Source: Escherichia phage vB_EcoM-S1P5QW
Reading direction: 5' to 3' (one strand)
DNA length: 64,000 nucleotides
Sequence record: OL956808.1
Shown here: positions 1 through 64,000 of the stretch, one piece after another
How positions within the stretch are numbered: the stretch's first letter is position 1
Layout: each line of letters starts with the position of its first letter
Notes under the pieces: model-generated
Told to the model about the DNA's origin: nothing
Seen by the model: the letters and a program-made list of their open reading frames with translations, nothing else
Databases searched by the model: none
Translations under genes and position numbers: made by a program

Positions 1-369
1 ATTGACCCAGAAATGAAAATGGATTGGGACAAAGACGTTTCCAGATCTCTTGGATTAAGGTCAATTAAAAATAGCCTTTTAGGAATTATTACAACCAGGA
101 AAGGGTCAAGGCCATTTGACCCAGAGTTTGGATGCGATTTATCTGATCAGCTTTTTGAGAATATGACTCCTCTTACTGCTGATACTGTTGAGCGTAACAT
201 TGAAAGCGCAGTAAGAAACTACGAGCCACGTATTGATAAATTAGCAGTTAATGTAATACCAGTTTATGATGATTATACTCTGATAGTAGAAATACGCTTT
301 TCAGTCATCGATAACCCTGATGATATTGAGCAGATAAAACTACAACTGGCTTCCAGTAACAGAGTATAA
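1..369 (+). CDS. 25: baseplate wedge protein gp25 (5'-truncated at window edge)
   Basis: Open frame from nt 1; translation IDPEMKMDW...SSNRV matches recalled T4 gp25 C-terminal region; lies upstream of uvsY as in T4. Confidence 0.85.
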   Translation: MDPEMKMDWDKDVSRSLGLRSIKNSLLGIITTRKGSRPFDPEFGCDLSDQLFENMTPLTADTVERNIESAVRNYEPRIDKLAVNVIPVYDDYTLIVEIRFSVIDNPDDIEQIKLQLASSNRV

Positions 370-393
370 TGCTTCACGTATAAACGTGGTATA
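367..393 (+). promoter_or_regulatory. MotA-dependent middle promoter for uvsY
   Basis: MotA box aaTGCTTca about 12 nt upstream of -10 ggtataat. Confidence 0.6.
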
Positions 394-435
394 ATGAATC
401 TAAGTCCATCCAATAACAATTGAATAGAGAACAAT

Positions 436-849
436 ATGAAATTAGAAGATCTTCAAGAAGAATTGAAGAAAGATGTGTTTATAGATTCGACTAAATTACA
501 GTATGAAGCAGCTAATAATGTGATGTTATATAGTAAATGGCTCAATAAGCATTCAAGTATTAAAAAGGAAATGCTTAGAATTGATGCACAGAAAAAAGTT
601 GCTCTTAAAGCTAAATTAGACTACTACTCGGGACGAGGAGATGGTGATGAATTTAGTATGGATCGTTACGAGAAATCAGAAATGAAAACAGTTCTATCAG
701 CTGATAAGGATGTTTTAAAAGTTGATACTTCATTGCAATATTGGGGAATTTTATTGGATTTCTGTAGCGGAGCTCTTGATGCTATTAAATCACGCGGATT
801 TGCTATTAAGCATATTCAAGACATGCGAGCATTTGAGGCTGGAAAATAA
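436..849 (+). CDS. uvsY: recombination mediator UvsY
   Basis: 137 aa, near-identical to recalled T4 UvsY; ATG with agaga RBS; MotA-type middle promoter upstream. Confidence 0.92.
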   Translation: MKLEDLQEELKKDVFIDSTKLQYEAANNVMLYSKWLNKHSSIKKEMLRIDAQKKVALKAKLDYYSGRGDGDEFSMDRYEKSEMKTVLSADKDVLKVDTSLQYWGILLDFCSGALDAIKSRGFAIKHIQDMRAFEAGK

Positions 850-1073
850 TGAGATATAGCATTGATGATGCTTTTAATTATGAAGAAGAATTCGAAACGG
901 AAATTCAATTCTTAATGAAAAAGTATAATCTCAAGCGTCAGGATATTCGTATCCTGGCCGACCACCCATGCGGTGAAGATGTACTTTATGTTAAAGGAAA
1001 ATTTGCTGGATATCTTGATGAATATTTTTATTCTAAAGATATGGGCATTGATATGCATATGAGAGTTATATAA
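849..1073 (+). CDS. hypothetical protein (uvsY.-1 position)
   Basis: 74 aa ORF; TAATG start/stop overlap with uvsY. Confidence 0.6.
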   Translation: MRYSIDDAFNYEEEFETEIQFLMKKYNLKRQDIRILADHPCGEDVLYVKGKFAGYLDEYFYSKDMGIDMHMRVI

Positions 1074-1076
1074 ATA
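1069..1076 (+). promoter_or_regulatory. late promoter (TATAAATA)
   Basis: Exact TATAAATA about 26 nt upstream of ATG 1102. Confidence 0.6.
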
Positions 1077-1101
1077 GATATATAATTTAGAGGAGACAAT
1101 C

Positions 1102-1269
1102 ATGTCAGATAAGATTTGCGTTGTCTGTAAAACTCCAATCGATTCTGCATTGGTTGTTGAAACAGACAAAGGTCCTGTACATCCTGGGCCTTGCTATAAT
1201 TACATTAAAGAACTACCAGTTTCAGAAAGTTCGGAAGAACAATTAAATGAAACACAACTTTTGCTATAG
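1102..1269 (+). CDS. hypothetical Cys-containing small protein (uvsY.-2 position)
   Basis: 55 aa ORF not in track (<60 aa); ATG at 1102 preceded by aggag RBS; TATAAATA late promoter at 1069-1076; terminator hairpin downstream. Confidence 0.55.
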   Translation: MSDKICVVCKTPIDSALVVETDKGPVHPGPCYNYIKELPVSESSEEQLNETQLLL

Positions 1270-1288
1270 TGTGACCTTTAGTCTATAG

Positions 1289-1320
1289 TTTTGGCCCTTC
1301 CTTTTTGGTTGGGCCTTTTT
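1289..1320. terminator. bidirectional intrinsic terminator between uvsY.-2 and uvsW.1
   Basis: GC stem ggccc/gggcc flanked by T-run on plus strand and A-run upstream; convergent genes. Confidence 0.5.
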
Positions 1321-1324
1321 TAAT

Positions 1325-1555
1325 TTAAAAGCTTTCTTCTACTTCATCGTCTGAATCTTCTAATTCAGCTCTTTTTCCTGCCAAAGCATCTCTCACAGAG
1401 ATGTCATCAGTATCTTTTAATTCAGTTTCTTTGACTCTTTTCTTATAATAAGCTTCAAGTTCTTCTAAACCTTCTAATGTTTGACAAGAGGCAATTTTAC
1501 CCATAAATTCATCAATAGAAGCTTCATAAAGAAATTGTTTAAATTCTAGTAACAT
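1325..1555 (-). CDS. uvsW.1: UvsW.1-like small protein
   Basis: Track ORF starts at a TTG (1567); first ATG at 1555 gives 76 aa, the length recalled for T4 UvsW.1; directly downstream of uvsW. Confidence 0.7.
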   Translation of the reverse strand: MLLEFKQFLYEASIDEFMGKIASCQTLEGLEELEAYYKKRVKETELKDTDDISVRDALAGKRAELEDSDDEVEESF

Positions 1556-1580
1556 CTTTTTCTCCAAAGGGCCGAAGCCC

Positions 1581-3092
1581 TTATAAATTAACTGTTTTCA
1601 TTACGTAATTAAATTTTTCATCTGCGTAGCGCTGAATACGATCAATGCCGTGTTTTAAAAGATAGTTCAAATGAACGTATTTCTTTTTCGTATTAGCAGA
1701 TTTTGGCTTAACACCGCAATCATCAATGAGGTCCCAGACCGTTGCGATTGTTTTAGAACCATGCTTACGTAATACGCGACCTATTGTTTGCAATACAATA
1801 ATTTTAGATTTAACACCGTGTGCTAAAACAACGTGATGCAGATTTTTAACTGAAATACCAGTAGAAAATACACCATAACTAGCTACTATAATTATTCCTT
1901 TACCGTTTTCAGCTAAAGTTTTCATTACATTGCGGGTTTCGGTATCAACTTCCCCTGATACGTAATAAACTTTATCGTATTCATTTTTAATTAAATCGAA
2001 AATAGCTTTACCGTGTGATACGTGTTTAAACATGACAAAAGCGTTTTCATCTTTTTGCGCAAGCTTAATAGCTAATTTAGCGATCCATTTATTTCTTTTA
2101 CTGAGTCCAGTAATAATTTTTATTTCTTCTTGGTAAGTTTTTCCCTTTAATTTAGTAGTGAACTCATCGGGATAGCGAAGAAAAATACTATTAATTTTTA
2201 ACTCAGTTACTTGTCCATCTTCCATTAATTTAGAAGTCGTTACTGGCTTAAATATTTCACCAAACATTCCAACATACTGCATGATATTAGCTTTGCCATC
2301 ACGCAATGAACCGGACAAACCAAATTTAAACATGCAGTTATTTAAACCTGATATGATAGATGAAATACTTTTTCCTGTAGCAAGATGACATTCATCATTC
2401 ATCATCATTCCAAACTGTGAGAACCATTCTTTTGGTTGTTTTACTACAGTTTGCCATGTACCAACAACGACTGGTGCATCATTTTTATATTTATCATCTT
2501 TTGATGCTCCACCGCCGATTTTCTTTATCATTGCATGACTGAATAAACGATAGTCAACAAAGTCATCAGCCATCTGAGTTGTTAAAGCAGTTGTTGGAAC
2601 AATGATAAGAATTTTACCTTCATAATTTTCCAAATAATACCGAGCAAGCAGAGCTTGAATTAACGATTTACCAGCGGATGTTGGAAGATTAAGAATTCTA
2701 CGACGATTAACTAATCCTTCGAACACTGCATCTTTTTGATACCAGTGTGGTTCAATTCTTTTATTTCCTGAATAGATTTCTAATTTAGAAAGCCATTCAT
2801 CAAAATCTTTTCTTGATAATTCTTCTTTTTCGTTAATCTGCGGGTCAATCCAGGCTTTATAGCCAAAGTTATCACAGAACTTTTTAATTTGCCCGACTAA
2901 GCCGAATGGAAGAAGGCGATTATAATCTAAAAGACGGATTCGTCCATCCCAGTGACCATATTTGTATTTCGGATTAAAACGATACCCTTCAGCTTCAAAG
3001 CTAAAGAAATCACGGAGTTCATGAAATGTACTTTCTTCACAATCAATTCTCACGTGACTAAAATCATAAAAATGTACTTTAATGTCAGTCAT
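1581..3092 (-). CDS. uvsW: UvsW DNA/RNA helicase (SF2)
   Basis: 503 aa; Walker A TSAGKS and DECH box; matches recalled T4 UvsW. Confidence 0.9.
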   Translation of the reverse strand: MTDIKVHFYDFSHVRIDCEESTFHELRDFFSFEAEGYRFNPKYKYGHWDGRIRLLDYNRLLPFGLVGQIKKFCDNFGYKAWIDPQINEKEELSRKDFDEWLSKLEIYSGNKRIEPHWYQKDAVFEGLVNRRRILNLPTSAGKSLIQALLARYYLENYEGKILIIVPTTALTTQMADDFVDYRLFSHAMIKKIGGGASKDDKYKNDAPVVVGTWQTVVKQPKEWFSQFGMMMNDECHLATGKSISSIISGLNNCMFKFGLSGSLRDGKANIMQYVGMFGEIFKPVTTSKLMEDGQVTELKINSIFLRYPDEFTTKLKGKTYQEEIKIITGLSKRNKWIAKLAIKLAQKDENAFVMFKHVSHGKAIFDLIKNEYDKVYYVSGEVDTETRNVMKTLAENGKGIIIVASYGVFSTGISVKNLHHVVLAHGVKSKIIVLQTIGRVLRKHGSKTIATVWDLIDDCGVKPKSANTKKKYVHLNYLLKHGIDRIQRYADEKFNYVMKTVNL

Positions 3093-3121
3093 GTCTAAAT
3101 ACCATGTAATAAATATATCTA

Positions 3122-3129
3122 TATTTATA
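3122..3129 (-). promoter_or_regulatory. late promoter for uvsW
   Basis: Plus-strand tatttata = minus-strand TATAAATA, about 30 nt upstream of uvsW ATG. Confidence 0.6.
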
Positions 3130-3142
3130 CTGAGGAAATATT

Positions 3143-3823
3143 ATGATAGATAAAGATTATATTGCAGAGCTGAAGGCTCTTGATGATAACAAAGAAGCTA
3201 AAGCTAAATTAGCTGAATATGCTGAACAGTTTGGTATAAAGGTCAAAAAGAATAAATCTTTTGATAATATCGTTGTTGATATTGAAGAAGCCCTCCAGAA
3301 GCTCGCTAGTGAACCTATGCCAGAGACTGATGGGTTATCTATTAAAGACTTAATTGATGCTGCTGATGCCGCAGACGGATTAAAATATGACGATGAAGAA
3401 GTCAATCTAGAGGCAGCACTTCTGATTGATTCTCCGGTTAAATCTGACATTAAAATTGAAGTAGTAGAAATGGATAAAATTCCTGAAAATACCGATGTTT
3501 TGATTGAAGATACTCCTTTTGTTGAAGAAAAATTCGAGCAAGCTGTAGCTGAGATTATTGAATCTGAAAAGCCGTCTGTATTTACTCTTCCGGAAAACTT
3601 TAGTCCGAATCTTCAGCTGATTGGAAAAAATCCAGGATTCTGCACTGTTCCTTGGTGGATTTACCAGTGGATTGCTGAAACTCCGGATTGGAAATCTCAC
3701 CCAACAAGTTTTGAACATGCGTCGGCACACCAAACTTTATTTAGCTTAATTTATTACATTAATCGCGACGGATCAGTTCTAATTCGTGAAACACGCAATT
3801 CTTCTTTCGTAACATTAAAATAA
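3143..3823 (+). CDS. inh: Inh, inhibitor of prohead protease gp21
   Basis: 226 aa, same length and position as T4 inh, next to hoc; gagga RBS. Confidence 0.75.
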   Translation: MIDKDYIAELKALDDNKEAKAKLAEYAEQFGIKVKKNKSFDNIVVDIEEALQKLASEPMPETDGLSIKDLIDAADAADGLKYDDEEVNLEAALLIDSPVKSDIKIEVVEMDKIPENTDVLIEDTPFVEEKFEQAVAEIIESEKPSVFTLPENFSPNLQLIGKNPGFCTVPWWIYQWIAETPDWKSHPTSFEHASAHQTLFSLIYYINRDGSVLIRETRNSSFVTLK

Positions 3824-3832
3824 GGATAACTT

Positions 3833-4963
3833 ATGGCTTTTACAGTTGATATAACTCCTAAAACACCTACTGGAGTTATAGATCAGACTCAGCAGTTTAC
3901 TGCTACACCCAGTGGTCAAACTGGAGATGGACCTATTACATATGCTTGGACTGTAGACGACGCTCCACAGGAAGAAACGTCAGCAACTTTTAGTTATGTA
4001 CTAAAAGGACCTGCCGGTCAAAAGACTATTAAAGTAGTTGCAACAAATCCAGTTCCTGATTCTGAAGCTGAAACAGCTGAAATTAGTACAACTATCACAG
4101 TTCAAAATAAGACACAGACAACTACTTTAGCTGTAACTCCTAATAGTCCTCCGGAAGGAGTAATCGGAACAGCTGTTGAATTTACCGCTACTTTAGCTTC
4201 ACAGCCACCAAGTGCATCTGCTACATATAAATGGTACGTAGATGATTCTCAAATTGGTGGAGAAACTAATTCTACATTTAGCTATACTCCAACTACAAGT
4301 GGAGTAAAAAGAATTAAATGCGTAGCCCAAGTGACGGCAACGGATTATGACGCAAAAGAAGTTACTTCGAATGAAGTATCATTAACGGTTAATAAGAAGA
4401 CAATGAATCCACAGGTTACATTGACTCCTCCTTCTATTAACGTTCAACAAGATGCTTTGGCTACATTTACTGCTAATGTCACTGATGCTCCAGAAGAAGC
4501 ACAAATCGAATACTCATGGAAGAAAGATTCTTCTCCAGTAGAAGGATCAACTAATGTATATACCGTTGATACCTCATCTATTGGAAGTCAAACTATTGAA
4601 GTTACTGCAACTGTTACTGCTGCTGATTATGATAGCAAAACTATTACAGCAGAAGGTCAAGTTCAGGTAACTGATAAAGTTGCTCCGGAACCAGAAGGTG
4701 AATTGCCTTATGTTCATCCTCTTCCACATCGTACTTCAGCTTACATCTGGTGTGGTTGGTGGGTTATGGATGAAATCCAAAAAATGACCGAAGAAGGTAA
4801 AGATTGGAAAACTGATGATCCGGATAGTAAGTACTACTTGCATCGTTACACTCTTCAGAAAATGATGAAAGACTATCCAGAAGTTGATGTTCAAGAATCA
4901 CGTAATGGATACATCATTCATAAAACTGCTTTAGAAACTGGTATCATCTATACCTATCCATAA
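3833..4963 (+). CDS. hoc: Hoc, highly immunogenic outer capsid protein (Ig-like domains)
   Basis: 376 aa; N-terminus MAFTVDITPKTPTGVID... matches recalled T4 Hoc; repeated Ig-like segments; terminator hairpin after stop. Confidence 0.9.
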   Translation: MAFTVDITPKTPTGVIDQTQQFTATPSGQTGDGPITYAWTVDDAPQEETSATFSYVLKGPAGQKTIKVVATNPVPDSEAETAEISTTITVQNKTQTTTLAVTPNSPPEGVIGTAVEFTATLASQPPSASATYKWYVDDSQIGGETNSTFSYTPTTSGVKRIKCVAQVTATDYDAKEVTSNEVSLTVNKKTMNPQVTLTPPSINVQQDALATFTANVTDAPEEAQIEYSWKKDSSPVEGSTNVYTVDTSSIGSQTIEVTATVTAADYDSKTITAEGQVQVTDKVAPEPEGELPYVHPLPHRTSAYIWCGWWVMDEIQKMTEEGKDWKTDDPDSKYYLHRYTLQKMMKDYPEVDVQESRNGYIIHKTALETGIIYTYP

Positions 4964-4968
4964 TCATA

Positions 4969-4992
4969 AGGGGCTTCGGCCCCTTTCTTCAT
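4969..4992 (+). terminator. intrinsic terminator after hoc
   Basis: Hairpin aggggc-ttcg-gcccct followed by T-rich run. Confidence 0.6.
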
Positions 4993-5052
4993 TTTGAAAG
5001 CACACAAAACACAATCAGAAAATGATGTATATAATGGCACCAACTCGATAAC

Positions 5053-5268
5053 ATGAGATTGATTATGAGAACTGAGGTTGTGGTGTTTACTCTTCATGAG
5101 TCTGGAAAGTCATTCATTGAAATTGCTCGTGAATTAAACTTACAGGCGAAAGAAGTGGCTGTATTATGGGCTCGAGCTATGACTGCTAAGAATAAATTTG
5201 AGACTCGAGAAAAAGTTGTCTATAGAAAAAGACATATTAATAAAAAGGTGAAAAATGGAACAGTATGA
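5053..5268 (+). CDS. hypothetical protein (24.3 position)
   Basis: 71 aa ORF with ATG start between hoc and rnlB. Confidence 0.5.
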   Translation: MRLIMRTEVVVFTLHESGKSFIEIARELNLQAKEVAVLWARAMTAKNKFETREKVVYRKRHINKKVKNGTV

Positions 5269-5533
5269 TCTTTATGAAAATGAATCTTTTGCTAATCAAT
5301 TACGTGAAAAAGCATTAAAAAGTAAACAGTTTAAGCTAGAGTGTTTTATTAAAGATTTTTCAGAACTTGCTAATAAAGCAGCTGAACAAGGTAAAACATA
5401 TTTTAGTTATTATTGTACTGCTCGCGATAAACTGATTACTGAAGAAATTGGTGATTGGCTGAGAAAAGAAGGATTTAATTTTAAAGTCAATAGTGATCAG
5501 CGTGATGGTGATTGGTTAGAAATTACATTTTGA
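5255..5533 (+). CDS. hypothetical protein (24.2 position)
   Basis: 92 aa ORF; aaggtg RBS; overlaps upstream ORF. Confidence 0.55.
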   Translation: MEQYDLYENESFANQLREKALKSKQFKLECFIKDFSELANKAAEQGKTYFSYYCTARDKLITEEIGDWLRKEGFNFKVNSDQRDGDWLEITF

Positions 5534-5542
5534 GGATTAATT

Positions 5543-6547
5543 ATGTTTAAAAAGTATAGCAGTCTTGAAAATCATTACAACTCTAAATTTATTGAAAAAC
5601 TTTATAGCTTGGGATTGACTGGCGGCGAATGGGTAGCTCGTGAAAAAATTCATGGAACAAACTTTTCTTTGATTATTGAGCGTGATAAAGTAACTTGCGC
5701 TAAACGTACTGGACCGATTCTTCCTGCTGAAGATTTCTTTGGGTATGAAATTATTCTAAAGAATTACGCTGATTCCATTAAAGCAGTACAAGATATTATG
5801 GAAACTTCAGCGGTTGTATCTTATCAAGTCTTTGGCGAATTCGCTGGACCTGGCATTCAGAAGAATGTTGATTATGGTGATAAAGATTTTTATGTATTTG
5901 ACATTATTGTTACTACCGAAAGTGGTGATGTAACTTATGTCGATGATTATATGATGGAATCATTTTGTAATACATTTAAATTTAAAATGGCTCCACTTTT
6001 AGGTCGCGGTAAATTTGAAGAACTTATTAAATTGCCAAATGATTTAGATTCTGTCGTCCAAGATTATAATTTTACAGTAGACCATGCTGGATTAGTTGAT
6101 GCAAATAAATGCGTTTGGAATGCTGAAGCCAAAGGCGAAGTATTTACCGCTGAAGGATATGTATTGAAACCTTGTTATCCTTCTTGGCTGCCTAATCGCA
6201 ATCGTGTAGCCATCAAATGCAAGAATTCTAAATTTAGTGAAAAGAAAAAGTCTGATAAGCCTATTAAAGCTAAAGTTGAACTGTCAGAAGCTGATAACAA
6301 ATTAGTGGGGATTTTAACTTGTTACGTTACACTGAACCGAGTAAATAACGTTATTTCTAAAATTGGCGAAATTGGTCCAAAGGATTTTGGAAAGGTGATG
6401 GGGCTAACTGTCCAAGATATTTTGGAAGAAACTTCTCGTGAAGGTATTACTTTAACTCAAGCGGATAATCCTTCCTTGATTAAGAAGGAATTAGTTAAAA
6501 TGGTACAAGATGTACTTCGTCCGGCTTGGATTGAATTGGTAAGTTAA
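5543..6547 (+). CDS. rnlB: RNA ligase 2 (Rnl2)
   Basis: 334 aa; nucleotidyltransferase motif I KIHGTN near N-terminus; matches recalled T4 Rnl2. Confidence 0.9.
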
Positions 6548-6552
6548 ATAAA

Positions 6553-6576
6553 AAGGGACCTTTCGGTCCCTTTGTT
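6553..6576. terminator. bidirectional terminator between rnlB and gene 24
   Basis: Hairpin aaagggacc-tttc-ggtcccttt with T-run; convergent genes. Confidence 0.65.
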
Positions 6577-7860
6577 TTATTCATCAACGATAATTTTTGG
6601 TAGCTTAACACCTAATAAAACAGACAAATCTGAACGACCCGCCATTTTATCCATGTCTCCACCATCAATTATTCTTGCTTCTTTTTCATCTTTTGCTACA
6701 GTATAAGGATTTGCAGATAAAGCATATCTAACCAATAAACCGATAGATGGCTGCAAACTTTCTGGATCAACTACAACTTTAAATGCACCTACATGTTCAG
6801 GGTCATCTAAGTCAAGACCTTCTGTATACGGAGCATAGAAAATTGATCCAACAATTTCTTTTTCACCGATATTTTCTACTACGCCAACGATTACATAATC
6901 TAATGGGCTGTTAGTATCGCAATAAAGCGGTAAACCATTAGCTAAGAACCCATAGGCATTTTGTGAAAGATATTTATCATCTTCTGGTTTATGTTTTAAC
7001 CAACCTGATGCAGCAAGAATCGCAGCGGCACGAGCAGAAGCTACACAGAACGTTGCTGTATAAGTTGATTCTTTTTGGATATGCGAAACCATTTCACATA
7101 CCATTCGGTATAATGAACGACCAGCTTCAGGTGCAGATGCATAACTCAAATCAATGAATCCAGTATCAGTAATTCCTGTAACTTTATAACGTTTTGATAC
7201 TGTAATCAAAGACTGCAGAATATCTTTATTGATTTCATCTGCCATTTCAGTTGCAAGCAAATCTTCCAAGAAATTAGGAGCATCGAATCCATTTGCTTCT
7301 AAATCTTGTGCTAATTCAACTGTGATACCAGTTTTAAGTTTACGAGATTTAACTGCGGTTTGCCATTTATTAATCTGGAATCTAGCATCCGCAATTTCAC
7401 TATCAGAGCTTTCAAATTTGCTTGTTACTGCAGCATCAGAAAATAGACGAACCTTTAAAAGAACAATTGCAATCTGAAGAGCTAATTCTAGATCACTTTC
7501 CTGAATATCTGCAAACGGTGTATCTTCTAACACTTTATAGACGATATTATTATATTTGAAAAAATCGCCTTTATTGAGAGTTAATTTAGACTCTTCTGTT
7601 AATTCTGTGATTTGTTCTCGGTCTACGTATCCAGCTTCGCCAGCGTAAGTAGCACCAGTTTTAAATGTAAATTCGTTATCTGGGTTAAGGTATTTGATAC
7701 CATAAAAAGCAGCAACAGGTTGATTAGTTCTTTGCGTTGCTACAATGTCAGAATATATTAATTTAGTGGTAGCGCGAGTCAAAGCAACGAGATTTGGGCG
7801 ACCGATTGAGTTGCTATTCGTTGTGGTTGATTCGCGCAGAAGTTCGTTGATTTTAGCCAT
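6577..7860 (-). CDS. 24: capsid vertex protein gp24
   Basis: 427 aa; paralog of gp23; length and position as T4 gp24; late promoter upstream. Confidence 0.9.
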   Translation of the reverse strand: MAKINELLRESTTTNSNSIGRPNLVALTRATTKLIYSDIVATQRTNQPVAAFYGIKYLNPDNEFTFKTGATYAGEAGYVDREQITELTEESKLTLNKGDFFKYNNIVYKVLEDTPFADIQESDLELALQIAIVLLKVRLFSDAAVTSKFESSDSEIADARFQINKWQTAVKSRKLKTGITVELAQDLEANGFDAPNFLEDLLATEMADEINKDILQSLITVSKRYKVTGITDTGFIDLSYASAPEAGRSLYRMVCEMVSHIQKESTYTATFCVASARAAAILAASGWLKHKPEDDKYLSQNAYGFLANGLPLYCDTNSPLDYVIVGVVENIGEKEIVGSIFYAPYTEGLDLDDPEHVGAFKVVVDPESLQPSIGLLVRYALSANPYTVAKDEKEARIIDGGDMDKMAGRSDLSVLLGVKLPKIIVDE

Positions 7861-7887
7861 TGCGCTTTCCTTTTGGTTTATATGATT

Positions 7888-7895
7888 TATTTATA
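7888..7895 (-). promoter_or_regulatory. late promoter for gene 24
   Basis: Minus-strand TATAAATA 28 nt upstream of ATG. Confidence 0.65.
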
Positions 7896-7910
7896 CCATA
7901 AAAACAACTA

Positions 7911-7932
7911 AAGGGACCCGAAGGTCCCTTAA
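7911..7932 (-). terminator. hairpin after gene 23
   Basis: Stem agggacc/ggtccct with 4-nt loop just past gene 23 stop; T-rich on minus strand. Confidence 0.5.
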
Positions 7933-7943
7933 ATCGTCAAAGA

Positions 7944-9509
7944 TTAGATACCTTTAACATATACACGGCGGAAGTAAGCGTTTTTACCAAGGCTATTCAG
8001 AATAGAAGGCATACCGCTCTGGATGCGAGAAGCCGGAGCCTGAGCAGCGGATTCTGCAAATGGGTTGATACCGATACCGTAACGAGTTTTGAATCCCATT
8101 ACTGGTTGGAAGTTCTTCGGATCGGAACCACGCAGCGGAGTCAGAGCTACATATGGAGCGTAGTAAATACCAGCATCCATTTCGTTCGGACCTTTATAAC
8201 CTACAGTGAAATAATCCTGTTTAGCATACTGGTCGATATATACACGGTATTTACCACCCAGAACACCAGCAAATACTGACTTGGTAGTATCAGTGTTAAA
8301 GCCGGTAGCCAGACCTTGTGCAGCATAAGAAATGCCAGTATCAACAGAAGCCAGTACGTTAACTACGTTACGAGAAGCGATAATGAAGTTACCTTCACCA
8401 CGACCGGTTTGACGAGCGATTTCAACTGCTTCTTTATCAATCTGGAACAACAGAGCTTTAAAGGATTCACCAGCCCAGCGAGCACCACGAATATCAATTG
8501 GATCCTGGAAGTCGAATACACCAGCTTTAGAACCCGGAGTCAAGGTCATACCAGATTTACCAACCTGAGCGGAGTAGTTAATCCAATCAACAACTTCACG
8601 GTTGATTTCCAGCATAATTTCGGTAGCCAGAATACCGGACAGTTCAGCATCAGCATCCATACCGTGAACAGCGCGGAGGTCTTGTGCTAATTCAATAGAG
8701 TAAGCAGCTTTCAGCTGACGAGATTTAGCTTCGATAACTTGTTTATCGATACGGAAGCCCATTTCATTCCATGGGTTATCGGTAGAACCGTTAAAACCTT
8801 CCTGAAGTTCAGCGATAGAAGTAGCCATACCTTCAGCGATTTCTACCAGTACACCTGCTTCCATTTGTTTCTTAATTTCAGCATCTAATTTAGCTGCATC
8901 ATTTGCACTAGAATCAATTGTCACAACAGCTGAAGCTTGCAGATATACAGTACCGGTTTCCTGGAAGAAGTGAGTATAGATATCACCTACTGTGGTTTCT
9001 GTGCTAGCAGCCAGAGCTGGGAATTTCTTAGCAGCACCCTGACCAGAGAACATTGCATCTGGACCATACATTGGGTGGAATGCTTCTTTAGCACCGGCAG
9101 CGATCGGATCTTTACCATATACCGCGCGGAGTGCGAATACCTGACCGGTTGGGCTGCTCATCGGTTGAACACCGCAAATATCGAAAGCAATCAGGTTAGG
9201 AATAGCACGACGTACCATACCCATAACAGCCGGGCCAATCTGAGTTACTGCGCCAGAAGTCTGACCTGCAGCGATGTTGGTAGCATTGTAACCGTGGTCA
9301 CCACCGATTTCAGCTTCTGTTAAGAAAGAACCGAATGCCTGAGCAATTTTTTCGTCTTTATATTCCGGAGCTGTCTGGAAATCTTTTTCCTGGTTTTCAA
9401 AGATTTTAGCGATAATCGCTTGTTTGCTATTAGCAATTTCCGGTAAACCTTCACCTTCCAGTAATGGCTTCCATTTGTTCAAAAGTTCAGCTTTAGTTTT
9501 GATAGTCAT
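7944..9509 (-). CDS. 23: major capsid protein gp23
   Basis: 521 aa; N-terminus MTIKTKAELLNKWKPLLEGEG... matches recalled T4 gp23. Confidence 0.95.
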   Translation of the reverse strand: MTIKTKAELLNKWKPLLEGEGLPEIANSKQAIIAKIFENQEKDFQTAPEYKDEKIAQAFGSFLTEAEIGGDHGYNATNIAAGQTSGAVTQIGPAVMGMVRRAIPNLIAFDICGVQPMSSPTGQVFALRAVYGKDPIAAGAKEAFHPMYGPDAMFSGQGAAKKFPALAASTETTVGDIYTHFFQETGTVYLQASAVVTIDSSANDAAKLDAEIKKQMEAGVLVEIAEGMATSIAELQEGFNGSTDNPWNEMGFRIDKQVIEAKSRQLKAAYSIELAQDLRAVHGMDADAELSGILATEIMLEINREVVDWINYSAQVGKSGMTLTPGSKAGVFDFQDPIDIRGARWAGESFKALLFQIDKEAVEIARQTGRGEGNFIIASRNVVNVLASVDTGISYAAQGLATGFNTDTTKSVFAGVLGGKYRVYIDQYAKQDYFTVGYKGPNEMDAGIYYAPYVALTPLRGSDPKNFQPVMGFKTRYGIGINPFAESAAQAPASRIQSGMPSILNSLGKNAYFRRVYVKGI

Positions 9510-9527
9510 TTGTGTTAACCTTTAAAA

Positions 9528-10337
9528 TTAGAAACGAGATGCGACTTTCGCATATACACTTACAATATCTTCTGCACCCTGTGCAGCTTTATCTTCTACA
9601 GCTTCAGTGACGAAATTCAGTCCGGCTGCTTCAGTATCAGGAGTATTTATACCCTCAGTAATAGTGCTTTCATCTTTATTAGACTTCTTCACCATTTCTA
9701 CGATGGCACTCAATTTACTTGAGAATGCATCTGAATAATCCATACCTTCGACCAGAGCAGAGACTTTTTCTTTTTGAGACTCAGTCAGATCTTTAGTACT
9801 TTCGCTCAATGCCACTTCACGCTGCACATAATTGATATATGCGTCACGCTTATTGAGTTCTTCGAACAGACGAGCTGATTCTTCTTTATGTTCTTGCAGC
9901 TCTTCTTCCATTTCAGCTACAACATCAACTGATTCTTCTGGAACAACAACGTTGTGTTCAACAAAGAGCTCTTTTAATCCACCAAGCATGGATTCAAACA
10001 GTTCGGCTTTGATGCCTTTATCAACTGCTAATTTATTTTCAGCGAGCCATTCTTTCGCAAGATGGTCAATGAATTTAGAAGCTTGCTCAGCGATTTTCTT
10101 CTCAGCTTTTTCTTCTGCTTCTTCTTTATTTTTTTCTACTTCTTCTTCTGCTTTTTCAGCAATTTTAGCGATATGAGATTCAGCTAATTTAACGGCGTGC
10201 TGCTTGACGGTAGCTTCGAATACAGTGCCGAAAGTTTCTTTTGCTTCCGGAGAAATATTAACTGATTCGAAAATACTATCAAGAGCAACGGAAGCATCAA
10301 TTTTCTGCGCTTCGGCAATCAGTTGTTCTTTAAGCAT
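9528..10337 (-). CDS. 22: prohead core scaffold protein gp22
   Basis: 269 aa, highly charged/helical; length and position as T4 gp22. Confidence 0.85.
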   Translation of the reverse strand: MLKEQLIAEAQKIDASVALDSIFESVNISPEAKETFGTVFEATVKQHAVKLAESHIAKIAEKAEEEVEKNKEEAEEKAEKKIAEQASKFIDHLAKEWLAENKLAVDKGIKAELFESMLGGLKELFVEHNVVVPEESVDVVAEMEEELQEHKEESARLFEELNKRDAYINYVQREVALSESTKDLTESQKEKVSALVEGMDYSDAFSSKLSAIVEMVKKSNKDESTITEGINTPDTEAAGLNFVTEAVEDKAAQGAEDIVSVYAKVASRF

Positions 10338-10364
10338 TTTGTAGTCCTGTTGTTTAGATAATAA

Positions 10365-10372
10365 TATTTATA
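10365..10372 (-). promoter_or_regulatory. late promoter for gene 22
   Basis: Minus-strand TATAAATA 28 nt upstream of ATG. Confidence 0.6.
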
Positions 10373-11006
10373 ACGCTTTTTTCATGGCCTCTGCGAGAGC
10401 CATATAGGCGTCATCGGCACTTGTATCGGCTTCCGCCGTCTGTGATTCGGTAATTTCCTTAGGAGTTACCCATGCATCTGGAGCACTTGGACCCCATACT
10501 GCATCAACACCTACAGTTAATTTGAATCCTTCGTTTACGATACGATAACCTTTATTTGTGTCAGTCAATGAACCTAATCCACGAGAAGAAACTCCTGGAA
10601 TCCATCCGGCACGAATATTAGCTGCTAATTTATCTCCAGGACCATGGTCACCTTCAATAACACGAGCTCGTCCGTATACGTCATTTCCTTTCCACCACAT
10701 ATCTTCTATAATGATAGCGGCTTGCATCGGGTCAACATTAGCGCGTGGAGGATGATTTAATTCTCCGAGAGCTTGTTTAGTTAAAACTTGCTCATTAATA
10801 TAGTCTTTTACCGCTTTTTCTAATATACGTTTTGGATAAAGACGTTTATTTCTATTGACAACTTCCGCTTGCATGAATATTCCTTCGATGTATAAACCCG
10901 GTTTTAAACCTAAGTCTTTTCCATCATGAGATTCAAGCATTGGCACGCCATCAATAATTTCGCCAGGTTGACCCCAAGTTTCAATTAGTAATTGGGGTTC
11001 ATTCAT
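10368..11006 (-). CDS. 21: prohead core protease gp21
   Basis: 212 aa; length and position as T4 gp21. Confidence 0.88.
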   Translation of the reverse strand: MNEPQLLIETWGQPGEIIDGVPMLESHDGKDLGLKPGLYIEGIFMQAEVVNRNKRLYPKRILEKAVKDYINEQVLTKQALGELNHPPRANVDPMQAAIIIEDMWWKGNDVYGRARVIEGDHGPGDKLAANIRAGWIPGVSSRGLGSLTDTNKGYRIVNEGFKLTVGVDAVWGPSAPDAWVTPKEITESQTAEADTSADDAYMALAEAMKKAL

Positions 11007-11431
11007 TAGCTTAATCCTAATGCTTTACGGCGTTTAAGAGCTTTTTTACGCTTACGCTGAGCACGAGATTGACCTGCTGGATTGGCAATCTTCGTTTTGG
11101 TAGCTTTACGAGCAATTTGTCTACGTTTTGCTTTAGACAGCCCAGTGGTTTGAAATGCATTACGTTCACGCGTTTTGCGGTCTTTAGTGCGAGTAATTTC
11201 ACCACGGGCGGAAACATGTTTAACGATGAATTCATTTAACGGCATATTTTCATTAATAGAAGCTAATGCAACCGCTAAATCAGTTTCATCATCAAGCATA
11301 TTCTCGACAATTGTATTTATATCGTCTTTATTTAAAGCAGAAGACAATTCGTCAAAGCGACCCTGTGCTTCAGGAATAAGTGCTTCGACATTCTCGAGAA
11401 CTAATTCATGAGTTTCAGGGATCAGAAGCAT
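11006..11431 (-). CDS. 68: prohead core protein gp68
   Basis: 141 aa; basic C-terminus; 1-nt overlap with gp21 start. Confidence 0.75.
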
Positions 11432-11684
11432 TATTCATCATCCTCGTCTTCGTCATCTTCATCAGAGTCTTTGTCTTTTTTGTCGTCTTTATCATCGCTA
11501 TCTTCGTCATCATCTTCATCTTCATCCTCGTCTTCAGGTTCTTCACCTTCGATTAAAAAATTACGAGCGATAGCGATTTTTTCTTCTTTAATTAAATCAA
11601 TCGTTCTTGCAGCCATGGCTTCAGCAAATAATTTACGAGCGGCTACGAGGTCGTTTGATTTAATAGCTTCAATTAAACCTTCCA

Positions 11685-11685
<1 letters not shown>
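11431..11685 (-). CDS. 67: prohead core protein gp67 (acidic)
   Basis: 84 aa with poly-Asp/Glu C-terminal tail; TAATG overlap with gene 20. Confidence 0.8.
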
Positions 11686-13310
<1,625 letters not shown>

Positions 13311-13342
13311 TTAAGCAGGATGGGGATTTCTCCCCATTCATT

Positions 13343-13834
13343 TTATTCCCAATAATCGAGAGCAAGAGTTACTTCAAAGGTTTGAATTTCATTGTTTGAA
13401 TCCCAATCTAATTGAAGTTCACCCACGTTAGTAGGCCACAGACCTTTAATTTCAATTTCTTTTGTTACTGTTTTAGCGTCACGAGCATATTGACGAACGA
13501 TAGCGCTCTTTTTATACTCTGCAGGTTTTCCACCAGTAATTTCGTTTCCTTGTCCTGCAGCAATGCTTTGCCAATCAACAAACTTCTGGCGAGCATCATG
13601 AGCTTCATCGTTCATTACTGTAACAGTCCAGTCATCGAATGTACGATCGCCTGCCACGTTAATTTTACGGTTCATAAATCCGACTGGAATTTTTTCTACA
13701 ATACCAGCTGGTAAAGCAGTGGCTTTACATTGGAACGTAAAATTTTGTCCAAGATAAGAAATTTCTACTTGGAATAAGTTAGGTCGAGCAAAATCACCAG
13801 ATTCAAACGCTCGTGTTACATCATCTACAAACAT
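13343..13834 (-). CDS. 19: tail tube protein gp19
   Basis: 163 aa; length and position as T4 gp19; late promoter upstream. Confidence 0.88.
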   Translation of the reverse strand: MFVDDVTRAFESGDFARPNLFQVEISYLGQNFTFQCKATALPAGIVEKIPVGFMNRKINVAGDRTFDDWTVTVMNDEAHDARQKFVDWQSIAAGQGNEITGGKPAEYKKSAIVRQYARDAKTVTKEIEIKGLWPTNVGELQLDWDSNNEIQTFEVTLALDYWE

Positions 13835-13848
13835 ATTAGCCTCTGTAG

Positions 13849-13856
13849 TATTTATA
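13849..13856 (-). promoter_or_regulatory. late promoter for gene 19
   Basis: Minus-strand TATAAATA shortly upstream of ATG 13834. Confidence 0.6.
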
Positions 13857-13914
13857 TCCCTATGTTTAACCTAGGGCATATAGAATTAAAGAATTAAGGA
13901 TATAGTGTATTTAT

Positions 13915-13937
13915 ATGGCCTGCCGAAACAGGCCTTT
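13915..13937 (-). terminator. hairpin flanking the HNH endonuclease gene
   Basis: Stem ggcctg/caggcc with loop ccgaaa just past the HNH ORF stop. Confidence 0.45.
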
Positions 13938-13941
13938 AGAA

Positions 13942-14592
13942 TCATTCTAGTAAATCCCAAAGATCTACACTATTTCTTTTTGATTTTTCTCGGTTAGATT
14001 CCCAAGTGATTATTTCTAAATTATTAATACCGCCAATTATTTTAGCAGGAATTAAATTATCAAAACCGTATTTGATAGATACCTTATGATCAAGTTGGTA
14101 AGCACCTTTTGTACCACACACTCCTATTTTATCAGCATTTGGCCATTTTGACCAAATTTTCTTATGCTTACGAGTTTCTTTATATACCAATGAAATATAT
14201 TCACGCATTTCAGATTTATTTGGGTTCCATCTTGGATGATTTACGCCATGCATACATTCTACTGTTTTTCCTTTATTCGCGGAACCATATGAATTATTGC
14301 GCATTTTATCTTTATGACGGCAATCACGACAAATATCAGTGTTTCTTCCAATGCGTTGGTTATATTCAATTCCACATTTATCGCAACGGCATTTTACATA
14401 CGCGGTACTACCTTTAATGTCTTCAACTTTAACATCAATTTCATAATACCTAAATCCATGTTTAACCGCTCCAAGAGGTGTTAATTTATAACCCTTTGAT
14501 TGATAATGTTTAAAATTTGATGGTACAATTTTCACTTTAATAAATTTAGAAATAATCACTTGATTCCTCGAGAATAGGGGCCGAAGCCCCAT
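13942..14592 (-). CDS. HNH homing endonuclease (free-standing, inserted between genes 18 and 19)
   Basis: 216 aa; CxxC pairs plus HNH-like QLDHKVSIKYGF...NLEIITWESNREKSKR; ATG lies inside a hairpin, alternative GTG start at 14559 has a GAGGAA RBS; flanked by GC-rich hairpins. Confidence 0.7.
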   Translation of the reverse strand: MGLRPLFSRNQVIISKFIKVKIVPSNFKHYQSKGYKLTPLGAVKHGFRYYEIDVKVEDIKGSTAYVKCRCDKCGIEYNQRIGRNTDICRDCRHKDKMRNNSYGSANKGKTVECMHGVNHPRWNPNKSEMREYISLVYKETRKHKKIWSKWPNADKIGVCGTKGAYQLDHKVSIKYGFDNLIPAKIIGGINNLEIITWESNREKSKRNSVDLWDLLE

Positions 14593-14597
14593 ATCAA

Positions 14598-16577
14598 TTA
14601 ACCTGCAAGACCAGTTAACTCATCGAAATCTGCACCAGTAGCAGTTGCGACGAAATTCAAAGTAATATAATTTATACTGCGCGCCGGTTGGATGTAGAAT
14701 GTTGCAACAAACTCATTTCTATCAATTACTGACGGAGTGTTATTTGTTGTATCGCAAACTACACGATATTCATAAATTCCACCGAGAGCTTTAATTCCCT
14801 GTAAGTACTGGGCAGTTTCTGTGCGGAATGATGAACGAGTAAACGCGTTGTTTAATTCGAACAAACGATATTTTGAACTACGTCCGATATTCGTTTTCAA
14901 CATATTAAACAGACGACGAACGTTAATACGATCAAATGGAGAAGGAACAGAAGTAGCTGTTTTATCACCATACAATACGTAACCATCACCACCTGTACCA
15001 GTTACTGGGTTGATAGCTTCTTGGTATAAACGGTTGCGCTGCGCCTGACGAGTTTCAATAGCAAGTTTAATAACGTTAAGAATCTGGCCACGATTATAAC
15101 CAGCTGGAGACATCCAAGTCTGAGAAACGTTATCAGTTCTTGCGCATAAACCAGCAATATCAGCTGCTAATGGAACCCAACGATTCACATCATTATATTT
15201 GTCGTACTGATACTTGTAGTTACCATCAATTGCTGCGTAGGTTGAACTGATATTAAAGTTATTATCAGTGTATGAACCTACTGCAGTTCTCCAGTTAACT
15301 AAATTATCTACTGCACGAGTTACAGGAATTCCAACTACAGTTTCACGCGGTGGTGAGCACAGTACTAAGCAATCTTGGCGAGCATCCCCAATTGAAACGA
15401 CGTGTTTTTGGACAGTAGATGCTGTTTCTAAAGATTCACCGGCACAAGAACCCGCAATAAACAACTGAACGTCAACAGATTCACGGTCAGCAAAGAAGTC
15501 CCAAGCTTCCATCAAATCTCCTGCTGTTACTTCAGCATTTGATGATAAACCACCAGACAGAGTTAAAATTCCAGAGAAGCCTTCTGGCCAGTTTTGTGCA
15601 GTTGCGAAAATATATTCTGAACCACCTTTTGCGAAAAAGTCATCAATATAGATGTTACTATCGTAAATATCTTTTTCACCACGCTTCGTTGAAAGAACAA
15701 CGCTTTGAACAATAGCATCATTGCGACGAACTATAATAGCGTATTGTGAATCAGTTTGTGGTCCATATCCAAACACTGCTTTGGCAGTAGATGCGCGTGT
15801 TCCGCCACCTGGATAAATTGGGAGTAATGCAGAAGCACCTTTTGCGTAGTCTGCTTTAGATACGATTTCAATTTCGATTTTATCGCCCAACTCGCCTGGA
15901 TAAAGAGCTACTACTCCTGGAATTCCATATTTTTCGAGATTTGCTTGAAAGTCAACAGCTGTCATAGCAGCTTCGGCATTTTCAATTTCAGCTAATAAAA
16001 TACCAGAATCAGTAATAATTTTTCCAAGAGTTATTACTGCAGCTAAACCAGAGGAAGACGAAGAAATTTCCGCAGTCCAGTTAGAACCTAATGCTGGATA
16101 TTCGCCTACTTCTTTCGCTTTAGCGATAATTTTTGCGGTAGGAATATTAATTTTCTTAATTTTTCCATCTGCGTCTACTTCAGTAATTTTACCTTCTGTT
16201 TCAACATCTTCTGAAACATACTTAACAGTGATTTTATCTCCAACCGCGTAGTTACTACCTGGGGTAGAAATAGTGTATTCAATATTACCGGCAATCGGAG
16301 ATGAGTTTTTAGCGGTATCTCTATCGACAGCACGCACAACTCGCAAATCATTTCCGTATTGTAAGAAATTCATTGCAGACATAAAATAGTCAGCAGTTTC
16401 AGCTGTAGGTTGACCAAAAGTATTAACTAAATCTACTTCATTTGTAACCTGTTTAATTTGAAAAGCAGGACCCCACTGGAATTTACCGGCCAAAGCTGCT
16501 GTACCAGTAGAGTTATTAACCACGGTGCTTTGAACCGTAGTTTCTTTGAGCTCAATGCCCGGAGATAATAAAGTCAT
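14598..16577 (-). CDS. 18: tail sheath protein gp18
   Basis: 659 aa; length and position as T4 gp18; late promoter upstream. Confidence 0.92.
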   Translation of the reverse strand: MTLLSPGIELKETTVQSTVVNNSTGTAALAGKFQWGPAFQIKQVTNEVDLVNTFGQPTAETADYFMSAMNFLQYGNDLRVVRAVDRDTAKNSSPIAGNIEYTISTPGSNYAVGDKITVKYVSEDVETEGKITEVDADGKIKKINIPTAKIIAKAKEVGEYPALGSNWTAEISSSSSGLAAVITLGKIITDSGILLAEIENAEAAMTAVDFQANLEKYGIPGVVALYPGELGDKIEIEIVSKADYAKGASALLPIYPGGGTRASTAKAVFGYGPQTDSQYAIIVRRNDAIVQSVVLSTKRGEKDIYDSNIYIDDFFAKGGSEYIFATAQNWPEGFSGILTLSGGLSSNAEVTAGDLMEAWDFFADRESVDVQLFIAGSCAGESLETASTVQKHVVSIGDARQDCLVLCSPPRETVVGIPVTRAVDNLVNWRTAVGSYTDNNFNISSTYAAIDGNYKYQYDKYNDVNRWVPLAADIAGLCARTDNVSQTWMSPAGYNRGQILNVIKLAIETRQAQRNRLYQEAINPVTGTGGDGYVLYGDKTATSVPSPFDRINVRRLFNMLKTNIGRSSKYRLFELNNAFTRSSFRTETAQYLQGIKALGGIYEYRVVCDTTNNTPSVIDRNEFVATFYIQPARSINYITLNFVATATGADFDELTGLAG

Positions 16578-16605
16578 TTTTAATCCTCTTTAATATGCTT
16601 TAATA

Positions 16606-19746
<3,141 letters not shown>

Positions 19747-19787
19747 GATTTCTCCTAATCTGGGCTTTAATTAGTTTATAATATTTA

Positions 19788-21489
<1,702 letters not shown>

Positions 21490-21520
21490 TTAAAATCCTT
21501 TGGGGCCTTGCGGCCCCATG

Positions 21521-22984
21521 TTATGCTGGTGATAAAAAGGTAGAAAGCAATACCCATTCGCCGTCTTTACGAACGTAAGCTTGGCCATCTTTTGGAGCTT
21601 CAGGAATATAACCTGCTTCTTGGAGAGCTTGAACATCGCCTTGTAAAGAAGATATATTGCCTTTAGCTGTATTCACTTCTTGTGTAACTGATGCAATGTT
21701 AGTTTCGTTAGCTTTTATTGAATTGGTTAATCCGCGTTCTTCAACAGTTGAACCGTTTGGATTAGTTCCATTTACTAAAGTATTTAACGCTACAACTTGC
21801 CCTTTAATTCCTGTGCTGTTATTACCAATCTCTACTTGTAGGTTTTGAACATCGTTATTCAAGCCTGAAACAGAAGTTTCAATTGTAGAAACTCGGTTTA
21901 AAAGAGACCCAGGAGGAGAAGGTTGTCCACCGCTAGAATCAGTTCCAACAATTTGGTTTAACCACGAAACATTCGCTCTTAAACCAGATGAAGTGTTTTC
22001 ACCGACGATTCCATTTAAAGATTCGATTGAAGTTGTATTATCTTTGATTTGGCCTTTAATACTCGAAGGAATATCATCTGAACCAATAGAAGTTTCAATA
22101 ACGGTTAAACGCTGTTTAATACCTCCACTTTGATTTAGCTCTAAATTAATAGATGCAATATTATCAGTGTTTGTATTAACACTCGTAATAATCGAATTAT
22201 TTCCTGGATATCCTATTGAGGTCTTAATAGCACTAATATCAGACTCAACTGTTGTCTGTTTAGTGTCAATTTCATTTAAACGACTATAAACAGTCTGTGA
22301 AAAAGACGGTGGTTTCGGTCCAAGCTCTTCGCGAAGATTACCAACTTCAATGGTCAAAGAACCTACATCAGATTCAATAAATTTTGTTTCTAATTCACTT
22401 AAACGTATTCCCTGTGAAGTAATGACATCAGTATTATTAATAATACGATGCTTCATTCCAGTGCTAGGATTTCCTACAACAGGAAGACCATTAATATCTT
22501 GACCTGTATATTGACCTAATTCACGTTTAATCCACAGTAAATCATTTCTGATCGTTCTATATACAGAGTTGGCCTCAGAGTTAAATGGACCAATATCAGC
22601 AAGAATGTTGTCAACCGTACTATTAGTTCCATTTAATATTTCTGTATGTTCACTGGTTAGCGTTTTGAGGTCAGAAATATCCTTTTTATTGATACTTATT
22701 TGTGCTAAAGCTTCTATATCACCAGATACATCTAAGATGCCCTGGATGGTTTTAATATCACTATTTGCGGTTTCTAAAGATGTTTTAAGTATTCCAATGT
22801 TTTTATCGAGAACTTCAACATTTCTTAGTACAGAAACTGTAGGTCTATTCATTGAACCTTCGCTTCCATACTGTGTGTCAGCTCCTAATATTTCTTCGCC
22901 GTTTTTAATCCAGGAAATGCGGCTCTGGCCCTCCTGCGGAGGGCCGTCAACGAATGGTAAGTCATTCAGTACAATATCTGTCAT
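21521..22984 (-). CDS. wac: fibritin (whisker antigen control)
   Basis: 487 aa, coiled-coil-rich with Ser/Thr/Asn repeats; length and position as T4 wac. Confidence 0.85.
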
Positions 22985-24564
22985 TCTTTTACCTTAATTA
23001 TGTAGTTTAAAGAAATGTTCCATGGACGTGTTTCATTTCCAATTAATTCAGGACGATTTAATGTATATTTGGAATTTCGTTGTGATGCCGGGTCAATTTC
23101 ATATCCGTCATTGGTGAAGTATGAACGGTTATCCCAGTCAAGTCCTTTACGTGTACCAACAAAATTTGATCTACGGGTATTACCGAATGCTCCAGAATCA
23201 TCATGCTCACCAAATCCGCCAGCATGTTTATGATAAGACATCTGTTGTTTCTGTACTTCACCAACATATCCACCAGTACAACCTACACCTAATCTAGGCT
23301 TACCAAACTGGTCATTACCATTAACATTTGGATTTGTTAAGTGAGAGCCACGACCAGAGCCGCGAACGAAAAGACCACGCATATCAGGTAATCCAGGATT
23401 TGATGAACTTCCGCCGTATCTTGTTCCAATTCTAGAAGCATATAATGGACAATCTGATGCTGAAACAGTTCCACCGTGGCAAAAACGCCAAGCATCACTA
23501 GGAAGACTATCAGCGGCCCACATCATAATAGCTCCGACAGGAATAGTTCTATCAATTTCATTTTGTGTTACGACACGCTTACCTTGAATATAACCACCGG
23601 TCATGTTAACTGTTCCGGTAATATTTGCTCCACCTGAAGCTATTGTAAGCGTGTTATTAATGCGGAGTGTTCCATTAATAGTTTGACCGCCTCTTTGATG
23701 GATAACGTCAGCATTCCAAGCTAGTGCTGATGAAGCATCACCTCCACTCTGTGAGCCGGCAGTTGTAGTTAATTTAACTACGCCTCTCATTGACGTTGTA
23801 GAACCACGACCATTAAGAGTTGCACCAGTAACAGCAACAGAAGCATTATTCGAGTTAACTTCTGACTGTGTTCCTAATTTAATTACGCCTTTATATTCTT
23901 CAGTAGCAGATGAATTCATAAACGTATAAGGAGAAATTGCATAGCCTTCTCTTAAAGTTCCCTGACGAACCTGTGCTACTGTTGCTAATTGAACAACACC
24001 TTGGTCTGATTCAGTAGCTGTGGTTTCAGAAGGAGCAATTTGCGCAATTAATTTAATAGCTAACTGCTGTGTTTTTAATGGAGTCATTGCAGTAGTATCA
24101 TCTGCACCAGCTAATGCTTGCGGTAGAGATGAAATTTTAATAACACCATTCGAGGATTCAGTTGAAACTCGTGTTTCAAACGCATTATTAAGAGCAACAG
24201 TAAATTTAGCTGGAGTTATAGAAGATTCATTATTAACTCCGGCAATGGCTTCATCATTGGTTGAATATCTTGTTAATCCGTAAACAGTTTCAGTTGCGTT
24301 TGGATAAGATAATCTTGTTGCCAACGTTGCTGGTGTAACTGCTTTGGTATTATTAGTTCCATCTATAACTTCCTGTTCAGTGGCAAGAAATAAAATTCCC
24401 TTTGTTGTTGACGATGCATCAGGAACTCCATTTACGCCAGCAGGAGAAATGGCTGCTATAGCAGCCTGAACATCAGTAATCTCTTCCGGAAAATTTGTAC
24501 CAGTTGGATCAAATTTTACATAACGAGATTCATTAGAAACGTGTTGATATGTATTATTACTCAT
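22981..24564 (-). CDS. 12: short tail fiber gp12
   Basis: 527 aa; length and position as T4 gp12; ATGA overlaps with wac and gene 11. Confidence 0.9.
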
Positions 24565-25220
24565 GCTGTTCTCTCAAAATGATAAAGTACTGTAGGAGTC
24601 TGCTGATTATCTAAAGTTACAGTTTGTGCGCCTAATAAATTCCATGTACCGTAGCCAGGTTTAGACTCAGAAATAATTTCCTGTGAAATAGTTATTCCAT
24701 ATGTAGAATATGTGCTTAATACATGTTTTTGATTATCTAAATAAGTAACTTCTAATTTACTACCATCCGTTGGGTGGTCTTTATATGAGTTGATAGCAGT
24801 AAATGACGCAATAGCTTCTTGAAGGGCAACACGAACTTTTGCAACAAACTCAATTGCCGTCATTCCAGTAGTTGCTGAAACTGGAAGACCAAATACTAAT
24901 ACAGTAACAGGAGAACCAGGAGGAAGCGAATCGTCTGTTACCGTTCCCGAAAATGCCCAATAATCAGTTTGAGAAACACCCTCAGGCGAAACACCAGTTT
25001 TATTAGTAATAATTGTACCAACGTCTTTTATAGAAAAATTATGAACGTCATTAATAGCTGATTCTACGTTTGGTTCATAAAATCCTTTCGCTAATTGAGA
25101 AATTGTCACTGACCCAACTGATTGACGATTCATTACATCTATATTACCAGCTTTAGGTCTAAAACCAAGAAAATCGGCTAAGCGGGAAATAACTCCCGCT
25201 TTATTATTAAGTAAACTCAT
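24561..25220 (-). CDS. 11: baseplate wedge / tail pin gp11
   Basis: Track ORF over-extended at 5' end; ATG at 25220 gives 219 aa ([10 protein letters not shown]...), the length recalled for T4 gp11; TAATG overlap with gene 10 stop. Confidence 0.85.
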
Positions 25221-27028
25221 TATGCAATCCTTATCCAACGATAAACTGTAATATATGGTTGAATGTTAGTTATTGATGTTGGCGGAGTGTGAGTAGAGTT
25301 AGTAGATGCTTTAGCTTCACGGTATTTAGTGTAGATTGGACCGGATTCATCTGGATCGTATTGACACCCATCAACAATGACTGATCCATTTTCATCAACT
25401 ATTAGAACTTCTTCATCTGTTTCAGTTGCAGGAAGATTAGCATTTTCCAATGTAACAGAAGTAGAACCACCTGTTCCACCTGCAGTATGCGAAGGATTTC
25501 CGCCAGAATCTAAATCGTTGTTATTTAGAGCAAAATTCGGATCCGAAATATCTTCATTCCATCCAACTAAAACTTTTCCTTGCCCAAATAATTTCCATGA
25601 GCCGAATCCCATATATGTAACAGGGTTGTTTGGATTAACAGCGTTTTCATATATAGTTCCAATAGGATAAATCGTATCAAAGATATTTGAAACAGCATTA
25701 AATTCGCGTTGATAAGATTGAACTGCTTCTACATTTGGCCAACCAATTTTATCGAAGTCTGTTAAATTTACATCACCGGAAATATCTACTCCTGGTCCTT
25801 GCGATACATAGAGATTATCAGTTTCATCAATAATCTCATCTTTTGTTAATAATGTACCCAAATCATTATTAAACCAGGTGATATTGATAATGTCACCATG
25901 CTCAAATACTCTATCGAAATGTAAAATTTCCGGTATGCCGTTTTCATCAGTTTCAACTGAATAATCGGTATGAGATTGTTCCCAAGTTCCACCTAAAACA
26001 GAGCATTCTACTTCATCGTCTGAATCGGCACCAACACAATGAAATAATGGCATTCCAACTGTGCCAGCCAATTCCTGCAAAATCCCATTAAAACGAACCT
26101 CAAGAGAGTTAGGATTAATAGGTTCTCCTGGAATTAATCCAAAAGCAGAAAATGGAATTGATTTCATTGTTGATAAATCAGTAACGTAAATACTTCCTTC
26201 TAGAGAAGTTTTTGACGTTAATTTTGAATCTAACAATCTAATTTGACGTCTTGTATATGAACTTCTCCACTGCGATACACCATCCATAAATGTTTCAATT
26301 TGAACAGTGTCACCAATATTACAAGGCTGTCTTAATCGAATATTAAATCCATCAAGAGGAACCAGTTCTCCTTCATTTTCGCCTGGAGAGCCAAAATCAC
26401 TGTTTTCGCTAAACACATCGCCGTAATATAATTCGTTACCACGATGTTTTACTCTGATGTTATTTACATTATAACTAGTTCCACGGAAAACATCTAAAAA
26501 GTCCGTTTGTCCTTGAACTTCAACTAAAAATTCTTTACGAGCTACATTACTAATGTCTGAACTGGTAATTTTGTCAATTTGTTTATTTTTGACATATTCC
26601 CAACGTCCTGGGGCACAATACACTAGTTCTAAATCGCTGAATTGAACATTAATTTCAACTGGTACTGCAGACCCTTTAATCGTATCGCCGGAAGCAGCTA
26701 CTAGTGTAACTGGGTTGACGTTCCATGTAGCAAATACGTCTCTAGCTCTAATTACCTTGTTGTAATCATTAACTGTGCCCTTTGGAAGATTTATAGTCAC
26801 TCTTCCAGAAGATGTATTAATAGCGTACGATTTTCCCCATTCTGCTGTTAATGTTTGTCCTGATGAAGCATTATAAGTTTTCCAGGCACCGGCTGAATAT
26901 GGAACATCTCCATCACCAAGCTCATAATAAAGCTCATCAAAGTTTTCATTTATTTTTATACCACCTTTACGCAGGTAGTCACCGGTACCATCATCAACAA
27001 CATTACCGATATTAATATTTTGTTTCAT
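25220..27028 (-). CDS. 10: baseplate wedge / tail pin gp10
   Basis: 602 aa; length and position as T4 gp10. Confidence 0.9.
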
Positions 27029-27894
27029 TATTGAGCCACCCCGATTTTCTGCGTAGCGATAACTTTAACTGCTGCTCTCATACCGACAGTTGGAGAACTT
27101 ATAGTCGCCGTTACATAATTTTCTTTAATACTAAATGCAATATTAGCGATTTCGTCTTCTTCGGTTTCATTCCCAACTCGCATGACAGCATATTCAGAAG
27201 AAATGACCTCTGAATTAACAGTATCCACAAGAATATTTATTTCTGCTGTTTTAATTTTTCTTCCATCTACTGATTGGCATGTAACTAGCAATTTAGCCAT
27301 ATTGTATTCAGTGCGATGAAATAGTGGAATATCAACTGATCCGGATGTAGAAATATTCCATGTACCTTCAGCTGGTGATTCCTTTTGTCCAAACATGCTT
27401 TCAATAGAATAATTCCAAACCGATGTAGAATTATCAGATGAAATACAGCGTAAAGTTACTTTACTGTATGGGCTAGTTACTACTAAATTACCCGAAACAC
27501 CTTTAATTGAATCAATGGCTTGAATTGTTAAAGGATTAGTAACTGATATAGATCCATTTGAGTTAATAAATTCAACGCAGTCGCCAAGTTCGCCTCTTTC
27601 AATGATAACTTTAACACCTACAGTAGAGGTATCAATATCATGCCTAGTGCCAACTTTTACTGGAGTTGCGTACTCTGCAATAGAGTGTTTTTGATAATAT
27701 CCAGTAGCATGGATAATTTGGCCATCTGCTCCAGTTCCATTTGCTACTGCCATTTTACGTTGATCGCCAAACGCATTATAAATTGCGTTAAAATCACTAT
27801 TAATTTTATTACCACCGTCGAATAAGATATCACCAGTAGAAGCGTTACCAATTTCGCCGGTATCAATCAATTTCTTTGGTTCTTGAATGAACAT
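27028..27894 (-). CDS. 9: baseplate wedge tail-fiber connector gp9
   Basis: 288 aa; length and position as T4 gp9; late promoter 27919-27926. Confidence 0.85.
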   Translation of the reverse strand: MFIQEPKKLIDTGEIGNASTGDILFDGGNKINSDFNAIYNAFGDQRKMAVANGTGADGQIIHATGYYQKHSIAEYATPVKVGTRHDIDTSTVGVKVIIERGELGDCVEFINSNGSISVTNPLTIQAIDSIKGVSGNLVVTSPYSKVTLRCISSDNSTSVWNYSIESMFGQKESPAEGTWNISTSGSVDIPLFHRTEYNMAKLLVTCQSVDGRKIKTAEINILVDTVNSEVISSEYAVMRVGNETEEDEIANIAFSIKENYVTATISSPTVGMRAAVKVIATQKIGVAQ

Positions 27895-27918
27895 AGCGGT
27901 TTCCTTATGAGTTTATAG

Positions 27919-27926
27919 TATTTATA
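27919..27926 (-). promoter_or_regulatory. late promoter for gene 9
   Basis: Minus-strand TATAAATA 25 nt upstream of ATG. Confidence 0.65.
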
Positions 27927-27934
27927 AAGAAAAA

Positions 27935-27957
27935 GGGAGCCCATGGGCTCCCTTAAG
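27935..27957 (-). terminator. intrinsic terminator after gene 8
   Basis: Hairpin gggagccc-atg-ggctccc followed by T-run on minus strand. Confidence 0.6.
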
Positions 27958-28962
27958 TTAAAATGTAAACAGAATATTGATTTCTTCTGTTTGATCCATT
28001 GCCATGATAATAGGTGGCCTATTTTCCATATAAATCATTTCGCCCGAATGCCTCATTAAATCTTCCGGATCATAATAATCCTTTTCAGCTTTAACGTTTG
28101 GGTCATTTGGATGAGCTTTAGCTTCAAGAGGATTCGTGATTATTGATATTTGTCTAAATCCTTTATTTCCCGGCAATGCAGCCTCAGGAAAATAAACTGA
28201 ATCTAAATATGCTTTAAAACGGATAGTATTTGCCTTAACACGGTAAATTAATCCAAAATCATCTTGCTGCCAAGTGAGATTATCTTCATATCCCCATCTA
28301 GTCGGGTCTTCTTTTAATTCCTCAGGCCAAGGAACCACGATATATTCATTCGTACATCTATTTATAGATACATCAGGCGGAATCTCAAATAGATATTCCC
28401 AAACATATCCGTCCCCAGGTTCAATTGTTCCTTCAGCATCTCCTCGACCTTCAGGAGGAGTCATTGACCTAGCAGAAGGAGTCCATTTTCCACCTAACTT
28501 AAGGCATTCATCCTTATCAGTTAAAGATGCGATTGAACACATTCCAGTATCAGGAACATCTAAACAACGATATACTAACCAGCCTGCGCCTGATTCAGTA
28601 GCGTTGTAAGGAGCTGAGTTACACACTACAATATCGTTAATTCTAAATGTGTATGGATCCGGATATCTAGTATCTCCCCAATCTCGACGAGGAATAACTG
28701 CATCAAGCATTGATGGAAGAACTTTTACTGTTCCCATCATATGTGTCCACATGTCAGTTACGCCTAATACAGAATCGGTAGGATAAGGTGGGGCAAAGCC
28801 CACCTCATTTTCATTTGATGACCACGGTTCTGATCTTCCAAATGTGATAAAGATAGTGTTTTTATCCGGACCACTTCCAATTGAATTATAAAAATTCAAC
28901 ATTTTTTCTGTTCTAAATTTTGAAGTAACTATCGCACGATAGATAACACTTGAATCATTCAT
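27958..28962 (-). CDS. 8: baseplate wedge protein gp8
   Basis: 334 aa; length and position as T4 gp8. Confidence 0.85.
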   Translation of the reverse strand: MNDSSVIYRAIVTSKFRTEKMLNFYNSIGSGPDKNTIFITFGRSEPWSSNENEVGFAPPYPTDSVLGVTDMWTHMMGTVKVLPSMLDAVIPRRDWGDTRYPDPYTFRINDIVVCNSAPYNATESGAGWLVYRCLDVPDTGMCSIASLTDKDECLKLGGKWTPSARSMTPPEGRGDAEGTIEPGDGYVWEYLFEIPPDVSINRCTNEYIVVPWPEELKEDPTRWGYEDNLTWQQDDFGLIYRVKANTIRFKAYLDSVYFPEAALPGNKGFRQISIITNPLEAKAHPNDPNVKAEKDYYDPEDLMRHSGEMIYMENRPPIIMAMDQTEEINILFTF

Positions 28963-31900
28963 CTATTTTAACCTGTGTTGGATTTTCAGGGTCTCTTGGA
29001 TTTCCTATATTATCTTTTAGACGTTTATTAACTAAATCTCTAAATTGCGCAAATGTTGTTCCAGATGCATCAAATAAAGGACTCATTAATTTACGTCGTT
29101 CAGACGGCAATTGACCTTGAAATATTGAATTATTATTTTCAGCATTATAGTCATCAGGAAGAGGATATTCTACACCAGCCATTGGGCCAGGCTCATAAAT
29201 TGCTTCACCTGTTACCGAATCATGCTCAATTTCACCAGTTGGAGTCAATTTAGCTACTCTATCAGCATATTCAGTAGGCAATCCAGAATCCCATTTATAG
29301 TTTTTGTATTTATTAATTATAGTCTCTGTGTGTTTAAGAGTTAAACCAACATTAATAAACATCGTTAAAAGGGTAATTGCTATAAATCCAAATCCCACTG
29401 GATGAACAAAACGAATAACGTCAGATTTCCAACGAGAAGAAGGTAAATTGGATTTAATTTTCATTACATAATATGATCGACTTCTATTAATATAGTCTAT
29501 ATTATTTTGAAGCAAATCCTTTCCTTTAACCCCACGAATAATTTCGCCTTCAAAACTAGGAAGTCTTTCTGCTTTAACTTCTTGACCAGCAATTAATCGT
29601 CCCAAAAGATTATGAATAGTTACGGTCCATTGCAATTTACCATTAGAATAGCTTCTTTCTATATAAGTAACATTACATCTTCCTGTAGCTGTATAAATCG
29701 TTTGTCCTACTAAGTCTTCAGTCAAAGAATCAGATTGAACGATTATATCATATTCAGTACCAGCCCCAGATTCAATTTCAATTTCAACCTCTTCATTATA
29801 AAGAACTTTAAAAAGAAATTTGTATGATGCTTCAATTCCTTTAGTAGAATAAAAATCATAGCTACGTGATTCGAAAAATCTTGCAACTGCATCGCGTTTG
29901 TCAGCATTTAAATAAATGTTTCTTTTATATATCTCTGACCACAAATATTCCCACGCATGCTCTTCTCGTGGATATTTGTTACGAATTAAATTTCGTAAAT
30001 TATTATACTGAGTTCCATATCCATCAGAAAGATATTGAATATATGCTTCGCAAAATGCTTCAAAATTCGAATCCTGTAACAAATAAGAATCAGGCATCAT
30101 TGTGCCAATCAATGGTCTTAAATCAGGGTCAGCTAATCCACGCTCTTCTTCTGGTGACCAAGGAGTCTCATGCTCTTGGTTTTGTAAAAATGCTTTTAAA
30201 AATACTTCAGTTGGCTTCCAAATAATTTCTACTGTATCTCTCACACGATAGTTAAAATCATAGTAAGAAATTATTTCACCAGAGGCTTTATAGAAAAGCA
30301 TTCCTGATGCGTATTTTTTAAATCCAGTGAATTTAACATTTGGCATTACTATAGTGCAATCACCATCATCCCAGTATTCATGAACTAATCTATCTGGTGA
30401 TGTTTCCGGAATATTTTCTATAACTTTGGTGTATTTTAAATCAGCATAAACTACTACAACCCTATCAGAGTTGTTTATCCAACAACGTGTGTTAGATTTT
30501 TTAGACCAGTTAAAGAATGGTTCTGCATAGTATTTCATCGGCTGAGGAGTAAAAGTTTCCCAATCAGACTTTTCATCTGCTATAAATGCCATCATATGAT
30601 AATGCTTATCAGCTAGCCATTCACGAGGAAATTCATATTTAACAGCACCGATTAACTGATATTTTGCTGCAGTTTCAGGGTCATTAACAACATTATCACT
30701 TAAAAATTTAAAATTACTCGATGATAGAGAAACTAATTTACCATCAGTTGACATATTCGCATACCCGGGTTGAATACGTCTTCTTTCTTCTTCGGTATTA
30801 CCAAAAACTCTTTTCCATGTTTTTTCGTCATGATTTAAAACATATATTCCTTTATCAGCAGAATCAATTATTTTTGAAGTTCTCGGATTAGCATTTAATG
30901 TTTCAACTTCACCAATAATAAGAGCAAAAACTTTATCACCAACAGAATCCATTTTATAGCATACTGCTTTAGGATTTCCGGTTATAGTCATTGTGTCAGG
31001 TTCAAAAAGTCTTTCCGAATATGTTGGGGATAATGGATCAGAATCTATGGGTGCATTACTCGTTTTTATGTATCTAACTTTATCTCTGGCAACAACATAG
31101 ATATAATCATCCGTGCAAGTAATAGCCTCAGCTATACGGTATACATTCGCTGGTAAAGTAGCATAAGTAGCGAAGATTTCAACATCGAATCCTAAATGAA
31201 GTTGGTCTCCTAATTTAGCAAATGTTATATCCTGTGAACTGAATCTGACATCATCTGCTGACCATCTAACGTCAGTCGATTTACGGCCGTAGAAAATCTT
31301 GTCGTATCCTAGAACGTATGTTGTGTTTGCAGATTGGTAATATACTGTCTTAGATAAAGGATATCCTACGCGGTCATTGAAGAGCTTCACAGCTTTCCAG
31401 GTTTGTCCTTTATCATTAGATACTTTAACTACAGGTTGATAACGCTCAAAAAGATATAGAATCCCTTCTGATTCCATCAAATAAACTCGGTTAATATCCT
31501 TACATACCTGCTGAATAGAACCTTGTATTTCATGATACTCATTTTCACCAATAATAAAATTACTGATTGATGAAACATCAACATATGATGGGCTGAATTG
31601 AAACGATTCATTCATCAATGCAGCCATTATGGTGTCATTATTAAAATTAACATAATCAGAATTATTAAGAGTGAACTTTTCCTGAATGAATTTATTAGCT
31701 AATTGCATTTCAATCATATTTTGAAATGTGTAAGCATTCGTAGCAAAAGTTTCAAACTCTTCGGTATAAATCCAGTCAGACTGCTCAAAATCTTGAGCCG
31801 CCGTAGCTACTCTAATAACATATGATGTCAGTGGATCAGCATCATCAAAAAAGAAGCTGTTATTTGCAGTATATCCTAAATTAATCCAACGATATTGATT

Positions 31901-32053
31901 ACTCGGGAGTTTTTCCCCCGAGTTTGTTTTTGTCTCAGCGATTTCTACAAAATAGTAGAAATTAGCACCAACGTCATCCCAGCGTACTTGCACCTGATTT
32001 GCGGATAACTTGGAAATTCTGAGACTAGTGACTGAAGGTGCTTTTACTGTCAT
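28955..32053 (-). CDS. 7: baseplate wedge protein gp7
   Basis: 1032 aa; length and position as T4 gp7. Confidence 0.9.
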   Translation of the reverse strand: MTVKAPSVTSLRISKLSANQVQVRWDDVGANFYYFVEIAETKTNSGEKLPSNQYRWINLGYTANNSFFFDDADPLTSYVIRVATAAQDFEQSDWIYTEEFETFATNAYTFQNMIEMQLANKFIQEKFTLNNSDYVNFNNDTIMAALMNESFQFSPSYVDVSSISNFIIGENEYHEIQGSIQQVCKDINRVYLMESEGILYLFERYQPVVKVSNDKGQTWKAVKLFNDRVGYPLSKTVYYQSANTTYVLGYDKIFYGRKSTDVRWSADDVRFSSQDITFAKLGDQLHLGFDVEIFATYATLPANVYRIAEAITCTDDYIYVVARDKVRYIKTSNAPIDSDPLSPTYSERLFEPDTMTITGNPKAVCYKMDSVGDKVFALIIGEVETLNANPRTSKIIDSADKGIYVLNHDEKTWKRVFGNTEEERRRIQPGYANMSTDGKLVSLSSSNFKFLSDNVVNDPETAAKYQLIGAVKYEFPREWLADKHYHMMAFIADEKSDWETFTPQPMKYYAEPFFNWSKKSNTRCWINNSDRVVVVYADLKYTKVIENIPETSPDRLVHEYWDDGDCTIVMPNVKFTGFKKYASGMLFYKASGEIISYYDFNYRVRDTVEIIWKPTEVFLKAFLQNQEHETPWSPEEERGLADPDLRPLIGTMMPDSYLLQDSNFEAFCEAYIQYLSDGYGTQYNNLRNLIRNKYPREEHAWEYLWSEIYKRNIYLNADKRDAVARFFESRSYDFYSTKGIEASYKFLFKVLYNEEVEIEIESGAGTEYDIIVQSDSLTEDLVGQTIYTATGRCNVTYIERSYSNGKLQWTVTIHNLLGRLIAGQEVKAERLPSFEGEIIRGVKGKDLLQNNIDYINRSRSYYVMKIKSNLPSSRWKSDVIRFVHPVGFGFIAITLLTMFINVGLTLKHTETIINKYKNYKWDSGLPTEYADRVAKLTPTGEIEHDSVTGEAIYEPGPMAGVEYPLPDDYNAENNNSIFQGQLPSERRKLMSPLFDASGTTFAQFRDLVNKRLKDNIGNPRDPENPTQVKIDE

Positions 32054-34032
32054 TGTGATATAGGCTCCAAATCGATAGTTAAGTATTGTGGACGTAAGTC
32101 ATTTTCAAATACAATCAGTGAACCATCGCGAGTAAAGATAACATCATCGGTTGGGTCAGAATATAATTCAATAGTCTGAACTTCAAATTTTTCAGATGTT
32201 AAATTAATTTTAGCGATATTCCAGTAAATTGTGTCAGCTGGATAGTTTATTTCACCGATAACATAGTATTTGTCACGTCCTGTGGAGTTTGCTAATTTGT
32301 TAAAATCGTTTCCTGTATACGGCTGAATGTTTTCATTTTCTGTAACATCGCCAGAAGCAAATGGACCAATAATAACTTTACCAATTCCTTTAGAATCTCG
32401 GTCTGTTGATACTATACGAACGTCATATAATACATCTTCTTCTAAACCAGTATCAGGATTTACAACCTTTCGTCCAGAATTAAATGAAAACGTATTAGAT
32501 TCCATAGAACGATCTTTTATTTGATTATTGTATTTAATACCTGCTTCAGGCGTTTTATAGAAGTTTTGTACTTCACGAACAATTTGAATTGTCGCTGATG
32601 AACCAATGATAGAATGATCTGCATCATCTACATATGTCAACATCTTAGACTTGGCAAAAGACGAGTTAAAAATTTCTACATCTTCGGTATAATAACGATC
32701 AATTTTATCAATTATTTGACCTTCGAGCCACTGTTCGGATTCTTGTAGCTTATTTAAAGCATATGTGACTTTTAAATTAGTCTTAATGAAAAGATAATTA
32801 GGAGAAATAATTGACGGCGTAATAGGTGCTAAATTATAATCTTTGAGATAATTTTTAATATCTTCACGCTGCACAGTAGTTAAATATAATCCTGATTTAG
32901 GTTTAGCAGCAATAAATGCATAACCAGGTTTAGTAGAATCAGTGAAAGTCTGAACGGCTTGAATAATAGAACCAAATCTTTCTGAGACAAATGTATCATA
33001 ATCTGTCGCAGTTACACATCGCTGCTGAGTTTCACGCTTAATAGTACCCAATTCGCGAATACGTTCAATATCTTCTGGATCACCACCACCATCAGCACCA
33101 ACAAAATCTGGGTCGTCGTTTGGATTTTCATTAATATTGATGACAGTTATATTTGTTAATGTATCTGCATATGAAAATCCGACTGCGCCATTCGCATCTG
33201 CACCGTTAGTACTGATGTACTCAATAACAATAGTAGAGTTCTGGGTAGGTTTAAGACCTCCGATATAATTAGCGGTCAAAGCTCCTTCAGAAGCATTAAC
33301 AGAAATTTCACCTTCACCAAAATAGAATTCAGTGTTTCCGTCAATAGTTTCACGCATATAGTAAATCGTTGATGTTGAACCAGCATGAACCATTGACTTT
33401 CTCGTCCAGTTAATCCATTCCGCTCCATCAACATATAATTTAACCTGGTTTCTATCAATATTTTTATCATAAATGATAATAGGTGTTAATTTATCATAAA
33501 TGATTTCAGTTCTTACTATACGTCCCTGGGCCAATTTTAAACGTGGAAAATATTGGTTATTTTTATCACGAATAGCAATAACGTCTTCGGTAGAAACGAA
33601 GTTATATGGATTAACAGAAGTATCTTTTGCATATGCTAAAAAGCGAGTTCCGCGAGGAATAGTAATGTAATTCCTATTCAATGCGTCGGTGCATGTTAAC
33701 ATAATTTCGGTCTGCGCAGCGGATTTTGAAGTAGGTAAATATCCGTTATCTTGTGCAGCTTGAACAACTGAACTTCGTAAGTTAGCAGTACGCATAAAGC
33801 TTTCGTACACAGCAGCATTACCAAACTGCTGAATGTACAATGTATTATAAGCCAAAAGGTCACACAGAACGTTTAATCTTGAGCCTTCAAAATCATAATC
33901 CAAAAATTCATTTTGGCCATTAAGCCATTCAATGAGGTTTTGTTTTATTTCAGCAAACGTACCCCCGACGAATATCTCGGGAATAGCATTTGCTGTTCTT
34001 GTTAATTGATAATTTACAGGGGTATTTGCCAT
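32050..34032 (-). CDS. 6: baseplate wedge protein gp6
   Basis: 660 aa; length and position as T4 gp6. Confidence 0.9.
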   Translation of the reverse strand: MANTPVNYQLTRTANAIPEIFVGGTFAEIKQNLIEWLNGQNEFLDYDFEGSRLNVLCDLLAYNTLYIQQFGNAAVYESFMRTANLRSSVVQAAQDNGYLPTSKSAAQTEIMLTCTDALNRNYITIPRGTRFLAYAKDTSVNPYNFVSTEDVIAIRDKNNQYFPRLKLAQGRIVRTEIIYDKLTPIIIYDKNIDRNQVKLYVDGAEWINWTRKSMVHAGSTSTIYYMRETIDGNTEFYFGEGEISVNASEGALTANYIGGLKPTQNSTIVIEYISTNGADANGAVGFSYADTLTNITVININENPNDDPDFVGADGGGDPEDIERIRELGTIKRETQQRCVTATDYDTFVSERFGSIIQAVQTFTDSTKPGYAFIAAKPKSGLYLTTVQREDIKNYLKDYNLAPITPSIISPNYLFIKTNLKVTYALNKLQESEQWLEGQIIDKIDRYYTEDVEIFNSSFAKSKMLTYVDDADHSIIGSSATIQIVREVQNFYKTPEAGIKYNNQIKDRSMESNTFSFNSGRKVVNPDTGLEEDVLYDVRIVSTDRDSKGIGKVIIGPFASGDVTENENIQPYTGNDFNKLANSTGRDKYYVIGEINYPADTIYWNIAKINLTSEKFEVQTIELYSDPTDDVIFTRDGSLIVFENDLRPQYLTIDLEPISQ

Positions 34033-34040
34033 TTTAAATC

Positions 34041-34334
34041 CTATTTAATGAATACTTTAGATGATGCCTGAGCCACAGTATCACCGCATGATATTGGATC
34101 AGCCATTTGAACAGCTTTCTTTCCAGTGACATATACCTTAGAAGTTCTAGGTTGTGTCACTCCGCCATGTGTTTCATATGGCTTTTTAATTTCTGTATGT
34201 TCTGTAATTGGATCACCTGCTACGAGAACAGCAATTCCTCCAGTGAATACTTTACTTTGTGTAGCATTCACAACTGTTGGAGGCCATGCTTCATGGCCGG
34301 CAGTAACACACTTATCATAACTTAATCCTGACAT
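34041..34334 (-). CDS. 5.4: PAAR-repeat spike-tip protein gp5.4
   Basis: 97 aa Gly/Cys/His-containing small protein; length and position as T4 gp5.4. Confidence 0.85.
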
Positions 34335-34829
34335 TTATGGCCTCTCATACACATAGCTTCTCAATTTATTAGCCCAACGACTCCAATTTCCAACTATAGT
34401 TTTTGTGTAATTTTTAACAAGAGTTTTTCTTATTGGAGCTGGAGGATTCGTTGGTTCAGTAGTATCAGAAGATGACCTAGAATTACTGCCAGAACCTCCA
34501 GATTCACCTTGTTCTTGGTAGTCATATATTAATGTTACTTCGTAAGTGAATGTCTTCTGGAGGTTTTGAGGAGCTTTCCATAAATATAACTGAGTATTAG
34601 AATCAGTTGGAAGGTCTTCCCATGAAGCAGCGGTTTTAAATTCATTATCTAAACGATATTTCAACGCATCATTTCCAAATCCAAATACAGATTCATACGT
34701 TCCATATAAACGATTTTCTTCTACTAAAACCCCAGGAGTTTCTTCGTAACTAGTTATATTTATAGATACTAACGTTTCACCTGTTTCTAATTGAGCGGTA
34801 AAGGTGACGTCGATAGAAGAACCTTCCAT
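34335..34829 (-). CDS. hypothetical protein (5.1 position)
   Basis: Track ORF (to 34892) starts at TTG inside gene 5; the ATG at 34829 has an AGGAGAA RBS and gives 164 aa; ATG at 34889 is an alternative. Confidence 0.55.
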
Positions 34830-34863
34830 GGATTCTCCTAAATCAGCGCTCATTGGAAGTATA

Positions 34864-36591
34864 TTAGCCAATGTCAATCCTCGATCCATCAATTGTGTAT
34901 TGACCAGATGAAATAGAACTCATAGATGCCATTTTTTCTGTCCAATCACCACCAACGTCCCAATCAACTGTCCCAGCAACTTTCCAAGAAAGATTTCCAT
35001 TTACTGTATTAGTCTGATTTCCTTCAACTAAAGTGGTAGCATCTCCTTTAACTGTAATGTCAGCATTACCTTCAACTACAATAGTAACATTACCTTTAAC
35101 TAGGATAGTTCCATTACCTTCAACCGTCTTAGTTTCATCGCCACGTACAAATATTGTATTGCTTCCATCTATTTGGTGGAGACGATTATCCATGTTGTAA
35201 TAAATTTCTGACCCACCGACGTTAGTCTTTTTATCGCCAGCTACCAAAAAATTACCATCAGCATTTGTTATATCATACAAATTATCAACAGTTTTTCTTG
35301 TTTTTCTTCCTGACGGTGATACTTCCTCATATGTTCCAGTCGGATGAACTAATCTGTATCGTTCTTGTCCCGGGGTATCGTCAAATTCCTGAATATGACC
35401 GCTTTCAGTTTCCATTGTGTGAACATACGGGTATTCACCTTTATATGAAGAAACAGGTTCTTTAAATAAAATTCTCGAATCATTCGGAATAGGAGGGTCA
35501 GCTGGATCAGAAGACTTTGCTACAGCAGCAGCCATTGCTGACAAAGACCTAGCCGGTGTTTTCACTTCAATACCGTATGATTCCAAATTACCGGTAAGAA
35601 TAATCATGGTAACACGGGATGCACGGCCTTTTGTTTGTTGATACCACAATGAATCACGACCGGCTTTATATGCTTTTTCCCAATCTCCAGCTAACATAGC
35701 AGTTAACATTGTGTTAAATTTAGCTACACCGCCAACACCCATCTGAAATGCCATATTTTCTAACGCCATTTGACGAGAACGATTAACTGCTTGCCAAACT
35801 GGGCCAACTTTAGAATGTGATTTAATGTCACGTTGCATATCAGCCAAATCACGTTCAAATAAAGCTACCGCTTCTTCCATTGTAATAGAACCTGGATTTC
35901 CGGTAATTTCACGACCAACTTGTTTTGATAAAACTTTATTAATTTGAGTCATATCACGAACTGGCTGCTTCATGATAAGATGACCAATACCAATTGTCGG
36001 ATATCCTTCAGTATCCCAATAAACCTTTAGTCTTAATCCTTCATCACGGCGAAGCATTTCAGCCATTGACATATTTGGATTATCATCAGTTGGAATTTCT
36101 GATAGCGGTCTATCATCGGGATTTATCGCAGTATCTAGATTGCTATCTTGGATAATATTAGAAGACGAATCATATCCTACTTCTCCGCCTTGGTTTAATA
36201 CGTTAGTATCATTTCCTAGACGTCTAGGATACTGTCCAGTCGGGTCAGAAAATCCTTCAAGTCTATTCGGTTTTTCGCGAACTATTCCACCATACGTACC
36301 AAGGACAATTCCGTTAGTTTTCCATTTGTCTAAAAAATGACCATAAACTCTAGTTCCTTCTACTGGACCAGTAACGGAGCCTCCAATTCCAGACATTGCT
36401 GCAGAAGTTATAGGTTGAATAACTGACATCCATGGTAATTTATCAGTTGGAATACCCATTACGTCGCCTTGCGCTCTTTGAGGTGGATGCAGACCAACTA
36501 CACGAACACGAACACGACCTAATTTTAATGGGTCCATTCTATCTTCAACAACACCAACAAACCAATTAAGGTTATTACTTATCATTTCCAT
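34864..36591 (-). CDS. 5: baseplate hub subunit and tail lysozyme gp5
   Basis: 575 aa; internal lysozyme domain LRLKVYWDTEGYPTIGIGHL paralogous to e lysozyme in this window; C-terminal beta-helix repeats. Confidence 0.95.
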   Translation of the reverse strand: MEMISNNLNWFVGVVEDRMDPLKLGRVRVRVVGLHPPQRAQGDVMGIPTDKLPWMSVIQPITSAAMSGIGGSVTGPVEGTRVYGHFLDKWKTNGIVLGTYGGIVREKPNRLEGFSDPTGQYPRRLGNDTNVLNQGGEVGYDSSSNIIQDSNLDTAINPDDRPLSEIPTDDNPNMSMAEMLRRDEGLRLKVYWDTEGYPTIGIGHLIMKQPVRDMTQINKVLSKQVGREITGNPGSITMEEAVALFERDLADMQRDIKSHSKVGPVWQAVNRSRQMALENMAFQMGVGGVAKFNTMLTAMLAGDWEKAYKAGRDSLWYQQTKGRASRVTMIILTGNLESYGIEVKTPARSLSAMAAAVAKSSDPADPPIPNDSRILFKEPVSSYKGEYPYVHTMETESGHIQEFDDTPGQERYRLVHPTGTYEEVSPSGRKTRKTVDNLYDITNADGNFLVAGDKKTNVGGSEIYYNMDNRLHQIDGSNTIFVRGDETKTVEGNGTILVKGNVTIVVEGNADITVKGDATTLVEGNQTNTVNGNLSWKVAGTVDWDVGGDWTEKMASMSSISSGQYTIDGSRIDIG

Positions 36592-37165
36592 AAGATTTCT
36601 CCATTATACGTATAAGGTCGTTCATAAATGAATTGATGTCTGATTTTGCTATTATTTTTATTTGACGAAGTTTTTCATTTTCAAGAACAGCAGCTTCATA
36701 CGTATCGACCGCGGCAAGTGCTCCTTCATATTGAGGATATTTTCTAGCTTTATCACCTTTGTCATACCAAACATATGGATTATCATCATATGATACTAAA
36801 TTATAAAATTTTTCACCATTTTCATTCACATGATATACTATTTGGTCTCCACCTACGTTTTTGTATTTTTGTATAGATGCTTGATAAGCAGCTTCTTGCG
36901 AAGTAATCCATCCATAATACGGATCATAATTATCATTACACATCAATAAAACCCAATACAACTGCGGATTTCCATATATAGCATTTGCTAATTCTTCCGG
37001 GCGTGGTGAACCTTTAATATAATAAGTACGTAAGCGGTATCCCGCAAGAGCACGTTTGAAATAGTCTTTATAGTTTCTAAAAATATCTGTCATAGGAATA
37101 GTCGGCGCGTTTTTATTCACCGTTTTGGCCGCATATTCAATCGGATCAAAAAATGTAAAGAGCAT
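36575..37165 (-). CDS. 53: baseplate wedge protein gp53
   Basis: 196 aa; length and position as T4 gp53; late promoter 37194-37201. Confidence 0.85.
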   Translation of the reverse strand: MLFTFFDPIEYAAKTVNKNAPTIPMTDIFRNYKDYFKRALAGYRLRTYYIKGSPRPEELANAIYGNPQLYWVLLMCNDNYDPYYGWITSQEAAYQASIQKYKNVGGDQIVYHVNENGEKFYNLVSYDDNPYVWYDKGDKARKYPQYEGALAAVDTYEAAVLENEKLRQIKIIAKSDINSFMNDLIRIMEKSYGNDK

Positions 37166-37178
37166 GGGCCCTCCTGTT

Positions 37179-37186
37179 TATAAATA
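37179..37186 (+). promoter_or_regulatory. late promoter for gene 4
   Basis: Exact TATAAATA 27 nt upstream of gene 4 ATG; divergent from gene 53 late promoter. Confidence 0.65.
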
Positions 37187-37193
37187 TATTATC

Positions 37194-37201
37194 TATTTAT
37201 A
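37194..37201 (-). promoter_or_regulatory. late promoter for gene 53
   Basis: Minus-strand TATAAATA 29 nt upstream of ATG. Confidence 0.65.
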
Positions 37202-37212
37202 AGGAGAATCCA

Positions 37213-37665
37213 ATGGCATATTCTGGAAAATGGGTTCCTAAAAATATATCAAAATATAGAGGTGACCCTAAAAAAATTACGTATAGATCAAATTGGGAAA
37301 AATTCTTTTTTGAATGGTTAGATAAAAATCCAGAAATTATTGCATGGGGTAGTGAAACAGCAGTAATTCCTTATTTTTGTAATGCAGAAGGGAAAAAACG
37401 TAGATACTTCATGGATATTTGGATGAAAGATTCTTCTGGACAAGAATTTTTTATTGAAATAAAACCTAAAAAAGAAACACAACCACCAGTTAAACCGGCA
37501 CATCTAACAACTGCAGCGAAGAAAAGATTTATGAATGAAATTTATACATATTCCGTTAATACTGACAAATGGAAAGCAGCGCAAGCTTTAGCTGAAAAGC
37601 GTGGAATAAAATTTAGAATTCTAACAGAAGATGGATTAAGAGCTCTTGGCTTTAAGGGGGCATAA
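37213..37665 (+). CDS. 4: head completion protein gp4
   Basis: 150 aa; aaggag RBS; late promoter TATAAATA 37179-37186; length as T4 gp4. Confidence 0.85.
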
Positions 37666-38489
37666 TGGCTATTTTTCAAATAATTAATGAAAGCACTCCC
37701 CAAGTTCCAAAGGTTAAGCAATCATTAAACGAAAAGAAATGGATTCAGATAGGTCTTGAATACAGAAAGGCCAAAGCAAAAGGAATGACAGGAAAGCAAT
37801 TTGCTGAAGAAAGAGGAATCAAATACTCTACGTTTACTTCGGCAATGTCAAAATATGCTTCAGGAATTAAAACAGCTGAAAAGATTCAAAAGCTTGAATC
37901 AAAACCAATGAATAAACTCAATAAGCAAGAAAGACAACTGCTTATGATAAATTCATTCAGGCAAACATTGCGTGATAAAATTCGTAATGAAGGTGCAGCA
38001 ATTAATAATAAAACCAGAAAGTGGTTTGCTGAAACTATTAAGCAAGTAAAAGGACATAAAGTTGTTCGCCCGCAGCCGGGACGAATATATGCTTTTGCTT
38101 ATGATGCTAAACACAAGGAAACTCTTCCTTACTGGGATAAATTTCCTTTGATAATTTACCTTGGTTTAGGTAAGCATAATTTAATGTACGGATTAAACTT
38201 GCACTATATTCCACCTAAAGCTCGTCAGCAATTTCTAGAAGAGCTTTTAAAGCAATATTCAAATACACCTACTATTACTAATAAAACGAAATTAAAAATT
38301 GATTGGAGTCAAGTGAAAGGATTTAGGGGTGCAGACCAAATGATTAAGGCATATATACCTGGTAATATTATGGGTAGCCTTGTTGAAATCGCCCCGAAAG
38401 ACTGGGCGAACGTTGTATTAATGCCACTTCAGCAGTTCGTTTCAAAAGGAAAACGTTTCTCTGCAAACAAAGTCTGGTCAAATATCTAA
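37665..38489 (+). CDS. 2: DNA end protector protein gp2
   Basis: 274 aa; TAATG overlap with gene 4; length as T4 gp2. Confidence 0.85.
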
Positions 38490-38595
38490 TTCTATTATCT
38501 TCCATTCTTTTCTATTGTTTGTTCTAATTGGAATTGAATGGAAGGGACTTAGACCCATTATACCACCAACATTTATGAAGCATTATGAGGAATAT

Positions 38596-39126
38596 ATGTC
38601 GCAAGCACTACAACAAATTTTTAACCAAGCAAATACAACTAACTTTGTAGTATCAATACCGCATAGTAATACTACATCTGCTTTTACTTTAAATGCTCAG
38701 TCAGTTCCTATTCCGGGAATTAGGATACCTGTTACTGATACCGTGACTGGGCCGTTTGGACTAGGCCGAGCACAACGTCCAGGTGTTACATTTGAGTACG
38801 ACCCACTCATCGTGAGATTTATAGTTGATGAAGAGCTTAAATCATGGATAGGAATGTATGAATGGATGCTAGGAACTAGTAACTATCTTACAGGCGAAAA
38901 TACTGCCCAAAAAACAGGTCCTGAATACATTACGCTTTACATTTTAGATAATAGTAAAACTGAAATCGTGATGTCAATAAACTTTTATAAGCCTTGGGTT
39001 TCTGACCTGTCTGAAGTAGAATTTAGCTACACAGAAGATTCAGACCCAGCCTTAGTATGCACAGCAACGATTCCTTATACGTATTTTCAAGTAGAAAAAG
39101 ATGGCAAAATTATAGCAGAAGTTTAA
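38596..39126 (+). CDS. 3: tail completion and sheath stabilizer gp3
   Basis: Track ORF (38515) over-extended; ATG at 38596 with gagg RBS gives 176 aa, the length recalled for T4 gp3. Confidence 0.78.
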   Translation: MSQALQQIFNQANTTNFVVSIPHSNTTSAFTLNAQSVPIPGIRIPVTDTVTGPFGLGRAQRPGVTFEYDPLIVRFIVDEELKSWIGMYEWMLGTSNYLTGENTAQKTGPEYITLYILDNSKTEIVMSINFYKPWVSDLSEVEFSYTEDSDPALVCTATIPYTYFQVEKDGKIIAEV

Positions 39127-39151
39127 TGCTTCAGTTTCATGTGTTATAATC
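39125..39151 (+). promoter_or_regulatory. MotA-type middle promoter upstream of gene 1
   Basis: aaTGCTTca followed by -10 tgttataat. Confidence 0.5.
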
Positions 39152-39175
39152 TTAACTAAATTTGAGGAGAAACAT

Positions 39176-39888
39176 ATGAAACTAATCTTTTTAAGTGGTG
39201 TAAAGCGTAGCGGAAAAGATACTACTGCAGATTTTATCATGAATAATTATTCTGCAGTTAAATATCAACTTGCTGGTCCTATTAAGGATGCATTGGCTTA
39301 TGCATGGGGTGTATTTGCAGCAAACACTGACTATCCTTGCTTAACTCGTAAAGAGTTTGAAGGAATTGACTATGATCGTGAGACTAATTTAAATCTGACT
39401 AAATTAGAAGTAATTACGATTATGGAACAAGCATTTTGCTATCTTAATAGTAAAAGCCCAATTAAAGGTGTGTTTGTTTTTGATGACGCAGTTAATTTCG
39501 TAGCATTTAATAAGATTGCTGACGTTATAAATAATATTGAAGATCAATGGTCAGTCCGTCGTCTGATGCAAGCCCTAGGTACGGATTTGATTGTTAATAA
39601 CTTCGACCGCATGTATTGGGTAAAATTATTTGCTTTAGATTATCTTGATAAATTTAACTCAGGTTATGATTATTATATCGTTCCTGATACTCGTCAAGAT
39701 CATGAAATGGATGCGGCTAGGGCGATGGGTGCTACAGTAATTCATGTAGTTCGTCCTGGTCAAAAATCCAATGATACTCATATTACAGAAGCTGGATTGC
39801 CAATTCGTGATGGCGATTTAGTAATTACAAACGATGGTTCTCTTGAAGAACTTTTTTCTAAAATTAAAAATACACTAAAGGTACTATA

Positions 39889-39889
<1 letters not shown>
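39176..39889 (+). CDS. 1: deoxynucleoside monophosphate kinase gp1
   Basis: 237 aa; P-loop GVKRSGKDT; position as T4 gene 1; MotA-type middle promoter upstream. Confidence 0.9.
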
Positions 39890-40586
<697 letters not shown>

Positions 40587-40598
40587 TTTCACAAAGTT

Positions 40599-40629
40599 GT
40601 TTACACAGGGTTTTAGTAGTGATACTATT
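40599..40629 (+). promoter_or_regulatory. early promoter upstream of ipI
   Basis: -35 GTTTAC, about 17-nt spacer, -10 tgaTACTAT; short inverted repeat agggt/accct around -10. Confidence 0.55.
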
Positions 40630-40662
40630 ACCCTATCAAAACAAAACCAAATGGAAATCAAA

Positions 40663-40896
40663 ATGAAAACTTTCAAAGAGTTTATCGCTGAATCTTCTGA
40701 TGTAAAAGTTGAGTTTATTTACACCGGCAAGAAAGATAAAATGGGTGAAATGCCTCATGGAGTTCTTCGTGATGCATTAGATAATTTCGGTCAACTCGCC
40801 GCAGAAGATTACGGTGATAAAATTGTTGTTACTGGTCCTGCTGCAGTTATTGAAAAATGGGCAGCAGAAAATAAATCAATTTTTCGTAAAAAATAA
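40663..40896 (+). CDS. ipI: internal protein I-like, N-terminal capsid targeting sequence
   Basis: Track ORF starts at TTG inside the promoter; ATG at 40663 gives MKTFKEFIAE-SSDV..., matching the T4 IP capsid targeting sequence and gp21 cleavage context; adjacent to 57B as T4 ipI; start could be the ATG at 40651. Confidence 0.7.
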   Translation: MKTFKEFIAESSDVKVEFIYTGKKDKMGEMPHGVLRDALDNFGQLAAEDYGDKIVVTGPAAVIEKWAAENKSIFRKK

Positions 40897-40927
40897 GTTT
40901 ACTTTTAGATAGGGTAGTGATACTATT
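40897..40927 (+). promoter_or_regulatory. early promoter with stem-loop
   Basis: GTTTAC then inverted repeat atagggta/taccctat enclosing -10 gtgaTACTAT; near-duplicate of the element at 40611-40637. Confidence 0.55.
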
Positions 40928-40954
40928 ACCCTATCAACTACCGAGGAGAATAAA

Positions 40955-41140
40955 ATGAAACGTTGTGAATTAATTCGAAATGTTGCTATTGCAATTTCTG
41001 CTTCTGCTTTTAGTTTTTCAATGTTTGTTGGATTTATATGCGGATTATTGACTACAGCAGAAAATGTTTTTTCACTTGTAGCAGCATTTTTAATTGGTTT
41101 AATTGCTATCGTTATGGATAAAATTTCTAAAGGTGAATAG
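40955..41140 (+). CDS. small membrane protein (2 predicted TM helices)
   Basis: 61 aa hydrophobic ORF; gaggag RBS; downstream of early promoter 40897. Confidence 0.55.
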   Translation: MKRCELIRNVAIAISASAFSFSMFVGFICGLLTTAENVFSLVAAFLIGLIAIVMDKISKGE

Positions 41141-41141
41141 A

Positions 41142-41525
41142 ATGTATAAAGTGTACGCGGATTATCAGGCTAATCCATCTGAAAAGCCAGGTTGTCAAAT
41201 TGGATGGGCTCATGATACTTTGCTTGAAGCAGTAGATGCTGCTCAAAAATTAGGATATAAATATGTAGAGATTGTTCAACTACCATCAGGAAAAGTTATT
41301 ACTCTTGAAGAGTTCAATAATATTAAACCAAACTTTTTACTTTTTGCAGGTGATAATTATTATCCTCGTGGTGGATATGCTGATTTAATCGCGAAAGCCG
41401 CTACCGAAGATGAACTTCGTGATATTATTAAAGAAAATGAAAATAAACCGATGTATGGTTCTAATCGTTTTGACTGGTGGCAAATTGTAAATGCCCATAC
41501 TCATACTATTGTTGATGAAGGCTGA
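41142..41525 (+). CDS. hypothetical protein
   Basis: Track ORF starts at non-ATG 41103; ATG at 41142 with aggtg RBS gives 127 aa. Confidence 0.55.
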   Translation: MYKVYADYQANPSEKPGCQIGWAHDTLLEAVDAAQKLGYKYVEIVQLPSGKVITLEEFNNIKPNFLLFAGDNYYPRGGYADLIAKAATEDELRDIIKENENKPMYGSNRFDWWQIVNAHTHTIVDEG

Positions 41526-41527
41526 TA

Positions 41528-41815
41528 ATGATTCTTTATGCGAAAGTATCATCCATTGAAAATGGATATAAATATGATCAAGACGCGACTAAAGCCTTGA
41601 TTGATGATTATGGCATTTTAACATGTTTTGAAGTTGAAAAGGTTTACATTGACCGTTCATCTTCTCAGGTTAAATTAGTGAAGGAAGACCGTAAATTTAA
41701 TACAGTAAATTTTGATTTCTTTATTGAAACAGAAAAAGGTCCTCTTGAATATGATATTTTCAAGAATCCTTTGGGTCTTGAATGCATCGTAAATATGTAT
41801 TATCATAAATGGTAA
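41528..41815 (+). CDS. hypothetical protein
   Basis: 95 aa; start overlaps upstream stop (coupled). Confidence 0.5.
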   Translation: MILYAKVSSIENGYKYDQDATKALIDDYGILTCFEVEKVYIDRSSSQVKLVKEDRKFNTVNFDFFIETEKGPLEYDIFKNPLGLECIVNMYYHKW

Positions 41816-41887
41816 ATATGCTTTAAGAATTATTTGTTATTATTAACTCATACCGCACTGATTAATACCCTCTATCATCAAGGGTTC

Positions 41888-41911
41888 TTGCTTAAGAGCC
41901 TTTGTTAATAA
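41888..41911 (+). promoter_or_regulatory. candidate middle promoter for the tRNA cluster
   Basis: MotA-box-like tTGCTTaa followed by AT-rich -10-like taataat just upstream of tRNA-Gln. Confidence 0.35.
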
Positions 41912-41912
41912 T

Positions 41913-41985
41913 TGGGAATTAGCCAAGTTGGTAAGGCACTGGATTTTGATTCCAGGATGCAAAGGTTCGAGTCCTTTATTCCCAG
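41913..41985 (+). tRNA. tRNA-Gln (anticodon UUG); CCA not encoded
   Basis: Cloverleaf folded by hand: acceptor tgggaat/attccca, anticodon loop ttTTGat, T-loop ggttcgagtcc. Confidence 0.85.
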
Positions 41986-41986
41986 C

Positions 41987-42073
41987 GCGAGAATGGTCAA
42001 ATTGGTAAAGGCACAGCACTTAAAATGCTGCGGAATGATTTCCTTGTGGGTTCGAGTCCCACTTCTCGCACCA
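41987..42073 (+). tRNA. tRNA-Leu (anticodon UAA), type II
   Basis: Acceptor gcgagaa/ttctcgc, anticodon loop ctTAAaa, long variable arm, encoded CCA; abuts tRNA-Gln (dimeric precursor as in T4). Confidence 0.85.
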
Positions 42074-42078
42074 AATTT

Positions 42079-42152
<74 letters not shown>

Positions 42153-42198
42153 ATTTATGTCTCGTCGTGAGACGCTCAGTTCTTTATTAGGGACTGAT

Positions 42199-42807
42199 AT
42201 GCATTTTTATCTTTATAAAATAACAAATAAAATTAATAATAAAATTTATATTGGTGTGCATTCTACCGAAAATTTAGATGATGGATATATGGGTTCTGGT
42301 AAATTATTAAAAAGAGCCCAAGATAAATATGGTATAGAAAATTTTTCTAAAGAAATATTAGAGTATTTTGATGATAAAGAATCTATGCTTGAAGCCGAGA
42401 AAAATATTGTCACAGAAGAGTTTTTAAATAGACCAGATGTGTATAATTTAAAACTTGGAGGTGAAGGTGGATGGGATCATATAAATAATTATCCTATGAC
42501 AGATCAGCAACGCGAATTAATTTCATTGGGTGTTAAAAAGGCACATTCTAACGGAAAATTAAAAGGATGGTCTTCAAATGGATTAATGAAAAATGGCTTT
42601 GCTGGTAAAACTCATTCTCAAGAAGCTAAACGTAAAATAGCAAAAGCAAACGAAGCAAAAGTTTCTGCGAATGAAAGAAAAAGAAGAATAGAAATTTCTA
42701 AATTATATGATTTTTCTAAGCGGGGTGAATTATCTAAATATGCTAAGCATATTGGCGTAAGTCATACTCAAGCAAAAAGAATTCTAAATCAAATTAACAA
42801 TATATAA
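42199..42807 (+). CDS. segB: GIY-YIG homing endonuclease, SegB-like
   Basis: GIY-YIG signature FYLYKITNKINNKIYIGVH...YMGSG; track ORF (42157) begins just after tRNA-Gly, ATG at 42199 has an RBS; inside the tRNA cluster as T4 segB. Confidence 0.75.
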   Translation: MHFYLYKITNKINNKIYIGVHSTENLDDGYMGSGKLLKRAQDKYGIENFSKEILEYFDDKESMLEAEKNIVTEEFLNRPDVYNLKLGGEGGWDHINNYPMTDQQRELISLGVKKAHSNGKLKGWSSNGLMKNGFAGKTHSQEAKRKIAKANEAKVSANERKRRIEISKLYDFSKRGELSKYAKHIGVSHTQAKRILNQINNI

Positions 42808-42813
42808 ATATTT

Positions 42814-42903
42814 GGAGGCGTGGCAGAGTGGTTTAATGCACCGGTCTTGAAAACCGGCAGTCGCTCCGGCGACTCATAGGTTCAAATCCTATCGCCTCCG
42901 CCA
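42814..42903 (+). tRNA. tRNA-Ser (anticodon UGA), type II
   Basis: Acceptor ggaggcg/cgcctcc, anticodon loop ctTGAaa, long variable arm, encoded CCA. Confidence 0.85.
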
Positions 42904-42908
42904 GTTTT

Positions 42909-42984
42909 GCTGATTTAGCTCAGTAGGTAGAGCAACTCACTTGTAATGAGAAGGTCGGCGGTTCGATTCCGTCAATCAGCACCA
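42909..42984 (+). tRNA. tRNA-Thr (anticodon UGU)
   Basis: Acceptor gctgatt/aatcagc, anticodon loop ctTGTaa, T-loop ggttcgattcc, encoded CCA. Confidence 0.8.
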
Positions 42985-42985
42985 A

Positions 42986-43060
42986 GGCCCTGTAGCTGGA
43001 AGGTTCAAGCAAGCGACTCATAATCGCCAGATGGTGGTTCAATTCCACCCAGGGCCACCA
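42986..43060 (+). tRNA. tRNA with CAU anticodon (Ile2-type as in T4, or Met)
   Basis: Acceptor ggccctg/cagggcc, anticodon loop ctCATaa, encoded CCA. Confidence 0.75.
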
Positions 43061-43069
43061 AATTAATTT

Positions 43070-43156
43070 GGGGAGTTATCCCGTAGAGGTAGCGGTGTGG
43101 ACTGTAAATCCATTGTCATTGCGACTCGGGTGGTTCGACTCCATCACTCCCCACCA
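43070..43156 (+). tRNA. tRNA-Tyr (anticodon GUA), type II
   Basis: Acceptor ggggagt/actcccc, anticodon stem gtgga/tccat with loop ctGTAaa, long variable arm resembling E. coli tRNA-Tyr, encoded CCA. Confidence 0.7.
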
Positions 43157-43160
43157 ATTT

Positions 43161-43235
43161 GGATGTGTAGCTCAATGGCAGAGCGATCGCCTGTTAAGCG
43201 ATTGGTTATAGGTTCGAATCCTATCACTTCCGCCA
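43161..43235 (+). tRNA. tRNA-Asn (anticodon GUU)
   Basis: Anticodon stem atcgc/gcgat with loop ctGTTaa, T-loop ggttcgaatcc, encoded CCA; one U-U mismatch in acceptor stem. Confidence 0.7.
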
Positions 43236-43349
43236 AATTTGTGACAACTGTCACATTAATATCTACTTGACGCGATTATCGGGGTTGAACTGATCACTCT
43301 TCTCTTAATTTCGTGTGAAGACATCTTGATTGTTGGAGTAGGTATTAAT

Positions 43350-43425
43350 GTGGCCGTAGTTCAGTTGGTAGAACTCGAGATTGTGATTCTCGTAGTCATG
43401 GGTTCGACTCCCATCGGTCACCCCA
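43350..43425 (+). tRNA. tRNA-His (anticodon GUG)
   Basis: D-stem gttc/gaac, anticodon stem cgaga/tctcg with loop ttGTGat, T-loop ggttcgactcc, discriminator C and CCA; no encoded G-1. Confidence 0.7.
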
Positions 43426-43429
43426 ATTA

Positions 43430-43505
43430 CGGGGCATAGCTCAGAAGGAAGAGCAAGGACCTTCTAAGTCCTGGGTCGTAGGTTCGATCCCTACTGCCTC
43501 GACCA
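43430..43505 (+). tRNA. tRNA-Arg (anticodon UCU)
   Basis: Acceptor cggggca/tgcctcg, anticodon stem aggac/gtcct with loop ctTCTaa, encoded CCA. Confidence 0.8.
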
Positions 43506-43850
43506 AACAAGAAGCCGGGTCGCTACCGGTAAGTCGTCGGACTGATGTTCCCTGGGTAAGGACTGGCATTAACAAATCTTTACGATCGGTTAATGCCCCC
43601 TTACATCACAGCAGAAACGGCGCACCGAATTATCGATTCGAGGAAATATCTTTGCCGTAAGCCGAGTAGCGTTTTTGACGGAACGTTCGGATATGGTCGA
43701 GATATGGCCTTTTAAAATATTAAGTAGCGTCAACTGCTTAATAACCGGGTTCGAATCCCGGCGTTTCGTACAAACACTTGCCTTAGCAGGTGGAACCCCG
43801 ACAAGGTTGCCGCAAGGCTTAGCCCCGACCGAAAGGTTGGGGCTTTTTAG
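43506..43850 (+). ncRNA. stable small RNA region (T4 RNA C/D-like) ending at an intrinsic terminator
   Basis: 345 nt without a credible ORF right after tRNA-Arg; tRNA-like T-arm ccgggttcgaatcccgg at 43745-43763; ends with hairpin plus T-run 43822-43850; T4 has two stable RNAs here (recalled). Confidence 0.4.
43822..43850 (+). terminator. intrinsic terminator (copy 1)
   Basis: agccccgaccgaaaggttggggc + TTTTT; near-identical copy at 44377. Confidence 0.7.
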
Positions 43851-43894
43851 TATAAATAAGTATATTAAAACCACGAATTAAAACAGGAAATAAG

Positions 43895-44368
43895 ATGAAA
43901 TCATATGCTCAATTTTTAAATGAAGCGGTGTTAAATGAAGCATCTAGCACCGAAATTCAAGCCGTTGCAAAAGCTGCCATTGCCGCGGGTAAATATTCCT
44001 ATAAAGATGCTTCTGATGAGTCACGATTCCAATTTGCTCGCGATATGAAAGCGGAAGGATTTACAGGGAATGCAGTTAGTATGGCCTGGAAAAGTCTAGT
44101 TGCTACTGGAGCTGCTTTTGCAAAGGCTTCGGGTAAACCTGCTCCTAAAGCAGATCCTAAAGTCACACAAGAGAAAAATATTGTTAAAGGAATTATCTCC
44201 AAATATGAAGCTATCCTTAAAGAGCTTTTAGTAATCAAAACTGAAGGCCAAAAACTGGCTCGTGCTTATAGTTTCAAAGATAACCCACATGCTCACTCTC
44301 TTGAGTATGTTGAAGACATCCAAAAAATTATTAAAGACCGCATTTGGTCTGCTAAACAAATCAAATAA
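43895..44368 (+). CDS. candidate packaged internal protein with CTS-like N-terminus
   Basis: 157 aa; N-terminus MKSYAQFLNE-A resembles T4 CTS MKTYQEFIAE; Ala/Lys-rich; flanked by near-identical terminators. Confidence 0.55.
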   Translation: MKSYAQFLNEAVLNEASSTEIQAVAKAAIAAGKYSYKDASDESRFQFARDMKAEGFTGNAVSMAWKSLVATGAAFAKASGKPAPKADPKVTQEKNIVKGIISKYEAILKELLVIKTEGQKLARAYSFKDNPHAHSLEYVEDIQKIIKDRIWSAKQIK

Positions 44369-44376
44369 CATTCTTA

Positions 44377-44403
44377 GCCCCGACAGAAAGGTTGGGGCTT
44401 TTT
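44377..44403 (+). terminator. intrinsic terminator (copy 2)
   Basis: agccccgacagaaaggttggggc + TTTTT after the CTS-like gene. Confidence 0.7.
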
Positions 44404-44536
44404 GGCATCTAGGCTTTTCCGGGCCTCTCTAGGCATCATTTAGTTTATATCCTTTATAATATATTATCCTATCCTTTGATTTCCCCTCCCTGCCCTAGAA
44501 TTCCCTAAAACTTTTTAAAAATTTTTTCACAAAACT

Positions 44537-44568
44537 GTTTACATCCCTGTTCTTCCATGGTACTATAT
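44537..44568 (+). promoter_or_regulatory. early promoter
   Basis: GTTTAC, -10 tggTACTATat; shares tggtactata(c/t)aactatcaact with promoters at 59485 and 60924. Confidence 0.55.
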
Positions 44569-44609
44569 AACTATCAACTACTGATACAGAAAACAACTTG
44601 GAGAACGAA

Positions 44610-44873
44610 ATGGATAATTACGGCGAACTGTTCAACTTCTTTATGAAATGTGTTTCAGAAGATTTCGGTCGTACAGTGAATGATATTAAAGTTATCGGTC
44701 CTGATCATCCGATGTTTGAAACTTATGCGGTAATGGGCAATGAAGACGGTCAGTGGTATACTGTAAAGGTTGTGATTAACATGTTCACTGCTGAAAGTTA
44801 TGTTAAACTGTCTTCTAAAGTTTACCATGATAACGACGAAATCGCAGAAGAATATTTCAATAATATGAAATAA
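44610..44873 (+). CDS. hypothetical protein (e.8-like position)
   Basis: Track ORF starts at TTG 44598; ATG at 44610 with ggag RBS gives 87 aa; downstream of early promoter. Confidence 0.5.
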   Translation: MDNYGELFNFFMKCVSEDFGRTVNDIKVIGPDHPMFETYAVMGNEDGQWYTVKVVINMFTAESYVKLSSKVYHDNDEIAEEYFNNMK

Positions 44874-44883
44874 GTTTACATAG

Positions 44884-44913
44884 GCTCATGATTGAGATAT
44901 TATGAGCCTATAA
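44884..44913 (+). promoter_or_regulatory. early promoter with stem-loop
   Basis: GTTTAC; 10-bp inverted repeat ataggctcat/atgagcctat brackets the -10 gaTATTAT. Confidence 0.55.
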
Positions 44914-44929
44914 CTTTGAGGAGAACATA

Positions 44930-45328
44930 ATGAATATTAAAGATAAAGAAATGCGAGAGTTATATAATTCATTAACACCCGAACAACAAAAATCTGTTAA
45001 AGAATTAGAGAAAGCTCTTAGTTTAAGCTTGACAAAAACTGATTGGGTCGCCGTGTATGAAGAAAAAATGAGATCGGAAAATGAAGCTGTCGAGAGAAAT
45101 GAATGGATTGTAGACACCAAGATTGGTGATGATGGATGTTCTGTTGAGGTGTCAGCTGTAGTTAAAGGTACTCATGGCGAAGAATCATGGGGTTGGCATA
45201 ATGAGGCAAACAAATATATTGTTCTCTCAACGTCAAAAACTTATGGTCAAAAGGTTCCTGTATCCAAAGCTATTATTAAGCAAGCTCAATGGGAAGCCAA
45301 TGAAATCTGCCTCGCAAAAATGAAATAA
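44930..45328 (+). CDS. hypothetical protein
   Basis: 132 aa; gaggag RBS; own early promoter. Confidence 0.55.
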   Translation: MNIKDKEMRELYNSLTPEQQKSVKELEKALSLSLTKTDWVAVYEEKMRSENEAVERNEWIVDTKIGDDGCSVEVSAVVKGTHGEESWGWHNEANKYIVLSTSKTYGQKVPVSKAIIKQAQWEANEICLAKMK

Positions 45329-45331
45329 CAT

Positions 45332-45361
45332 GTTTACAAACTCTCGGGAGTAGAGTATAAT
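45332..45361 (+). promoter_or_regulatory. early promoter with stem-loop
   Basis: GTTTAC, -10 gagTATAAT; inverted repeat gggagta/tactccc around -10. Confidence 0.6.
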
Positions 45362-45405
45362 ACTCCCACGGATTATAAAACCCTTAATTAACTAAAGGAA
45401 ATGCT

Positions 45406-45999
45406 ATGAACATGCTGAAGAAAATTGTTGAGTTTATTCGCACTAAACTTGGTTCTGCTATGGCTAAAAATCTATCTGTTGAAGAGCAGTATACTGCCGC
45501 AGCAGCAAAACTACTTGATAAAATTAAAGATCTAAAAACTGCTTCTGTTAAATCTATTAATGAAGAAAAGCGTATTCGTGAACTTATTGTCGAAAAGAAT
45601 CGACAGGCCGAATCAAAAGAGCGTGAAATTCGCAAGCTTCTTTCGGAAGGTCAAGATGTAACAATGCATGCTAAACTTGGTTTACTATATCGTCGAACAG
45701 CTGAGCAGTTGACTACTAAAGCTGATGGTTATGCTGAAATGCGAATTGAAATCGCCAAGAAAGTAGTTGAGTTAGATGATGCTCGCCAAGAACTTGCAGT
45801 TAAATTGGAATATATCCGTGAAACTCGCGCCGCGAATGCCCTCGGAATTAGTACTGCTGATGATGTAGTTGAAATTGCAGCACTGACTAAGGTTGATATT
45901 GAAGATACTCTTGCTCGAGTTGAAACCTTTAATGGCAATATTTCTGGGGTTGAAACTACCTCTGCCGATGTTCAGGAATACATTAATTCTCTGAAATAA
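45406..45999 (+). CDS. hypothetical helical/coiled-coil protein
   Basis: 197 aa; aaggaa RBS; own early promoter; terminator after stop. Confidence 0.55.
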
Positions 46000-46022
46000 T
46001 GATAAGGGGCTTCGGCCCCTAT
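45998..46022 (+). terminator. hairpin after ORF 45406-45999
   Basis: Hairpin aggggc-ttcg-gcccct; weak T-run. Confidence 0.45.
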
Positions 46023-46040
46023 TACTTGGAGTAAGTAGGA

Positions 46041-46646
46041 ATGAAAATGCAAAGTGATTTCAATTCAATGTTTGAAGAGTTCCAAAGACAGGTTGATGTT
46101 CCAGACCAATTATTAAATGCTCTTAAACGTATGGCAGAAGGACGTAATTATTATTGGGGTTCTTCATATGAAACTGATGAAAGTCTTTCTGGATTTTATA
46201 AAGGTAAAAAGTCTTTAATACGTCCTGGAATACTTATTAACAGTATTGAATCAATTCATTCATTAACATGTGATTTTGATGTTGAATTTACTGATTTCAT
46301 TTCTCCTGAATGGACAGTATGTTATTTAAACGACGATTATGATTATCTTGGCGTTTACAGTTTAAGTGACGCATGGTTTAAACGTAATTTACAAAAGTCA
46401 AATTTGTTCTATATTGATACTACGGTAAAATTTCAGGGAAAGAAATATTTCTTTACTCTTATAGTTGACTCTGAAACAAAATATGAAAATAAGCGTATTC
46501 TTAATAAAAAGAATATCTTAACTATCGTTGATGATCTTTTTGATAAATTCGTGGAAAATCCTAATTTTGAAAGCGATTTATTATTAGAAAAATTTGTTAA
46601 GGAATGTAGAGAATATGTCAAAGCCATCACTATACCTTCCAAGTAA
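46041..46646 (+). CDS. hypothetical protein, first member of C-terminal FVKECR paralog array
   Basis: 201 aa; aggaa RBS; C-terminus LLEKFVKECREYVK. Confidence 0.55.
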   Translation: MKMQSDFNSMFEEFQRQVDVPDQLLNALKRMAEGRNYYWGSSYETDESLSGFYKGKKSLIRPGILINSIESIHSLTCDFDVEFTDFISPEWTVCYLNDDYDYLGVYSLSDAWFKRNLQKSNLFYIDTTVKFQGKKYFFTLIVDSETKYENKRILNKKNILTIVDDLFDKFVENPNFESDLLLEKFVKECREYVKAITIPSK

Positions 46647-47007
46647 ACCCTTAAAGTATGAACTAAAGCGTCAGCTAATTCCTACTGATGTATTAATAGG
46701 TCCTGTGACAGCTATATCATTTGTAATTCTATTGGTTGTTGGAATGGTTATAGACTTTATGACTGATATTGAATCTGGCGTAATATTTTTGTTAGTATTA
46801 ATTCTTCCATTAGTAGTTCCATTTTTATTGGTACCTGTAAATTGGGTAGGATATTGGTATCAAGGAAGACATTATCGTAAACGTGTACGTGAATGGAAAG
46901 CTCAGTGTAAAAAGATTAAAAAGGAACACCAGCTTAAATTAGATATGCATGAATTTAACGAAATTATGAAATTTGTTAAGGAATCACGATGCAAAAGCCA
47001 AAACTAA
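46615..47007 (+). CDS. membrane protein, FVxECRK-motif paralog
   Basis: Track ORF starts at TTG 46594; ATG at 46615 gives 130 aa; 2 predicted TM helices; C-terminus MKFVKESRCK. Confidence 0.5.
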   Translation: MSKPSLYLPSKPLKYELKRQLIPTDVLIGPVTAISFVILLVVGMVIDFMTDIESGVIFLLVLILPLVVPFLLVPVNWVGYWYQGRHYRKRVREWKAQCKKIKKEHQLKLDMHEFNEIMKFVKESRCKSQN

Positions 47008-47363
47008 ATAAAGTCAAATATTCTTTTTCTGAGTCATTTTTAATTTTTGCTGTGGCGTTGGCTGCAGCTCTTGCTGGTAGTCTTATTGGATTAATGATTG
47101 ACTGTATTATTTTAAACATCCGCAGTAATGTCAGCGGTATAGTAGATATAATAGAAGTTTGGAGTGAACTTCATTATACTATAGCGATTTCATTATTTTC
47201 ATTCTTTGGTATTATTTTATATTTTCATTATGATAATTTTAAAATAAATTGGCAAAGAAAAAAGGATTACAAAATACAATTAAAAGAATATAATAACTAC
47301 ATGTCTTATATTGAAAATGAATCAATGAAAGAATTCGTGAATGATTGTAGGAAAATCAAATGA
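46989..47363 (+). CDS. membrane protein, FVxECRK-motif paralog
   Basis: 124 aa; 2 predicted TM helices; C-terminus KEFVNDCRKIK; overlaps neighbours. Confidence 0.5.
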   Translation: MQKPKLNKVKYSFSESFLIFAVALAAALAGSLIGLMIDCIILNIRSNVSGIVDIIEVWSELHYTIAISLFSFFGIILYFHYDNFKINWQRKKDYKIQLKEYNNYMSYIENESMKEFVNDCRKIK

Positions 47364-47848
47364 TTTTAAAAACTCGCTGGTATGATTTAGATGATGGGGA
47401 TGATGGCATTTCAGTTGATAGAGTTGACTGGAATGGCTGTTCCGAAGATATGAAAAATTTGCTGATTAGGGAGTTTAGAATGGGATATCAACCAGTTAAG
47501 CCATCTACTGCAACAGATGATAAATTCGTGTGTATTCATAATGGTCGCGCTAAATTAACGAACACTGATTGGTTCACAGATAAGATTATGATTCTGTGGT
47601 ATATTATTAGTTTTCCTGTGACATCATTTGTATTTTGCTTCTTTGGAGAAAGTCCAGTAGACAGAACGGGAGATTGGATTATTTTAACCATACTTGTTAA
47701 TATTTTTACAGCAGCAATATTATCTGGGATATGGTACACGTTCATTGAAATGCCATGGCGTTTACGTAGGCAGCAAAAGATTTTTGATGAAAAGAAATAT
47801 ACTCAAAATTTAAATAATTTTATCACCGAATGCAGGAAATTAAAATGA
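47360..47848 (+). CDS. membrane protein, FVxECRK-motif paralog
   Basis: 162 aa; hydrophobic segments; C-terminus NNFITECRKLK; ATGA overlap. Confidence 0.5.
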   Translation: MILKTRWYDLDDGDDGISVDRVDWNGCSEDMKNLLIREFRMGYQPVKPSTATDDKFVCIHNGRAKLTNTDWFTDKIMILWYIISFPVTSFVFCFFGESPVDRTGDWIILTILVNIFTAAILSGIWYTFIEMPWRLRRQQKIFDEKKYTQNLNNFITECRKLK

Positions 47849-48285
47849 AAACATTATCAGCTGGTATTATCTTTATGACAGAAGATAAAGATTTATTCAT
47901 GGGACGGGTTACTGGTTCTCGTAAGCCTGGAATGATGGCACATCGCTGGGATATTCCAAAAGGCCGTGTAGAAAATTCTGATTTGAGCGCACTAGATGCA
48001 GCACGAAGAGAATGCTTAGAAGAGACCGGTTTTAGCAATTATAATCCAGACCTTCTAGAAGACCTAGGTGTATTTAAATATTCTAGTAATAAAGACTTAC
48101 AGCTGTTTTATTATACGATTCCAGTAGAGCATGAGATGTTTAGAAATTGCCATTGCGAGTCTTATTTTGAAAATAAAGATGGTGTTATGATTCCAGAGAT
48201 GGATGCTTTTGCTCTTATTCCTCGTACTCAGTGGCAATATGTGATGGGTCCTTCACTTTACCGAATAATGAACAGCCTCTTTTAA
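47845..48285 (+). CDS. nudE: Nudix hydrolase NudE (e.1)
   Basis: Nudix box GRVENSDLSALDAARRECLEETGF; ATG at 47845 overlaps upstream stop (ATGA) and has aggaaa RBS; track start 47830 is an alternative. Confidence 0.8.
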   Translation: MKTLSAGIIFMTEDKDLFMGRVTGSRKPGMMAHRWDIPKGRVENSDLSALDAARRECLEETGFSNYNPDLLEDLGVFKYSSNKDLQLFYYTIPVEHEMFRNCHCESYFENKDGVMIPEMDAFALIPRTQWQYVMGPSLYRIMNSLF

Positions 48286-48816
<531 letters not shown>

Positions 48817-48820
48817 AGTT

Positions 48821-48850
48821 ATTTACTTTCTCCTAGAATTGTGATAGTAT
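48821..48850 (+). promoter_or_regulatory. candidate early promoter upstream of the IPIII-like gene
   Basis: -35-like ATTTAC and -10 gtgaTAGTAT. Confidence 0.4.
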
Positions 48851-48910
48851 ATTCACAGTTACTTGAAGAGATAAATTATTAATTAAAATATTTACATTTA
48901 AAGGATACAC

Positions 48911-49384
48911 ATGAAAACATATCAAGAATTTATTACTGAAGCAGCTATTAATTCTCAAATTATTGCTGAATCTTTTACTGATCTTTTGAAATTTAAAAAA
49001 GGACAGAAAATCACTGCTGTACTGGATGATGGTACAGAAGTTGAGATGGATGTACAGGGATATAATTATGCAGTAGATGGAAAACTGTATAATAAATCTC
49101 ATGCTAAATTTGATTCATTTGACGACTTTGTTAATACAGTTGAAGATGAAAAAACTCGTCGATCCATTGCAACAGGTGATGCTAAGGTTCTTATGGCACA
49201 TGGTCATGAACGTATTCGCGCTAAACAGAATAAAATGGGTGAAGATAATTTTGCATTAGTTGGTTATCAATCTGGTAAACAAACTTATGGCTATCAACGT
49301 ACTGCTACCATGTATAACAAAAATGGTAAAATTGCCTTTGTGAATAGTAAAGGTTCTATTCAGTACGTTAAATCGTTCAAATAA
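48911..49384 (+). CDS. internal protein (IPIII-like) with capsid targeting sequence
   Basis: 157 aa; N-terminus MKTYQEFITE-AA matches T4 CTS; adjacent to e as T4 ipIII; aagga RBS. Confidence 0.6.
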   Translation: MKTYQEFITEAAINSQIIAESFTDLLKFKKGQKITAVLDDGTEVEMDVQGYNYAVDGKLYNKSHAKFDSFDDFVNTVEDEKTRRSIATGDAKVLMAHGHERIRAKQNKMGEDNFALVGYQSGKQTYGYQRTATMYNKNGKIAFVNSKGSIQYVKSFK

Positions 49385-49537
49385 GCAAATAAGAAATATG
49401 GGAACAACCTGGACCTCATGATTCTGTGAGGGATTCCCGCCAACCTGTAATAAGGTCGAGCCCAAGTGCGGTAATGGGTAAATACAGAAATGGACAATTC
49501 ATGCGCCACGGAATGGCCCAAACCTAGAGAGAATAAA

Positions 49538-50077
49538 ATGAGAACATTTTTAACTGGTCCTTATCTATCCCTGATGAATGCTTTTACACACCATTCTGAT
49601 GCTAGAGTAGAAGAAATTTGTAAAAACGAATATATCCCGCCATTTGAAGAATTACTTAAACAGTATTGCACACTTCGACTAGATGGTGGACGTCAATCCG
49701 GTAAATCAATTGCTGTGACTAACTTTGCTGCTAATTGGTTGTATGATGGCGGAACAGTTATCGTTCTTTCTAATACTTCAGCTTACGCTAAAATTTCTGC
49801 AAATAACATTAAAAAGGAATTTTCGCGTTATTCTAATGATGATATACGTTTTCGTTTATTTACTGATTCTGTGCGCAGTTTTATTGGTAATAAAGGAAGC
49901 AAGTTCAGAGGTTTATCGCTTTCGCGAATTTTGTATATAATTGATGAGCCTGTCAAATCTCCTGATATGGATAAGATTTATAGTGTCCATATTGAGACTG
50001 TACACTACTGCTGTAATAGTAAATGTTGTATTGGTGGTATTACTCGTCCACAGTTTTTCGTAATCGGAATGCAATGA
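49538..50077 (+). CDS. small P-loop NTPase-like protein with Cys-rich C-terminus
   Basis: Track ORF (49490) over-extended; ATG at 49538 with RBS gives 179 aa; Walker A GGRQSGKS, Walker B-like ILYIIDEP, C-terminal HYCCNSKCC. Confidence 0.55.
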   Translation: MRTFLTGPYLSLMNAFTHHSDARVEEICKNEYIPPFEELLKQYCTLRLDGGRQSGKSIAVTNFAANWLYDGGTVIVLSNTSAYAKISANNIKKEFSRYSNDDIRFRLFTDSVRSFIGNKGSKFRGLSLSRILYIIDEPVKSPDMDKIYSVHIETVHYCCNSKCCIGGITRPQFFVIGMQ

Positions 50078-50403
50078 TGACAGACACTCAGCTTTTCGAA
50101 TATCTTTATTTTTCGCCAAAAACTATTAAAAATAAATTGGTGAATCATTTTGAAATTTTGGCAAATAACAACGTCTTGAGCGAATTTTATCCTAAGCAAT
50201 ACAAATTACAAAAAGGCGTATTCAAAGGATGCAGAGTTTTGTGTACTGCTCCTAATGCACGGCTAATGAATAAAATTCCATATTTTACCATGGAATTTAT
50301 TGATGGTCCTTTTAAAGGACTAATCACCCAAAGTTTAATGGCATATGATTCTGAGCCATTTTTAATTAAAGAACAATCTTGGATAAATTTATTTTCTAAT
50401 TGA
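50074..50403 (+). CDS. hypothetical protein
   Basis: Track ORF starts at non-ATG 50023; ATG at 50074 overlaps upstream stop (ATGA), 109 aa. Confidence 0.45.
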   Translation: MMTDTQLFEYLYFSPKTIKNKLVNHFEILANNNVLSEFYPKQYKLQKGVFKGCRVLCTAPNARLMNKIPYFTMEFIDGPFKGLITQSLMAYDSEPFLIKEQSWINLFSN

Positions 50404-50409
50404 GGTTAT

Positions 50410-50772
50410 ATGAAAGCATATCAAATTCTTGAAGGCACACATAAAGGTACTATTTATTTTGAAGATGGTATTCAAGCACGAATTATTGTCTCTAAAACCT
50501 TTAAAGAGGACTCTTTTGTAGACCCAGAAATTTTCTACGGTTTGCATGCCCGTGAAATTGAAATTGAGCCACAGCCTACAGTTAAAATTGAAGGTGGTCA
50601 ACACCTGAACGTTAACGTTCTGCGTCGTGAAACTCTGGAAGATGCAGTTAAGCATCCGGAAAAATATCCGCAGCTGACCATCCGTGTATCCGGTTATGCA
50701 GTTCGCTTTAACTCTCTGACTCCGGAACAGCAGCGCGACGTTATCGCTCGTACCTTTACTGAGAGTCTGTAA
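50410..50772 (+). CDS. autonomous glycyl radical cofactor, GrcA/YfiD-like
   Basis: 120 aa; C-terminal 60 aa contain glycyl-radical motif RVSGYAVRF and look identical to recalled E. coli GrcA C-terminus; 3' half has host-like GC-rich codons. Confidence 0.85.
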
Positions 50773-50993
50773 TGGCAAAGATAATTATTGAAGGTTCTAA
50801 AGATGTGCTAAATGCTTTCGCAGAATGGTTTAGTAATTCAGGCGAACAGCAATTTAATGAAGCCTGGAATATGGGTGATATTGATGGAATTTATCCTACG
50901 ACAGAAATTTCTGTTCAAGGATATGGCATTCATGAACCTATTCGTTTAGTTGAATATGATTTATGCACTGGTGAGGAAGTCAAATATGATTGA
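50772..50993 (+). CDS. hypothetical protein
   Basis: 73 aa; TAATG overlap with upstream gene. Confidence 0.45.
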   Translation: MAKIIIEGSKDVLNAFAEWFSNSGEQQFNEAWNMGDIDGIYPTTEISVQGYGIHEPIRLVEYDLCTGEEVKYD

Positions 50994-51252
50994 AGATATT
51001 AAAGGTTATAAGCCACATACCGACGAAAAAATCGGTAAAGTAAATGCTATTAAAGACGCTGAAGTTCGTTTAGGACTTATCTTTGATGCTTTATACGATG
51101 AATTTTGGGAAGCATTTGATAGCTGTGAAGATGATGAACTCGCGAAGAATTACGCCGAAAGCCTCGATCAGTTAACTATTGCTAAAACGAAACTCAAAGA
51201 AGCCAGTATGTGGGCTTGTCGTGCAGTGTTCCAACCAGAGGAAAAATATTAA
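50986..51252 (+). CDS. hypothetical protein
   Basis: Track ORF starts at TTG 50950; ATG at 50986 with gaggaag RBS gives 88 aa. Confidence 0.45.
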
Positions 51253-51530
51253 TGGCTCAATTAAGCGCAGGGTTTGGTTATGAGTATTATACTGCCCCTC
51301 GTCGTGTATCTGCCGCTCCTAAGAAAATTCAAAGTCTTGATGACTTCCAGGAAGTAGTCCGTAAAGCTTTCCAGGACTATGCACGTTATCTTAAAGAAGA
51401 TTCACAGGACTGTCTTGAAGAAGATGAAATTGCTTACTATGAGCAACGTCTTGAACAGCTTAAAAACCTACATGAGGTCCGTGCAGAAGTTTCAAAGTCT
51501 ATGAATAAATTGATTAGATTTAAAGAATAA
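51252..51530 (+). CDS. hypothetical protein
   Basis: Track ORF over-extended; ATG at 51252 overlaps upstream stop (TAATG), 92 aa. Confidence 0.45.
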
Positions 51531-51539
51531 CTGTTTACT

Positions 51540-51569
51540 TTTCCTCTTGACTGTGGTATAATTTTTCTA
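51540..51569 (+). promoter_or_regulatory. early promoter upstream of regB
   Basis: GTTTAC, 18-nt spacer, -10 tggTATAAT; imperfect inverted repeat cctcttgactg/cagttaagagg. Confidence 0.6.
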
Positions 51570-51589
51570 TCAGTTAAGAGGAGAATAAC

Positions 51590-52051
51590 ATGACTATCAA
51601 TACAGAAGTTTTTATCCGTCGAAATAAGCTTCGTCGTCACTTTGAGTCGGAGTTTCGTCAAATTAACAATGAGATTCGTGAGGCATCAAAAGCAGCAGGG
51701 GTCTCATCGTTTCATCTAAAATATTCTCAGCATCTTCTTGATCGTGCAATTCAACGGGAGATTGATGAGACATATGTTTTTGAATTATTCCATAAAATAA
51801 AAGACCATGTTTTAGAAGTTAATGAATTCCTGAGTATGCCTCCGCGTCCTGACATTGACGAGGATTTTATTGATGGGGTTGAATATCGTCCTGGACGTTT
51901 AGAAATCACAGATGGAAATCTTTGGCTTGGATTTACGGTTTGTAAGCCTAATGAGAAGTTCAAAAACCCGTCACTTCAATGCAGGATGGCAATTATCAAC
52001 AATCGTCGTTTACCAGGAAAGGCTTCTAAAGCAGTAATTAAAACTCAATGA
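51590..52051 (+). CDS. regB: RegB site-specific endoribonuclease
   Basis: 153 aa; MTINTEVFIRRNKLRRHFESEFRQ... matches recalled T4 RegB; own early promoter and gaggag RBS. Confidence 0.85.
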   Translation: MTINTEVFIRRNKLRRHFESEFRQINNEIREASKAAGVSSFHLKYSQHLLDRAIQREIDETYVFELFHKIKDHVLEVNEFLSMPPRPDIDEDFIDGVEYRPGRLEITDGNLWLGFTVCKPNEKFKNPSLQCRMAIINNRRLPGKASKAVIKTQ

Positions 52052-52058
52052 GGTAAGC

Positions 52059-52604
52059 ATGAGAAAAGCACTACTCGCTGGTCTATTGGCCATTTCAATG
52101 ATGGCACATAGCTCCGAGCATACTTTCAGTAATGTCCAACTCGATAACATGCGTTACGCGTATCAATTCGGGGAACAATTTTCTAAGGATGGAAAATATA
52201 AAACACACAAAAATATCCACAAGAGCGGATTAGGTCATATAATGGCTGCCATTTTATGGCAAGAAAGCTCTGGCGGAGTTAATTTAAAATCTAAACCAAA
52301 GCATCACGCCTACGGAATGTTCCAAAATTATTTGCCTACTATGCGAGCAAGAGTTAAGGAACTTGGTTATAATATGACCGATGCTGAAATAAAAAGAATG
52401 TTGAATAAACGGTCCAATTCAGCTTCCTGGGCGTACATTGAACTTTCTTATTGGTTAAATATACATAAGGGCGATATAAGAAAAGCAATATCCTCTTATA
52501 ATTCGGGATGGAATGTTAAAGCAGGTTCTAAATATGCTTCTGAAGTCCTAGAAAAGGCTAATTACCTTAAAAATAATAAACTTTTGGAAATAGTAAATGA
52601 CTAA
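52059..52604 (+). CDS. secreted lytic transglycosylase-like protein
   Basis: 181 aa; N-terminal signal peptide; SLT-like AILWQESSGG motif. Confidence 0.6.
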   Translation: MRKALLAGLLAISMMAHSSEHTFSNVQLDNMRYAYQFGEQFSKDGKYKTHKNIHKSGLGHIMAAILWQESSGGVNLKSKPKHHAYGMFQNYLPTMRARVKELGYNMTDAEIKRMLNKRSNSASWAYIELSYWLNIHKGDIRKAISSYNSGWNVKAGSKYASEVLEKANYLKNNKLLEIVND

Positions 52605-52938
52605 AATTTTGGTTTTATGTATAGGATTAATTTCATTTTCTGCGTTAGCAGATACATCATATACTGAAATTAGAGAGTATGTAAACCGTACTGCAGCGGA
52701 TTATTGCGGGAAAAATAAAGCATGCCAAGCTGAATTTGCGCAGAAATTAATATATGCATATAAAGACGGAGAAAGAGATAAATCAAGCAGATACAAAAAC
52801 GATACATTGTTAAAACGATATGCTAAAAAGTGGAATACCTTAGAATGTTCAGTTGCGGAGGAAAAAGATAAAGCCGCTTGTCATTCAATGGTTGACCGTT
52901 TGGTAGATTCTTATAATCGAGGATTGAGTACTAGATGA
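52597..52938 (+). CDS. secreted or lipoprotein-like small protein
   Basis: 113 aa; N-terminal signal peptide MTKILVLCIGLISFSALA; several Cys. Confidence 0.5.
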   Translation: MTKILVLCIGLISFSALADTSYTEIREYVNRTAADYCGKNKACQAEFAQKLIYAYKDGERDKSSRYKNDTLLKRYAKKWNTLECSVAEEKDKAACHSMVDRLVDSYNRGLSTR

Positions 52939-53414
52939 TTGTAAAATATATCAAGGGCGATATTGTCGCCCTCTTTCTTGAAGGTAATATTATTGCGCAT
53001 GGGTGTAACTGTTTTCATACAATGGGCAGTGGTGTAGCTGGTCAATTAGCAAGAGCCTATCCCAAAATTTTAGAAATAGATAAAACCACTACTGAGTACG
53101 GTTCTCGTGATAAATTAGGCGATATGTCTATTGTTTTTAAACATAAACCTAATGGTTTTGGCATATGTTATAACTTGTATACGCAATACGAACCAGGTCC
53201 TAATCTTGATTATGGTGCTTTAGTAAACTGCATGATAGAATTAAATCTACAGGCAGAAACCCTTTTGTTTAAACCAGTAATTTACATTCCACGCATAGGT
53301 TGTGGTATTGCTGGCGGCGATTGGGATAAGGTTTCTAAATTAATCGACATGTTTACTCCTGATATTGATTTAATAGTGGTGGATTATGAAAGTACATTAC
53401 CCACATCCGTTTGA
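52935..53414 (+). CDS. macrodomain-like protein (ADP-ribose binding/processing fold)
   Basis: 159 aa; Gly-rich motifs HGCNCFHTMGSGVAGQLA and RIGCGIAGGDW resembling macrodomain nucleotide-binding loops. Confidence 0.5.
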   Translation: MIVKYIKGDIVALFLEGNIIAHGCNCFHTMGSGVAGQLARAYPKILEIDKTTTEYGSRDKLGDMSIVFKHKPNGFGICYNLYTQYEPGPNLDYGALVNCMIELNLQAETLLFKPVIYIPRIGCGIAGGDWDKVSKLIDMFTPDIDLIVVDYESTLPTSV

Positions 53415-53598
53415 TCCTAAAAACAAAGTGGAAATTATTCGTCAATGGGAACGCATTTGCCGTACTAAATGTCCAATTAATAGTCCACATGATGTAGATA
53501 AAGACTACATTGGAACATTCGTTGAATATACCTTTATTGATAAGAAAGGTCGTAAACAACATGTAGAAGAATATTGCTTAAAGGTTACATGGTTATGA
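53386..53598 (+). CDS. hypothetical protein
   Basis: 70 aa; overlaps upstream gene 3' end. Confidence 0.4.
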   Translation: MKVHYPHPFDPKNKVEIIRQWERICRTKCPINSPHDVDKDYIGTFVEYTFIDKKGRKQHVEEYCLKVTWL

Positions 53599-53801
53599 GC
53601 CAAACTAGTATTCTTAAAAATGCCCACTGTGAAAAGTGTAAGTGGCCTGTTGTTTTTGCTTTATGTAATGATGAAATGGCTTGTGATTTCGATTATTGGT
53701 GCTATTGTTCTAATAAAGGATGCATCAATCATAAAGGTGAAGGATTTTATTCGGGATTTTATCCTTATCCTGATTTCGTTAAAGAAGGTAAACCAAAATG
53801 A
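53595..53801 (+). CDS. Cys-rich small protein (putative zinc-binding)
   Basis: Track ORF starts at TTG 53574; ATG at 53595 overlaps upstream stop; 68 aa with CxxC and further Cys pairs. Confidence 0.45.
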   Translation: MSQTSILKNAHCEKCKWPVVFALCNDEMACDFDYWCYCSNKGCINHKGEGFYSGFYPYPDFVKEGKPK

Positions 53802-53974
53802 ATGATGATTTAAAATATCAATTATTACGTGAACTTGATGTTTTGATTGAACTTTCTGCGCAAAAAGGATTTATAATTGGATCAGGTCAAAAAGACCCCA
53901 ACGGTCATTCAATCGTAGCGGTTATGAATCAGAAACGAGTCATTTTAAAACTTTTGGGGATTGACATACTGTGA
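53798..53974 (+). CDS. hypothetical small protein
   Basis: 58 aa ORF not in track; ATG overlaps upstream stop (ATGA). Confidence 0.35.
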   Translation: MNDDLKYQLLRELDVLIELSAQKGFIIGSGQKDPNGHSIVAVMNQKRVILKLLGIDIL

Positions 53975-54156
53975 GTCTAAGCAAAGAACAAAAAGATAAA
54001 TTGTTTGAGCTTATCCATGAACTTCTAGATGAGCATATAGAAGCAAACACCTTTTATGATGAATACGGCCCGCTATCTCCAGAACAGCAGGAAGAATTTG
54101 CTGATCGGTTTGATAAGAAAGAAAATGAATTAATAGCTTATGTGAATACGCTTTAA
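53971..54156 (+). CDS. hypothetical small acidic protein
   Basis: 61 aa; GTG start overlapping upstream stop (GTGA); low certainty. Confidence 0.35.
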   Translation: MSLSKEQKDKLFELIHELLDEHIEANTFYDEYGPLSPEQQEEFADRFDKKENELIAYVNTL

Positions 54157-54165
54157 GAAGGTGAT

Positions 54166-54747
54166 ATGGCGAGTTTAATTTTTACTTATGCAGCAATGAA
54201 TGCTGGAAAATCTGCTTCTCTTTTGACTGCTGCACATAATTATAAAGAACGTGGAATGAGTGTATTAGTTCTTAAGCCTGCTATTGATACTCGCGATTCT
54301 GTCTGTGAAGTTGTTTCTCGCATTGGAATTAAACAGGAAGCGAATATTATTACAGATGATATGGATATTTTCGAGTTCTATAAATGGGCTGAAGCACAAA
54401 AAGATATTCATTGCGTATTTGTAGATGAAGCTCAGTTTTTAAAAACTGAACAGGTGCATCAATTAAGTCGAATTGTTGATACATATAATGTTCCTGTTAT
54501 GGCTTATGGATTAAGGACTGATTTCGCTGGAAAATTGTTTGAAGGTTCTAAAGAACTTTTAGCGATTGCAGATAAACTTATTGAACTAAAGGCAGTTTGT
54601 CATTGTGGTAAAAAAGCGATTATGACAGCTCGATTAATGGAAGATGGAACACCAGTTAAAGAAGGTAATCAAATCTGTATTGGTGATGAAATTTATGTTT
54701 CTTTGTGCAGAAAACATTGGAATGAATTAACTAAAAAGCTCGGTTAG
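54166..54747 (+). CDS. tk: thymidine kinase
   Basis: 193 aa; P-loop AMNAGKS; C-terminal CxxC zinc ribbon; matches recalled T4 Tk. Confidence 0.92.
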   Translation: MASLIFTYAAMNAGKSASLLTAAHNYKERGMSVLVLKPAIDTRDSVCEVVSRIGIKQEANIITDDMDIFEFYKWAEAQKDIHCVFVDEAQFLKTEQVHQLSRIVDTYNVPVMAYGLRTDFAGKLFEGSKELLAIADKLIELKAVCHCGKKAIMTARLMEDGTPVKEGNQICIGDEIYVSLCRKHWNELTKKLG

Positions 54748-54789
54748 TGCAAAAGTTATAAATAGGTTTATCTAACTAAAGGGGTATAT

Positions 54790-55002
54790 ATGCTACAATT
54801 AACTGAAAAGCAACTTCGCAATCTTACTGTTCTTCAATTAGATGAAATTCGTAGGGAAGTTGGAAATATCATTTCAGCTTTGCGTCGAGAAGTATCACTC
54901 AACCAATCTCCGGCAGACTATACTAGATTGCGAAATTTTGAAAAATACCTTGATAAAGTTAAGGCCGTGCATCGGCATAAAGTAAATACAGGACAAAAAT
55001 GA
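54790..55002 (+). CDS. hypothetical protein
   Basis: 70 aa; RBS present; between tk and rI. Confidence 0.5.
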
Positions 55003-55014
55003 TAGGAGGCCTTT

Positions 55015-55308
55015 ATGGCCTTAAAAGCAACGGCACTTTTTGCCATGCTAGGATTGTCATTTGTTTTATCTCCATCGATTGAAGCGAATGTCGATCCTCA
55101 TTTTGATAAATTTATGGAATCTGGTATTAGGCACGTTTATACACTTTTTGAAAATAAAAGCGTAGAATCGTCTGAACAATTCTATAGTTTTATGAGAACG
55201 ACCTATAAAAATGACCCGTGCTCTTCTGATTTTGAATGTATAGAACGAGGCGCGGAGATGGCACAATCATACGCTAGAATTATGAACATTAAATTGGAGA
55301 CTGAATGA
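55015..55308 (+). CDS. rI: lysis inhibition regulator RI (antiholin)
   Basis: 97 aa; N-terminal signal-anchor MALKATALFAMLGLSFVLSPSIEA; matches recalled T4 RI. Confidence 0.85.
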   Translation: MALKATALFAMLGLSFVLSPSIEANVDPHFDKFMESGIRHVYTLFENKSVESSEQFYSFMRTTYKNDPCSSDFECIERGAEMAQSYARIMNIKLETE

Positions 55309-55691
55309 AATTCAGCGACTTTTCACAAAGTGGAAAACCTTCAAAGGCAGATGAATACTTAGGTTTATTAATGGCTGCACAAGCTTATTTTCATTCTGCA
55401 CATTTTGAAACTAAAAGTTATGCTAGACACAAAGCATACGATTTTATTTTCTCCGAGTTGCCAGATTTGATTGATAAATTTGGTGAGCAATATTTGGGGT
55501 ATTCTGGTAGAAAATACACGCCTTCAATTCCAGATGCCAGTAAACTTCCTACCGACACAATTAAAATGATTGATCGCATACTAGACCAATCTAACAGCAT
55601 TTATAAAGAAATGCCTCCAGCCATTCAAAGCACGATAGATGATATTACTGGAATGTTTTACCAGAGTAAGTATCTTCTTTCCCTCGAATAA
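55305..55691 (+). CDS. hypothetical protein
   Basis: 128 aa; ATGA overlap with rI; terminator hairpin after stop. Confidence 0.5.
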
Positions 55692-55696
55692 CATTA

Positions 55697-55722
55697 GTCT
55701 CCTTCGGGAGACTTTTTTCATT
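55697..55722 (+). terminator. intrinsic terminator after ORF 55305-55691
   Basis: Hairpin agtctcc-ttcg-ggagact followed by TTTTTT. Confidence 0.7.
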
Positions 55723-55728
55723 TTACCG

Positions 55729-55760
55729 GTTTACTTTCCGTTTGAGCTGTGATACTATAC
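55729..55760 (+). promoter_or_regulatory. early promoter
   Basis: GTTTAC, -10 gtgaTACTATacaactatc. Confidence 0.5.
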
Positions 55761-55786
55761 AACTATCGGATAAAGAGGAGAACATC

Positions 55787-55975
55787 ATGAAAATTGAAGC
55801 ACTCAATCAAGAAGGAAATATCTACGTCATCATTAATGGTGATTTTTTCGTCGACATGGATGAAGTTACTAGTGAAGAACTTGTAGAATTTCTTAAGAAA
55901 CGTTATAATATGTGTGATGAAGTTGCAACTCACATGGCATGTGCAATATTCTCTCTTTCATATGTGGTGGAATAA
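55787..55975 (+). CDS. hypothetical small protein
   Basis: Track ORF starts at TTG inside promoter; ATG at 55787 with agaggag RBS gives 62 aa. Confidence 0.45.
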
Positions 55976-56178
55976 TGATTAGTATCGAACAAGCGGATAA
56001 AATTAAGGAATTGGTAGCTTTAATTCGTAAAGCAGATGAGGAACTTAGTGACTTTGCTTGGTTTTCGTCAGGCATTGCAAATAAAGGTATTGATGAACTT
56101 GAAGCTAAAGTTGATAATGCTTTAGAAGCGTTAGATATGTTTCTTGATGAAATTATCGATCATAATACGAGAGTTTAA
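55975..56178 (+). CDS. hypothetical small acidic protein
   Basis: Track ORF over-extended; ATG at 55975 (TAATG overlap) gives 67 aa. Confidence 0.45.
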   Translation: MISIEQADKIKELVALIRKADEELSDFAWFSSGIANKGIDELEAKVDNALEALDMFLDEIIDHNTRV

Positions 56179-56180
56179 GT

Positions 56181-56375
56181 ATGCTAACACGCGAACAGTT
56201 TGAAAAAATCATTAAATTAGCACGTGATATTGAAATAGATTCATACCAATTAGCAGTTGAGCATTGTGAAGGATATTCATACGACGGTATAGAAGCAGCT
56301 AAAAAGGATTTGGATAAATCTAAAGCTAAGTTAGTTCAATATCTTGAAATGATTAGGTGGAATAATGAAAACTGA
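56181..56375 (+). CDS. hypothetical small protein
   Basis: 64 aa ORF. Confidence 0.45.
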   Translation: MLTREQFEKIIKLARDIEIDSYQLAVEHCEGYSYDGIEAAKKDLDKSKAKLVQYLEMIRWNNEN

Positions 56376-56538
56376 AAAGCAGATGTTTTTAATGAAACTA
56401 ATTGAAGAATATGCTAATGCAGTTTCTGACTATGAATGTTCTTCTCGGGAAAGAGGTACAGCTTTCGCCAAAGAAGAAATGAAAATCATGGTTGATGCTC
56501 ACACAAAGCTTCAGAATTTTATTGAAAACGTCATTTAA
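56365..56538 (+). CDS. hypothetical small protein
   Basis: 57 aa ORF not in track; aggtgg RBS; overlaps upstream 3' end. Confidence 0.35.
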   Translation: MKTEKQMFLMKLIEEYANAVSDYECSSRERGTAFAKEEMKIMVDAHTKLQNFIENVI

Positions 56539-56540
56539 TG

Positions 56541-56571
56541 GTTTACAAGTTGGCAAGGTTATGGTATAGTA
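56541..56571 (+). promoter_or_regulatory. early promoter
   Basis: GTTTAC, -10 tggTATAGT. Confidence 0.5.
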
Positions 56572-56702
56572 ATCTTGTCAACTTCCAAGGAGAAGAGAAT
56601 GAAAGTTTTGTTTGTTGTGTATGTGATGATTCAATATAATTACCCAATGTTTACTTATAATTTGGTAAACAACATTATTGATATGATTCAGAGGAGTATG
56701 TA

Positions 56703-56888
56703 ATGACAAGTGAGCAGGCTTTTAAATTAAGAGAATTAATTGAGACGTATAGTAAAGCTGTTCATACATCAACAATTATTGATGAATCAGCTTTCTCCGG
56801 ACATGCTAACAAGATTAAATACAAAACTCTTATGGAAGAAGCTAAAGTAAATCTTGATTCTTATATTGAAACTTTAATTGGTAAATAA
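56703..56888 (+). CDS. hypothetical small protein
   Basis: 61 aa; gaggag RBS; preceded by early promoter and a 34-codon mini-ORF. Confidence 0.45.
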   Translation: MTSEQAFKLRELIETYSKAVHTSTIIDESAFSGHANKIKYKTLMEEAKVNLDSYIETLIGK

Positions 56889-56889
56889 T

Positions 56890-57432
56890 ATGAAAGCTGT
56901 AATTGAAACAACTGATTTGTTCGGTGACCTAGTTATCGAAAAACGCGGTAATGTATACGTTCTGACGCAGGAAGACGATAGTATTACTATTCTTCCTATG
57001 GAACTGGCTGCGATTTTATCTTATGCTCCCTCAGGAGTTACCGGTGTAACTAATATTACAGGTGACCTCCAAGTTCGTTTTTATCGTGGCCTTTACGGCG
57101 GTAATATTGAAACTGAATTTATGTGTCTTTCTATCAACAATTGGGCAACATTCGTTGCCAAGGTGAAAGAATTCTTAGAATCTGAAACAGCCGAAACACC
57201 CGAAAAGGCTAAACTTCAATGGGCTAAAGATCGCGGTGCTAACATTATTAATCCAGTAGCTGCAAACTATACTACGACTTTGGATGTCAAGACTTCTTAT
57301 GAAGATGGCGATGTCGTACTTGTTCGCCAAAATGATGATTCTCGAGCACATATTGTCACATTTACCAAAGACGAAGCTATTGCGCTAAAGACTTATCTTG
57401 ATTCTGTCATTCCAACTATGATTTCAAAGTGA
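56890..57432 (+). CDS. hypothetical protein, tandem paralog A
   Basis: Track ORF starts at TTG 56878; ATG at 56890 gives 180 aa; C-terminus EAIALKTYLDSVIPTM resembles that of the next gene. Confidence 0.5.
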   Translation: MKAVIETTDLFGDLVIEKRGNVYVLTQEDDSITILPMELAAILSYAPSGVTGVTNITGDLQVRFYRGLYGGNIETEFMCLSINNWATFVAKVKEFLESETAETPEKAKLQWAKDRGANIINPVAANYTTTLDVKTSYEDGDVVLVRQNDDSRAHIVTFTKDEAIALKTYLDSVIPTMISK

Positions 57433-57438
57433 GGAAAT

Positions 57439-57960
57439 ATGTTTATTTCAAGTGGAAGTGGTTTAATTCGTGTTGAATTTAAAAATGACATCTTTCTTAT
57501 TCAAGGAGATGATATTATTAAAATGAGTTATGACGAAATCAAGAAAATTTGTCATGCTCTTGAAAGTCATGGAAAAGTGAACGCTGTTATTGATATTGGC
57601 GATTTATGGGTGACGCTTTATGAAGTATCCGAAGGATTTAACATTGAAGATGAAAATAACATTTTAGCTATTGATAAAAGAACTGATTTGCTTGATATAT
57701 TAAAAGCCTATGAGCAGTCAAATGGCGGAAGAAAAGCTGCATTGATTTATCAAAAACCGCATTCATGTGGAACTGCTTCAATCATTTCAAATATTGAAGG
57801 CGAAGTTGATACTTATATGTGTGTTTTAAAAGCTGGTGGTGACCGTCATCCGGATTTTATTTCTATTCGTCAAAGCAATGGAGAAATTTCATTATCAAAA
57901 TCAGAAGCTGAAGCTATGATTAAGTATTTAACAACCGTTACGCCTTCAATGAAAGGATAA
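57439..57960 (+). CDS. hypothetical protein, tandem paralog B
   Basis: 173 aa; gagga RBS; C-terminus EAEAMIKYLTTVTPSM. Confidence 0.5.
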   Translation: MFISSGSGLIRVEFKNDIFLIQGDDIIKMSYDEIKKICHALESHGKVNAVIDIGDLWVTLYEVSEGFNIEDENNILAIDKRTDLLDILKAYEQSNGGRKAALIYQKPHSCGTASIISNIEGEVDTYMCVLKAGGDRHPDFISIRQSNGEISLSKSEAEAMIKYLTTVTPSMKG

Positions 57961-57962
57961 TT

Positions 57963-58424
57963 ATGATTATTAATGAAAACTCTTGGCATTATAAATTATT
58001 CAAATTGTTTAACGACGAATGGCAACGACCTAAGACACTATGCGCATATTTTTGGTCTATTGCCATTCCTACATTTTTCGTTTCTATTTTTGGATGTGCT
58101 ATACTCGTAGGGCTAACAATTATTTGTGCAGAAAGCCTACAACGTTGGCTTATTTTCGGTAGTTTATGGACTCTTCTTCCATCGGCATTTATACTTGCAC
58201 TTTTGGTTGTTTTACTTATTATCGGTTCATTTGTTATTCCTGCACATTTGCGTGAAAAATATAAAGATTATAAATGGAAAAAGGATTATGCTTTACGCGT
58301 AGAAAATATTGATAGGGCGTATAAAGGTTTACCTCCTATTCAACCCAAGAAATCGATTATCGTTGAATTTTTAAAAGCTCGTAAAGCTAAAGTATGTCCT
58401 GTTATTGAATATAAGGCTGAATGA
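57963..58424 (+). CDS. polytopic membrane protein
   Basis: 153 aa with 2-3 hydrophobic helices; translationally coupled to the downstream nucleotidyltransferase. Confidence 0.5.
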   Translation: MIINENSWHYKLFKLFNDEWQRPKTLCAYFWSIAIPTFFVSIFGCAILVGLTIICAESLQRWLIFGSLWTLLPSAFILALLVVLLIIGSFVIPAHLREKYKDYKWKKDYALRVENIDRAYKGLPPIQPKKSIIVEFLKARKAKVCPVIEYKAE

Positions 58425-59434
58425 TGAAAACAGTAATGAAAAGCTATTTTGGTAGTCATCTTTATGGAACTTCTACCCCAGAATCTGATGTAGATTTTAA
58501 AGAAATCTTTGTTCCTCCTGCTCGCGATATTCTTATCGGAAATGTCAAAGAGCACATGAGTAAAAACACTAACAACACATCATCTAAAAACACTAAAGAT
58601 GATATTGACCATGAACTATACAGTCTTAAATATTTCTTTAAATTAGCAGCAGATGGTGAAACTGTAGCATTGGATATGCTTCACACTCCACCTGAATTAG
58701 TGGTTAAATCTGATTTGCCTGATGTGTGGAAGTTTATTCAAGACAACCGTTCTCGTTTTTATACGACTAACATGAAATCATATTTAGGATATGTTCGCAA
58801 GCAAGCTTCTAAATACGGTGTCAAGGGTTCTCGTTTGGCTGCATTACGTGATGTATTGAAAGTAGTTAATCAAATCCCTGAGCAATGGGTTGATTACCAA
58901 GAAGACGGTTCCATTAAGCATCGTCGAACTAAAGTTGAAGATATTAAGCATCGTCTTCCAGAGAACGAATTCTGTGAATGGGTATTCCATAATCATGAGA
59001 AAACAGGTCCACAAACGTTCTACACTGTGTTGGGTCGTAAATATCAAACAACGCTTTCTCTCATTGAGCTTAAGCAGTCTTTGAATAAACTTGATGCTGA
59101 ATACGGCGAACGTGCTCGTAAGGCTGAAGCGAATGAGGGCATTGACTGGAAAGCTCTGAGTCATGCTTGCCGTGGTGGACTCCAACTATTGGAAATTTAC
59201 AAAACTGGTGACTTAGTCTATCCACTTCAAGATGCTCCATTTATTCTTGACGTGAAGTTGGGTAAGCATCCATTTAAAACGGTTCAAGAGTTTTTAGAAG
59301 ATGTGGTCGATCAAGTAGAAGCAGCATCTACTGAAGCTTCTAAGAACGGTATGCAGCAAAAAGTAGACATGAGTTTCTGGGATGACTTCCTTGAGAAGGT
59401 GTATCTCGAAAACCATCGAAGTTATTATAAATGA
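58421..59434 (+). CDS. Pol-beta superfamily nucleotidyltransferase-like protein
   Basis: 337 aa; N-terminal signature FGSHLYGTSTPESDVDF (G[GS]x9-13DxD) plus downstream acidic ALDMLH; ATGA overlap with upstream gene; terminator after stop. Confidence 0.6.
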   Translation: MMKTVMKSYFGSHLYGTSTPESDVDFKEIFVPPARDILIGNVKEHMSKNTNNTSSKNTKDDIDHELYSLKYFFKLAADGETVALDMLHTPPELVVKSDLPDVWKFIQDNRSRFYTTNMKSYLGYVRKQASKYGVKGSRLAALRDVLKVVNQIPEQWVDYQEDGSIKHRRTKVEDIKHRLPENEFCEWVFHNHEKTGPQTFYTVLGRKYQTTLSLIELKQSLNKLDAEYGERARKAEANEGIDWKALSHACRGGLQLLEIYKTGDLVYPLQDAPFILDVKLGKHPFKTVQEFLEDVVDQVEAASTEASKNGMQQKVDMSFWDDFLEKVYLENHRSYYK

Positions 59435-59461
59435 TAGGGAGCCTTCGGGCTCCCTTTTTTA
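59433..59461 (+). terminator. intrinsic terminator after the nucleotidyltransferase gene
   Basis: Hairpin gggagcc-ttcg-ggctccc followed by TTTTTT. Confidence 0.7.
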
Positions 59462-59484
59462 TTTCAAAAATTTTTCACAAAGTT

Positions 59485-59517
59485 GTTTACAAGCATAAAG
59501 CTTTATGGTACTATACA
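59485..59517 (+). promoter_or_regulatory. early promoter with stem-loop
   Basis: GTTTAC; inverted repeat cataaag/ctttatg in spacer; -10 tggTACTATacaactatcaact. Confidence 0.55.
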
Positions 59518-59548
59518 ACTATCAACTGATACGGATTTGGAGAATAAA

Positions 59549-60517
59549 ATGAAAACTGTAACTATCAATAAGGGTATCTACTTCGGTAAAGAAATCTCTG
59601 GAACTTTTGAGCTCTTAGGCGAATGGTTCCCAGATAATGCTCCGGTGGATGCACAAGGAGATGGTAAAGTTTTTGTTGAAATTGACGGTAAGCGTCGCGG
59701 TGTTTGGGTTTACAAATCAGACATTTCATATGATGGTGTAAAAGTTGAAGAAGTTAAAGAATCATATGAAGATATGAAAACCCGCATTAATAAAAGATTT
59801 AATGTTATGGGAATGATGACGAATGGTATTATTAACGGAAACATTCGTTCATTAATTATCTCTGGTGCGGCGGGTATTGGTAAAACGTATTCTTTAGATA
59901 AAGCTTTAAATAAAGCAAATGATATTGGATACATTGAATATAAAAGCATTAACGGTAAAATCTCCGGTATCGGTCTTTATGAACAACTTTGGAATAATCG
60001 TGAAGAGAATTCTGTCCTTTTGATTGATGATGTGGATGTTTTCTCTGATATGGACATTCTTAATCTTCTAAAAGCTGCTCTGGACACTGGAGAGACCCGT
60101 AAAGTCTGCTGGAGCACTGCATCTTCTTACTTAGAAGAAAAAGGCATTGAGCGTGAGTTTGAATTTAAAGGAACGATTGTTTTTATCACAAACGTTGACA
60201 TTGACCGCGAATTAGACCGTGGTACTAAACTTGCTCCACATTTACAAGCATTAGTGTCCCGCTCAGTTTATTTGGATTTGGGTGTTCACACTAATGAAGA
60301 AATTATGGTCAGGGTTGAAGATGTTATTCTTTCAACTGACATGATGCAAAAGCGCGGTCTTTCTGATGAAGAAACTTATAAAGCATTATCATGGATGAAA
60401 GTCAATGTTAATCGTTTACGCAATGTTTCACTGCGTACTGCTCTTTATCTTGCTGACTTTATTATGACCGACAAAAACGGTTGGGAAGAAATTGCTGAGG
60501 TTACTCTTCTGAAATAA
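59549..60517 (+). CDS. P-loop ATPase (AAA-like)
   Basis: Track ORF starts at TTG inside promoter; ATG at 59549 with ggaga RBS gives 322 aa; Walker A GAAGIGKT, Walker B VLLIDDVD. Confidence 0.6.
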   Translation: MKTVTINKGIYFGKEISGTFELLGEWFPDNAPVDAQGDGKVFVEIDGKRRGVWVYKSDISYDGVKVEEVKESYEDMKTRINKRFNVMGMMTNGIINGNIRSLIISGAAGIGKTYSLDKALNKANDIGYIEYKSINGKISGIGLYEQLWNNREENSVLLIDDVDVFSDMDILNLLKAALDTGETRKVCWSTASSYLEEKGIEREFEFKGTIVFITNVDIDRELDRGTKLAPHLQALVSRSVYLDLGVHTNEEIMVRVEDVILSTDMMQKRGLSDEETYKALSWMKVNVNRLRNVSLRTALYLADFIMTDKNGWEEIAEVTLLK

Positions 60518-60618
60518 TTCATAAGAGGACTTCTATGACAAAAAGGCAGTTCAGAAATAGATTATATGGACTGCCATTAAAAAGATGACTAGAATTAAAC
60601 TGGTGAATGGAGGTAGTG

Positions 60619-60921
60619 ATGTTATACTCAAAGGCTCGTGAAATTTATGAAACTAAAATTAAAGACGCGGTTCATCAGTTCGCAACGACAATGCGTTGGA
60701 CAAATGATTGGGAGTATTCAAAAAATCATAAGAAGCCCTTGGTGACAAGAAAGGCTCATATGTTAGTGTTAATAGACCGTGAGCAGATTAAAGCCCGAGA
60801 AGCCCTCCAGAATCATAAAAAGGCTGCTTTTGAATGGTTTATGGATAACACTGCTCCTGAGACTAAGAAAGCAGTGAGCGCTTGGTTCAGTGGAAAAAAT
60901 TGTGAAAGAAGTTTCTTTTAG
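60619..60921 (+). CDS. hypothetical protein
   Basis: ATG at 60619 with ggaggtag RBS (100 aa); upstream ATG at 60607 is an alternative. Confidence 0.45.
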   Translation: MLYSKAREIYETKIKDAVHQFATTMRWTNDWEYSKNHKKPLVTRKAHMLVLIDREQIKAREALQNHKKAAFEWFMDNTAPETKKAVSAWFSGKNCERSFF

Positions 60922-60923
60922 TT

Positions 60924-60955
60924 GTTTACAAGACCGTTCCTCTGTGGTACTATAC
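60924..60955 (+). promoter_or_regulatory. early promoter with stem-loop
   Basis: GTTTAC; inverted repeat gttcctc/gaggaac brackets -10 tggTACTATacaactatcaact. Confidence 0.55.
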
Positions 60956-60981
60956 AACTATCAACTACGGAGGAACACAAA

Positions 60982-61509
60982 ATGAACGCTAAAGATATTT
61001 TCAACCTGGTAAATTACAACGATGGTAAATTTAAATCTGAAGCACAAAGCAAGTTCTTTAATGACATCTCAATCGGAGGTGAAATCACGGTTGATGGAGG
61101 ACAAATTTACAAATCCCGTTGGAATTGGATCGTTATTATCGATGAGATTGGTATTGTAGAAATTTACAAGAATACGAATAAAAATCGTACATTACACTGG
61201 TCTCGTGATACTAATGAACAGTACAAAAAGGATAAAGCATCTAAATTATCTCGTGTAACTCAAGAAGATATTGAGTTCATCAAGAAAGATATTTTGATGT
61301 ATGATAACTTAATTGCTGAAGAGCAAGCTGTTATTGATAAATTTGACGAGATTAAAGCTTCTCGTGAAATTCCTGATTTTATGAAAGAATCAGTAAATGA
61401 ACGATACACTCTCATTTCAGAGCGTATTGAAACTTACAAAAAGCAAAGAGCTGAACGCCAGAATACTCTTCGGAAGTTTGAAGAACGGTTAAAGACGGTA
61501 CTCGCATAA
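60982..61509 (+). CDS. hypothetical protein
   Basis: Track ORF starts at TTG inside promoter; ATG at 60982 with ggagga RBS gives 175 aa. Confidence 0.5.
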   Translation: MNAKDIFNLVNYNDGKFKSEAQSKFFNDISIGGEITVDGGQIYKSRWNWIVIIDEIGIVEIYKNTNKNRTLHWSRDTNEQYKKDKASKLSRVTQEDIEFIKKDILMYDNLIAEEQAVIDKFDEIKASREIPDFMKESVNERYTLISERIETYKKQRAERQNTLRKFEERLKTVLA

Positions 61510-61564
61510 CCGCTTTATACCAAGGATGGTATAATGGTTCTAAGCCCTTTTAATTGAGATTATT

Positions 61565-61966
61565 ATGAAACAGTTGATAATTAAAAGATTGAATTTATTG
61601 ATATGTTGTTTATGTATAGTAATTGCATATGGTTATTACGCAATTAATGATTATATGCATTATAAAGATTATGATGTTACTGTAGTTAATACCTTTACAG
61701 GAACTCAAGGAAAGGGGTCTAGTTTATCGTTTATTGCCGTATATGAACTAAATGACGGTTATAGATTTAGCGAATATATTTCACCGGAGATGTATTCTTC
61801 AATAGAAAAAGGTGATAATATTACTGTAAGTTTACGTCCTTTCGACGTAAAACAGACATTGTTTGATAATATTGTTTGGTTCTTTGGAATGGTATTAGTT
61901 CAATCTGTGTGTGGTGCTTATATAGTCTTTTCCATCATATTCTGCGTATTTAGTAAAATTGAGTGA
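61565..61966 (+). CDS. membrane protein (N- and C-terminal TM helices)
   Basis: 133 aa with hydrophobic helices at both ends. Confidence 0.5.
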   Translation: MKQLIIKRLNLLICCLCIVIAYGYYAINDYMHYKDYDVTVVNTFTGTQGKGSSLSFIAVYELNDGYRFSEYISPEMYSSIEKGDNITVSLRPFDVKQTLFDNIVWFFGMVLVQSVCGAYIVFSIIFCVFSKIE

Positions 61967-61973
61967 GGAAAAT

Positions 61974-62861
61974 ATGTCAGTAGTAATTAATAATGTCAAT
62001 GCAGTAATTAAATCTTTAGTTAATAAAAAATTGAATGAATGGACTGTACTTCGTCGTGGAGAGCCAGATAAATTTTTTCATAGATTTAACCCAACTTTGG
62101 ATTTGAATGTTATTGACAGAGATGTTCATGCTGAAATTTTAGATAAATTTAAAGTTGATATTGGGTTTGGATTAGATAAACATTTACAACGAACAAACGG
62201 GTCTGGAATGGGTTTATCTAATCGCATCATGAAAGCCCTTAATAAAATTGGAGCGTTGTCTCGTATTAACGCGAGTGAAATTCTTCGCAATTATAATAAA
62301 GGATATGACCTTTATGGTAGACTAATGCCGAAATTGTCATTCGATCAAATGATTGCGGATTTGTGGGAAAATCAACGACGATTATTAGCATTAGGCGCTC
62401 GATTAGCTAAAGGTCTAGATAAACAAATGATTTTTAAGACCAATAATACAGAAGACCTTAAATGCTTTAAATTTAGTATTCGCGGCGATGATTATTATAT
62501 CAGAGCTCGCTCTACAGATTATGTTAATATGGGGCATCATCTCTGTTTAGCTTTTGAAGTTTTAAAAGAAGCTGGAACGTTAGAATATTCATCTGGTGCT
62601 AAATGCCCGATTGGTTCAAATTGCATTTTAATTTATCGCCCGGATGAATCCAGTTTAACTAAATTTCCTACAAAACCTGTACCAGTTCGTAGTAACGAAA
62701 AACATTCTGAACAAATTGATTATTTTAATAAGCAAATTGAAGAGCTAAATATTTCTATTCAACAATATGACGATGAAATTTTCAGACTATCTGGACTGAG
62801 TAGTAAAGCTAAATCTGAACGTGAAAAATTAATTAAAATTGTTGATTTACTTAAATCTTAA
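61974..62861 (+). CDS. hypothetical protein
   Basis: Track ORF starts at TTG 61959; ATG at 61974 with gaggaa RBS gives 295 aa; coiled-coil-like C-terminus. Confidence 0.5.
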   Translation: MSVVINNVNAVIKSLVNKKLNEWTVLRRGEPDKFFHRFNPTLDLNVIDRDVHAEILDKFKVDIGFGLDKHLQRTNGSGMGLSNRIMKALNKIGALSRINASEILRNYNKGYDLYGRLMPKLSFDQMIADLWENQRRLLALGARLAKGLDKQMIFKTNNTEDLKCFKFSIRGDDYYIRARSTDYVNMGHHLCLAFEVLKEAGTLEYSSGAKCPIGSNCILIYRPDESSLTKFPTKPVPVRSNEKHSEQIDYFNKQIEELNISIQQYDDEIFRLSGLSSKAKSEREKLIKIVDLLKS

Positions 62862-62869
62862 GGAACACC

Positions 62870-63889
62870 ATGAAAACTCGTTCTCAAATTGAAGATATGG
62901 TTCGTAATGCCAGCTATACTCGTGATGTTATGACATTTTTGTGCCAAAATAATTTAGACCCTGATAAAGTTAATCGTGATATTCACTTTAAATATATGAA
63001 TAGCAGTGAATGGTTACGTCATTTTAGTAAAGCGGGGTATATTACACAAATGACTGCTCGTGAGCAGCTCACCGATTTCTGTAAAACTATTGATTATAAA
63101 AATCCTCTATTTGTTCAAGGTGTTGGTCAGAGTAAGGTCGATTTATCATCTGGATTTTTCAATCCAAATCATTATCGTATTGAATGGAGATTTATTGCTC
63201 TATTCCGTAAACAATTAAAGCAAATTTTGTCGACGGCTAGTCGATTAAAAGGTTCTGATATTAACTTAAAGAACCTGAAATTTGATGGTTATACTCTTCA
63301 GATGGAAGTAAGACCATTAAAAGAAAATAATAGAACTGCACGAATTAGCTTTAAACCTAATACAAAAAATTCTCTTTCAATTTGTGAATGTCTTAAATCA
63401 CAGCTGACAGAAGCATTTAAGTATATGGATGTTGTTGCTGCTGTTCAATCTAAGATTTCGCAGCATTTCGAACGATTTAAATTAGATACGACAACATATG
63501 AACTTGATATGATCGTTTCATTTAAATACGATTTTTTGAGAAAGGACGAAGTCCCGCAAGAGAAAAAGCAGGAAGTGCAAGATAACTTAAATTTATCTAA
63601 TTACTCATCAAACGATCCTAAATTTTGGATGTATAGTTCAGGTAATAAAGATGCATGGAAATTCAATAAAGTGAATTTTCTTCCTATTGAAAATCCGAGT
63701 CTTAAACCTGTTGAAAAATGGCACGCGGATGCGATTGAGAAGTCCCTTAAGGCAGTAGATGATGAACTCGTTAAAGCGACCAATGAAGTGTTAGAAGCTG
63801 AAAAGATGCTAGAAAAAGCACAAGAAAAAGTCAAAAATCTCACGAAGCAACGTTCTAAACTGAACAATGCACTAAATGCACTGAACTAG
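62870..63889 (+). CDS. hypothetical protein with coiled-coil C-terminus
   Basis: 339 aa; aggaa RBS. Confidence 0.5.
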   Translation: MKTRSQIEDMVRNASYTRDVMTFLCQNNLDPDKVNRDIHFKYMNSSEWLRHFSKAGYITQMTAREQLTDFCKTIDYKNPLFVQGVGQSKVDLSSGFFNPNHYRIEWRFIALFRKQLKQILSTASRLKGSDINLKNLKFDGYTLQMEVRPLKENNRTARISFKPNTKNSLSICECLKSQLTEAFKYMDVVAAVQSKISQHFERFKLDTTTYELDMIVSFKYDFLRKDEVPQEKKQEVQDNLNLSNYSSNDPKFWMYSSGNKDAWKFNKVNFLPIENPSLKPVEKWHADAIEKSLKAVDDELVKATNEVLEAEKMLEKAQEKVKNLTKQRSKLNNALNALN

Positions 63890-63918
63890 TTTACTTTGCC
63901 ACAAGGATGTGGTATAAT
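63889..63918 (+). promoter_or_regulatory. early promoter
   Basis: GTTTAC, palindrome ccacaaggatgtgg in spacer, -10 tggTATAAT. Confidence 0.6.
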
Positions 63919-63946
63919 GTTCTTACTTTCTACTGAGGAGATTAAT

Positions 63947-64000
63947 ATGACTCGTAACGAATATATCAAATCATTCAATAGCGTTATTGATGATAAAGCT
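63947..64000 (+). CDS. hypothetical protein (3'-truncated at window edge)
   Basis: ATG at 63947 with gaggag RBS and early promoter upstream; frame open to window end. Confidence 0.4.
   Translation, partial: MTRNEYIKSFNSVIDDKA

Follow-up and report, generated by a model that had tools for sequence, protein, structure and literature searches.

A free-standing gene for a probable HNH-type homing endonuclease at the tail sheath-tail tube junction of an RB3-like, T4-type Escherichia phage

Introduction

Free-standing homing endonucleases have their reference system in the T-even phages. Among the free-standing HNH homing endonucleases of T4, MobA-E, MobE is a characterised member (PMC2988022, PMC2790892). 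The mob genes are free-standing, intergenic and placed beside a conserved T-even gene, have a patchy distribution and encode enzymes of the HNH superfamily (PMC2988022, PMC2790892), all of which holds likewise, with the nuclease predicted, for the open reading frame (ORF) described here, located between gene 18 (tail sheath) and gene 19 (tail tube) of Escherichia phage vB_EcoM-S1P5QW. By contrast, MobA-E have no detectable sequence similarity to the product of this ORF, use another DNA-binding module and reside at another locus. The Hef/EDxHD enzymes (phage U5 Hef, I-Bth0305I) are comparable in that they are non-canonical free-standing homing endonucleases of T4-type phages, and in phage LIMEstone1 the tail tube gene is listed as the downstream gene of a ‘Hef-like’ gene (PMC3296691).

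The counterpart of the present ORF in phage T6 is ORF19.1, which has been on the GenBank record since 1994. ORF19.1 occupies the same 18/19 slot, starts with GTG after an identical UUCG hairpin and ends at an identical downstream junction, and the two genes agree over the C-terminal 75 codons (88% for DNA, 78% for protein) as well as over the first 63 nt (89%). However, ORF19.1 represents a different allele type (type B), with residues 20-125 being ~26% identical and the overall identity amounting to 49-55%. No functional study of an ORF19.1-type protein was found in the searchable literature, nor a published function for either allele. A review of the mobile elements of T4 makes no mention of an 18/19 ORF (PMC2988022), and Table 5 of Petrov et al. 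(2010; PMC2993671) gives no ‘other HNH’ homing endonuclease gene (HEG) for RB3, so that the 18/19 ORF was not counted as an HEG at that time.

Boundaries of the Insertion at the 18/19 Junction

The original prediction was made from the letters of the window, i.e. the whole analysed stretch of 64,000 nucleotides (OL956808.1), and described a 216-aa ORF with Cys pairs and an HNH-like core that interrupts the junction of genes 18 and 19. This ORF is present at 13942-14592 of the minus strand exactly as first described, contains both quoted motif strings, QLDHKVSIKYGF and NLEIITWESNREKSKR, and carries two CxxC pairs (C70/C73 and C88/C91 of the 216-aa protein), as seen from the ORF list and the sequence. 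Its placement between the genes for gp18 and gp19 was likewise borne out (Table 1).

T4 is not known to have an endonuclease at this position, and indeed its 18/19 junction is a spacer of 116 bp without an ORF. In blastn comparisons the homology to T4 stops at window position 14597 (T4 100516) and restarts at 13942 (T4 100524), so that 654 bp stand for 7 bp of T4. Alignments with T2 show an empty junction with the same boundaries as in T4. Besides the ORF, the inserted segment comprises a hairpin and a ribosome-binding site, and the region as a whole is ~99% identical to that of RB3-, HP3- and Sf22-type Tequatroviruses. A clean difference is also seen in a second genus, where 688 bp in VR7 correspond to 24 bp in the empty L014, the loci being otherwise 95-96% identical, and again in a VR26-like genome (892 bp vs 203 bp). 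Like homing genes, the ORF is thus precisely present or absent among close relatives, in a gap between genes and next to a conserved one. A comparison of the 18/19 region among T4-like phages had been proposed as a means to define the insertion boundaries and the target site; it yielded the former (654 vs 7 bp), while no target site for the predicted enzyme could be derived. The right junction of the insert (13936-13948, minus strand) forms a palindrome, TAGAAT-G-ATTCTA, in which the last bases of the ORF, with the TGA stop among them, form the left arm and T4-native sequence forms the right one; this may be due to chance.

The ORF is found at the 18/19 junction of about 118 of 691 close relatives. 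When 60 evenly spaced records out of 514 were sampled for the state of the junction, six were of the RB3 type (~9%), eight of the T6 type (~13%) and 44 empty (~73%). A second copy of the family was not found within the 64-kb window.

Table 1. Positions of the features at the 18/19 locus in the window (residue numbers refer to the 216-aa protein).
Feature	Position	Strand	Basis or remark
Likeliest coding sequence, GTG start, 205 aa + stop	13942..14559	-	Homolog starts, GAGGA, RB3/T6 annotation
Shine-Dalgarno-like GAGGA for the GTG start, 5 nt upstream	14565..14569	-	Sequence
Upstream hairpin GGGGC-UUCG-GCCCC (GGGGCTTCGGCCCC), directly 3′ of the gene 18 stop, inside the insert	14577..14590	-	Sequence, fold
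Downstream hairpin GGCCUG-UUUCGG-CAGGCC (GGCCTGTTTCGGCAGGCC), native T4 18/19 spacer	13917..13934	-	Sequence, fold
Two T4 late promoter consensus boxes TATAAATA upstream of gene 19	13908-13915, 13849-13856 (within 13849..13915, -)		Identical in T4
Insert relative to T4 and T2, 654 bp for 7 bp ACGGTGC	13943..14596	-	blastn, alignments
Gene 18, tail sheath, upstream neighbour	14598..16577	-	Family associated with gene 18 in every phage examined
Gene 19, tail tube, downstream neighbour	13343..13834	-	
N-terminal domain, residues 13-117, allele type A, presumed DNA-binding module	14242..14556	-	
Zinc ribbon CxxC...CxxC (C70, C73, C88, C91) within the N-terminal domain	about 14320-14385	-	
C-terminal HNH-like (ββα-metal) nuclease domain (predicted), residues 118-216	13945..14241	-	
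HNH-like core, residues 165-203, with D168-H169, N191, N200, K203	13984-14100	-	
Block of 11 synonymous differences from T4, gene 18 nt 1896-1929	14649..14682	-	Alignments

Start Codon and Expression Signals

Translation, into a protein of 205 aa, probably starts at the GTG at 14559, downstream of the upstream hairpin, rather than at the ATG at 14592. This start is favoured because GAGGA precedes it, because all examined homologs from outside this phage lineage begin at an equivalent MII[ST]K, and because GTG is the annotated start in the records of RB3 (RB3_165) and T6 (ORF19.1). The ATG had been described as embedded in the upstream hairpin, and the overlap exists, since the G of the ATG (14592-14590) opens the stem; as a start codon, however, it is less likely than the GTG. 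The GC-rich hairpins that were reported on both sides of the ORF both exist, each one base off the positions given, but the downstream one does not belong to the insert. It folds with -14.1 kcal/mol (z = -3.3), a value reached by none of 200 shuffled sequences, and together with both TATAAATA boxes is identical in T4, which places these elements in the phage backbone, outside the insert.

A GC hairpin also follows the stop codon of gene 18 in all eight of the other homolog-bearing phages that were checked. Between this stop codon and the GTG at 14559 the window has no TATAAATA box, and nothing but the ribosome-binding site and the UUCG hairpin is seen there, so that late read-through from gene 18 would be the simplest way to transcribe the ORF. 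A consensus late promoter TATAAATA stands just before the ORF in VR7, CHI14 and Acj61 (spacers at locus positions 2934-3000, 2401-2500 and 2950-3000, respectively), and in VR7 and Acj61 it sits within the hairpin that follows gene 18. Control by a hairpin plus a late promoter is known for other T4 endonuclease genes, and the arrangement in VR7 and Acj61 resembles it.

A Conserved Family Without Curated Annotation

The homolog search returned 36 clusters at 90% identity, with E-values down to 3e-144 and all of them unannotated or ‘hypothetical’, and tblastn detected homologs in 247 phage records, nearly all of T4-type phages. Over the C-terminal 75 codons the dN/dS between the alleles of the window and T6 is 0.13 (18.5 synonymous and 13.5 non-synonymous changes), which indicates purifying selection. 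Given the E-values, the number of records and the dN/dS, the ORF is not a chance ORF. In PHROGs it is assigned to phrog_5104, ‘unknown function’, and an exhaustive profile search extended the family to 5,304 clusters (50% identity) at E ≤ 1e-3, of which 1,482 reach E ≤ 1e-10.

The GenBank labels of the ORF are mostly ‘hypothetical’, with a few records using ‘homing endonuclease’ or ‘type II restriction endonuclease’. The labels ‘holin’ and ‘putative head morphogenesis protein’ are propagated mislabels, as are ‘long tail fiber proximal subunit’ for the neighbouring gp18 and ‘chaperone for long tail fiber formation’ for gp20; AP018814 (T6), MW883059, OP168898, KR269718 and PQ657814 are records in which the ORF or its neighbours are mislabelled in this way.

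A Zinc-Ribbon N-Terminus and an HNH-Like C-Terminus

The encoded protein is composed of an N-terminal zinc-ribbon domain and a C-terminal HNH-like domain, which corresponds to the pairing of a nuclease domain with a separable DNA-binding module in homing enzymes. For the N-terminal domain, the treble-clef zinc finger DUF4379 (PF14311) is a candidate family. When 148 divergent homologs are aligned, D168, H169 and N191 alone are invariant, and L192, W197, N200 and K203 are kept in at least 90% of the sequences. The resulting D-H...N...N-x-x-K is the pattern of an H-N-N variant HNH, in which the last motif position is Asn and not His. AlphaFold predicts a strand (165-169) that ends in D-H, N191 directly before a second strand (192-196) and a helix (197-203) that carries N200, i.e. 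the catalytic-type residues of the HNH superfamily (D-H, Asn and a helical His/Asn) fall where the predicted secondary structure calls for them, and the model conforms to the ββα fold of the superfamily. The pLDDT is 82.7 for the full-length model and 87.7 for the 99-residue domain, the latter with a pTM of 0.76. The best structural matches of the predicted C-terminal domain are the HNH proteins of Geobacter (Gme, PDB 4h9d) and phage GVE2 (PDB 5h0o), with 70-73 residues aligned. Both are small stand-alone HNH nicking endonucleases and share the D-H...N...N/H-x-x-K pattern on a ββα scaffold with it.

Curated models and sequence searches do not detect such a domain. No curated HNH model of Pfam or NCBIfam hits the window protein, and the family consensus has no HNH match in Pfam. 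A phmmer search of the single protein against the PDB gave nothing relevant, profiles of the 36 and of the 148 homologs retrieved zinc ribbons only and no HNH from the PDB sequences, and Foldseek with the full-length model gave no PDB match at E < 1. In many HNH enzymes the core is flanked by CxxC pairs, which the HNH core of the ORF lacks. When the 148 homologs were scanned singly, HNH_4 matched in 15 (best E 9.5e-4) and HNH in eight (best E 2.4e-3), all below the gathering score. Because neither the curated models nor the PDB sequence searches find an HNH domain, the assignment rests on the motif and on the predicted fold, the latter with a modest Z. The conserved D-H...N...N-x-x-K, the predicted fold and the sub-threshold matches in relatives together support the HNH-like core of the original prediction, and the C-terminal domain very likely adopts an HNH fold.

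Known types of phage nuclease were compared with this architecture. The Mob type, HNH_3 plus NUMOD, was rejected on sequence, as neither HNH_3 nor NUMOD4 is found in the window protein or in the 36 close homologs. A Hef/EDxHD identity was rejected because the Vsr-like fold is not seen, U5 Hef being set apart by fold and not by direct sequence comparison. NUMOD3 or HTH modules precede the same C-terminal domain in a few relatives (NUMOD3 in 3 of 148). In several remote homologs (P0036, P0130, P0150, P0174 and P0178) the HNH-like C-terminal domain is repeatedly preceded by DUF7487, a domain through which homing endonucleases may bind DNA; the first of these is encoded in a genomic context unrelated to that of the ORF.

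Two Allele Types at One Site

Two deeply separated allele types exist at the 18/19 site, type A in the window, RB3, HP3 and Sf22, and type B in T6. Residues 20-125 are 26-29% identical between the types, whereas residues 126-216 are 80-86% identical within the lineage. In the comparison of the T6 allele (T6 locus 1703-2308) with that of the window (13942-14559, minus strand), the DNA can be aligned only at nt 1-63 (89%) and nt 428-651 (88%). The pairing of A and B with a C-terminal domain that is shared in a lineage-specific manner recurs in five separate lineages (P0019/P0001, P0025/P0010, P0026/P0011, P0028/P0006 and P0029/P0007). Judged from the alignments, this pattern looks like a repeated exchange of DNA-recognition modules on a common nuclease domain at one homing site. 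A wider and more tentative reading, to which we give rather little credence, is that the ORF belongs to a branch of a large uncurated HNH-like family that has remained with the 3′ end of the tail sheath gene in very distant myoviruses, and that two ancient N-terminal types have been kept next to each other at this locus in several genera, while the C-terminus has been homogenised repeatedly in each lineage. If this were true, two competing specificities would share one homing site, and each of them would possibly target the allele of the other or a different gene 18 haplotype.

The Gene 18 Haplotype Block

Close to the insert, gene 18 contains a short block of synonymous differences (Table 1), for which three haplotypes occur among T-even phages: that of the window and T2, that of T4 and sb1, and that of T6. 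The insert is found on two gene 18 haplotypes, that of the window and, in sb1, that of T4, and empty sites likewise occur on both (T2 and T4), so that all four combinations exist. A role of the block as a target or immunity polymorphism was rejected, since its linkage to the insert is not strict, T2 being empty with the window haplotype and sb1 carrying the insert with the T4 haplotype. Nor does the block stand out within gene 18, where further 60-nt bins reach almost the same divergence (8 vs 9 differences). At 14669-14676 the window haplotype has the sequence TATAAATT, which is missing from the T4 haplotype; this sequence is common to the window, T2 and T6 haplotypes, matches the T4 late promoter box at 7/8 positions and is a candidate promoter inside gene 18.

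Long Residence Behind the Tail Sheath Gene

A homolog lies directly 3′ of the tail sheath gene in the ten distant phages examined. It is found between genes 18 and 19 in T6, VR7, Acj61, STP4-a, Ci1, CHI14 and Aeromonas phage AS-zj, and immediately 3′ of the sheath gene in Sinorhizobium phage phiM19. In Campylobacter phage CP21 a 388-aa ORF with the C-terminal domain of the family, CP21_075, sits between sheath gene fragments. Copies of gp18 have been associated with mobile elements in CP21-type phages (Timms et al., 2010; PMC2853527). At the CP21 locus (115-3485) the annotation splits the sheath gene into three or four pieces, and more ORFs labelled ‘putative homing endonuclease’ follow downstream of CP21_075, one of them with DUF7487 (4175-4978).

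Across genera, the identity of the C-terminal domain roughly follows that of gp18 and gp19, with the exception of Ci1. This tracking suggests long residence at the locus with turnover inside genera, and not frequent jumps between genera; it fits long vertical residence as well as it fits mobility. The ORF of Citrobacter phage Ci1 (2501-3136) has a C-terminal domain that is 65% identical to that of the window, with gp18 and gp19 being just 52-54% identical, and this one sampled case hints at a transfer between genera. A co-conversion tract was not seen on the gene 19 side, since the gene 19 flanks of ORF-bearing phages are no more alike than they are to those of empty-site phages. A scan of IMG/VR with gp19 gave just 15 loci, too few for statistics.

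Alternative Explanations and a Possible Mechanism

The reading of the ORF as a free-standing mobile endonuclease is supported by the clean boundaries, the patchy presence, the recurrence in a second genus and the motif, homing itself being argued by analogy, and the ORF is probably a free-standing HNH-type homing endonuclease gene. The same data can also be read as a nuclease gene of long standing at the sheath-tube locus, accessory and dispensable, which would have been inherited vertically and lost repeatedly, e.g. from T4 and T2, without active homing, and which would serve the phage, for instance in competitor exclusion, in the degradation of host or competitor DNA or in DNA processing. 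The main support for this explanation is that the C-terminal identity roughly parallels that of gp18 and gp19; the identical position in ten phages, from Tequatrovirus to Emdodecavirus and Campylobacter phages, the purifying selection on the ORF and the lack of a visible co-conversion tract on the gene 19 side agree with it as well. However, repeated loss does not sit easily with clean boundaries and empty sites free of ORF remnants in two genera, or with two deeply different alleles at one site of one genus that have exchanged domains. Moreover, the ORF of Ci1 is closer to that of the window than the flanking genes are, relatives exist in other contexts and with modules (NUMOD3 or HTH) that are characteristic of homing endonucleases, and a role in competitor exclusion would not really be distinct from homing. 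An accessory nuclease without homing is thus considered unlikely.

A catalytically inactive HNH-like domain within a zinc-finger nucleic-acid-binding protein, acting e.g. as a late regulator or an assembly factor, would account for the prominence of the zinc ribbon, for the Asn in place of His at the final motif position, for the failure of curated HNH models to reach threshold and for the ‘head morphogenesis protein’ label of some records. Yet it is precisely the D-H, N, N and K of catalytic type that are invariant or nearly so in 148 divergent sequences, whereas a dead domain would not be expected to keep them in this way, and H-N-N variants are active in known HNH enzymes. The labels ‘head morphogenesis’ and ‘holin’ were propagated by similarity and carry no evidence, and T4 assembles its virions without the ORF. 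A catalytically inactive domain appears very improbable. A packaging-associated HNH protein of the HK97 gp74 or GVE2 type that aids the large terminase is brought to mind by the GVE2 enzyme among the two best structural matches and by the location within the late cluster 17-18-19-20, with the terminase on one side and the portal on the other, but is extremely improbable. HNH proteins of the HK97 gp74 type are conserved and required and lie next to the terminase genes of cos-type phages. The ORF, in contrast, is dispensable, as ~3/4 of near-identical phages, T4 and T2 among them, lack it, it is separated from gene 17 by gene 18, and it encodes a presumed DNA-binding zinc ribbon of its own; moreover, terminases of the T4 type have a nuclease of their own and use headful packaging.

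For a homing endonuclease, the following course of events can be envisaged. Late transcripts of gene 18 would run on past the UUCG hairpin into the gene, and translation from the GTG at 14559 would give a protein of 205 aa, in which the N-terminal zinc ribbon would recognise DNA and the C-terminal ββα-metal domain, an H-N-N variant, would act as the nuclease. By analogy with the characterised mob and seg genes of T-even phages, during a mixed infection the enzyme would introduce a nick or a cut into the genome of a related phage in the same cell, close to the empty 18/19 junction or the 3′ end of gene 18. The damage would be repaired by recombination with the genome that carries the ORF, and the recipient would thereby acquire the ORF together with nearby markers.

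Implications

The ORF extends a known class in a phage group that is rich in such elements and leaves current concepts unchanged, the dimorphism of its A and B domains being its one less ordinary feature. If the protein is an active HNH nickase, the 18/19 junction would be a new T-even homing site within the structural gene cluster, and a function would be available for PHROG 5104 and thousands of metagenomic relatives. Sheath and tube genes often serve as phylogenetic markers, and an active enzyme could help to explain local mosaicism around them. The paired A and B alleles would furthermore provide a natural experiment on the swapping of DNA-recognition modules onto a single nuclease domain.

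Follow-up and report, generated by a model that had tools for sequence, protein, structure and literature searches.

Known internal protein loci and promoter/stem-loop elements

The closest described counterparts of the locus analysed here are the variable internal protein (IP) loci of the T-even phages. According to the account given in Arbiol 2010 (PMC2839356), Repoila et al. 1994 (EMBO J 13:4181) found PeSL-like sequences at two variable IP loci, and the relevant passage of Comeau 2014 (PMC4122927) repeats this statement and extends PeSLs to the T4/PST pair. [quoted passage not shown] In RB49 and phi1, PeSLs act as promoters and terminators, and the recombination of flanking copies gives rise to mini-circles (Arbiol 2010, PMC2839356). 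With regard to the proteins, each of the T4 proteins Ip1, Ip2 and Ip3 inhibits a type IV restriction enzyme of the GmrSD type, a different one in each case, with no cross-protection and no sequence similarity beyond the leader.

The stretch of DNA analysed here, referred to as the window, comprises 64 kb of OL956808.1 (Escherichia phage vB_EcoM-S1P5QW), a Tequatrovirus (T4-like) genome. As far as the 1994 work is represented in Arbiol 2010, Comeau 2014 and a 2025 Nat Commun paper, its T-even elements occupy the same locus as in the window, from 57B to the tRNA region, are of the same type, a T4 early promoter with an AT-rich stem-loop, and accompany the same polymorphic, leader-bearing ip genes, among which ip5 and ip6 are named in GenBank records. 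On that account there is no substantive difference between the two, and the window represents one allelic state, with ip6 alone. The swappable, element-bounded IP slot is already known, through the 1994 description and its PeSL-like reinterpretation in 2010 and 2014.

The comparison with the PeSLs of the RB49/phi1, PST/T4 and nt-1/KVP40 pairs (PMC2839356, PMC4122927) reveals a similar composite layout, and the placing of the hairpin in the window elements agrees with the Fig. 2 legend of PMC2839356. Both kinds of element lie next to small ORFs that vary between phages, within hyperplastic regions, and have indel junctions inside them, and for both, excision and insertion have been proposed to occur via recombination of the flanking copies. 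Nevertheless, the IP-locus elements were called analogues, not homologues, of PeSLs by Arbiol 2010 (PMC2839356). Where PeSLs carry a sigma-70 TTGACA, the IP-locus elements carry the GTTTAC of T4 early promoters, and they have weaker, AT-rich stems without the polyG/polyC of PeSLs. Moreover, mini-circles and terminator activity have been demonstrated only for the PeSLs of RB49/phi1.

A more distant analogy, drawn by Arbiol 2010 (PMC2839356), is that with integron gene cassettes, which are also small single-gene cassettes with repeated, hairpin-capable boundaries, arranged in arrays at one locus, and for which circular intermediates have been proposed, likewise for PeSL cassettes. In contrast to integrons, each IP cassette brings its own promoter, and its exchange is presumed to proceed by general homologous recombination. 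To our knowledge, no integrase or dedicated recombinase has been described for IP cassettes.

We read the region as the first IP hyperplastic locus of Tequatrovirus, holding a single ip6 cassette that is bounded by promoter/hairpin elements and exchanged by recombination, and we give this reading a probability of about 85%.

Genomic context of the cassette

Between 38.5 and 43.5 kb, the gene order of the window is gp3, gp1 (dNMP kinase), 57A, 57B, a 77-codon ORF, trna.4, trna.3, trna.2 and the tRNA cluster, and the order from gp3 to the tRNAs is identical in T4, GiZh and vB_Eco_T-01. All features of the cassette region lie on the plus strand. The conserved left flank is gene 57B (40131-40586), syntenic with T4 57B and encoding an Acb1 anti-CBASS phosphodiesterase (Pfam PF23474 Acb1, 2.6e-60). 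It is followed by the PeSL-like upstream promoter/hairpin element (40587-40662), with a promoter, the first copy of a repeat and the ip6 5'UTR, and by ip6 itself (40663-40896), which encodes the 77-aa precursor of an internal (injected) head protein. The downstream promoter/hairpin element (40897-40954) contains a promoter, the second copy of the repeat, and the SD and ATG of trna.4. The latter gene (40955-41140), syntenic with T4 trna.4, encodes a predicted membrane protein of 61 aa (phrog_1692, 2.3e-34) and forms the conserved right flank.

The stretch of 1395 nt from 57B to trna.3 matches 762 phage records, the best being vB_Eco_T-01 with 98.1% identity. In this phage, both intergenic elements and the ip6 ORF are 100% identical to those of the window; the exact cassette is already in GenBank.

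The tRNA cluster to the right shows differences of its own. A GIY-YIG homing-endonuclease ORF (42157-42807, plus strand; phrog_314, 2.8e-55) lies between tRNA-Gly (42079-42152) and tRNA-Ser (42814-42903), in the place held by tRNA-Pro in T-01, GiZh and T4, and the window is devoid of any tRNA-Pro. An endonuclease gene thus seems to have been inserted here in place of a tRNA gene; T4 segB is found elsewhere in the tRNA cluster, between tRNA-Ile and tRNA-Arg. Just downstream of tRNA-Arg, ARAGORN reports a 94-nt 'tRNA-Lys(ttt)' at 43678-43771 (plus strand), at the place of rnaC/rnaD in GiZh and T4, and this is probably a stable tRNA-like RNA (rnaC/rnaD), not a tRNA-Lys.

The ip6 product and its relation to T4 IPI

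The product of the ORF at 40663-40896 begins with MKTFKEFIAESS. As the first-pass annotation had noted, translation gives MKTFKEFIAE-SS, that is, a capsid-targeting leader (CTS) followed by a gp21 cleavage context. The leader MKTFKEFIAE occupies codons 1-10 (40663-40692) and fits the T4 internal-protein pattern MK(T/S)(F/Y)x(E/D)(F/L)..., its first 7 residues being the same as in T4 IPI and GiZh Ip5. The IAE at residues 8-10 is the sole (L/I)xE motif in the whole protein, and a single gp21 cut is predicted after E10, leaving a mature Ip6 of 67 aa, 7.4 kDa and pI 6.5. An in-frame ATG further upstream, at 40651 (MEIK-), has been chosen as the start in some annotations. The late promoter TATAAATA is absent directly upstream of ip6, the nearest on the plus strand being at 39526, inside gene 1.

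Among the PHROGs, the product matches phrog_8111, 'internal virion protein', over residues 1-77 of 77 (3.3e-51), and the remaining matches are limited to the first 15-28 residues, which correspond to the leader. It is 100% identical to the GiZh gene product annotated ipVI, and has 73-95% identity to the products of genes annotated ip6 in fFiEco06, VR7 and VR25. Taken together, the leader, the cleavage motif and the position mark it in sequence comparison as an internal protein, and the family as Ip6. tblastn finds ip6 in 246 phage records, one per record, and a large protein database holds 11 clusters at 90% identity, all of them from T4-like coliphage-type sources; judged by these searches, the Ip6 family is narrow. 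Its leaders vary: that of the window is MKTFKEFIAESS, whereas ECML-134 and the majority of the family have MKTYQEFIAEAA or MKTYQEFIAETA.

The ORF had been described in the first-pass annotation as ipI-like, and its placing was sound, since the slot between 57B and trna.4 is that of ipI in T4, one of the two IP loci. The identity of the slot, together with the first seven residues (MKTFKEF) shared with T4 IPI, is what speaks for a diverged ipI orthologue that inhibits GmrSD in the way of T4 IPI*. The likeness ends there, as the BLASTP alignment to T4 IPI covers residues 1-14 only. The lack of an alignment beyond the CTS had been set beforehand as the result that would tell against the comparison with ipI, and the product aligns no further than this leader. 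As a control, T4 IPI scores 7.3e-54 on the Pfam family PF11634 IPI_T4 over its mature part, a family that Ip6 does not match; indeed, the Pfam search of Ip6 returned no family at E<=1. Likewise, the IPI* structure 2jub is found by sequence with T4 IPI as the query and not with Ip6, for which the PDB sequence search gave a chance match alone (E=1.2).

Structure prediction points in the same direction. The AlphaFold model of Ip6, built on a shallow alignment of 8 sequences (pLDDT 80.9, pTM 0.65), has a disordered leader and a beta-alpha-beta-beta-alpha-beta body. The BFVD structure search gives the Ip6 of VR7 as the top match (TM 0.88), and the model resembles ferredoxin-like domains in general, without a structural match that would be informative. 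Each structure search with the Ip6 model listed 50-60 matches, none of them 2jub, and the fold predicted for Ip6 is different from that of IPI*. Thus, T4 IPI/IPI* (PF11634, PDB 2jub), an injected GmrSD inhibitor, resembles Ip6 in its leader, gp21 context, small size, slot and presumed anti-defence role, but its mature part has neither sequence nor detectable fold similarity to Ip6. On these comparisons, the gene between 57B and trna.4 is ip6, not ipI, and belongs to a family separate from IPI. Since there is no match to IPI past the leader, the idea of an ipI orthologue is refuted as a claim of homology, GmrSD inhibition cannot be transferred from IPI on that ground, and the orthologue reading as a whole appears extremely improbable.

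Two further genes of the window have starts of the same kind. A second clear internal-protein gene at 48911-49384 (plus strand), whose product starts MKTYQEFITE|AA and matches phrog_3155 'internal virion protein' and Pfam DUF7412, presumably lies in the second IP locus. The 157-aa ORF at 43895-44368 (plus strand; phrog_2280, of unknown function, with no Pfam match) starts MKSYAQFLNE|A, a leader-like start with an LNE cleavage context, and is preceded by the late-promoter-like TATAAATA at 43851 and then an SD. Its start and upstream sequence suggest that this ORF, which follows closely after the tRNA cluster and lies outside the 57B-trna.4 slot, may encode an internal (packaged) protein that has so far gone unrecognised.

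Repeated early promoters on both sides of ip6

A 22-nt segment repeated on either side of the ORF had been reported in the first-pass annotation, and both copies are real, although they were misplaced by 2 and 4 nt and cut short by 2 nt. The 22-mer AGTGATACTATTACCCTATCAA is present at 40618-40639 and 40916-40937, in exactly two copies in the 64-kb window, and the full exact repeat is the 24-nt GTAGTGATACTATTACCCTATCAA, at 40616-40639 and 40914-40937. There is no third copy of the 22-mer in the window with up to 3 mismatches, and 0 are expected in shuffles; however, shuffled sequence is the wrong null for the length of this repeat, as other early promoters here also have long exact runs in common.

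The two copies do lie within GTTTAC early promoters, as had been proposed, and both fall in GTTTAC-N18-TACTAT sites. The upstream site has its -35 GTTTAC at 40599-40604, a spacer of 18 nt and its -10 TACTAT at 40623-40628, whereas in the downstream site the -35 GTTTAC (40897-40902) directly adjoins the ip6 stop codon and the -10 TACTAT is at 40921-40926. The upstream element also contains the UP-like TTTCACAAAGTT, and a general promoter scan calls the upstream site too, as TTTACA-17-TACTAT with a TG ahead of the -10. Shifted by one base, the two sites read TTTACA-N17-TACTAT (upstream) and TTTACT-N17-TACTAT (downstream), which fit TTTACW-N17-TAYWAT, the published promoter consensus for T4/PST-type PeSLs (PMC4122927).

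One alternative is that the two copies are no more than adjacent representatives of the T4 early-promoter family, without a special role in mobility, and that the turnover of cassettes takes place mainly via homology in the 21-30 nt of leader-coding sequence common to all ip genes and/or via co-conversion next to the homing endonuclease of the neighbouring tRNA cluster. In its favour, the early-promoter-like sites at 59485 and 60924 have a 22-nt exact run in common, TGGTACTATACAACTATCAACT, and the sites at 40599 and 59485 share one of 19 nt. Runs of 19-22 nt at other early promoters make long exact runs a property of the promoter family, not of the ip locus alone, and part of the 24-nt repeat is therefore plain promoter consensus. 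In view of the 22-nt run joining the sites at 59485 and 60924, the idea of a 24-nt repeat without parallel was rejected. These last two sites (59485-59540 and 60924-60980, plus strand), 1.4 kb apart, bracket ORFs at 59547-60517 and 60607-60921.

Hairpins over the -10

The inverted repeat ATAGGGTA/TACCCTAT had been assigned to both promoters. It is perfect in the downstream copy only, where it extends to GATAGGGTA (40908-40916) and TACCCTATC (40927-40935), a perfect 9-bp inverted repeat. In the upstream copy, where the left arm is ACAGGGTT, perfect pairing is confined to AGGGT (40607-40611) and ACCCT (40630-40634). Through the core, the downstream stem reaches 12 bp, G-U included, with a 4-nt loop. 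The core GTAGTGATACTATTAC, which is conserved in IP-locus elements, is itself an imperfect palindrome, and both elements, including the imperfect upstream one, can therefore fold as stable RNA hairpins, with predicted energies of -17.5 kcal/mol (z -3.35) upstream and -17.4 kcal/mol (z -3.27) downstream. The downstream hairpin is followed by GAGGAG, the SD of trna.4, and then by the ATG of this gene.

The presence of the -10 inside a hairpin is a general trait of the early-promoter-like sites of the window, as in 6 of 11 such sites the -10 is spanned by an inverted repeat that is perfect over 6 nt or more, where 1.35 would be expected, and only 0.05% of shuffles reach 6. An alignment of nine IP-locus elements sharing one register, which represent essentially two element lineages, allows the pairing to be followed across the elements. 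All pair cells (108 of 108) are standard pairs with G-U allowed, and at two pairs both partners differ when the ATAGGG/CCCTAT type is set against the GATGAGG/CCTCATC type (TGATGAGG/CCTCATCA). The one-sided changes yield G-U in 3 cases out of 3, and G-U also occupies two inner positions of the stem in all of the elements. As G-U pairs would be mismatches in a DNA cruciform, this tolerance favours an RNA hairpin, which, with few independent changes to draw upon, is suggestive.

These observations bear on the possibility that the hairpin has been selected mainly for a role at the RNA level, namely the ending, attenuation or stabilisation of the upstream transcript and the insulation of cassettes, with recombination as a by-product. 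The G-U pairing across all 108 cells, the enrichment of hairpins over the -10 at early promoters across the window, and the fact that the stem-loops of RB49 PeSLs are effective terminators/attenuators (PMC2839356) are all in line with such a role. Conversely, an intrinsic-terminator scan made no call at either ip6-flanking element, there is no T-run, and hence no U-tract, after the stem, and the nine-element sample offers few independent changes. We regard the chances of this possibility as evenly balanced, and it is compatible with the recombination of cassettes, not exclusive of it. It is improbable that GTAGTGATACTATTAC, present in every IP-locus element, and its covarying arms go beyond a passive patch of homology and constitute a structure-specific recombination site, formed as ssDNA or a cruciform and cut by, for instance, endonuclease VII or bound by a helper; if this were true, the T-even IP locus would be an integron-like system of targeted cassette capture.

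Sequestration of the SD by the ip6-flanking hairpins was considered and is ruled out, given that the right arm stops about 5 nt short of the SD. Elsewhere in the window, at 51533-51590 and 60924-60980 (plus strand), a hairpin pairs the promoter spacer with the downstream SD region (TCCTCTT/AAGAGGA and GTTCCTC/GAGGAAC, respectively). At these two sites, the pairing would hide the SD in read-through RNA and leave it free in RNA initiated at the promoter, a layout resembling the control described for T4 e, 49 and I-TevI.

Cassette contents and junctions among relatives

The comparison of the 57B-trna.4 interval covered nine annotated relatives together with 36 loci from IMG/VR. Among the phages with flanks 96-99% identical to those of the window, slur11 has nothing in the slot. 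ip6 is found alone in the window, T-01 and one IMG/VR locus (L041), ipI alone in T4 and slur03, and ip5 alone in PP01. Other single occupants are an unrelated Ip of 90 aa in sutha and one of 102 aa in L040, while pairs of genes are seen in GiZh and L010 (ip5 and ip6) and in ECML-134 (ipI and ip6). Relatives that carry differing cassettes are 96.7-99% identical in 57A-57B DNA. Even where the 57B protein is 100% identical to that of the window, as in three phages from IMG/VR, the contents are ip5 and ip6, the 102-aa Ip, and ip6 alone, respectively. In the T4-like group at large, trna.4 begins 79 to 1663 nt downstream of 57B, with 0-5 Ip-type ORFs in between; these ORFs fall into considerably more than twelve families with no relation to each other. 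L025 has the largest array, in which 3 of the 5 ORFs pass a strict CTS pattern and the remaining two have variant N-termini. One ipI, at 906-1142 of L007 (phage BYEP02), has an internal tandem duplication of 77 nt (GGTTGATGGCGAAGAAATCAAAGGTACTGTTTACC... twice) that shifts the frame and cuts the product to 78 aa, so that it is a pseudogene or an assembly error.

The proposal of a hypervariable, swappable locus bounded by repeats is borne out, in that the contents differ between near-identical flanks and the junctions lie in the promoter/hairpin elements. Repeats at every early promoter, together with an absence of variability at the locus, had been named as the other result that would tell against it; the locus is clearly variable. 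Several findings on the junctions stand against the alternative of mere neighbouring promoters. Every Tequatrovirus cassette boundary examined has a promoter/hairpin element; T4 has the same two elements around ipI, and the downstream element of the window recurs 3' of ip6 in GiZh and ECML-134 and 3' of a different Ip in sutha and L040. The empty site of slur11 retains one element, TTTCACAAAGTTGTTTACATAGGGTTTTAGTAGTGATACTATTACCCTATCAACTACTGAGGAGAATAAAATG, composed of the left half of the upstream and the right half of the downstream element of the window and 2 nt off the exact crossover product; such a single, chimeric element is what a crossover between the two copies of the 24-nt repeat would be expected to leave. 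Furthermore, the last codons and stop of 57B, GATTTAAAATAA, are part of the junction sequence repeated in relatives. In GiZh and PP01, GATTTAAAATAATTTCACAAAGTTGTTTAC is found at the ends of both 57B and ip5, and this duplication of the 57B end together with the element indicates that past exchanges took in the left edge of the element. The boundary elements, the chimeric slur11 element and the duplicated 57B end together place crossovers in the elements.

The leader-coding sequence appears to have been a further site of exchange. The first 21 nt of ip6 in the window are the same as the first 21 nt of ip5 in GiZh, and the occurrence of Ip6 with two different leaders implies crossovers within the leader-coding sequence as well, as the promoter-family explanation would have it. 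The locus is also as variable in more distant T4-like phages as in Tequatrovirus, even though, of their 55 ORFs with a leader, 23 directly adjoin or overlap the gene before them without a promoter element and only 22 are preceded by one. The elements are thus not required for variability, and the promoter/hairpin boundary is, as far as these genomes indicate, the Tequatrovirus way of packaging cassettes. As for co-conversion, homing endonucleases have been given as a parallel route (PMC4122927), and a GIY-YIG gene is present 1.3 kb downstream of the cassette (42157-42807); nevertheless, the cassette is identical in T-01, the closest relative, whose tRNA cluster lacks an endonuclease gene. Overall, the explanation by promoter kinship with exchange in leaders or through an endonuclease seems rather unlikely as the main account, and cassette exchange through the boundary elements is preferred.

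Another part of the window has a comparable arrangement. Promoter/hairpin elements at 44874-44930 and 45332-45405 (plus strand), with unrelated stems of 10 bp (ATAGGCTCAT/ATGAGCCTAT) and 7 bp (GGGAGTA/TACTCCC), lie on either side of an ORF of 132 aa (44930-45328; phrog_8232, of unknown function), which is a candidate for another PeSL-bounded cassette.

A model for expression and exchange of the ip6 cassette

In the preferred reading, the 10-residue leader would take Ip6 into the prohead core, as its sequence and established T4 biology suggest. The prohead protease gp21 would then cut off the leader after Glu10, and the 67-residue mature Ip6 would be injected with the DNA. The literature searched assigns no target to Ip6. 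By analogy with the three characterised T4 Ips, the mature protein would most likely act as an injected disarmer of a host defence, and it may be an inhibitor of a further GmrSD/BrxU-type enzyme or of another defence system.

Sequence and comparison show the cassette to have, at either end, a T-even early-promoter element with the -10 within a hairpin, the IP-locus analogue of a PeSL. Each element would serve as the promoter of the downstream gene and, in read-through RNA, place a hairpin at the end of the upstream gene. Judging from the spacing, RNA initiated at the promoter itself would have its 5' end at the right arm or immediately 3' of it. With the left arm missing from such RNA, the hairpin would form in read-through RNA only.

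With regard to exchange, stretches of 24-70 nt are nearly identical between the two elements, and likewise between them and those that flank other Ip cassettes. As the junctions suggest, these elements and the common 21-30 nt of leader-coding sequence would provide patches of homology for the homologous recombination of the phage, leading to the deletion, insertion and replacement of cassettes, both within a genome and between co-infecting relatives, with the expression of the neighbouring genes left undisturbed. We infer promoter activity, termination and recombination at the T-even IP-locus elements from their sequence and from RB49/phi1.

Biological implications

The window represents one state of a known polymorphic locus and brings no new principle. 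In T-even phages, the IP loci are a changeable store of injected anti-restriction proteins, and the cassette carried therefore helps to decide which wild E. coli strains can be infected. The content of the IP cassettes thus bears on the prediction of host range and on phage therapy. Ip6 itself is present in about a third of the sequenced relatives.

Follow-up and report, generated by a model that had tools for sequence, protein, structure and literature searches.

The early region of Escherichia phage vB_EcoM-S1P5QW raises the question of what purpose is served by inverted repeats that lie within its promoters, and whether they act in DNA or in RNA. The window analyzed is the whole stretch of 64,000 nucleotides (sequence record OL956808.1); it represents a Tequatrovirus with about 96% identity to Ge15, KIT03 and RB18, and its 40.6-63.9 kb part, an accessory block of early genes, is the counterpart of the T4 early region from 57B to nrdC.4. 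An initial reading of the letters (the sequence-only reading) had listed at least eleven early promoters in this part, most of them with an inverted repeat bracketing or preceding the -10.

Early promoters of the accessory region

T4 early promoters are characterized by a GTTTAC -35, a TGn-extended -10 and an A/T-rich upstream sequence (Hinton 2010, PMC2988021). A search with GTTTAC-N14-20-TAnnAT gave 12 matches against 1.9 expected, a number that none of 100 shuffles reached. Ten GTTTAC matches have a spacing of exactly 18 nt (40599, 40897, 44537, 44874, 45332, 51533, 55729, 59485, 60924 and 63889), all on the + strand and all within 40599-63918. Two further elements have the same architecture (48821, ATTTAC..TAGTAT; 56541, GTTTAC-N18-TATAGT), which brings the total to 12 and bears out the earlier count of at least eleven. 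GTTTAC had been claimed for every -35 and is found in 11 elements, 48821 being the exception; a -10 of TAtAAT or TACTAT is found in most, and three deviate (TATTAT, TAGTAT, TATAGT).

All 12 elements (type GTTTAC-N18-TAnnnT) are on the + strand with a start codon 50-90 nt downstream, and all carry the sequence features of T4-type early promoters, i.e. a GTTTAC-like -35, a 17-18 nt spacer and a TAnnnT -10, often with TGn; TG precedes the -10 in eight of the 11 elements scanned (48821 was not among these). They lie 5' of co-oriented early genes, at junctions orthologous to T4 promoters; the same motifs are found in T4 at 73939, 73572, 70696, 69967, 66498, 62797, 58780, 57990, 55384, 53943 and 50973, and the orthologous elements of Yersinia phage fPS-90 are annotated as 'predicted early promoter'. 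Judged by this architecture, the gene junctions and the fPS-90 annotation, the elements are early promoters, as proposed initially; they are of the strong, host type known from T4, would depend on sigma-70, and are each predicted to head a short early transcription unit. The promoters, their hairpins (5' arm / 3' arm) and the neighbouring terminators are as follows (SD, Shine-Dalgarno sequence; z, folding score).

40599..40650, +, promoter 1 (GTTTAC..TACTAT) and leader of an ipI-like internal-protein gene; motif, z -2.8; hairpin AGGGT/ACCCT with inner TAGTA/TACTA, 40607-40634, bracketing the -10
40897..40954, +, promoter 2 (trna.4); motif, z -2.6, own partner ranks 1, repeat family D1; hairpin ATAGGGTA 40909-40916 / TACCCTAT 40927-40934, around the -10
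44378..44401, +, canonical terminator preceding promoter 3; near-duplicate (92%) of a second terminator, 43818-43853; family D10
44537..44609, +, promoter 3 (e.8); motif; no notable embedded hairpin, z +0.9; weak pairing of spacer and SD; canonical terminator 135 nt upstream
44874..44929, +, promoter 4 (132-aa ORF in the 'e.7 slot'; -10 TATTAT); z -5.3, own-leader pairing; hairpin ATAGGCTCAT 44880-44889 / ATGAGCCTAT 44902-44911
45332..45405, +, promoter 5 (e.6); z -1.6, covariation; hairpin GGGAGTA 45346-45352 / TACTCCC 45361-45367, wholly upstream of the predicted start site
48821..48910, +, promoter 6 (Ip4; ATTTAC..TAGTAT); z -2.6, own-leader pairing; hairpin AATTGTGA 48837-48844 / TCACAGTT 48853-48860, one G.U pair
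51533..51589, +, promoter 7 (regB); z -4.8, lineage-specific helices, predicted SD accessibility; CCTCTTGACTG 51543-51553 in the spacer / CAGTTAAGAGG 51571-51581, the regB SD region
55696..55786, +, canonical terminator (55696-55713, TTCG loop and T-run), then promoter 8 (55729, mobD.5); no embedded hairpin on folding, z +0.4
56541..56598, +, promoter 9 (mobD.2; GTTTAC-N18-TATAGT, outside the motif of the initial reading); T4 orthology, 9-11 bp bracket; hairpin AAGTTGGCAAG 56547-56557 / CTTGTCAACTT 56574-56584, one G.U pair
59436..59548, +, canonical terminator (59436-59455), then promoter 10 (59485, nrdC.10); only a zero-loop spacer palindrome, CATAAAG|CTTTATG, not significant, z +0.8
60924..60981, +, promoter 11 (nrdC.8); z -5.0, own-leader pairing, predicted SD accessibility; GTTCCTCTGT 60936-60945 in the spacer / ACGGAGGAAC 60967-60976, the SD
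63889..63946, +, promoter 12 (nrdC.4); motif; small 5-bp in-spacer hairpin CCACA 63899-63903 / TGTGG 63908-63912, not significant, z -1.3

The whole cassette (UP element, -35, spacer, -10, CTATCAA, SD) is repeated at 64-71% identity and could therefore also supply the homologous sequence needed to exchange cassettes, a role published for promoter-early stem-loops (PeSLs). Promoter cassettes form the largest dispersed repeats of the region (families D1, 64 nt in six copies; D2, 78 nt; and D4), and promoter 2 is a near-repeat of promoter 1 at a distance of 298 bp, the two being paralogous copies. The suggestion that the elements subdivide the region into small gene cassettes applies to three single-gene intervals (40599-40897, 44537-44874, 44874-45332); all others are multi-gene and 0.8-4.2 kb long. 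Synteny breakpoints against six relatives coincide with six of the 12 promoters, in the promoter itself or at its edge, and some 13 of the 42 distinct breakpoints fall in about 4-5% of the sequence. About two-thirds of the breakpoints lie elsewhere (homing-endonuclease genes, terminators, promoterless gene junctions), and the frequency per junction is not clearly higher at promoters (~6 of 12) than at other gene junctions (~17 of 50).

Hairpins within the promoters

Folding of the 70 nt from the -35 to about +32, in comparison with 300 dinucleotide shuffles, gave a mean z of -2.2 (11 elements). An inverted repeat is present in eight of the 12 promoters; its 5' arm occupies the spacer between -35 and -10, and its 3' arm falls either at the start site or on the SD. 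No hairpin was significant against the shuffles in the other four (44537, 55729, 59485, 63889). Spacers pair with their own leader at -12.5 kcal/mol and with the leaders of other promoters at -8.0 kcal/mol (permutation p = 0.0002). The presence of an inverted repeat in most promoters is thus supported by both folding and own-leader pairing; of the two repeats first given as examples, the one at 45345-45370 was placed about right and the one at 44891-44920 wrongly (promoter 4; actual arms as listed).

In a survey of 92 distinct promoters from nine phages, 41% were below the 5th percentile of cross pairs, a figure inflated by the non-independence of orthologous sequences. The paired promoters of the survey fall into two classes, SD-reaching (type A) and start-site-proximal (type B). 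Loops of embedded hairpins are 8-27 nt long overall and 17-27 nt in type A; in type B the loop corresponds approximately to the extended -10 plus the -10, and in all 22 cases the 3' arm begins 2-3 nt inside the -10.

Orthologous promoters retain the repeats, the point on which the sequence-only reading had staked its claim, and pairing is kept through compensatory changes in orthologues from other genera. For e.6, 77 of 77 cells across the orthologues are paired and four of the seven pairs show changes in both arms (none of 500 shuffles; 35-57% pairing in slid controls), and at least seven different helices occur at this one place. At regB the lineage-specific helices in a single place number at least 11, with extensions that differ between lineages; the spacer pairs with the SD in 33 of 38 distinct upstream sequences (-16 to -23 kcal/mol), and own pairing is stronger than cross-lineage pairing (-17.6 vs -10.6 kcal/mol). 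Own and cross pairing differ at p < 5e-5. The regB helix is not obligatory, because lineages L072/76/77 and L080/81 have neither the helix nor an upstream terminator. Covariation across genera indicates that selection maintains pairing in these promoter-embedded stems.

Possible roles of the hairpins

In the eight hairpin promoters the 5' arm is part of the non-conserved spacer, ahead of the start site; RNA begun at the promoter itself therefore lacks this arm and cannot fold into the helix, which is possible only in RNA reading through from an upstream promoter. We infer that RNA, not DNA, is the active form, and likewise what job the hairpin does: it probably insulates each transcription unit from upstream transcription.

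In type A (regB, nrdC.8 and, weakly, e.8) the 3' arm is the SD itself; read-through RNA would be translationally silent, with its GGAG hidden from RegB, and the gene would be expressed only from its own early promoter. The predicted unpaired fraction of the SD is 0.03 in read-through RNA and 0.56 in RNA from the own start site for regB, and 0.10 and 0.54 for nrdC.8. In both genes the start site follows the 5' arm and the SD is covered by its partner, an arrangement that the six type B promoters do not share, and at regB the pairing is kept by compensatory change in relatives. In these folding models masking of the SD by the promoter spacer would, at regB and nrdC.8, be confined to read-through RNA, a detail that is possibly undescribed.

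In type B (ipI-like, trna.4, e.7-slot ORF, e.6, Ip4, mobD.2) the helix ends at about +1, right after the upstream stop codon. It could be an attenuator or an end-protecting structure for the upstream message, standing in for the canonical terminator found in front of hairpin-less promoters (see below). Predicted SD accessibility is the same in read-through and own transcripts of type B, which makes its function the least certain part of the proposal.

A broader reading, possible but doubtful, gives the variable spacer found in many T4-like early promoters a regulatory role of its own at the RNA level: its anti-leader or anti-SD strand would 'address' every early gene to its own promoter; at regB (at least 11 lineages), nrdC.8 and T4 denV, the SD of read-through RNA would be masked, also from RegB, and only promoter-proximal RNA translated. 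If true, this would extend the mechanism of the late genes e, soc, 49 and I-TevI to early promoters and explain why PeSL stem-loops exist and covary. No description of anti-SD spacers at early promoters was found in the incomplete part of the literature covered, and regB is absent from the list of the 2010 review.

Intrinsic terminators were found only at 43821, 44378, 55696 and 59436. Canonical terminators in the window precede hairpin-less promoters only (three of four, i.e. 44537, e.8; 55729, mobD.5; 59485, nrdC.10; vs none of eight; Fisher p ~0.02), and in the nine-phage survey a terminator precedes 17 of 54 hairpin-less and two of 38 hairpin promoters, though both the survey and the terminator statistics are inflated by the non-independence of orthologous sequences. 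This complementary distribution, the start of the embedded hairpins about 10-20 nt from the upstream stop codon, what Comeau 2014 says in its title and text, and the lacZ assay done on a single RB49 stem-loop (Arbiol 2010) would all suit genuine terminators or attenuators, each element then being no more than the composite terminator-promoter of the PeSL papers. However, no U-run (T-run) follows any of the embedded hairpins, so efficient intrinsic termination is not expected; the type A loops of 17-27 nt and 3' arms on the SD point to translation, not termination; and downstream genes of T4 are classically reached by read-through, with middle RNA produced when early transcripts are extended (PMC2988021). 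Termination as the whole explanation is rather unlikely.

The repeats might instead act in DNA, as a cruciform or single-strand hairpin that has the -10 in its loop and aids promoter opening, or that stimulates cassette-shuffling recombination (PeSL mini-circles). The very regular loop geometry of type B fits such a role, as do a crossover placed in the loop of one stem-loop (Arbiol 2010) and the occurrence of breakpoints inside promoters. Against it, many breakpoints sit at cassette edges rather than within the repeat. Furthermore, the 5' arm is outside the transcription bubble, type A arms are 17-27 nt apart and end on the SD, and the stems tolerate G.T over A.C, which a two-strand cruciform would not (G.U 22 vs A.C 8, an excess that falls to a non-significant ~13 vs 7 once related stems count as one). 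We consider action in DNA very unlikely.

Functionless repeats, through chance or through descent within a repeated promoter family, would agree with the 4-5 bp palindromes at 59485 and 63889, which are at chance level, and with the paralogy of promoters 40599 and 40897; the compensatory double changes at e.6, with not one broken pair, and the succession of regB and e.6 helices at the same place make this highly improbable, and for the eight strong hairpins lack of function is refuted by covariation. It is hardly credible that the repeats are operators at which a dimeric DNA-binding protein, of phage or host origin, turns early promoters off: shut-off is not fully explained (PMC3014915) and a palindrome overlapping the -10 is in a typical operator position, but the arms differ wholly between promoters and orthologues while pairing is kept, no common half-site was found among the inverted repeats of either, and a shared protein needs a shared sequence.

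Comparison with known systems

Nothing essential separates the 12 elements from T4 early promoters: the 17-18 nt spacer ends in TGn, an A/T-rich UP region is present along with the GTTTAC -35 and TAnnnT -10, and the junctions are the same (ipI, trna.4, e.8, e.6, ipIII/Ip4, regB, mobD.5, mobD.2, nrdC.10, nrdC.8, nrdC.4). The internal-protein gene and the e.7-slot ORF are not those of T4, and denV is missing together with the promoter that precedes it in T4.

Promoter-embedded stem-loops have been described as shuffling sites in T4-type phages, as the initial reading stated. In the text of Arbiol et al. (2010, PMC2839356), the PeSL stem-loop is most commonly between the -35 and -10 or overlaps the -10, one RB49 stem-loop has terminator-like activity in a lacZ assay, and reduced downstream expression and mini-circles are reported experimentally for RB49/phi1 only; the text of Comeau et al. 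(2014, PMC4122927) adds the T4/PST pair to the phages with PeSLs and gives TTTACW-N17-TAYWAT as the consensus there. [quoted passage not shown] PeSLs are found next to indels and replacements; here six of the 12 promoters coincide with breakpoints. The 2014 figure legend places the T4/PST stems just upstream of the promoter, whereas here the stem is inside the promoter at eight, as in RB49/phi1, and a terminator stem is found directly upstream at two (55729, 59485) and 135 nt upstream at one (44537). Morons of lambdoid phages are also single accessory genes with their own promoter and a downstream structure; they lack the flanking conserved repeated cassette and usually have true terminators.

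For type A the closest relative is the T4 gene e-type gate, i.e. the promoter-in-hairpin logic established for e, soc, 49 and I-TevI with late promoters (PMC3014915), where the start site of the proximal promoter follows the 5' arm, the 3' arm covers the SD and translatable RNA comes only from that promoter; the window contains the classic e leader at ~48286-48322. There the internal promoter is late and the silenced RNA early/middle, whereas here the internal promoter is early and the silenced RNA would come, by read-through, from early/middle promoters further upstream; neither regB nor nrdC.8 is in the PMC3014915 list of hairpin-gated genes.

The promoter array with its hairpins is a combination of T4 early promoters and the PeSL concept, hence already known and largely ordinary, and its main yield is a correct annotation of transcription units in the accessory region of this phage. 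Added here are quantitative evidence of selection for pairing, two hairpin geometries, and the position of three of the four hairpin-less promoters behind ordinary terminators; the text of the two PeSL papers, as far as consulted, has neither a covariation analysis nor an SD-pairing subclass, both found here. If SD masking works as proposed, it would be a simple rule by which T4-like phages tie tightly timed genes, regB among them, to a single promoter in the face of pervasive read-through, and it would explain in functional terms why promoter-plus-gene cassettes are portable.

Early promoters of the region

Queries of 12 kb and 23.6 kb taken from the promoter region matched hundreds of Tequatrovirus genomes at approximately 95-97% identity, with Ge15, KIT03, RB18 and AndreasVesalius as the best matches. 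The window is oriented as the reverse complement of the T4 map, with 40.6-63.9 kb corresponding to approximately 74 to 51 kb in T4; GC skew changes sign at approximately 38 kb, from minus-strand late genes to the early block. The gene order is 57B, internal-protein genes, trna.4-.2, a tRNA cluster with a segB-like gene, e.8-e.2, nudE and e, followed by Ip4, vs.8-vs.3, regB, vs, tk, rI, mobD.x and nrdC.11-nrdC.4; the window lacks denV, and at 48322-50077 the order e - Ip4 - vs.8 is as in RB14. Rfam searches of 38-64 kb identified 10 tRNAs and no family matching the promoter hairpins.

The motif GTTTAC-N14-20-TAnnAT was matched 12 times, compared with 1.9 matches expected, and none of 100 shuffles reached 12. 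Exact 18-nt spacing was found in 10 matches, all on the plus strand and 50-75 nt 5' of a start codon with a Shine-Dalgarno (SD) sequence; the matches at 59708 (plus strand) and 52686 (minus strand) are intragenic with aberrant spacing, and were treated as chance. Two further elements share the architecture, giving 12 early promoters (named here by the coordinate of their -35), in agreement with the "at least eleven" of the sequence-only reading.

Additional early promoters of the same architecture
48821, plus strand, ATTTAC..TAGTAT
56541, plus strand, GTTTAC-N18-TATAGT

The same motif is found at the same gene junctions in T4, and these elements are annotated as 'predicted early promoter' in the record of Yersinia phage fPS-90. 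The T4 GenBank and RefSeq records contain no promoter features, so orthology was shown by motif and position; no usable T4 start-site or 3'-end map was found in the literature. The sequence features of the elements agree with the published T4 early-promoter description, i.e. UP/-35/TGn/-10 (PMC2988021), and by these features the twelve elements are predicted to be T4 early promoters.

In six promoters a CTATCA(AC..) motif is conserved 4 nt past the -10, at approximately +1 to +8 (6 matches, 0.29 expected); it also occurs in Mosigvirus and Dhakavirus promoters, as ..CCTATCAA.., and could represent an initial transcribed sequence, a discriminator or a 5'-UTR signal. Upstream of three promoters there is a UP-like block, TTTCACAAA(G/A)(T/C)TGTTTACA, with 83-86% identity.

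Conserved blocks at the early promoters
40623-40638, CTATCA(AC..) motif
40921-40936, CTATCA(AC..) motif
44561-44576, CTATCA(AC..) motif
51557-51572, CTATCA(AC..) motif
59509-59524, CTATCA(AC..) motif
60948-60963, CTATCA(AC..) motif
40577-40605, UP-like block
44515-44543, UP-like block
59463-59491, UP-like block

Embedded hairpins and their conservation

Each element was folded from the -35 to approximately +32 and compared with dinucleotide shuffles; the fold z-score was -2.6 or lower in six elements and -1.6 in a seventh, and three elements showed nothing. As a control that preserves composition and conserved promoter motifs, each spacer was paired with every leader: own pairs reached a mean of -12.5 kcal/mol versus -8.0 for cross pairs (p = 0.0002), and for 40897, 44874, 51533 and 60924 the own partner was the best one whether ranked from the spacer or from the leader. 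Counting 56541, a hairpin is supported in eight of the 12 promoters, in line with the earlier claim of inverted repeats at most promoters, though the first repeat offered as an example had been placed about 10 nt off; the in-spacer palindromes of 59485 and 63889 do not exceed chance.

All supported hairpins have their 5' arm within the non-conserved spacer, at -30 to -14. Two classes were seen, in the window as in 92 distinct promoters surveyed across nine phages. In Type B, the 3' arm extends from 2-3 nt inside the -10 hexamer to approximately +1/+2, and the hairpin falls outside the promoter's own transcript; in Type A, the SD region itself, 17-27 nt further downstream, serves as the 3' arm. 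Since the 5' arm is in the spacer in both types, the helix is possible only in RNA entering from upstream.

Type A promoters
51533, plus strand, regB
60924, plus strand, nrdC.8
denV promoter in T4

Conservation was examined in upstream regions anchored on the downstream proteins in T4, five other Tequatroviruses, a Mosigvirus and a Dhakavirus, to which 34 e.6 loci and 39 regB loci from IMG/VR were added. The e.6 stem differs by lineage (GGGAGTA/TACTCCC, GAGAGCA/TGCTCTC, GAGGACA/TGTCCTC, GGGAACA/TGTTCCC, GTGTAGGAG/CTCCTACAC, GATGGAAGC/GCTTCCATC and ATTAGA/TCTAAT). Column counts were limited to the lineages in one shared register, the helix being shifted by 1-3 nt in others; in this register 77/77 cells are paired and four of seven pairs are altered on both sides, a covariation reached by 0/500 shuffles, and slid registers are 35-57% paired. 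For regB, 33 of 38 distinct upstream sequences have a spacer anti-SD (CTCC..) whose duplex with the SD has an energy of -16 to -23 kcal/mol, and the helix extensions covary per lineage (TTGACTG/CAGTTAA, CTAG/CTAG, GTAAG/CTTAC, TTTAT/ATAAA, ATTTG/CAAAT, TTTTAG/CTAAAA, CTTG/CAAG, GTAG/CTAC, and others). The MAFFT alignment of the regB leaders lost the SD register, and own- and cross-lineage duplex energies were used in place of column counting; own pairing was stronger at both loci (regB, -17.6 vs -10.6; e.6, -11.7 vs -6.1; p < 5e-5). Pairing at orthologous promoters, on which the sequence-only reading had been staked, is therefore kept, and the inverted repeats are conserved as structures, not as sequences; chance and an operator function were both rejected on this covariation.

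Two regB lineages from IMG/VR (loci L072, L076 and L077; L080 and L081) are without the spacer-SD helix, and the terminator predicted upstream of such orthologues is absent in both; the device is thus common, not obligatory. The promoters of these lineages are weaker matches (GTGTAC..TATGAT in L072 and L076). At e.6, Kha5h (L004) and RB14 (L007) retain the GGAGTA/TACTC arms, and their promoter is probably inactive because a 5-nt deletion leaves a 13-nt spacer. In the most distant e.6 orthologues (IMG/VR contigs L045-L051 and L054) the early promoter is replaced, approximately 60 nt upstream, by TGCTT..TATAAA, which resembles a MotA-dependent middle promoter, a possible switch of promoter class.

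Promoter cassettes and breakpoints

The largest dispersed repeats of the region are the promoter cassettes (64-78 nt, 64-71% identical, in six and three copies). In a comparison of the window with six Tequatroviruses, breakpoints were located in or at the edge of about six of the 12 promoters.

Breakpoints at promoters
40684 and 40914, internal-protein cassette
44873-44934 and 45320-45394, both sides of the e.7 slot, which is deleted or filled by one of at least four unrelated ORFs, depending on the phage
48805-48884, Ip4
59525-59537, site where AndreasVesalius and fPS-90 carry an inserted ORF with promoter, after the nrdC.10 promoter and before its SD

Promoterless breakpoint sites comprise the tRNA/segB block, the tk.x genes, the mobD region and a segE-like insertion. 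Per gene junction, promoters (~6/12) show no clear excess over other junctions (~17/50); a recombination role of the cassettes fits the literature, and is plausible and only partly supported. The T4 denV promoter-leader-SD cassette (GTTTACATCTCCTGTAGGTATGATACTATAGACCTATCAACTACAGGAG, T4 coordinate 65413) is almost identical to the cassette before regB in JS98, which shows that the same promoter module serves different genes in different phages and moves between genes.

In fPS-90 (L006, 6262-6364) and loci L022 and L024 the e.7-slot ORF is deleted, and the 44874-type promoter and hairpin are fused to an e.6 promoter remnant without -35, a 'half PeSL' whose junction has microhomology only. A canonical terminator, AGCCCCGAC..GGTTGGGGCTTTTT, is present in two 92% identical copies (43818-43853 and 44373-44408) flanking a 157-aa ORF (43895-44368), i.e. 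a terminator-bounded cassette, and synteny breakpoints at 43857 and 44373-44403 coincide with the two copies. A segB-like homing-endonuclease ORF (42157-42807) lies among the 10 tRNA genes (cluster 41913-43502); tRNA content and endonuclease position vary among all relatives compared, with breakpoints gathering at the endonuclease ends.

Proposed function and relation to known systems

Canonical plus-strand terminators (44378, 55696, 59436) precede three of the four promoters without an embedded hairpin, and the eight hairpin promoters lie approximately 0-15 nt past the upstream stop codon, without terminator. Across the nine phages, which are not phylogenetically independent, a terminator precedes 17/54 hairpin-less versus 2/38 hairpin promoters. 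A U-run is absent after the embedded hairpins, which are therefore not standard intrinsic terminators. Among distinct stems, G.U pairs outnumber A.C mismatches (22 vs 8; ~13 vs 7 with relatives collapsed), which is suggestive only and weakly favors a sense-strand RNA structure over a cruciform. Predicted SD accessibility is 0.03 in read-through RNA versus 0.56 in RNA from the own start site for regB, and 0.10 versus 0.54 for nrdC.8; Type B elements show no such predicted difference.

The favored reading is that the hairpins act as an RNA-level insulator. Type A would gate translation, and probably also RegB access, to promoter-proximal transcripts; Type B would take the place of a terminator, either attenuating transcription or protecting the ends of processed RNA, and this Type B function is the least secure step of the proposal.

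The observation of the promoter array is confirmed, and its interpretation supported with caveats. As the sequence-only reading stated, embedded stem-loops are described in T4-type phages: Arbiol et al. 2010 named them PeSLs, with stems mostly between -35 and -10 or overlapping the -10 (PMC2839356), and Comeau et al. 2014 extended them to the T4/PST pair (PMC4122927). Given this match to T4 early promoters and published PeSLs, the array is already known in kind. Hairpin covariation, the two-class geometry, and the predicted masking of the regB, nrdC.8 and denV SDs by an arm inside the early promoter are absent from the available text of these papers and of two T4 reviews from 2010; priority is uncertain for each, and there is a modest chance that gating through the promoter spacer and SD has so far gone undescribed as a mechanism.

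Gene e in the same window retains its classic leader (48286-48322), in which an ATACCT../..AGGTAT hairpin covers the SD of e and encloses two TATAAATA late promoters, a built-in case of the promoter-in-hairpin design. Translational gating by such hairpins is established for T4 e, soc, 49 and I-TevI (PMC3014915); Type A shares this gating logic, but here it is an early promoter that lies within the hairpin.

Follow-up and report, generated by a model that had tools for sequence, protein, structure and literature searches.

Among the closest described relatives of the gene analyzed here are the SegB nucleases of the T-even phages, a type of enzyme that shapes the tRNA gene sets of these phages. 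Both T4 and T6 SegB have been shown to be active and to have relaxed specificity (PMC2330249, PMC13096335). T4 SegB cleaves at tRNA 3' ends beside CCAR (PMC2330249), and the Y17A/G19A form of T6 SegB is catalytically dead (PMC13096335). I-TevI-type enzymes owe most of their target recognition to the DNA-binding half (PMC2330249, discussion). T4 segB is co-transcribed with tRNAs, mainly from a middle promoter located directly 5' of the tRNA cluster, within a single precursor of ~1.75 kb that ends after species I RNA; its mRNA is excised by tRNA processing and carries an inhibitory hairpin at the translation start (PMC2330249). T6 SegB plays a role in tRNA-Tyr amplification against Septu, and the same 2026 study reported that SegB-type nucleases allow phages to amplify tRNA and anti-defence genes, thereby escaping bacterial immunity (PMC13096335). 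A literature search for SegB-like genes together with tRNA returned nothing.

The window, a stretch of 64,000 nucleotides from Escherichia phage vB_EcoM-S1P5QW (OL956808.1), belongs to a Tequatrovirus of the RB18/AR1/RB51 group. Its seg gene is ordinary in kind and of the well-known T4-phage type, yet it is a hybrid, in which a SegB cutting domain is combined with another DNA-binding domain. In the best overall explanation, which we regard as likely, this is a functional, free-standing GIY-YIG homing endonuclease gene of the Seg family, mosaic in composition, for which we infer the mode of expression and homing described below.

The seg gene lies within a tRNA array

The tRNA genes and stable RNA homologs surrounding seg were assigned as follows.

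41913-41986, + strand: tRNA-Gln(UUG) (ARAGORN; Rfam tRNA model)
41987-42073, + strand: tRNA-Leu(UAA) (ARAGORN; Rfam tRNA model)
42079-42152, + strand: tRNA-Gly(UCC), CCA encoded (ARAGORN; Rfam tRNA model)
42814-43505, + strand: tRNA block 3' of seg (ARAGORN, Rfam, RB18 annotation)
42814-42903, + strand: tRNA-Ser(UGA)
42909-42984, + strand: tRNA-Thr
42986-43060, + strand: tRNA-Met/Ile(CAU)
43070-43156, + strand: tRNA-Tyr
43161-43235, + strand: tRNA-Asn
43350-43425, + strand: tRNA-His
43430-43505, + strand: tRNA-Arg
~43507-43625, + strand: homolog of the T4 stable RNA gene rnaD (blastn to T4, coordinates transferred from the alignment)
~43632-43770, + strand: homolog of the T4 stable RNA gene rnaC (blastn to T4, coordinates transferred from the alignment)

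The longest seg ORF in the ORF list extends from the ATG at 42157 to the stop at 42807 (216 aa) and is flanked by tRNA-Gly and tRNA-Ser, leaving gaps of 4 nt (42153-42156) and 6 nt (42808-42813). The initial annotation had described a SegB-like ORF tightly packed between these two tRNA genes, and both the coordinates and the resulting division of the array into three tRNAs on the 5' side and seven on the 3' side were reproduced by ARAGORN and the ORF list. The 5' block (41913-42152) scored 59-67 bits with the Rfam tRNA model, and T4, T2, and T6 have an identical tRNA-Gly. Downstream, the rnaD/rnaC region (43507-43770) showed 93% identity to the annotated T4 sequence (L002:2326-2669, blastn). 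An eleventh ARAGORN call, a "tRNA-Lys" at 43678-43771, was rejected as spurious, having no Rfam tRNA match and lying on the T4 rnaC homolog. The leader and spacers matched no known RNA family in Rfam, which returned only the tRNAs and chance matches below threshold. Annotations of this 825-nt Gly-ORF-Ser block are present in 55 public phage records (98-99.6% identity), indicating that the ORF is not a chance reading frame; it is intact in 55/55 of these seg-positive records, and the span from Gly to Ser measures 824-833 nt in all of them.

The catalytic half is that of SegB

42199-42487, + strand: GIY-YIG catalytic module, aa 1-97 (Pfam PF01541; identity to T6/T4 segB)

The identification of the ORF as a SegB-like GIY-YIG endonuclease gene, made originally from the sequence alone, was corroborated by Pfam (PF01541, 26.8 bits against a gathering score of 22.6), by PHROG 314 "homing endonuclease" (E = 2.8e-55), and by nucleotide identity to the T-even segB genes, which reached 96-100% with T6 over the leader and catalytic module (42153-42487) and ~99% with T4 over 42213-42487. 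The GIY-YIG motif reads FYLYKITNKINNKIYIGV, and none of the key residues Y6, Y17, G19, E67, and N83 (numbered from the Met at 42199) varies among the 33 sequences of the family alignment. Y6 and Y17 align with Y6 and Y17 of I-TevI, and N83 aligns with its catalytic N90, whereas BLASTP sets E67 one residue off the catalytic E75 (the I-TevI sequence serves here only to number residues, and the structural match described next is independent of it). The helix bearing R27 of I-TevI falls in an alignment gap, and the canonical Arg has no clear counterpart in the window protein, a point against our best explanation; K35 and K43 are conserved in the family alignment and R39 is not, and the same holds for the active SegB proteins of T4 and T6.

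A sequence search of the window protein against PDB chains gave no match at E <= 1, and the link to I-TevI therefore required a structure model and Foldseek. The AlphaFold model was confident over the catalytic module (pLDDT 93-97 over aa 1-80 and 86 over aa 81-90), and its top PDB matches were I-TevI's catalytic domain (1MK0, 1LN0; probability 1.00). Missing catalytic residues, which would have argued against the enzyme class, were not what the alignment revealed: the tyrosines of the GIY and YIG motifs, together with the Glu and Asn, are all present and family-invariant, in a model that matches the I-TevI domain.

The DNA-binding half belongs to another Seg lineage

42488-42804, + strand: DNA-binding module, aa 98-202 (sequence comparison, Pfam, AlphaFold model)
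42480-42487, + strand: TATAAATA, T4 late-promoter consensus, exactly at the module breakpoint (putative)
42803-42810, + strand: TATAAATA, a further copy, overlapping the seg stop, 4 nt upstream of tRNA-Ser (putative)

The second half of the protein comprises a low-confidence linker, a NUMOD3-like helix (~42598-42642; 20.1 bits against a cut-off of 20.4), and a probable C-terminal helix-turn-helix (~42727-42801, motif GVSHTQAKRIL). The last assignment draws on a helix-turn-helix modeled with confidence (helices 177-185 and 189-201, pLDDT ~91) together with the GVSHTQ motif; Foldseek matches of this module to helix-turn-helix proteins were weak. Past aa ~103, similarity to T4 and T6 SegB is no longer significant and nucleotide identity falls to 10-60%; the T4/T6 proteins end in ...IPEGWFKGRKMKF, whereas the window protein carries a different class of C-terminal motif in the family alignment. 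The DNA-binding module shares instead 85% amino acid identity with Klebsiella phage KP13MC5-5 and 86-90% nucleotide identity with RCIP0032 over 42682-42790. Synonymous divergence followed the same partition, with a dS of 0.08 against T6 in the N-terminal module, and values against KP13MC5-5 of 1.8 in the N-terminal module and 0.39 in the C-terminal module. As judged from these comparisons, the window gene is a mosaic that joins the leader and catalytic module of SegB to the DNA-binding module of another Seg lineage, and it is neither a positional nor a full-length orthologue of T4 segB. The comparison with T4 segB proposed in the initial annotation shows homology in the catalytic half, but not in the C-terminal half, and a different locus.

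The window contains 24 copies of the TATAAATA motif, where 9.8 would be expected. The copy at 42803-42810 was considered as a late promoter for the seven-tRNA block and rejected, as the usual spacing would place the transcription start at ~42816, within tRNA-Ser.

The annotations of RB51 and RB68 read "truncated SegB-like protein," which raises the question of whether the gene is a decaying, inactive relic kept only because its deletion would harm the flanking tRNA genes or operon. Several features are compatible with such decay: the protein falls 19 aa short of T4 SegB and is missing ~18-26 linker residues present in T4 SegB and RCIP0032, its NUMOD3 score is barely below threshold, its linker pLDDT is low, and T2 has the same module as trna.1, a clearly degenerate relic. 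However, the ORF is intact in every one of the 55 records, all invariant family residues are present, and the differences from RB18 comprise nine synonymous changes and one non-synonymous change (dN/dS 0.03), including a 7:1 ratio in the C-terminal module. The short linker is a natural variant rather than a truncation, since KP13MC5-5 and P0002-P0004 of another genus show collinearity with the 202-aa form. We consider a relic improbable. Purifying selection, the invariant catalytic residues, and the I-TevI-like fold of the model suggest that the gene is most likely functional.

Translation most likely starts at 42199, behind a leader hairpin

42153-42198, + strand: leader of the seg cassette, 46 nt (folding, leader comparisons)
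42199-42807, + strand: most probable seg coding sequence, 202 aa and stop (homolog alignment, dN/dS)

The real start codon of seg is most likely the ATG at 42199 (M15 of the long ORF), yielding a protein of 202 aa. This start is favored because M1 of T4 and T6 SegB aligns there and all homologs begin there; the 14-aa N-terminal extension of the long ORF is absent from all homologs in the 33-sequence family alignment, and the window protein aligns collinearly, without gaps, with the 202-aa homologs P0002-P0004 and KP13MC5-5. The alternative is translation from the in-frame ATG at 42157 within the leader, giving a 216-aa protein, as called by most annotation pipelines, in a coding sequence that abuts tRNA-Gly. 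This codon is the first ATG of the ORF, the window, RB18, and T6 all keep it in frame, and the 216-aa form is present in database clusters (P0001). Yet it has no upstream Shine-Dalgarno sequence, as the preceding bases are the acceptor stem and CCA of tRNA-Gly; in Jiaodavirus the extension is frame-shifted behind a stop; both Tequatrovirus substitutions in the 42157-42198 stretch would be non-synonymous; and the experimental numbering of T6 SegB (Y17/G19) fits a start at 42199 (PMC13096335). We therefore regard the upstream ATG as probably unused and a 216-aa product as very improbable. With the start at 42199, the coding region begins 46 nt rather than 4 nt past tRNA-Gly, and the earlier description of an ORF starting within a few nucleotides of this tRNA applies to the longest ORF and not to the likely start.

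The leader folds into a hairpin (42174-42202) with a 9-bp stem (42176-42184 / 42189-42197) and two outer G-C pairs, burying the Shine-Dalgarno sequence AGGGA (42189-42193) and touching the seg start codon. RNA folding gave -10.8 kcal/mol for the window leader (z = -3.2), and the same fold was obtained at -11.1 kcal/mol for T6 and -10.5 kcal/mol for the Klebsiella phage, so that the hairpin is kept in three lineages. Identity of the window leader to its counterparts is 96% for T6 segB and 80-83% for Jiaodavirus; a 1-nt indel in the Klebsiella leader leaves the upstream GTG in another frame, behind a TGA. All of the hairpin pairs were kept in the 5 sequences of the covariation test, which showed neither double-sided changes nor an excess over shuffles. 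Compensatory covariation is missing because the changes are one-sided only, and the structure is thus supported by conservation and folding energy only. A "terminator-like" match at 42176-42197 was dismissed as this same Shine-Dalgarno hairpin, since the 10 nt past the stem (TATGCATTTT) start with the seg start codon and contain only a weak T-run.

seg is probably expressed from the tRNA precursor

41819-41843, + strand: putative MotA-type middle promoter, 5' of tRNA-Gln (read from the sequence)
43821-43852, + strand: intrinsic terminator (stem of 10 bp, 7 of them G-C, followed by a T-run; terminator scan)

The putative promoter consists of TGCTTTA (41819-41825), a 12-nt spacer, and TATTAT (41838-41843), boxes that appear to fit the known MotA-box consensus, and the region is invariant among the window, T4, T6, and RB18. 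The terminator lies after rnaC, in a region whose T4 homolog is the end of the cluster. The terminator scan detected no convincing internal terminator within the tRNA/seg unit, and a sigma-70 promoter scan (14 matches against 12.5 expected) showed no enrichment and no convincing seg-specific promoter. The T4 precedent, the conserved upstream promoter region, and the terminator after rnaC together suggest, in line with the initial annotation, that seg is co-transcribed with the tRNAs and that its mRNA is cut out by tRNA processing. Under this scheme, seg would be transcribed passively in a ~2-kb tRNA precursor running from the middle promoter 5' of tRNA-Gln to the terminator past rnaC; 3'-end processing of tRNA-Gly and RNase P cleavage at tRNA-Ser would free an mRNA with the 46-nt leader and a 6-nt tail; and translation from the AUG at 42199 would be kept low by the hairpin sequestering the Shine-Dalgarno sequence.

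Insertion sites point to the Gly/Pro junction

The seg gene is a free-standing ORF between conserved genes and occurs sporadically among close relatives. The claim that it splits the tRNA array agrees with the 3 + 7 layout, but not with the content of the slot: T4, T2, and 448 records with the order Gly-Pro-Ser have tRNA-Pro where the window has seg. In the Jiaodaviruses, 14 records carry seg, whereas most others have Gly joined directly to Pro, and the cassette there is a clean insertion of ~700 bp in the 5-nt spacer between tRNA-Gly and tRNA-Pro, with the filled junctions CCAAATT/.../AATTA-CTCCG corresponding to the empty CCAAATTACTCCG. None of the 55 seg-positive records showed a Gly-seg-Pro(-Ser) Tequatrovirus intermediate. 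The window lineage shows replacement of tRNA-Pro by the cassette and not a clean insertion, an observation that we count against our best explanation.

Tentatively, the RB18/AR1/RB51-type gene could represent a distinct homing endonuclease that arose by exchange of modules with a Jiaodavirus-type Seg at a TATAAATA box and targets the Gly/Pro junction, its homing erasing tRNA-Pro from the prevailing Gly-Pro-Ser allele; this reading of the sequence comparisons is possible, although we stop short of calling it probable. Under our best explanation, the C-terminal module would, in a mixed infection, bind at or near the tRNA-Gly/tRNA-Pro junction of seg-less Gly-Pro-Ser relatives, the protein would cut near the tRNA 3' CCA, and repair off the seg-positive genome would copy the cassette, converting Gly-Pro-Ser to Gly-seg-Ser with loss of tRNA-Pro. 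The presumed target site is deduced from insertion sites only. The C-terminal module was also considered as a constant marker of the Gly-adjacent site and rejected in this role, as more distant homologs are located downstream of tRNA-Pro (L009, L011) or in antisense orientation to the tRNAs (L012); the link between this module and the insertion site is accordingly loose.

Alternatively, the protein may have the same function as T4/T6 SegB, that is, a nuclease of relaxed specificity cutting many tRNA genes at the T-psi-C/CCA region, whose main selected role is recombination driven by double-strand breaks, or segmental amplification of tRNA and anti-defence genes, rather than Gly/Pro homing. The near identity of the catalytic module and leader to T6 segB accords with this possibility, as do the exact presence of the T4 SegB core motif GGTTCRANTCC in 8/10 window tRNA genes plus rnaC, the position of the left cassette junction directly 3' of CCAA, the preferred SegB cut context (PMC2330249), and the SegB-dependent amplification demonstrated in T6 against Septu (PMC13096335). 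The relaxed specificity of SegB enzymes also implies that the C-terminal module may weigh less in site choice than assumed. However, the whole DNA-binding half, where most target recognition of I-TevI-type enzymes resides, is non-homologous to that of T4/T6 SegB, the gene occupies another inter-tRNA site, and the window contains no tandem amplification. We consider an identical function doubtful, the less favored counterpart of homing to the Gly/Pro junction. The RB18/AR1/RB51-type seg might nevertheless serve as a second recombination and amplification engine of the tRNA array, similar to T6 SegB.

Implications

At the sequence level, the window allele illustrates the diversification of Seg, with one catalytic cassette and regulatory leader joined to different DNA-binding modules, and SegB-type cassettes occupy different inter-tRNA sites, namely Gly/Ser in the window, Tyr/Arg in T6, Ile/Arg in T4, and Gly/Pro in Klebsiella phages. 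If the Gly/Pro junction is the target, this would explain the ~55 sequenced Tequatroviruses without tRNA-Pro and would supply specificity studies with a natural pair of enzymes that share their catalytic domain but differ in the targeting domain. If the module-exchange reading is true, a homing endonuclease would be the direct cause of differences in T-even tRNA repertoires. Given our analysis, three points of existing annotation also call for correction, namely where translation starts, the spurious tRNA-Lys, and labels reading "segD," "truncated," or "location conserved in T4."

Comparison with known systems

I-TevI, the T4 td intron endonuclease, shares the catalytic fold of the window protein (TM 0.61-0.65 normalised to the target) as well as its two-domain layout, including the flexible linker, the NUMOD3-type element, and the helix-turn-helix at the C-terminus. 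I-TevI is intron-encoded, whereas the window gene is free-standing; sequence identity is ~27%, the window protein has no Zn-finger cysteines, and the R27 helix of I-TevI is missing from the Seg subfamily alignment.

T4 SegB (Brok-Volchanskaya et al. 2008, PMC2330249) shows 83% amino acid identity to the window protein over 117 residues. Both genes lie in a tRNA cluster in the orientation of the tRNAs, end 5-6 nt before the next tRNA, carry a hairpin over the ribosome-binding site, and are presumably part of the tRNA precursor transcript. The T4 locus, however, is ordered Ile/segB/Arg, in contrast to Gly/seg/Ser in the window, where His directly precedes Arg; the two leaders are unrelated, with a stronger hairpin in T4 (-19.4 vs -10.8 kcal/mol); and T4 SegB has 221 aa, as opposed to 202 aa, with an unrelated C-terminal DNA-binding half. 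T6 SegB (Chihara et al. 2026, PMC13096335) shares the N-terminus MHFYLY and the essential Y17/G19 with the window protein, but its locus is Tyr/segB/Arg and its C-terminal half is T4-like.

The Seg proteins of the Klebsiella/Raoultella Jiaodaviruses (KP13MC5-5, RCIP0032, and the Mineola "SegB homolog," PMC6486255) have the leader and Shine-Dalgarno hairpin in common with the window and are likewise encoded immediately 3' of tRNA-Gly(UCC), and that of KP13MC5-5 displays the same collinear 202-aa architecture. Their catalytic module is far more diverged from that of the window (dS ~1.8), and the Jiaodaviruses retain tRNA-Pro 3' of seg, whereas in the window tRNA-Pro is gone and tRNA-Ser comes next.

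Results

Identity and layout of the locus

The GIY-YIG gene between tRNA-Gly and tRNA-Ser (seg) is a previously annotated gene in a well-studied class; our analysis adds a corrected start with a regulatory leader, a recombinant makeup of SegB catalytic cassette and different DNA-binding module, a position in the tRNA-Pro slot rather than at the T4 segB locus, and a testable target hypothesis. The initial annotation of the product as SegB-like was right at the family level, the ORF scoring above the Pfam gathering score for GIY-YIG, near the threshold for the NUMOD3 motif, and matching PHROG 314 'homing endonuclease' (E = 2.8e-55). Tequatroviruses of the RB18/AR1/RB51 group are 97-98.5% identical to this region, and the 825-nt tRNA-Gly-ORF-tRNA-Ser block was found, span unchanged, at 98-99.6% identity in 55 phage records, a count that takes in RefSeq/GenBank duplicates. 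Labels in the seg+ records conflict (segB, with 'location conserved in T4; C-terminus divergent'; 'truncated SegB-like protein'; 'segD'; 'group I intron endonuclease'; 'hypothetical'), so the gene is already present in databases; a published description of the Gly-seg-Ser variant was not found in the literature searched. The division of the tRNA array into three and seven genes was also correctly described:

41913-42152, same strand as the ORF: the tRNA genes for Gln, Leu, and Gly (ARAGORN)
42157-42807, strand of the tRNAs: longest ORF, ATG to stop, 216 aa (mechanical ORF list)
42814-43505, same strand as the ORF: tRNA-Ser, Thr, Met(CAU), Tyr, Asn, His, Arg (ARAGORN)

The ORF lies 4 nt from tRNA-Gly, which has its CCA encoded (42150-42152), and 6 nt from tRNA-Ser. 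One further ARAGORN prediction, the eleventh (43678-43771, a 94-nt 'tRNA-Lys'), was rejected as a false positive, having no match to the Rfam tRNA model and lying inside the rnaC homolog; 43507-43770 is homologous to rnaD and rnaC of T4, two stable RNAs (93% identity to T4) for which no Rfam family exists. The CAU-anticodon tRNA at 42986-43060, tRNA-Met per ARAGORN, is tRNA-Ile in the RB18 record, with the anticodon noted as probably modified, and its T4 equivalent is likewise annotated tRNA-Ile. The 114-nt non-coding tRNA-Asn/tRNA-His spacer (43236-43349) is 80% identical to the Klebsiella Jiaodavirus spacer upstream of tRNA-His (L005:2296-2383; L007 and L008:37-124), and spacer and tRNA-His seem to have moved jointly between genera. 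A 351-nt ORF between tRNA-Arg and rnaD, present in RB18 (L001:3215-3565) and T2 (L003:3688-4038) and absent from the window (at 43506), T4, and T6, is a further presence/absence polymorphism of the cluster.

Start codon and leader

The most likely coding sequence is 42199-42807 (202 aa) with a 46-nt structured leader. M15 of the long ORF aligns with residue 1 of T4 SegB, MHFYLYKITNK is the identical N-terminus in T6 SegB, and the numbering of the catalytic-dead T6 mutant Y17A/G19A (PMC13096335) fits a start at ATG 42199. The 14-residue N-terminal extension occurs in 0 of 32 aligned homologs, and the closest full-length relatives have 202 aa. In the orthologue of Klebsiella phage RCIP0032, the leader is conserved apart from a 1-nt indel, which puts the upstream GTG out of frame and behind a TGA, so that the only possible start is the equivalent of 42199. 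ATG 42157 has no Shine-Dalgarno ahead of it, the bases there belonging to the acceptor stem and CCA of tRNA-Gly; AGGGA at 42189-42193 stands 5 nt ahead of ATG 42199, within a hairpin:

42176-42197, + strand: leader hairpin, 9-bp stem enclosing AGGGA; 42174-42202 with two extra G-C pairs (RNA folding)

This hairpin folds at -10.8 kcal/mol (z = -3.2), and its counterparts at -11.1 in T6 and -10.5 in the Klebsiella phage. All nine counted pairs are intact in five sequences, via one-sided changes only (A-U to G-U, U-G to U-A), and covariation support is therefore weak. The T4 segB leader is unrelated and forms a stronger analogous hairpin (-19.4 kcal/mol computed; -20.2 in PMC2330249), proposed to occlude the translation start (PMC2330249).

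Mosaic structure

Judging from nucleotide and protein alignments, seg is a recombinant of a SegB catalytic cassette and a different DNA-binding module. The leader and codons 1-97 (42153-42487) are 96-100% identical to T6 segB in each 30-nt window to 42477, and 42213-42487 is near-identical to T4 segB, whose leader and first five codons are its own. From 42488 onward, nucleotide identity to T4/T6 drops to 10-60% and the proteins can no longer be aligned; this 3' half matches Seg genes of Klebsiella/Raoultella Jiaodaviruses, with 86-90% nucleotide identity to RCIP0032 over 42682-42790 and 85% amino acid identity to KP13MC5-5 over the final 75 residues. The KP13MC5-5 protein (202 aa) is collinear with ours, with zero gaps.

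Synonymous divergence (dS, Nei-Gojobori) of the window gene, by module
Catalytic N-module, versus T6: 0.08
Catalytic N-module, versus KP13MC5-5: 1.8
DNA-binding C-module, versus KP13MC5-5: 0.39

The breakpoint falls immediately past a TATAAATA box (42480-42487), where the catalytic domain ends (...GGEGGWDHIN). A second copy, at 42803-42810, shares bases with the stop codon and lies 4 nt upstream of tRNA-Ser. TATAAATA is the T4 late-promoter consensus, occurring 24 times in the window versus 9.8 expected, and both copies at the seg locus are candidate sites only. In the family alignment, an HTH class ending GVSHTQ(A/V)RR..., which includes seg, is distinguished from the T4/T6 SegB class ending ...GWxKGRKMKF.

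Evidence for an intact nuclease

Y6, Y17, G19, E67, and N83 are invariant in 33 homologs, and Y6/Y17/N90 of I-TevI align to Y6/Y17/N83. An AlphaFold2 model built from the 33-homolog family alignment reached pLDDT 93-97 for the first 80 residues, 86 for aa 81-90, and ~91 in the C-terminal helix-turn-helix, with low confidence in linker 122-133; its best Foldseek PDB matches were the I-TevI catalytic domain (1MK0, 1LN0; probability 1.00). No clear counterpart of the canonical I-TevI arginine (R27) was seen in seg or in T4 and T6 SegB, both biochemically active (PMC2330249, PMC13096335). Against RB18, seg carries 9 synonymous and 1 non-synonymous differences (dN/dS ~0.03; 7:1 in the C-module). 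The short linker is common to the Jiaodavirus 202-aa proteins, which makes the label 'truncated' misleading.

Discussion

Comparison of the tRNA orders indicates that seg fills the slot held by tRNA-Pro in T4 and T2:

T4: Gln-Leu-Gly-Pro-Ser-Thr-Ile-(segB)-Arg-rnaD-rnaC
T6: Gln-Leu-Gly-(Pro/Thr chimera)-Met-Tyr-(segB)-Arg
T2: Gln-Leu-Gly-Pro-Ser-(trna.1)-Met-Tyr-Asn-Arg
Window: Gln-Leu-Gly-(seg)-Ser-Thr-Met-Tyr-Asn-His-Arg-rnaD-rnaC

The tRNA-Gly sequence is identical in all four phages, which diverge 5 nt past its CCA (immediately after CCAATTTA), and a contiguous Gly-Pro-Ser block occurs in 448 phage records versus 55 for Gly-seg-Ser. The T6 'tRNA-Thr' adjoining tRNA-Gly (L006:3143-3228, - strand) joins a tRNA-Pro 5' end (CTCCGTGTAGCTCAGT) to a tRNA-Thr body, with acceptor strands incapable of pairing; it looks like a deletion scar in which Pro-3'/Ser/Thr-5' was lost at a shared TAGCTCAGT, as expected for double-strand-break repair inside a tRNA array. 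The T2 ORF trna.1, between tRNA-Ser and tRNA-Met (L003:2929-3330), is annotated 'hypothetical protein' and has no catalytic domain. With 36-40% amino acid identity to the HTH-type Seg DNA-binding module and the end ...INVSHTQARKFLNK, it is a relic of such a module as in seg; T2, described as lacking segB, was evidently once host to a related Seg gene.

In Jiaodaviruses, the cassette is polymorphic: 14 records carry it, and most other Klebsiella-phage records have the flanks joined (flank-to-flank span 601-606 nt empty versus 1301 nt filled). Its junctions are exact. The empty site reads ...GCTCCA-AATTA-CTCCGTATAGC (tRNA-Gly, 5-nt spacer, tRNA-Pro), and the filled site CCAAATT/GTGACTCG...AATCAAAATTA/CTCCG. 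The 5'-terminal 10 nt of tRNA-Pro are shared with the seg ORF in RCIP0032 (L005:3654-3663). The homolog of Erwinia phage FBB1 (L011:1434-2181) begins inside or 2 nt past tRNA-Pro, likely at a TTG right after CCAAA, and ends on the first base of tRNA-Ala; packing in both phages is tighter than in the window. More distant HTH-class C-module homologs lie after tRNA-Pro (L009; FBB1) or antisense to tRNAs (L012). The common leader directly follows a tRNA CCA and an A/T-rich spacer, after Gly in the window, Tyr in T6, and Gly in Jiaodaviruses, a position coinciding with that cut by T4 SegB, 3' of CCAR at tRNA 3' ends (PMC2330249). From the Jiaodavirus insertion sites and this leader position, we infer that the C-module would target the enzyme to the tRNA-Gly/tRNA-Pro junction, that recipients would be Gly-Pro-Ser genomes, and that repair off a Gly-seg-Ser donor would delete tRNA-Pro. 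Three caveats attach to the proposed target: a Tequatrovirus intermediate with Gly-seg-Pro was found in 0 of the 55 seg+ records, the more distant homologs occupy the other sites given above, and SegB enzymes are known to be promiscuous.

As for expression, the window, T4, T6, and RB18 show no differences over the 110 nt upstream of tRNA-Gln, a stretch that includes the MotA-like box, and the cluster is flanked as follows:

41819-41825, + strand: MotA-box-like TGCTTTA, then 12 nt and TATTAT at 41838-41843
43821-43844, + strand: strong terminator (terminator scan)

T4 segB is part of a ~1.75 kb primary transcript that begins at the middle promoter immediately ahead of the tRNA genes and terminates past species I RNA (PMC2330249, citing Broida and Abelson). 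The initial annotation proposed co-transcription and mRNA excision by tRNA-end processing, a model already established for the T4 paralogue. Here it agrees with the rnaD/rnaC block and terminator, and the window scan gave no convincing terminator or promoter in the tRNA-Gly/seg interval; for the window itself, seg is by extrapolation presumed to be co-transcribed with the tRNAs and its mRNA cut out in this way. If RNase P cuts at 42813/42814, the seg mRNA would keep a tail of only 6 nt, and such a tail, together with the Shine-Dalgarno hairpin, would predict low expression, as has likewise been argued for T4 SegB.

Follow-up and report, generated by a model that had tools for sequence, protein, structure and literature searches.

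A putative T4-type internal head protein gene with a predicted late promoter between rnaC and e.8 of Escherichia phage vB_EcoM-S1P5QW

The DNA analysed here, referred to as the window, is a stretch of 64,000 nucleotides from Escherichia phage vB_EcoM-S1P5QW (OL956808.1) and is assigned to Tequatrovirus. Between rnaC and e.8 it carries a 157-aa ORF on the plus strand (43895–44368). Upstream of this ORF, the tRNA cluster ends with the homologues of rnaD and rnaC—the species 2 and species 1 stable RNAs—on the plus strand at 43507–43769, which are more than 90% identical to their T4 counterparts by pairwise alignment. A 'tRNA-Lys' called by ARAGORN at 43678–43771 falls within the rnaC homologue. 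An Rfam search over 41500–45000 returned tRNAs only and no match at either of the two terminators described below. Downstream of the ORF lies the early promoter of e.8 (44538–44566, plus strand), which is of the sigma-70 type with the sequence TTTACA-N17-TACTAT and fits the PeSL promoter consensus TTTACW-N17-TAYWAT of PST and T4 (PMC4122927). The record of phage fPS-65 likewise annotates a 'predicted early promoter' for e.8.

The ORF is bracketed by a direct repeat of 36 nt, whose two copies are 92% identical, are spaced by 555 nt, and each contain a terminator hairpin on the plus strand. Copy 1 (43818–43853; hairpin 43821–43844; T5 run 43844–43848) is the predicted end of the tRNA/rnaC unit. 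It folds into 10 pairs with a GAAA loop at −20.7 kcal/mol (z −3.5), followed by the T5 run. Copy 2 (44373–44408; hairpin 44376–44399) is the predicted end of the late transcript before the early promoter of e.8. Here, a C-to-A change removes the closing pair, and the fold has −16.3 kcal/mol (z −2.7), again followed by a T5 run. A simple terminator scan called copy 1 and missed copy 2 because the tail region scored for the latter holds four T. With up to 3 mismatches, the 64 kb contain exactly two occurrences of the 24-nt hairpin core AGCCCCGACNGAAAGGTTGGGGCT, with 0.00 expected from 100 shuffles; this shuffle test rules out a repeat by chance. The initial annotation had described two almost identical 30-nt terminators starting at 43819 and 44375: The repeat is real, but its copies start 1 to 2 nt earlier and extend over 36 nt. 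In the fPS-65 record, a 'terminator' is annotated at both equivalent positions.

A T4-type late promoter box, TATAAATA, lies at 43851–43858 on the plus strand, 3 nt past the T-run of copy 1 and 36 nt 5' of the ATG. This octamer is the late-promoter consensus of T4 and occurs 11 times on the plus strand of the 64 kb. It is located inside the cassette and is not found in the empty site of T4. The box is kept as TATAAATA 5' of the orthologues in Tequatrovirus, Dhakavirus, and Jiaodavirus and as AATAAATA in Mosigvirus and ABTNLsp5, and it adjoins the upstream terminator in four genera. The position of this box at 43851 together with its conservation suggests that the ORF is expressed late. A 'predicted late promoter' is annotated at the equivalent place in the fPS-65 record. 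The Shine–Dalgarno sequence AGGAA (43885–43889, plus strand) is located 5 nt 5' of the ATG and is kept in the orthologues. The ORF starts with MKSYAQFLNEAVLNEASS and belongs to PHROG 2280 (function unknown). Its dN/dS against orthologues is 0.09 to 0.15, which corresponds to purifying selection; a spurious reading frame is ruled out by this dN/dS of about 0.1 and by the detection of an orthologue by mass spectrometry.

The N-terminus of the ORF features a capsid targeting sequence (CTS) and propeptide, MKSYAQFLNE/AVLNE/A (43895–43939, plus strand; slashes mark the expected cuts), with Y4 and F7 for targeting and L8-N9-E10 as the gp21 site. The determinants of the CTS have been mapped by experiment: residues 4 (aromatic) and 7 (Phe) serve targeting; residues 8 and 10 serve processing; and the gp21 motif is L/I-X-E (PMC9026906). 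MKSYAQFLNE matches all four mapped positions by Y4, F7, L8, and E10. Its resemblance to the T4 sequence MKTYQEFIAE, already pointed out in the initial annotation, thus extends to every functional position, and the reference CTS itself was confirmed on the T4 ipII and ipIII sequences. A second L-N-E/A at residues 13 to 15 stems from a 15-bp tandem duplication (43916–43941). Among the 588 frames of the 64-kb window that start with Met and have 40 aa or more, 3 carry M..[YF]..F[LI].E at the N-terminus, where about 0.05 would be expected from the overall motif frequency. The other two matches, located at the canonical ipI and ipIII loci, are genes of PHROG 'internal virion protein'. The CTS is kept in all homologues of the ORF, with mature parts down to 40% identity or less; its variants among 13 matches from 1.84 billion representatives include MLKFNEFLAE, MINFSDFLNE, and MKSFSSFLNE.

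The predicted mature protein, expected to arise from a 17.3-kDa precursor, has 142 to 147 aa, a mass of 15.5 to 16.0 kDa, a pI of approximately 9.5, and 24 Lys and Arg residues. Two helical parts are predicted, an N-domain (residues 18–75) and a C-terminal hairpin (88–155), joined by a linker rich in Pro and Lys. A Pfam search of the ORF gave subthreshold noise only, and the structural neighbors of the predicted mature protein included no informative one. BLASTP of residues 16 to 157 against T4 IPI, IPII, and IPIII and PST IpIII to IpVI reached a best E of 0.96 in this 10-sequence database, and no PHROG or Pfam family in common with Ip1, Ip2, or Ip3 was found for the mature part. A profile search over 1.84 billion representatives yielded 13 matches, all of the same family and only in T4-like phages. 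For one of the 13, P0076, the phage collection gave no match. The 157-aa family is termed 'hypothetical protein' in more than 500 phage records; the label 'Internal head protein' occurs in one UniRef entry only, a homologue of a Klebsiella phage. The N-terminal sequence of the ORF is absent from the available supplements of the study that tested ip1 to ip10 genes (PMC12373910); this N-terminal search served as an indirect comparison with Ip4 to Ip10.

The prohead core formed by gp22 is the structure that recruits CTS-tagged proteins, and the CTS would be cleaved off by gp21. The genes of gp21, gp22, and gp23 all lie within the same 64-kb window as the ORF. The prohead core protease gene 21 is found on the minus strand at 10368–11006 (Pfam Peptidase_S77, E = 1.5e-111), and the scaffolding core protein gene 22 on the minus strand at 9528–10337 (Pfam T4_CASP, E = 1.2e-89). 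In addition, the window has an IpVI-type gene at 40663–40896 and an IpIV-type gene at 48911–49384. The recent literature recognizes two Ip loci, 57B–trna.4 and e–denV, which harbor all named Ips (PMC12373910). The ORF at 43895–44368 lies outside both, location in these loci being customary but not strictly defining.

Evidence from virions is available for phage fD1. Its Gp140, an orthologue of 98% identity, was detected by LC-MS/MS at a strict threshold in ultracentrifuge-purified virions, and its neighbors g138 and g139 (e.8) were not detected in the same preparation (PMC8309999 Table S3). With 672 host proteins and 113 phage proteins in this preparation, NudE, DenV, and lysozyme among the latter (PMC8309999; public dataset PXD026812), the detection of Gp140 is only weakly specific. 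[quoted passage not shown]

The ORF thus probably encodes a T4-type internal head protein of the Ip class, and the cassette at the rnaC–e.8 junction probably represents a self-contained late unit of 555 bp: late promoter, Shine–Dalgarno sequence, ORF, and terminator. As judged by the sequence of the box at 43851 and its conservation, transcription would start late from TATAAATA. Given the match to the mapped determinants, MKSYAQFLNE would act as a CTS and recruit the product to the gp22 scaffolding core of the prohead. There, gp21 would cut after E10 and/or E15 within L-N-E/A and leave a basic protein of about 15.5 to 16 kDa in the head, with AVLNEASSTEIQAVAK or ASSTEIQAVAK as the expected mature N-terminus. 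The protein would be ejected with the DNA and might act ahead of all phage gene expression. Most plausibly, it would counter a host defense, as Ip1 to Ip3 counter GmrSD. The near-identical terminators would shield the unit on its upstream side from the tRNA/rnaC operon and on its downstream side from the early e.8. They may also double as recombination homology, by which the gene would have been excised in T4, T2, and PST. In other phages, this junction would have acquired or lost a second CTS gene, encoding 187 aa.

The closest known counterparts are IPII and IPIII (Ip2 and Ip3). Like the ORF, they feature a 10-residue CTS, MKTYQEFIAE/A in T4 compared with MKSYAQFLNE/A, with the same positions 4, 7, 8, and 10; they are small basic mature proteins (pI 9.5–9.65; IPII∗ 9.56 and IPIII∗ 9.65 compared with 9.5 for the ORF product) that are nonessential and variable between phages; and they have the gp21/gp22 machinery in common with it. 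Unlike the ORF product, which shows no similarity to them past residues 1 to 16 and belongs to PHROG 2280, they belong to internal virion protein families, and they are encoded at the e–denV locus rather than at the rnaC–e.8 junction. IPI/IPI∗, the inhibitor of the GmrSD of E. coli CT596, is an injected cargo and has its N-terminal propeptide cleaved off, the same delivery as proposed here. However, its propeptide has 19 residues (MKTFKEFTSTTTPVSTITE/A), and it has a compact alpha/beta fold of 76 residues, whereas for the ORF product the prediction gives two domains of helices only and about 145 residues, and it has no similarity to IPI. Ip4 to Ip10 and IpIV to IpVI (Repoila et al. 1994; PST annotation) are, like the ORF, known by their CTS only and differ from phage to phage, but they are encoded at the two named Ip loci and not at a third site.

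Ip1, Ip2, and Ip3 were shown in 2025 to each block a distinct GmrSD type IV nuclease, with the enzymes of ECOR21 and ECOR17 as the targets of Ip2 and Ip3 (PMC12373910). That the ORF product is ejected and likewise counters host defense is a possibility to which we give a little less than an even chance; the role is proposed by analogy with these Ips, as the mature part has no Ip similarity, no Pfam domain, and no informative structural neighbor. The purifying selection across genera is an observation against such a role, as the gene is not hypervariable and in this differs from what would be expected of an arms-race inhibitor. A protein that is packaged by its CTS but serves as a structural or DNA-associated component—for example, neutralizing charge or organizing the condensed genome—or as an accessory of the prohead core is a lesser but serious contender. 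The basic character of the mature protein with its pI of 9.5, 24 Lys and Arg residues, and Lys/Pro-rich linker agrees with this, as does the generic helical hairpin architecture, and the dN/dS of about 0.1 and the synteny in four genera are easier to reconcile with a housekeeping role in the head than with a fast-evolving inhibitor. However, the gene is dispensable, being missing from T4, T2, and PST, and all three characterized T4 Ips, two of which are also basic, are specific GmrSD inhibitors (PMC12373910).

The junction occurs in several allelic states. In pairwise alignment with the window, T4 shows a single terminator and a gap of exactly the 555 bp; T2 and PST likewise have one terminator copy and no gene (T6 was outside this comparison). 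The 157-aa protein is present in 511 phage records, and the locus flanks were matched in 774. Four combinations are seen at rnaC–e.8: empty in T4, T2, and PST; the 157-aa gene only in the window, JLBYU31, and fD1; the 157-aa and 187-aa genes together in CrRp10, fPS-65, and HMD-9; and the 187-aa gene only in Killian. The 187-aa gene starts with a CTS, MKTYAEFLTE/A, and its cassette has its boundary at GGGCTTTTT. Its product (CrRp10, RB14, HP3, Killian; RB14ORF136) agrees with that of the 157-aa ORF in locus, type of CTS, PHROG 2280, and basic mature form, but the BLASTP similarity of the two is essentially limited to the CTS. The terminator hairpin at the end of the 187-aa gene is a different one, and the window lacks this gene.

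This pattern bears on the initial annotation, which regarded the gene as a self-contained insertion encoding a CTS-bearing cargo protein. The CTS, the gene's own late promoter and terminator, and the detection of the fD1 orthologue in virions, albeit of low specificity, agree with the cargo protein; the unit is self-contained; and the indel against T4 has its boundaries exactly at the terminator repeat. The insertion itself is doubtful, however, as orthologues and dS values indicate an ancestral gene and a loss. Syntenic orthologues follow the tRNA cluster in Mosigvirus, Dhakavirus, and Jiaodavirus, and the dS values of the ORF (1.43 and 1.95) match those of the neighboring e.6 (1.38 and 1.80). 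Because of this synteny in four genera and the dS equal to that of e.6, the 157-aa gene was probably ancestral in Tevenvirinae and lost in T4, T2, and PST by recombination at the terminator. A mobile cassette that was acquired recently at the rnaC terminator and duplicated this terminator upon insertion would also account for the clean, repeat-bounded indel relative to T4 and for the gene's own promoter and terminator. The 187-aa CTS cassette does come and go at the same junction, with all four combinations seen, and integration of mini-circles of the PeSL type has been put forward for T4-like phages (PMC4122927). Yet such a recent arrival is unlikely: The orthologues in Mosigvirus, Dhakavirus, and Jiaodavirus occupy the same position with the same terminator/late-promoter junction; they are as diverged at synonymous sites as the flanking e.6; and the family is confined to T4-like phages (13 representatives out of 1.84 billion).

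PeSL cassettes (Arbiol 2010; Comeau 2014) are the known system that this arrangement resembles. They likewise have stem-loop and promoter motifs around variable genes with indel breakpoints inside the motifs, and this breakpoint feature is present here, since the terminator repeat marks both ends of the 555 bp that T4 lacks. Unlike in PeSL cassettes, the terminator alone is repeated here, and the internal promoter is the late TATAAATA and not an early sigma-70 promoter. Furthermore, the PeSL composite has its early promoter right after the stem-loop, whereas the e.8 promoter follows about 135 nt past terminator copy 2. Terminator copy 2 and the e.8 promoter for themselves resemble a PeSL-like terminator/promoter pair.

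That the CTS-like N-terminus is a mere relic (for instance, a 5' end derived from ip genes by recombination) on an unpackaged cytoplasmic late protein, with the fD1 detection as contamination, is improbable: The many nonstructural phage and host proteins in the fD1 preparation would allow for it, but the products of the neighboring genes went undetected in these virions. Furthermore, the four functional positions are kept in homologues otherwise diverged beyond BLAST recognition, and no recent copying of one 5' end from another is seen at the DNA level among the window's three CTS genes, which indicates selection on the peptide and not a recent recombination relic.

Under the preferred reading, the ORF would be a gene for an internal head protein of the Ip class, so far unannotated as such and at a locus outside the two recognized ones. 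More speculatively, rnaC–e.8 could be a third Ip locus that has gone unrecognized, at which the 157-aa and 187-aa cargo genes come and go, each with its promoter and terminator as one unit, through recombination in the terminator. The 157-aa protein might then be a conserved injected inhibitor of a defense that lacks a known counter, for example, a GmrSD group escaping Ip1 to Ip10. The ORF would have been overlooked so far because T4, T2, and PST are without the gene.

Internal proteins are, to our knowledge, the sole phage counter-defense factors already present at DNA entry. Five active GmrSD groups are without a known Ip inhibitor (Silas et al., PMC12373910), and the 157-aa family and the 187-aa CTS gene are candidate inhibitors for the groups lacking one. 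Both are present in hundreds of Tequatrovirus and Mosigvirus isolates of the therapeutic type and missing from T4, T2, and PST, which would make gain-of-function tests simple. Scanning for the CTS picks up Ip genes beyond the two usual loci, and the four allelic states of the rnaC–e.8 junction provide a clean natural example of cassette exchange through terminators.

The gene at 43895–44368 (+) encodes a protein of 157 aa that is a new and essentially unannotated addition to the class of T4-type internal proteins (Ips), with its injection and function being putative. The site between rnaC and e.8 has so far not been among the recognised Ip loci. The phage is T4-like and belongs to the genus Tequatrovirus; its closest DNA matches are the Escherichia phages JLBYU31, AV122, and TadeuszReichstein at 97–98% identity. 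The plus strand here is equivalent to the minus strand of T4, and the window includes the genes of protease gp21, scaffold protein gp22, and gp23. Upstream of the cassette, the order is 57A, 57B, the ipI-locus gene, trna.4/.3/.2, the tRNA cluster (which contains a GIY-YIG homing endonuclease), rnaD, and rnaC; downstream follow e.8, e.7, and e.6 and, farther on, nudE, e, and the gene at the ipIII locus.

The reading frame and its start resembling a capsid targeting sequence (CTS; N-terminus MKSYAQFLNEAVLNEASS), as proposed in the initial annotation, are present in the window sequence. A 36-nt direct repeat brackets the ORF (43818–43853, copy 1, and 44373–44408, copy 2; 92% identity), and its 24-nt core occurs at two sites only in the 64 kb when up to three mismatches are tolerated—with none expected by chance. 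Both copies feature a GC-rich hairpin followed by T5 (−20.7 kcal/mol in copy 1 and −16.3 kcal/mol in copy 2). The core, confined to these two sites, and the two hairpins thus confirm the near-identical flanking terminators noticed initially, the coordinates of which were 1–2 nt off. The late-promoter box TATAAATA (43851–43858) starts 3 nt past the T-run of copy 1, and the Shine–Dalgarno sequence AGGAA (43885–43889) precedes the ORF. Since the late promoter lies inside the 555 bp that T4 lacks, it forms one transcription unit with the Shine–Dalgarno sequence, ORF, and terminator, and the central point of the initial annotation, namely that a cargo gene with a CTS tag makes up a unit of its own between terminators, is right. 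The record of Yersinia phage fPS-65 independently annotates a terminator, a predicted late promoter, the gene, and a terminator at equivalent positions.

The CTS starts of T4 are MKTYQEFIAE/A in IPII and IPIII and MKTFKEFTSTTTPVSTITE/A in IPI. According to a review of Black's work (PMC9026906), the first 10 residues of IPIII are a sufficient packaging signal, residues 4 and 7 are the main targeting determinants, residues 8 and 10 govern processing, and gp21 cleaves after L/I-X-E. In the ORF product, Y4, F7, L8, and E10 are present, and Ala comes next. A second L-N-E/A site at residues 13–15 arises from a 15-bp tandem duplication (TTAAATGAAGC + 4 nt; 43916–43941), which the Mosigvirus and Jiaodavirus orthologues do not have. 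Of the 588 Met-initiated frames in the window, 3 start with M..[YF]..F[LI].E (approximately 0.05 expected). The other two are an IpVI-type gene at the ipI locus (40663–40896) and an IpIV-type gene at the ipIII locus (48911–49384), both of which are internal virion proteins according to PHROGs. The IpVI-type protein (+ strand, 77 aa, MKTFKEFIAE...) has its CTS starting at the ATG at 40663, while the ORF list begins at the TTG at 40597; the IpIV-type protein (+ strand, 157 aa, MKTYQEFITE...) belongs to Pfam DUF7412. The first 24 residues and the lengths of both agree with the IpVI and IpIV annotations of PST. The proposed comparison with named internal proteins holds for the N-terminus, where the likeness to all named Ips ends after residue 14–16; the mature part is not significantly similar to any one of these proteins. 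A third L/I-X-E motif, L-K-E/L at residues 108–110 (44216–44224), lies in the C-terminal helical hairpin; going by the motif, gp21 could cut the mature protein there into parts of approximately 10 and 5 kDa, if it reaches the site.

The protein is found by tblastn in 511 phage records, all of which label it "hypothetical protein", with identities of 90–100% in Tequatrovirus, approximately 75–81% in Mosigvirus and Dhakavirus, and approximately 50% over the N-terminal half in Klebsiella Jiaodavirus. "Internal head protein" is the name of one UniRef entry, a Klebsiella phage homologue. Among 1.84 billion cluster representatives, a profile search yields only 13 proteins; the distant match P0075 leads to T4-like phages that infect Serratia, Cronobacter, Klebsiella, and other hosts, and P0076 has no counterpart in the phage collection. 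Every full-length member keeps aromatic-x-x-F-L/V-x-E at its N-terminus (MLKFNEFLAE, MINFSDFLNE, MKSFSSFLNE, and others) while the remainder is strongly diverged, which marks the tag itself as being under selection. The dN/dS values of 0.09–0.15 against orthologues and 0.29 against the Jiaodavirus orthologue indicate that the ORF encodes a real, constrained protein. In the AlphaFold2 model (mean pLDDT 72), an N-terminal helix of low confidence is followed by a helical domain predicted with confidence (residues 18–75), a linker rich in Pro and Lys, and a helical hairpin at the C-terminus. The model has no informative structural neighbours in BFVD or PDB, and Pfam identifies no domain. The predicted mature protein of 15.5–16.0 kDa has a pI of 9.5, close to those of mature IPII* (9.56) and IPIII* (9.65).

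In Yersinia phage fD1 (HE956711), the orthologue g140 occupies the same locus with 98% identity, and its detection by LC-MS/MS in ultracentrifuge-purified virions (PMC8309999) shows that it is made and copurifies with virions; no product of the neighbouring genes g138 and g139 (e.8) was identified in them. As the preparation also held 113 phage proteins—NudE, DenV, and lysozyme among them—and 672 host proteins, the detection is supportive, not decisive.

T4 (NC_000866) aligns to the window with flanks of >90% identity; between rnaC and e.8, it carries a single terminator copy and is shorter by precisely 555 bp, the length of the ORF plus one repeat copy; its empty site is devoid of the box TATAAATA. 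T2 and Yersinia phage PST are likewise empty. The self-contained insertion seen in the initial annotation agrees with a cassette bearing its own promoter, ORF, and terminator, but synteny and synonymous divergence point to the reverse polarity. In Mosigvirus (L009), Dhakavirus (L013 and L014), and Jiaodavirus (L010), orthologues immediately follow the tRNA cluster, with rnaC itself seen in the Mosigvirus locus only; in each, the upstream terminator abuts TATAAATA or AATAAATA, and a terminator is present downstream too. The junction GGGGCTTTTTAGTATAAATA is identical between the window and the Klebsiella phage. Synonymous divergence of the ORF is 1.43 to the Mosigvirus and 1.95 to the Jiaodavirus orthologue, similar to that of the neighbouring e.6 (1.38 and 1.80), as expected if the ORF was inherited with its neighbourhood. 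Syntenic orthologues and matching divergence hence argue for ancestral presence and later loss, and the most economical reading of the sequences is an ancestral gene that recombination between the two terminator copies removed from the lineages of T4, T2, and PST.

A second gene follows copy 2 in CrRp10, fPS-65, and HMD-9 (165 records in all) and is absent from the window. Its 187-aa product (RB14ORF136; L003 of CrRp10, 1760–2323; L015 of Killian, 617–1180) starts with a CTS as well, MKTYAEFLTE/A, and also belongs to PHROG 2280, the BLASTP likeness to the 157-aa protein being essentially the tag only. The gene ends with a different hairpin, and common sequence resumes at GGGCTTTTT/GGCATCTAGG. 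It is hypothetical in all 40 rows among the matches listed; the name "isopenicillin N synthase-like dioxygenase", given by one source to a member of its cluster, is apparently a mis-annotation. Judged by its start, the 187-aa protein is a candidate for a second unrecognised Ip at this locus. Killian carries only the 187-aa gene of the two, which brings the allelic states of the locus to four: neither gene, the 157-aa gene alone, the 187-aa gene alone, and both, with breakpoints in the 3′ halves of the terminators. Such gain and loss resembles PeSL-mediated shuffling in T4-like phages (PMC4122927); unlike there, the repeated element is a terminator and the internal promoter is late.

A late transcript is predicted to run from 43851 to 44376–44403. 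The match to the mapped CTS determinants suggests that the protein would be recruited into the gp22 core and that gp21 would remove 10 or 15 residues; it would then stay in the head, as supported for the fD1 orthologue. By analogy with Ip1–3, it may be ejected with the DNA and act on a host factor. An anti-defence role, drawn from the same analogy, is a tentative assignment with somewhat less than an even chance. Its main rival is a structural or DNA-associated role, which stays plausible given that the protein is basic and strongly conserved. A 2025 study gave Ip2 and Ip3 their GmrSD targets, tested ip1–10, and speaks of two Ip loci (PMC12373910); the N-terminal sequence of the 157-aa family is absent from its searched supplements.

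The terminator copies seem to co-vary: CCCCGAC(C/A) occurs twice in Tequatrovirus (43821–43844/44376–44399), where the copies stay nearly identical, and CCCCTTCC replaces CCCCGACC in both copies of Mosigvirus (L009). The downstream copy of HMD-9 (L011) carries a compensatory C-G to T-A change. The pattern may reflect homogenisation of the two copies or selection acting on the hairpin. In the tRNA cluster, a seg-like GIY-YIG/NUMOD3 homing endonuclease (42157–42807, +) lies between tRNA-Gly (42079–42152) and tRNA-Ser (42814–42903), in the position of tRNA-Pro in T4 and JLBYU31; no tRNA-Pro was detected in the window. segB of T4 lies elsewhere in the cluster, between tRNA-Ile and tRNA-Arg. The 94-nt "tRNA-Lys (ttt)" of ARAGORN (43678–43771, +), inside the homologue of T4 rnaC (species 1 RNA), is not reported by the Rfam tRNA model and probably represents a tRNA-like fold of rnaC, not a functional tRNA. 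A few hundred bp from the cassette lies a second presence/absence polymorphism: AV122, TadeuszReichstein, T2, and CrRp10, the closest relatives, have approximately 360 bp extra between tRNA-Arg and rnaD, encoding a 116-aa PHROG 3355 protein of unknown function (loci L003, 423–773, and L005, 424–774), which is absent from T4 and the window (junction 43505/43506).
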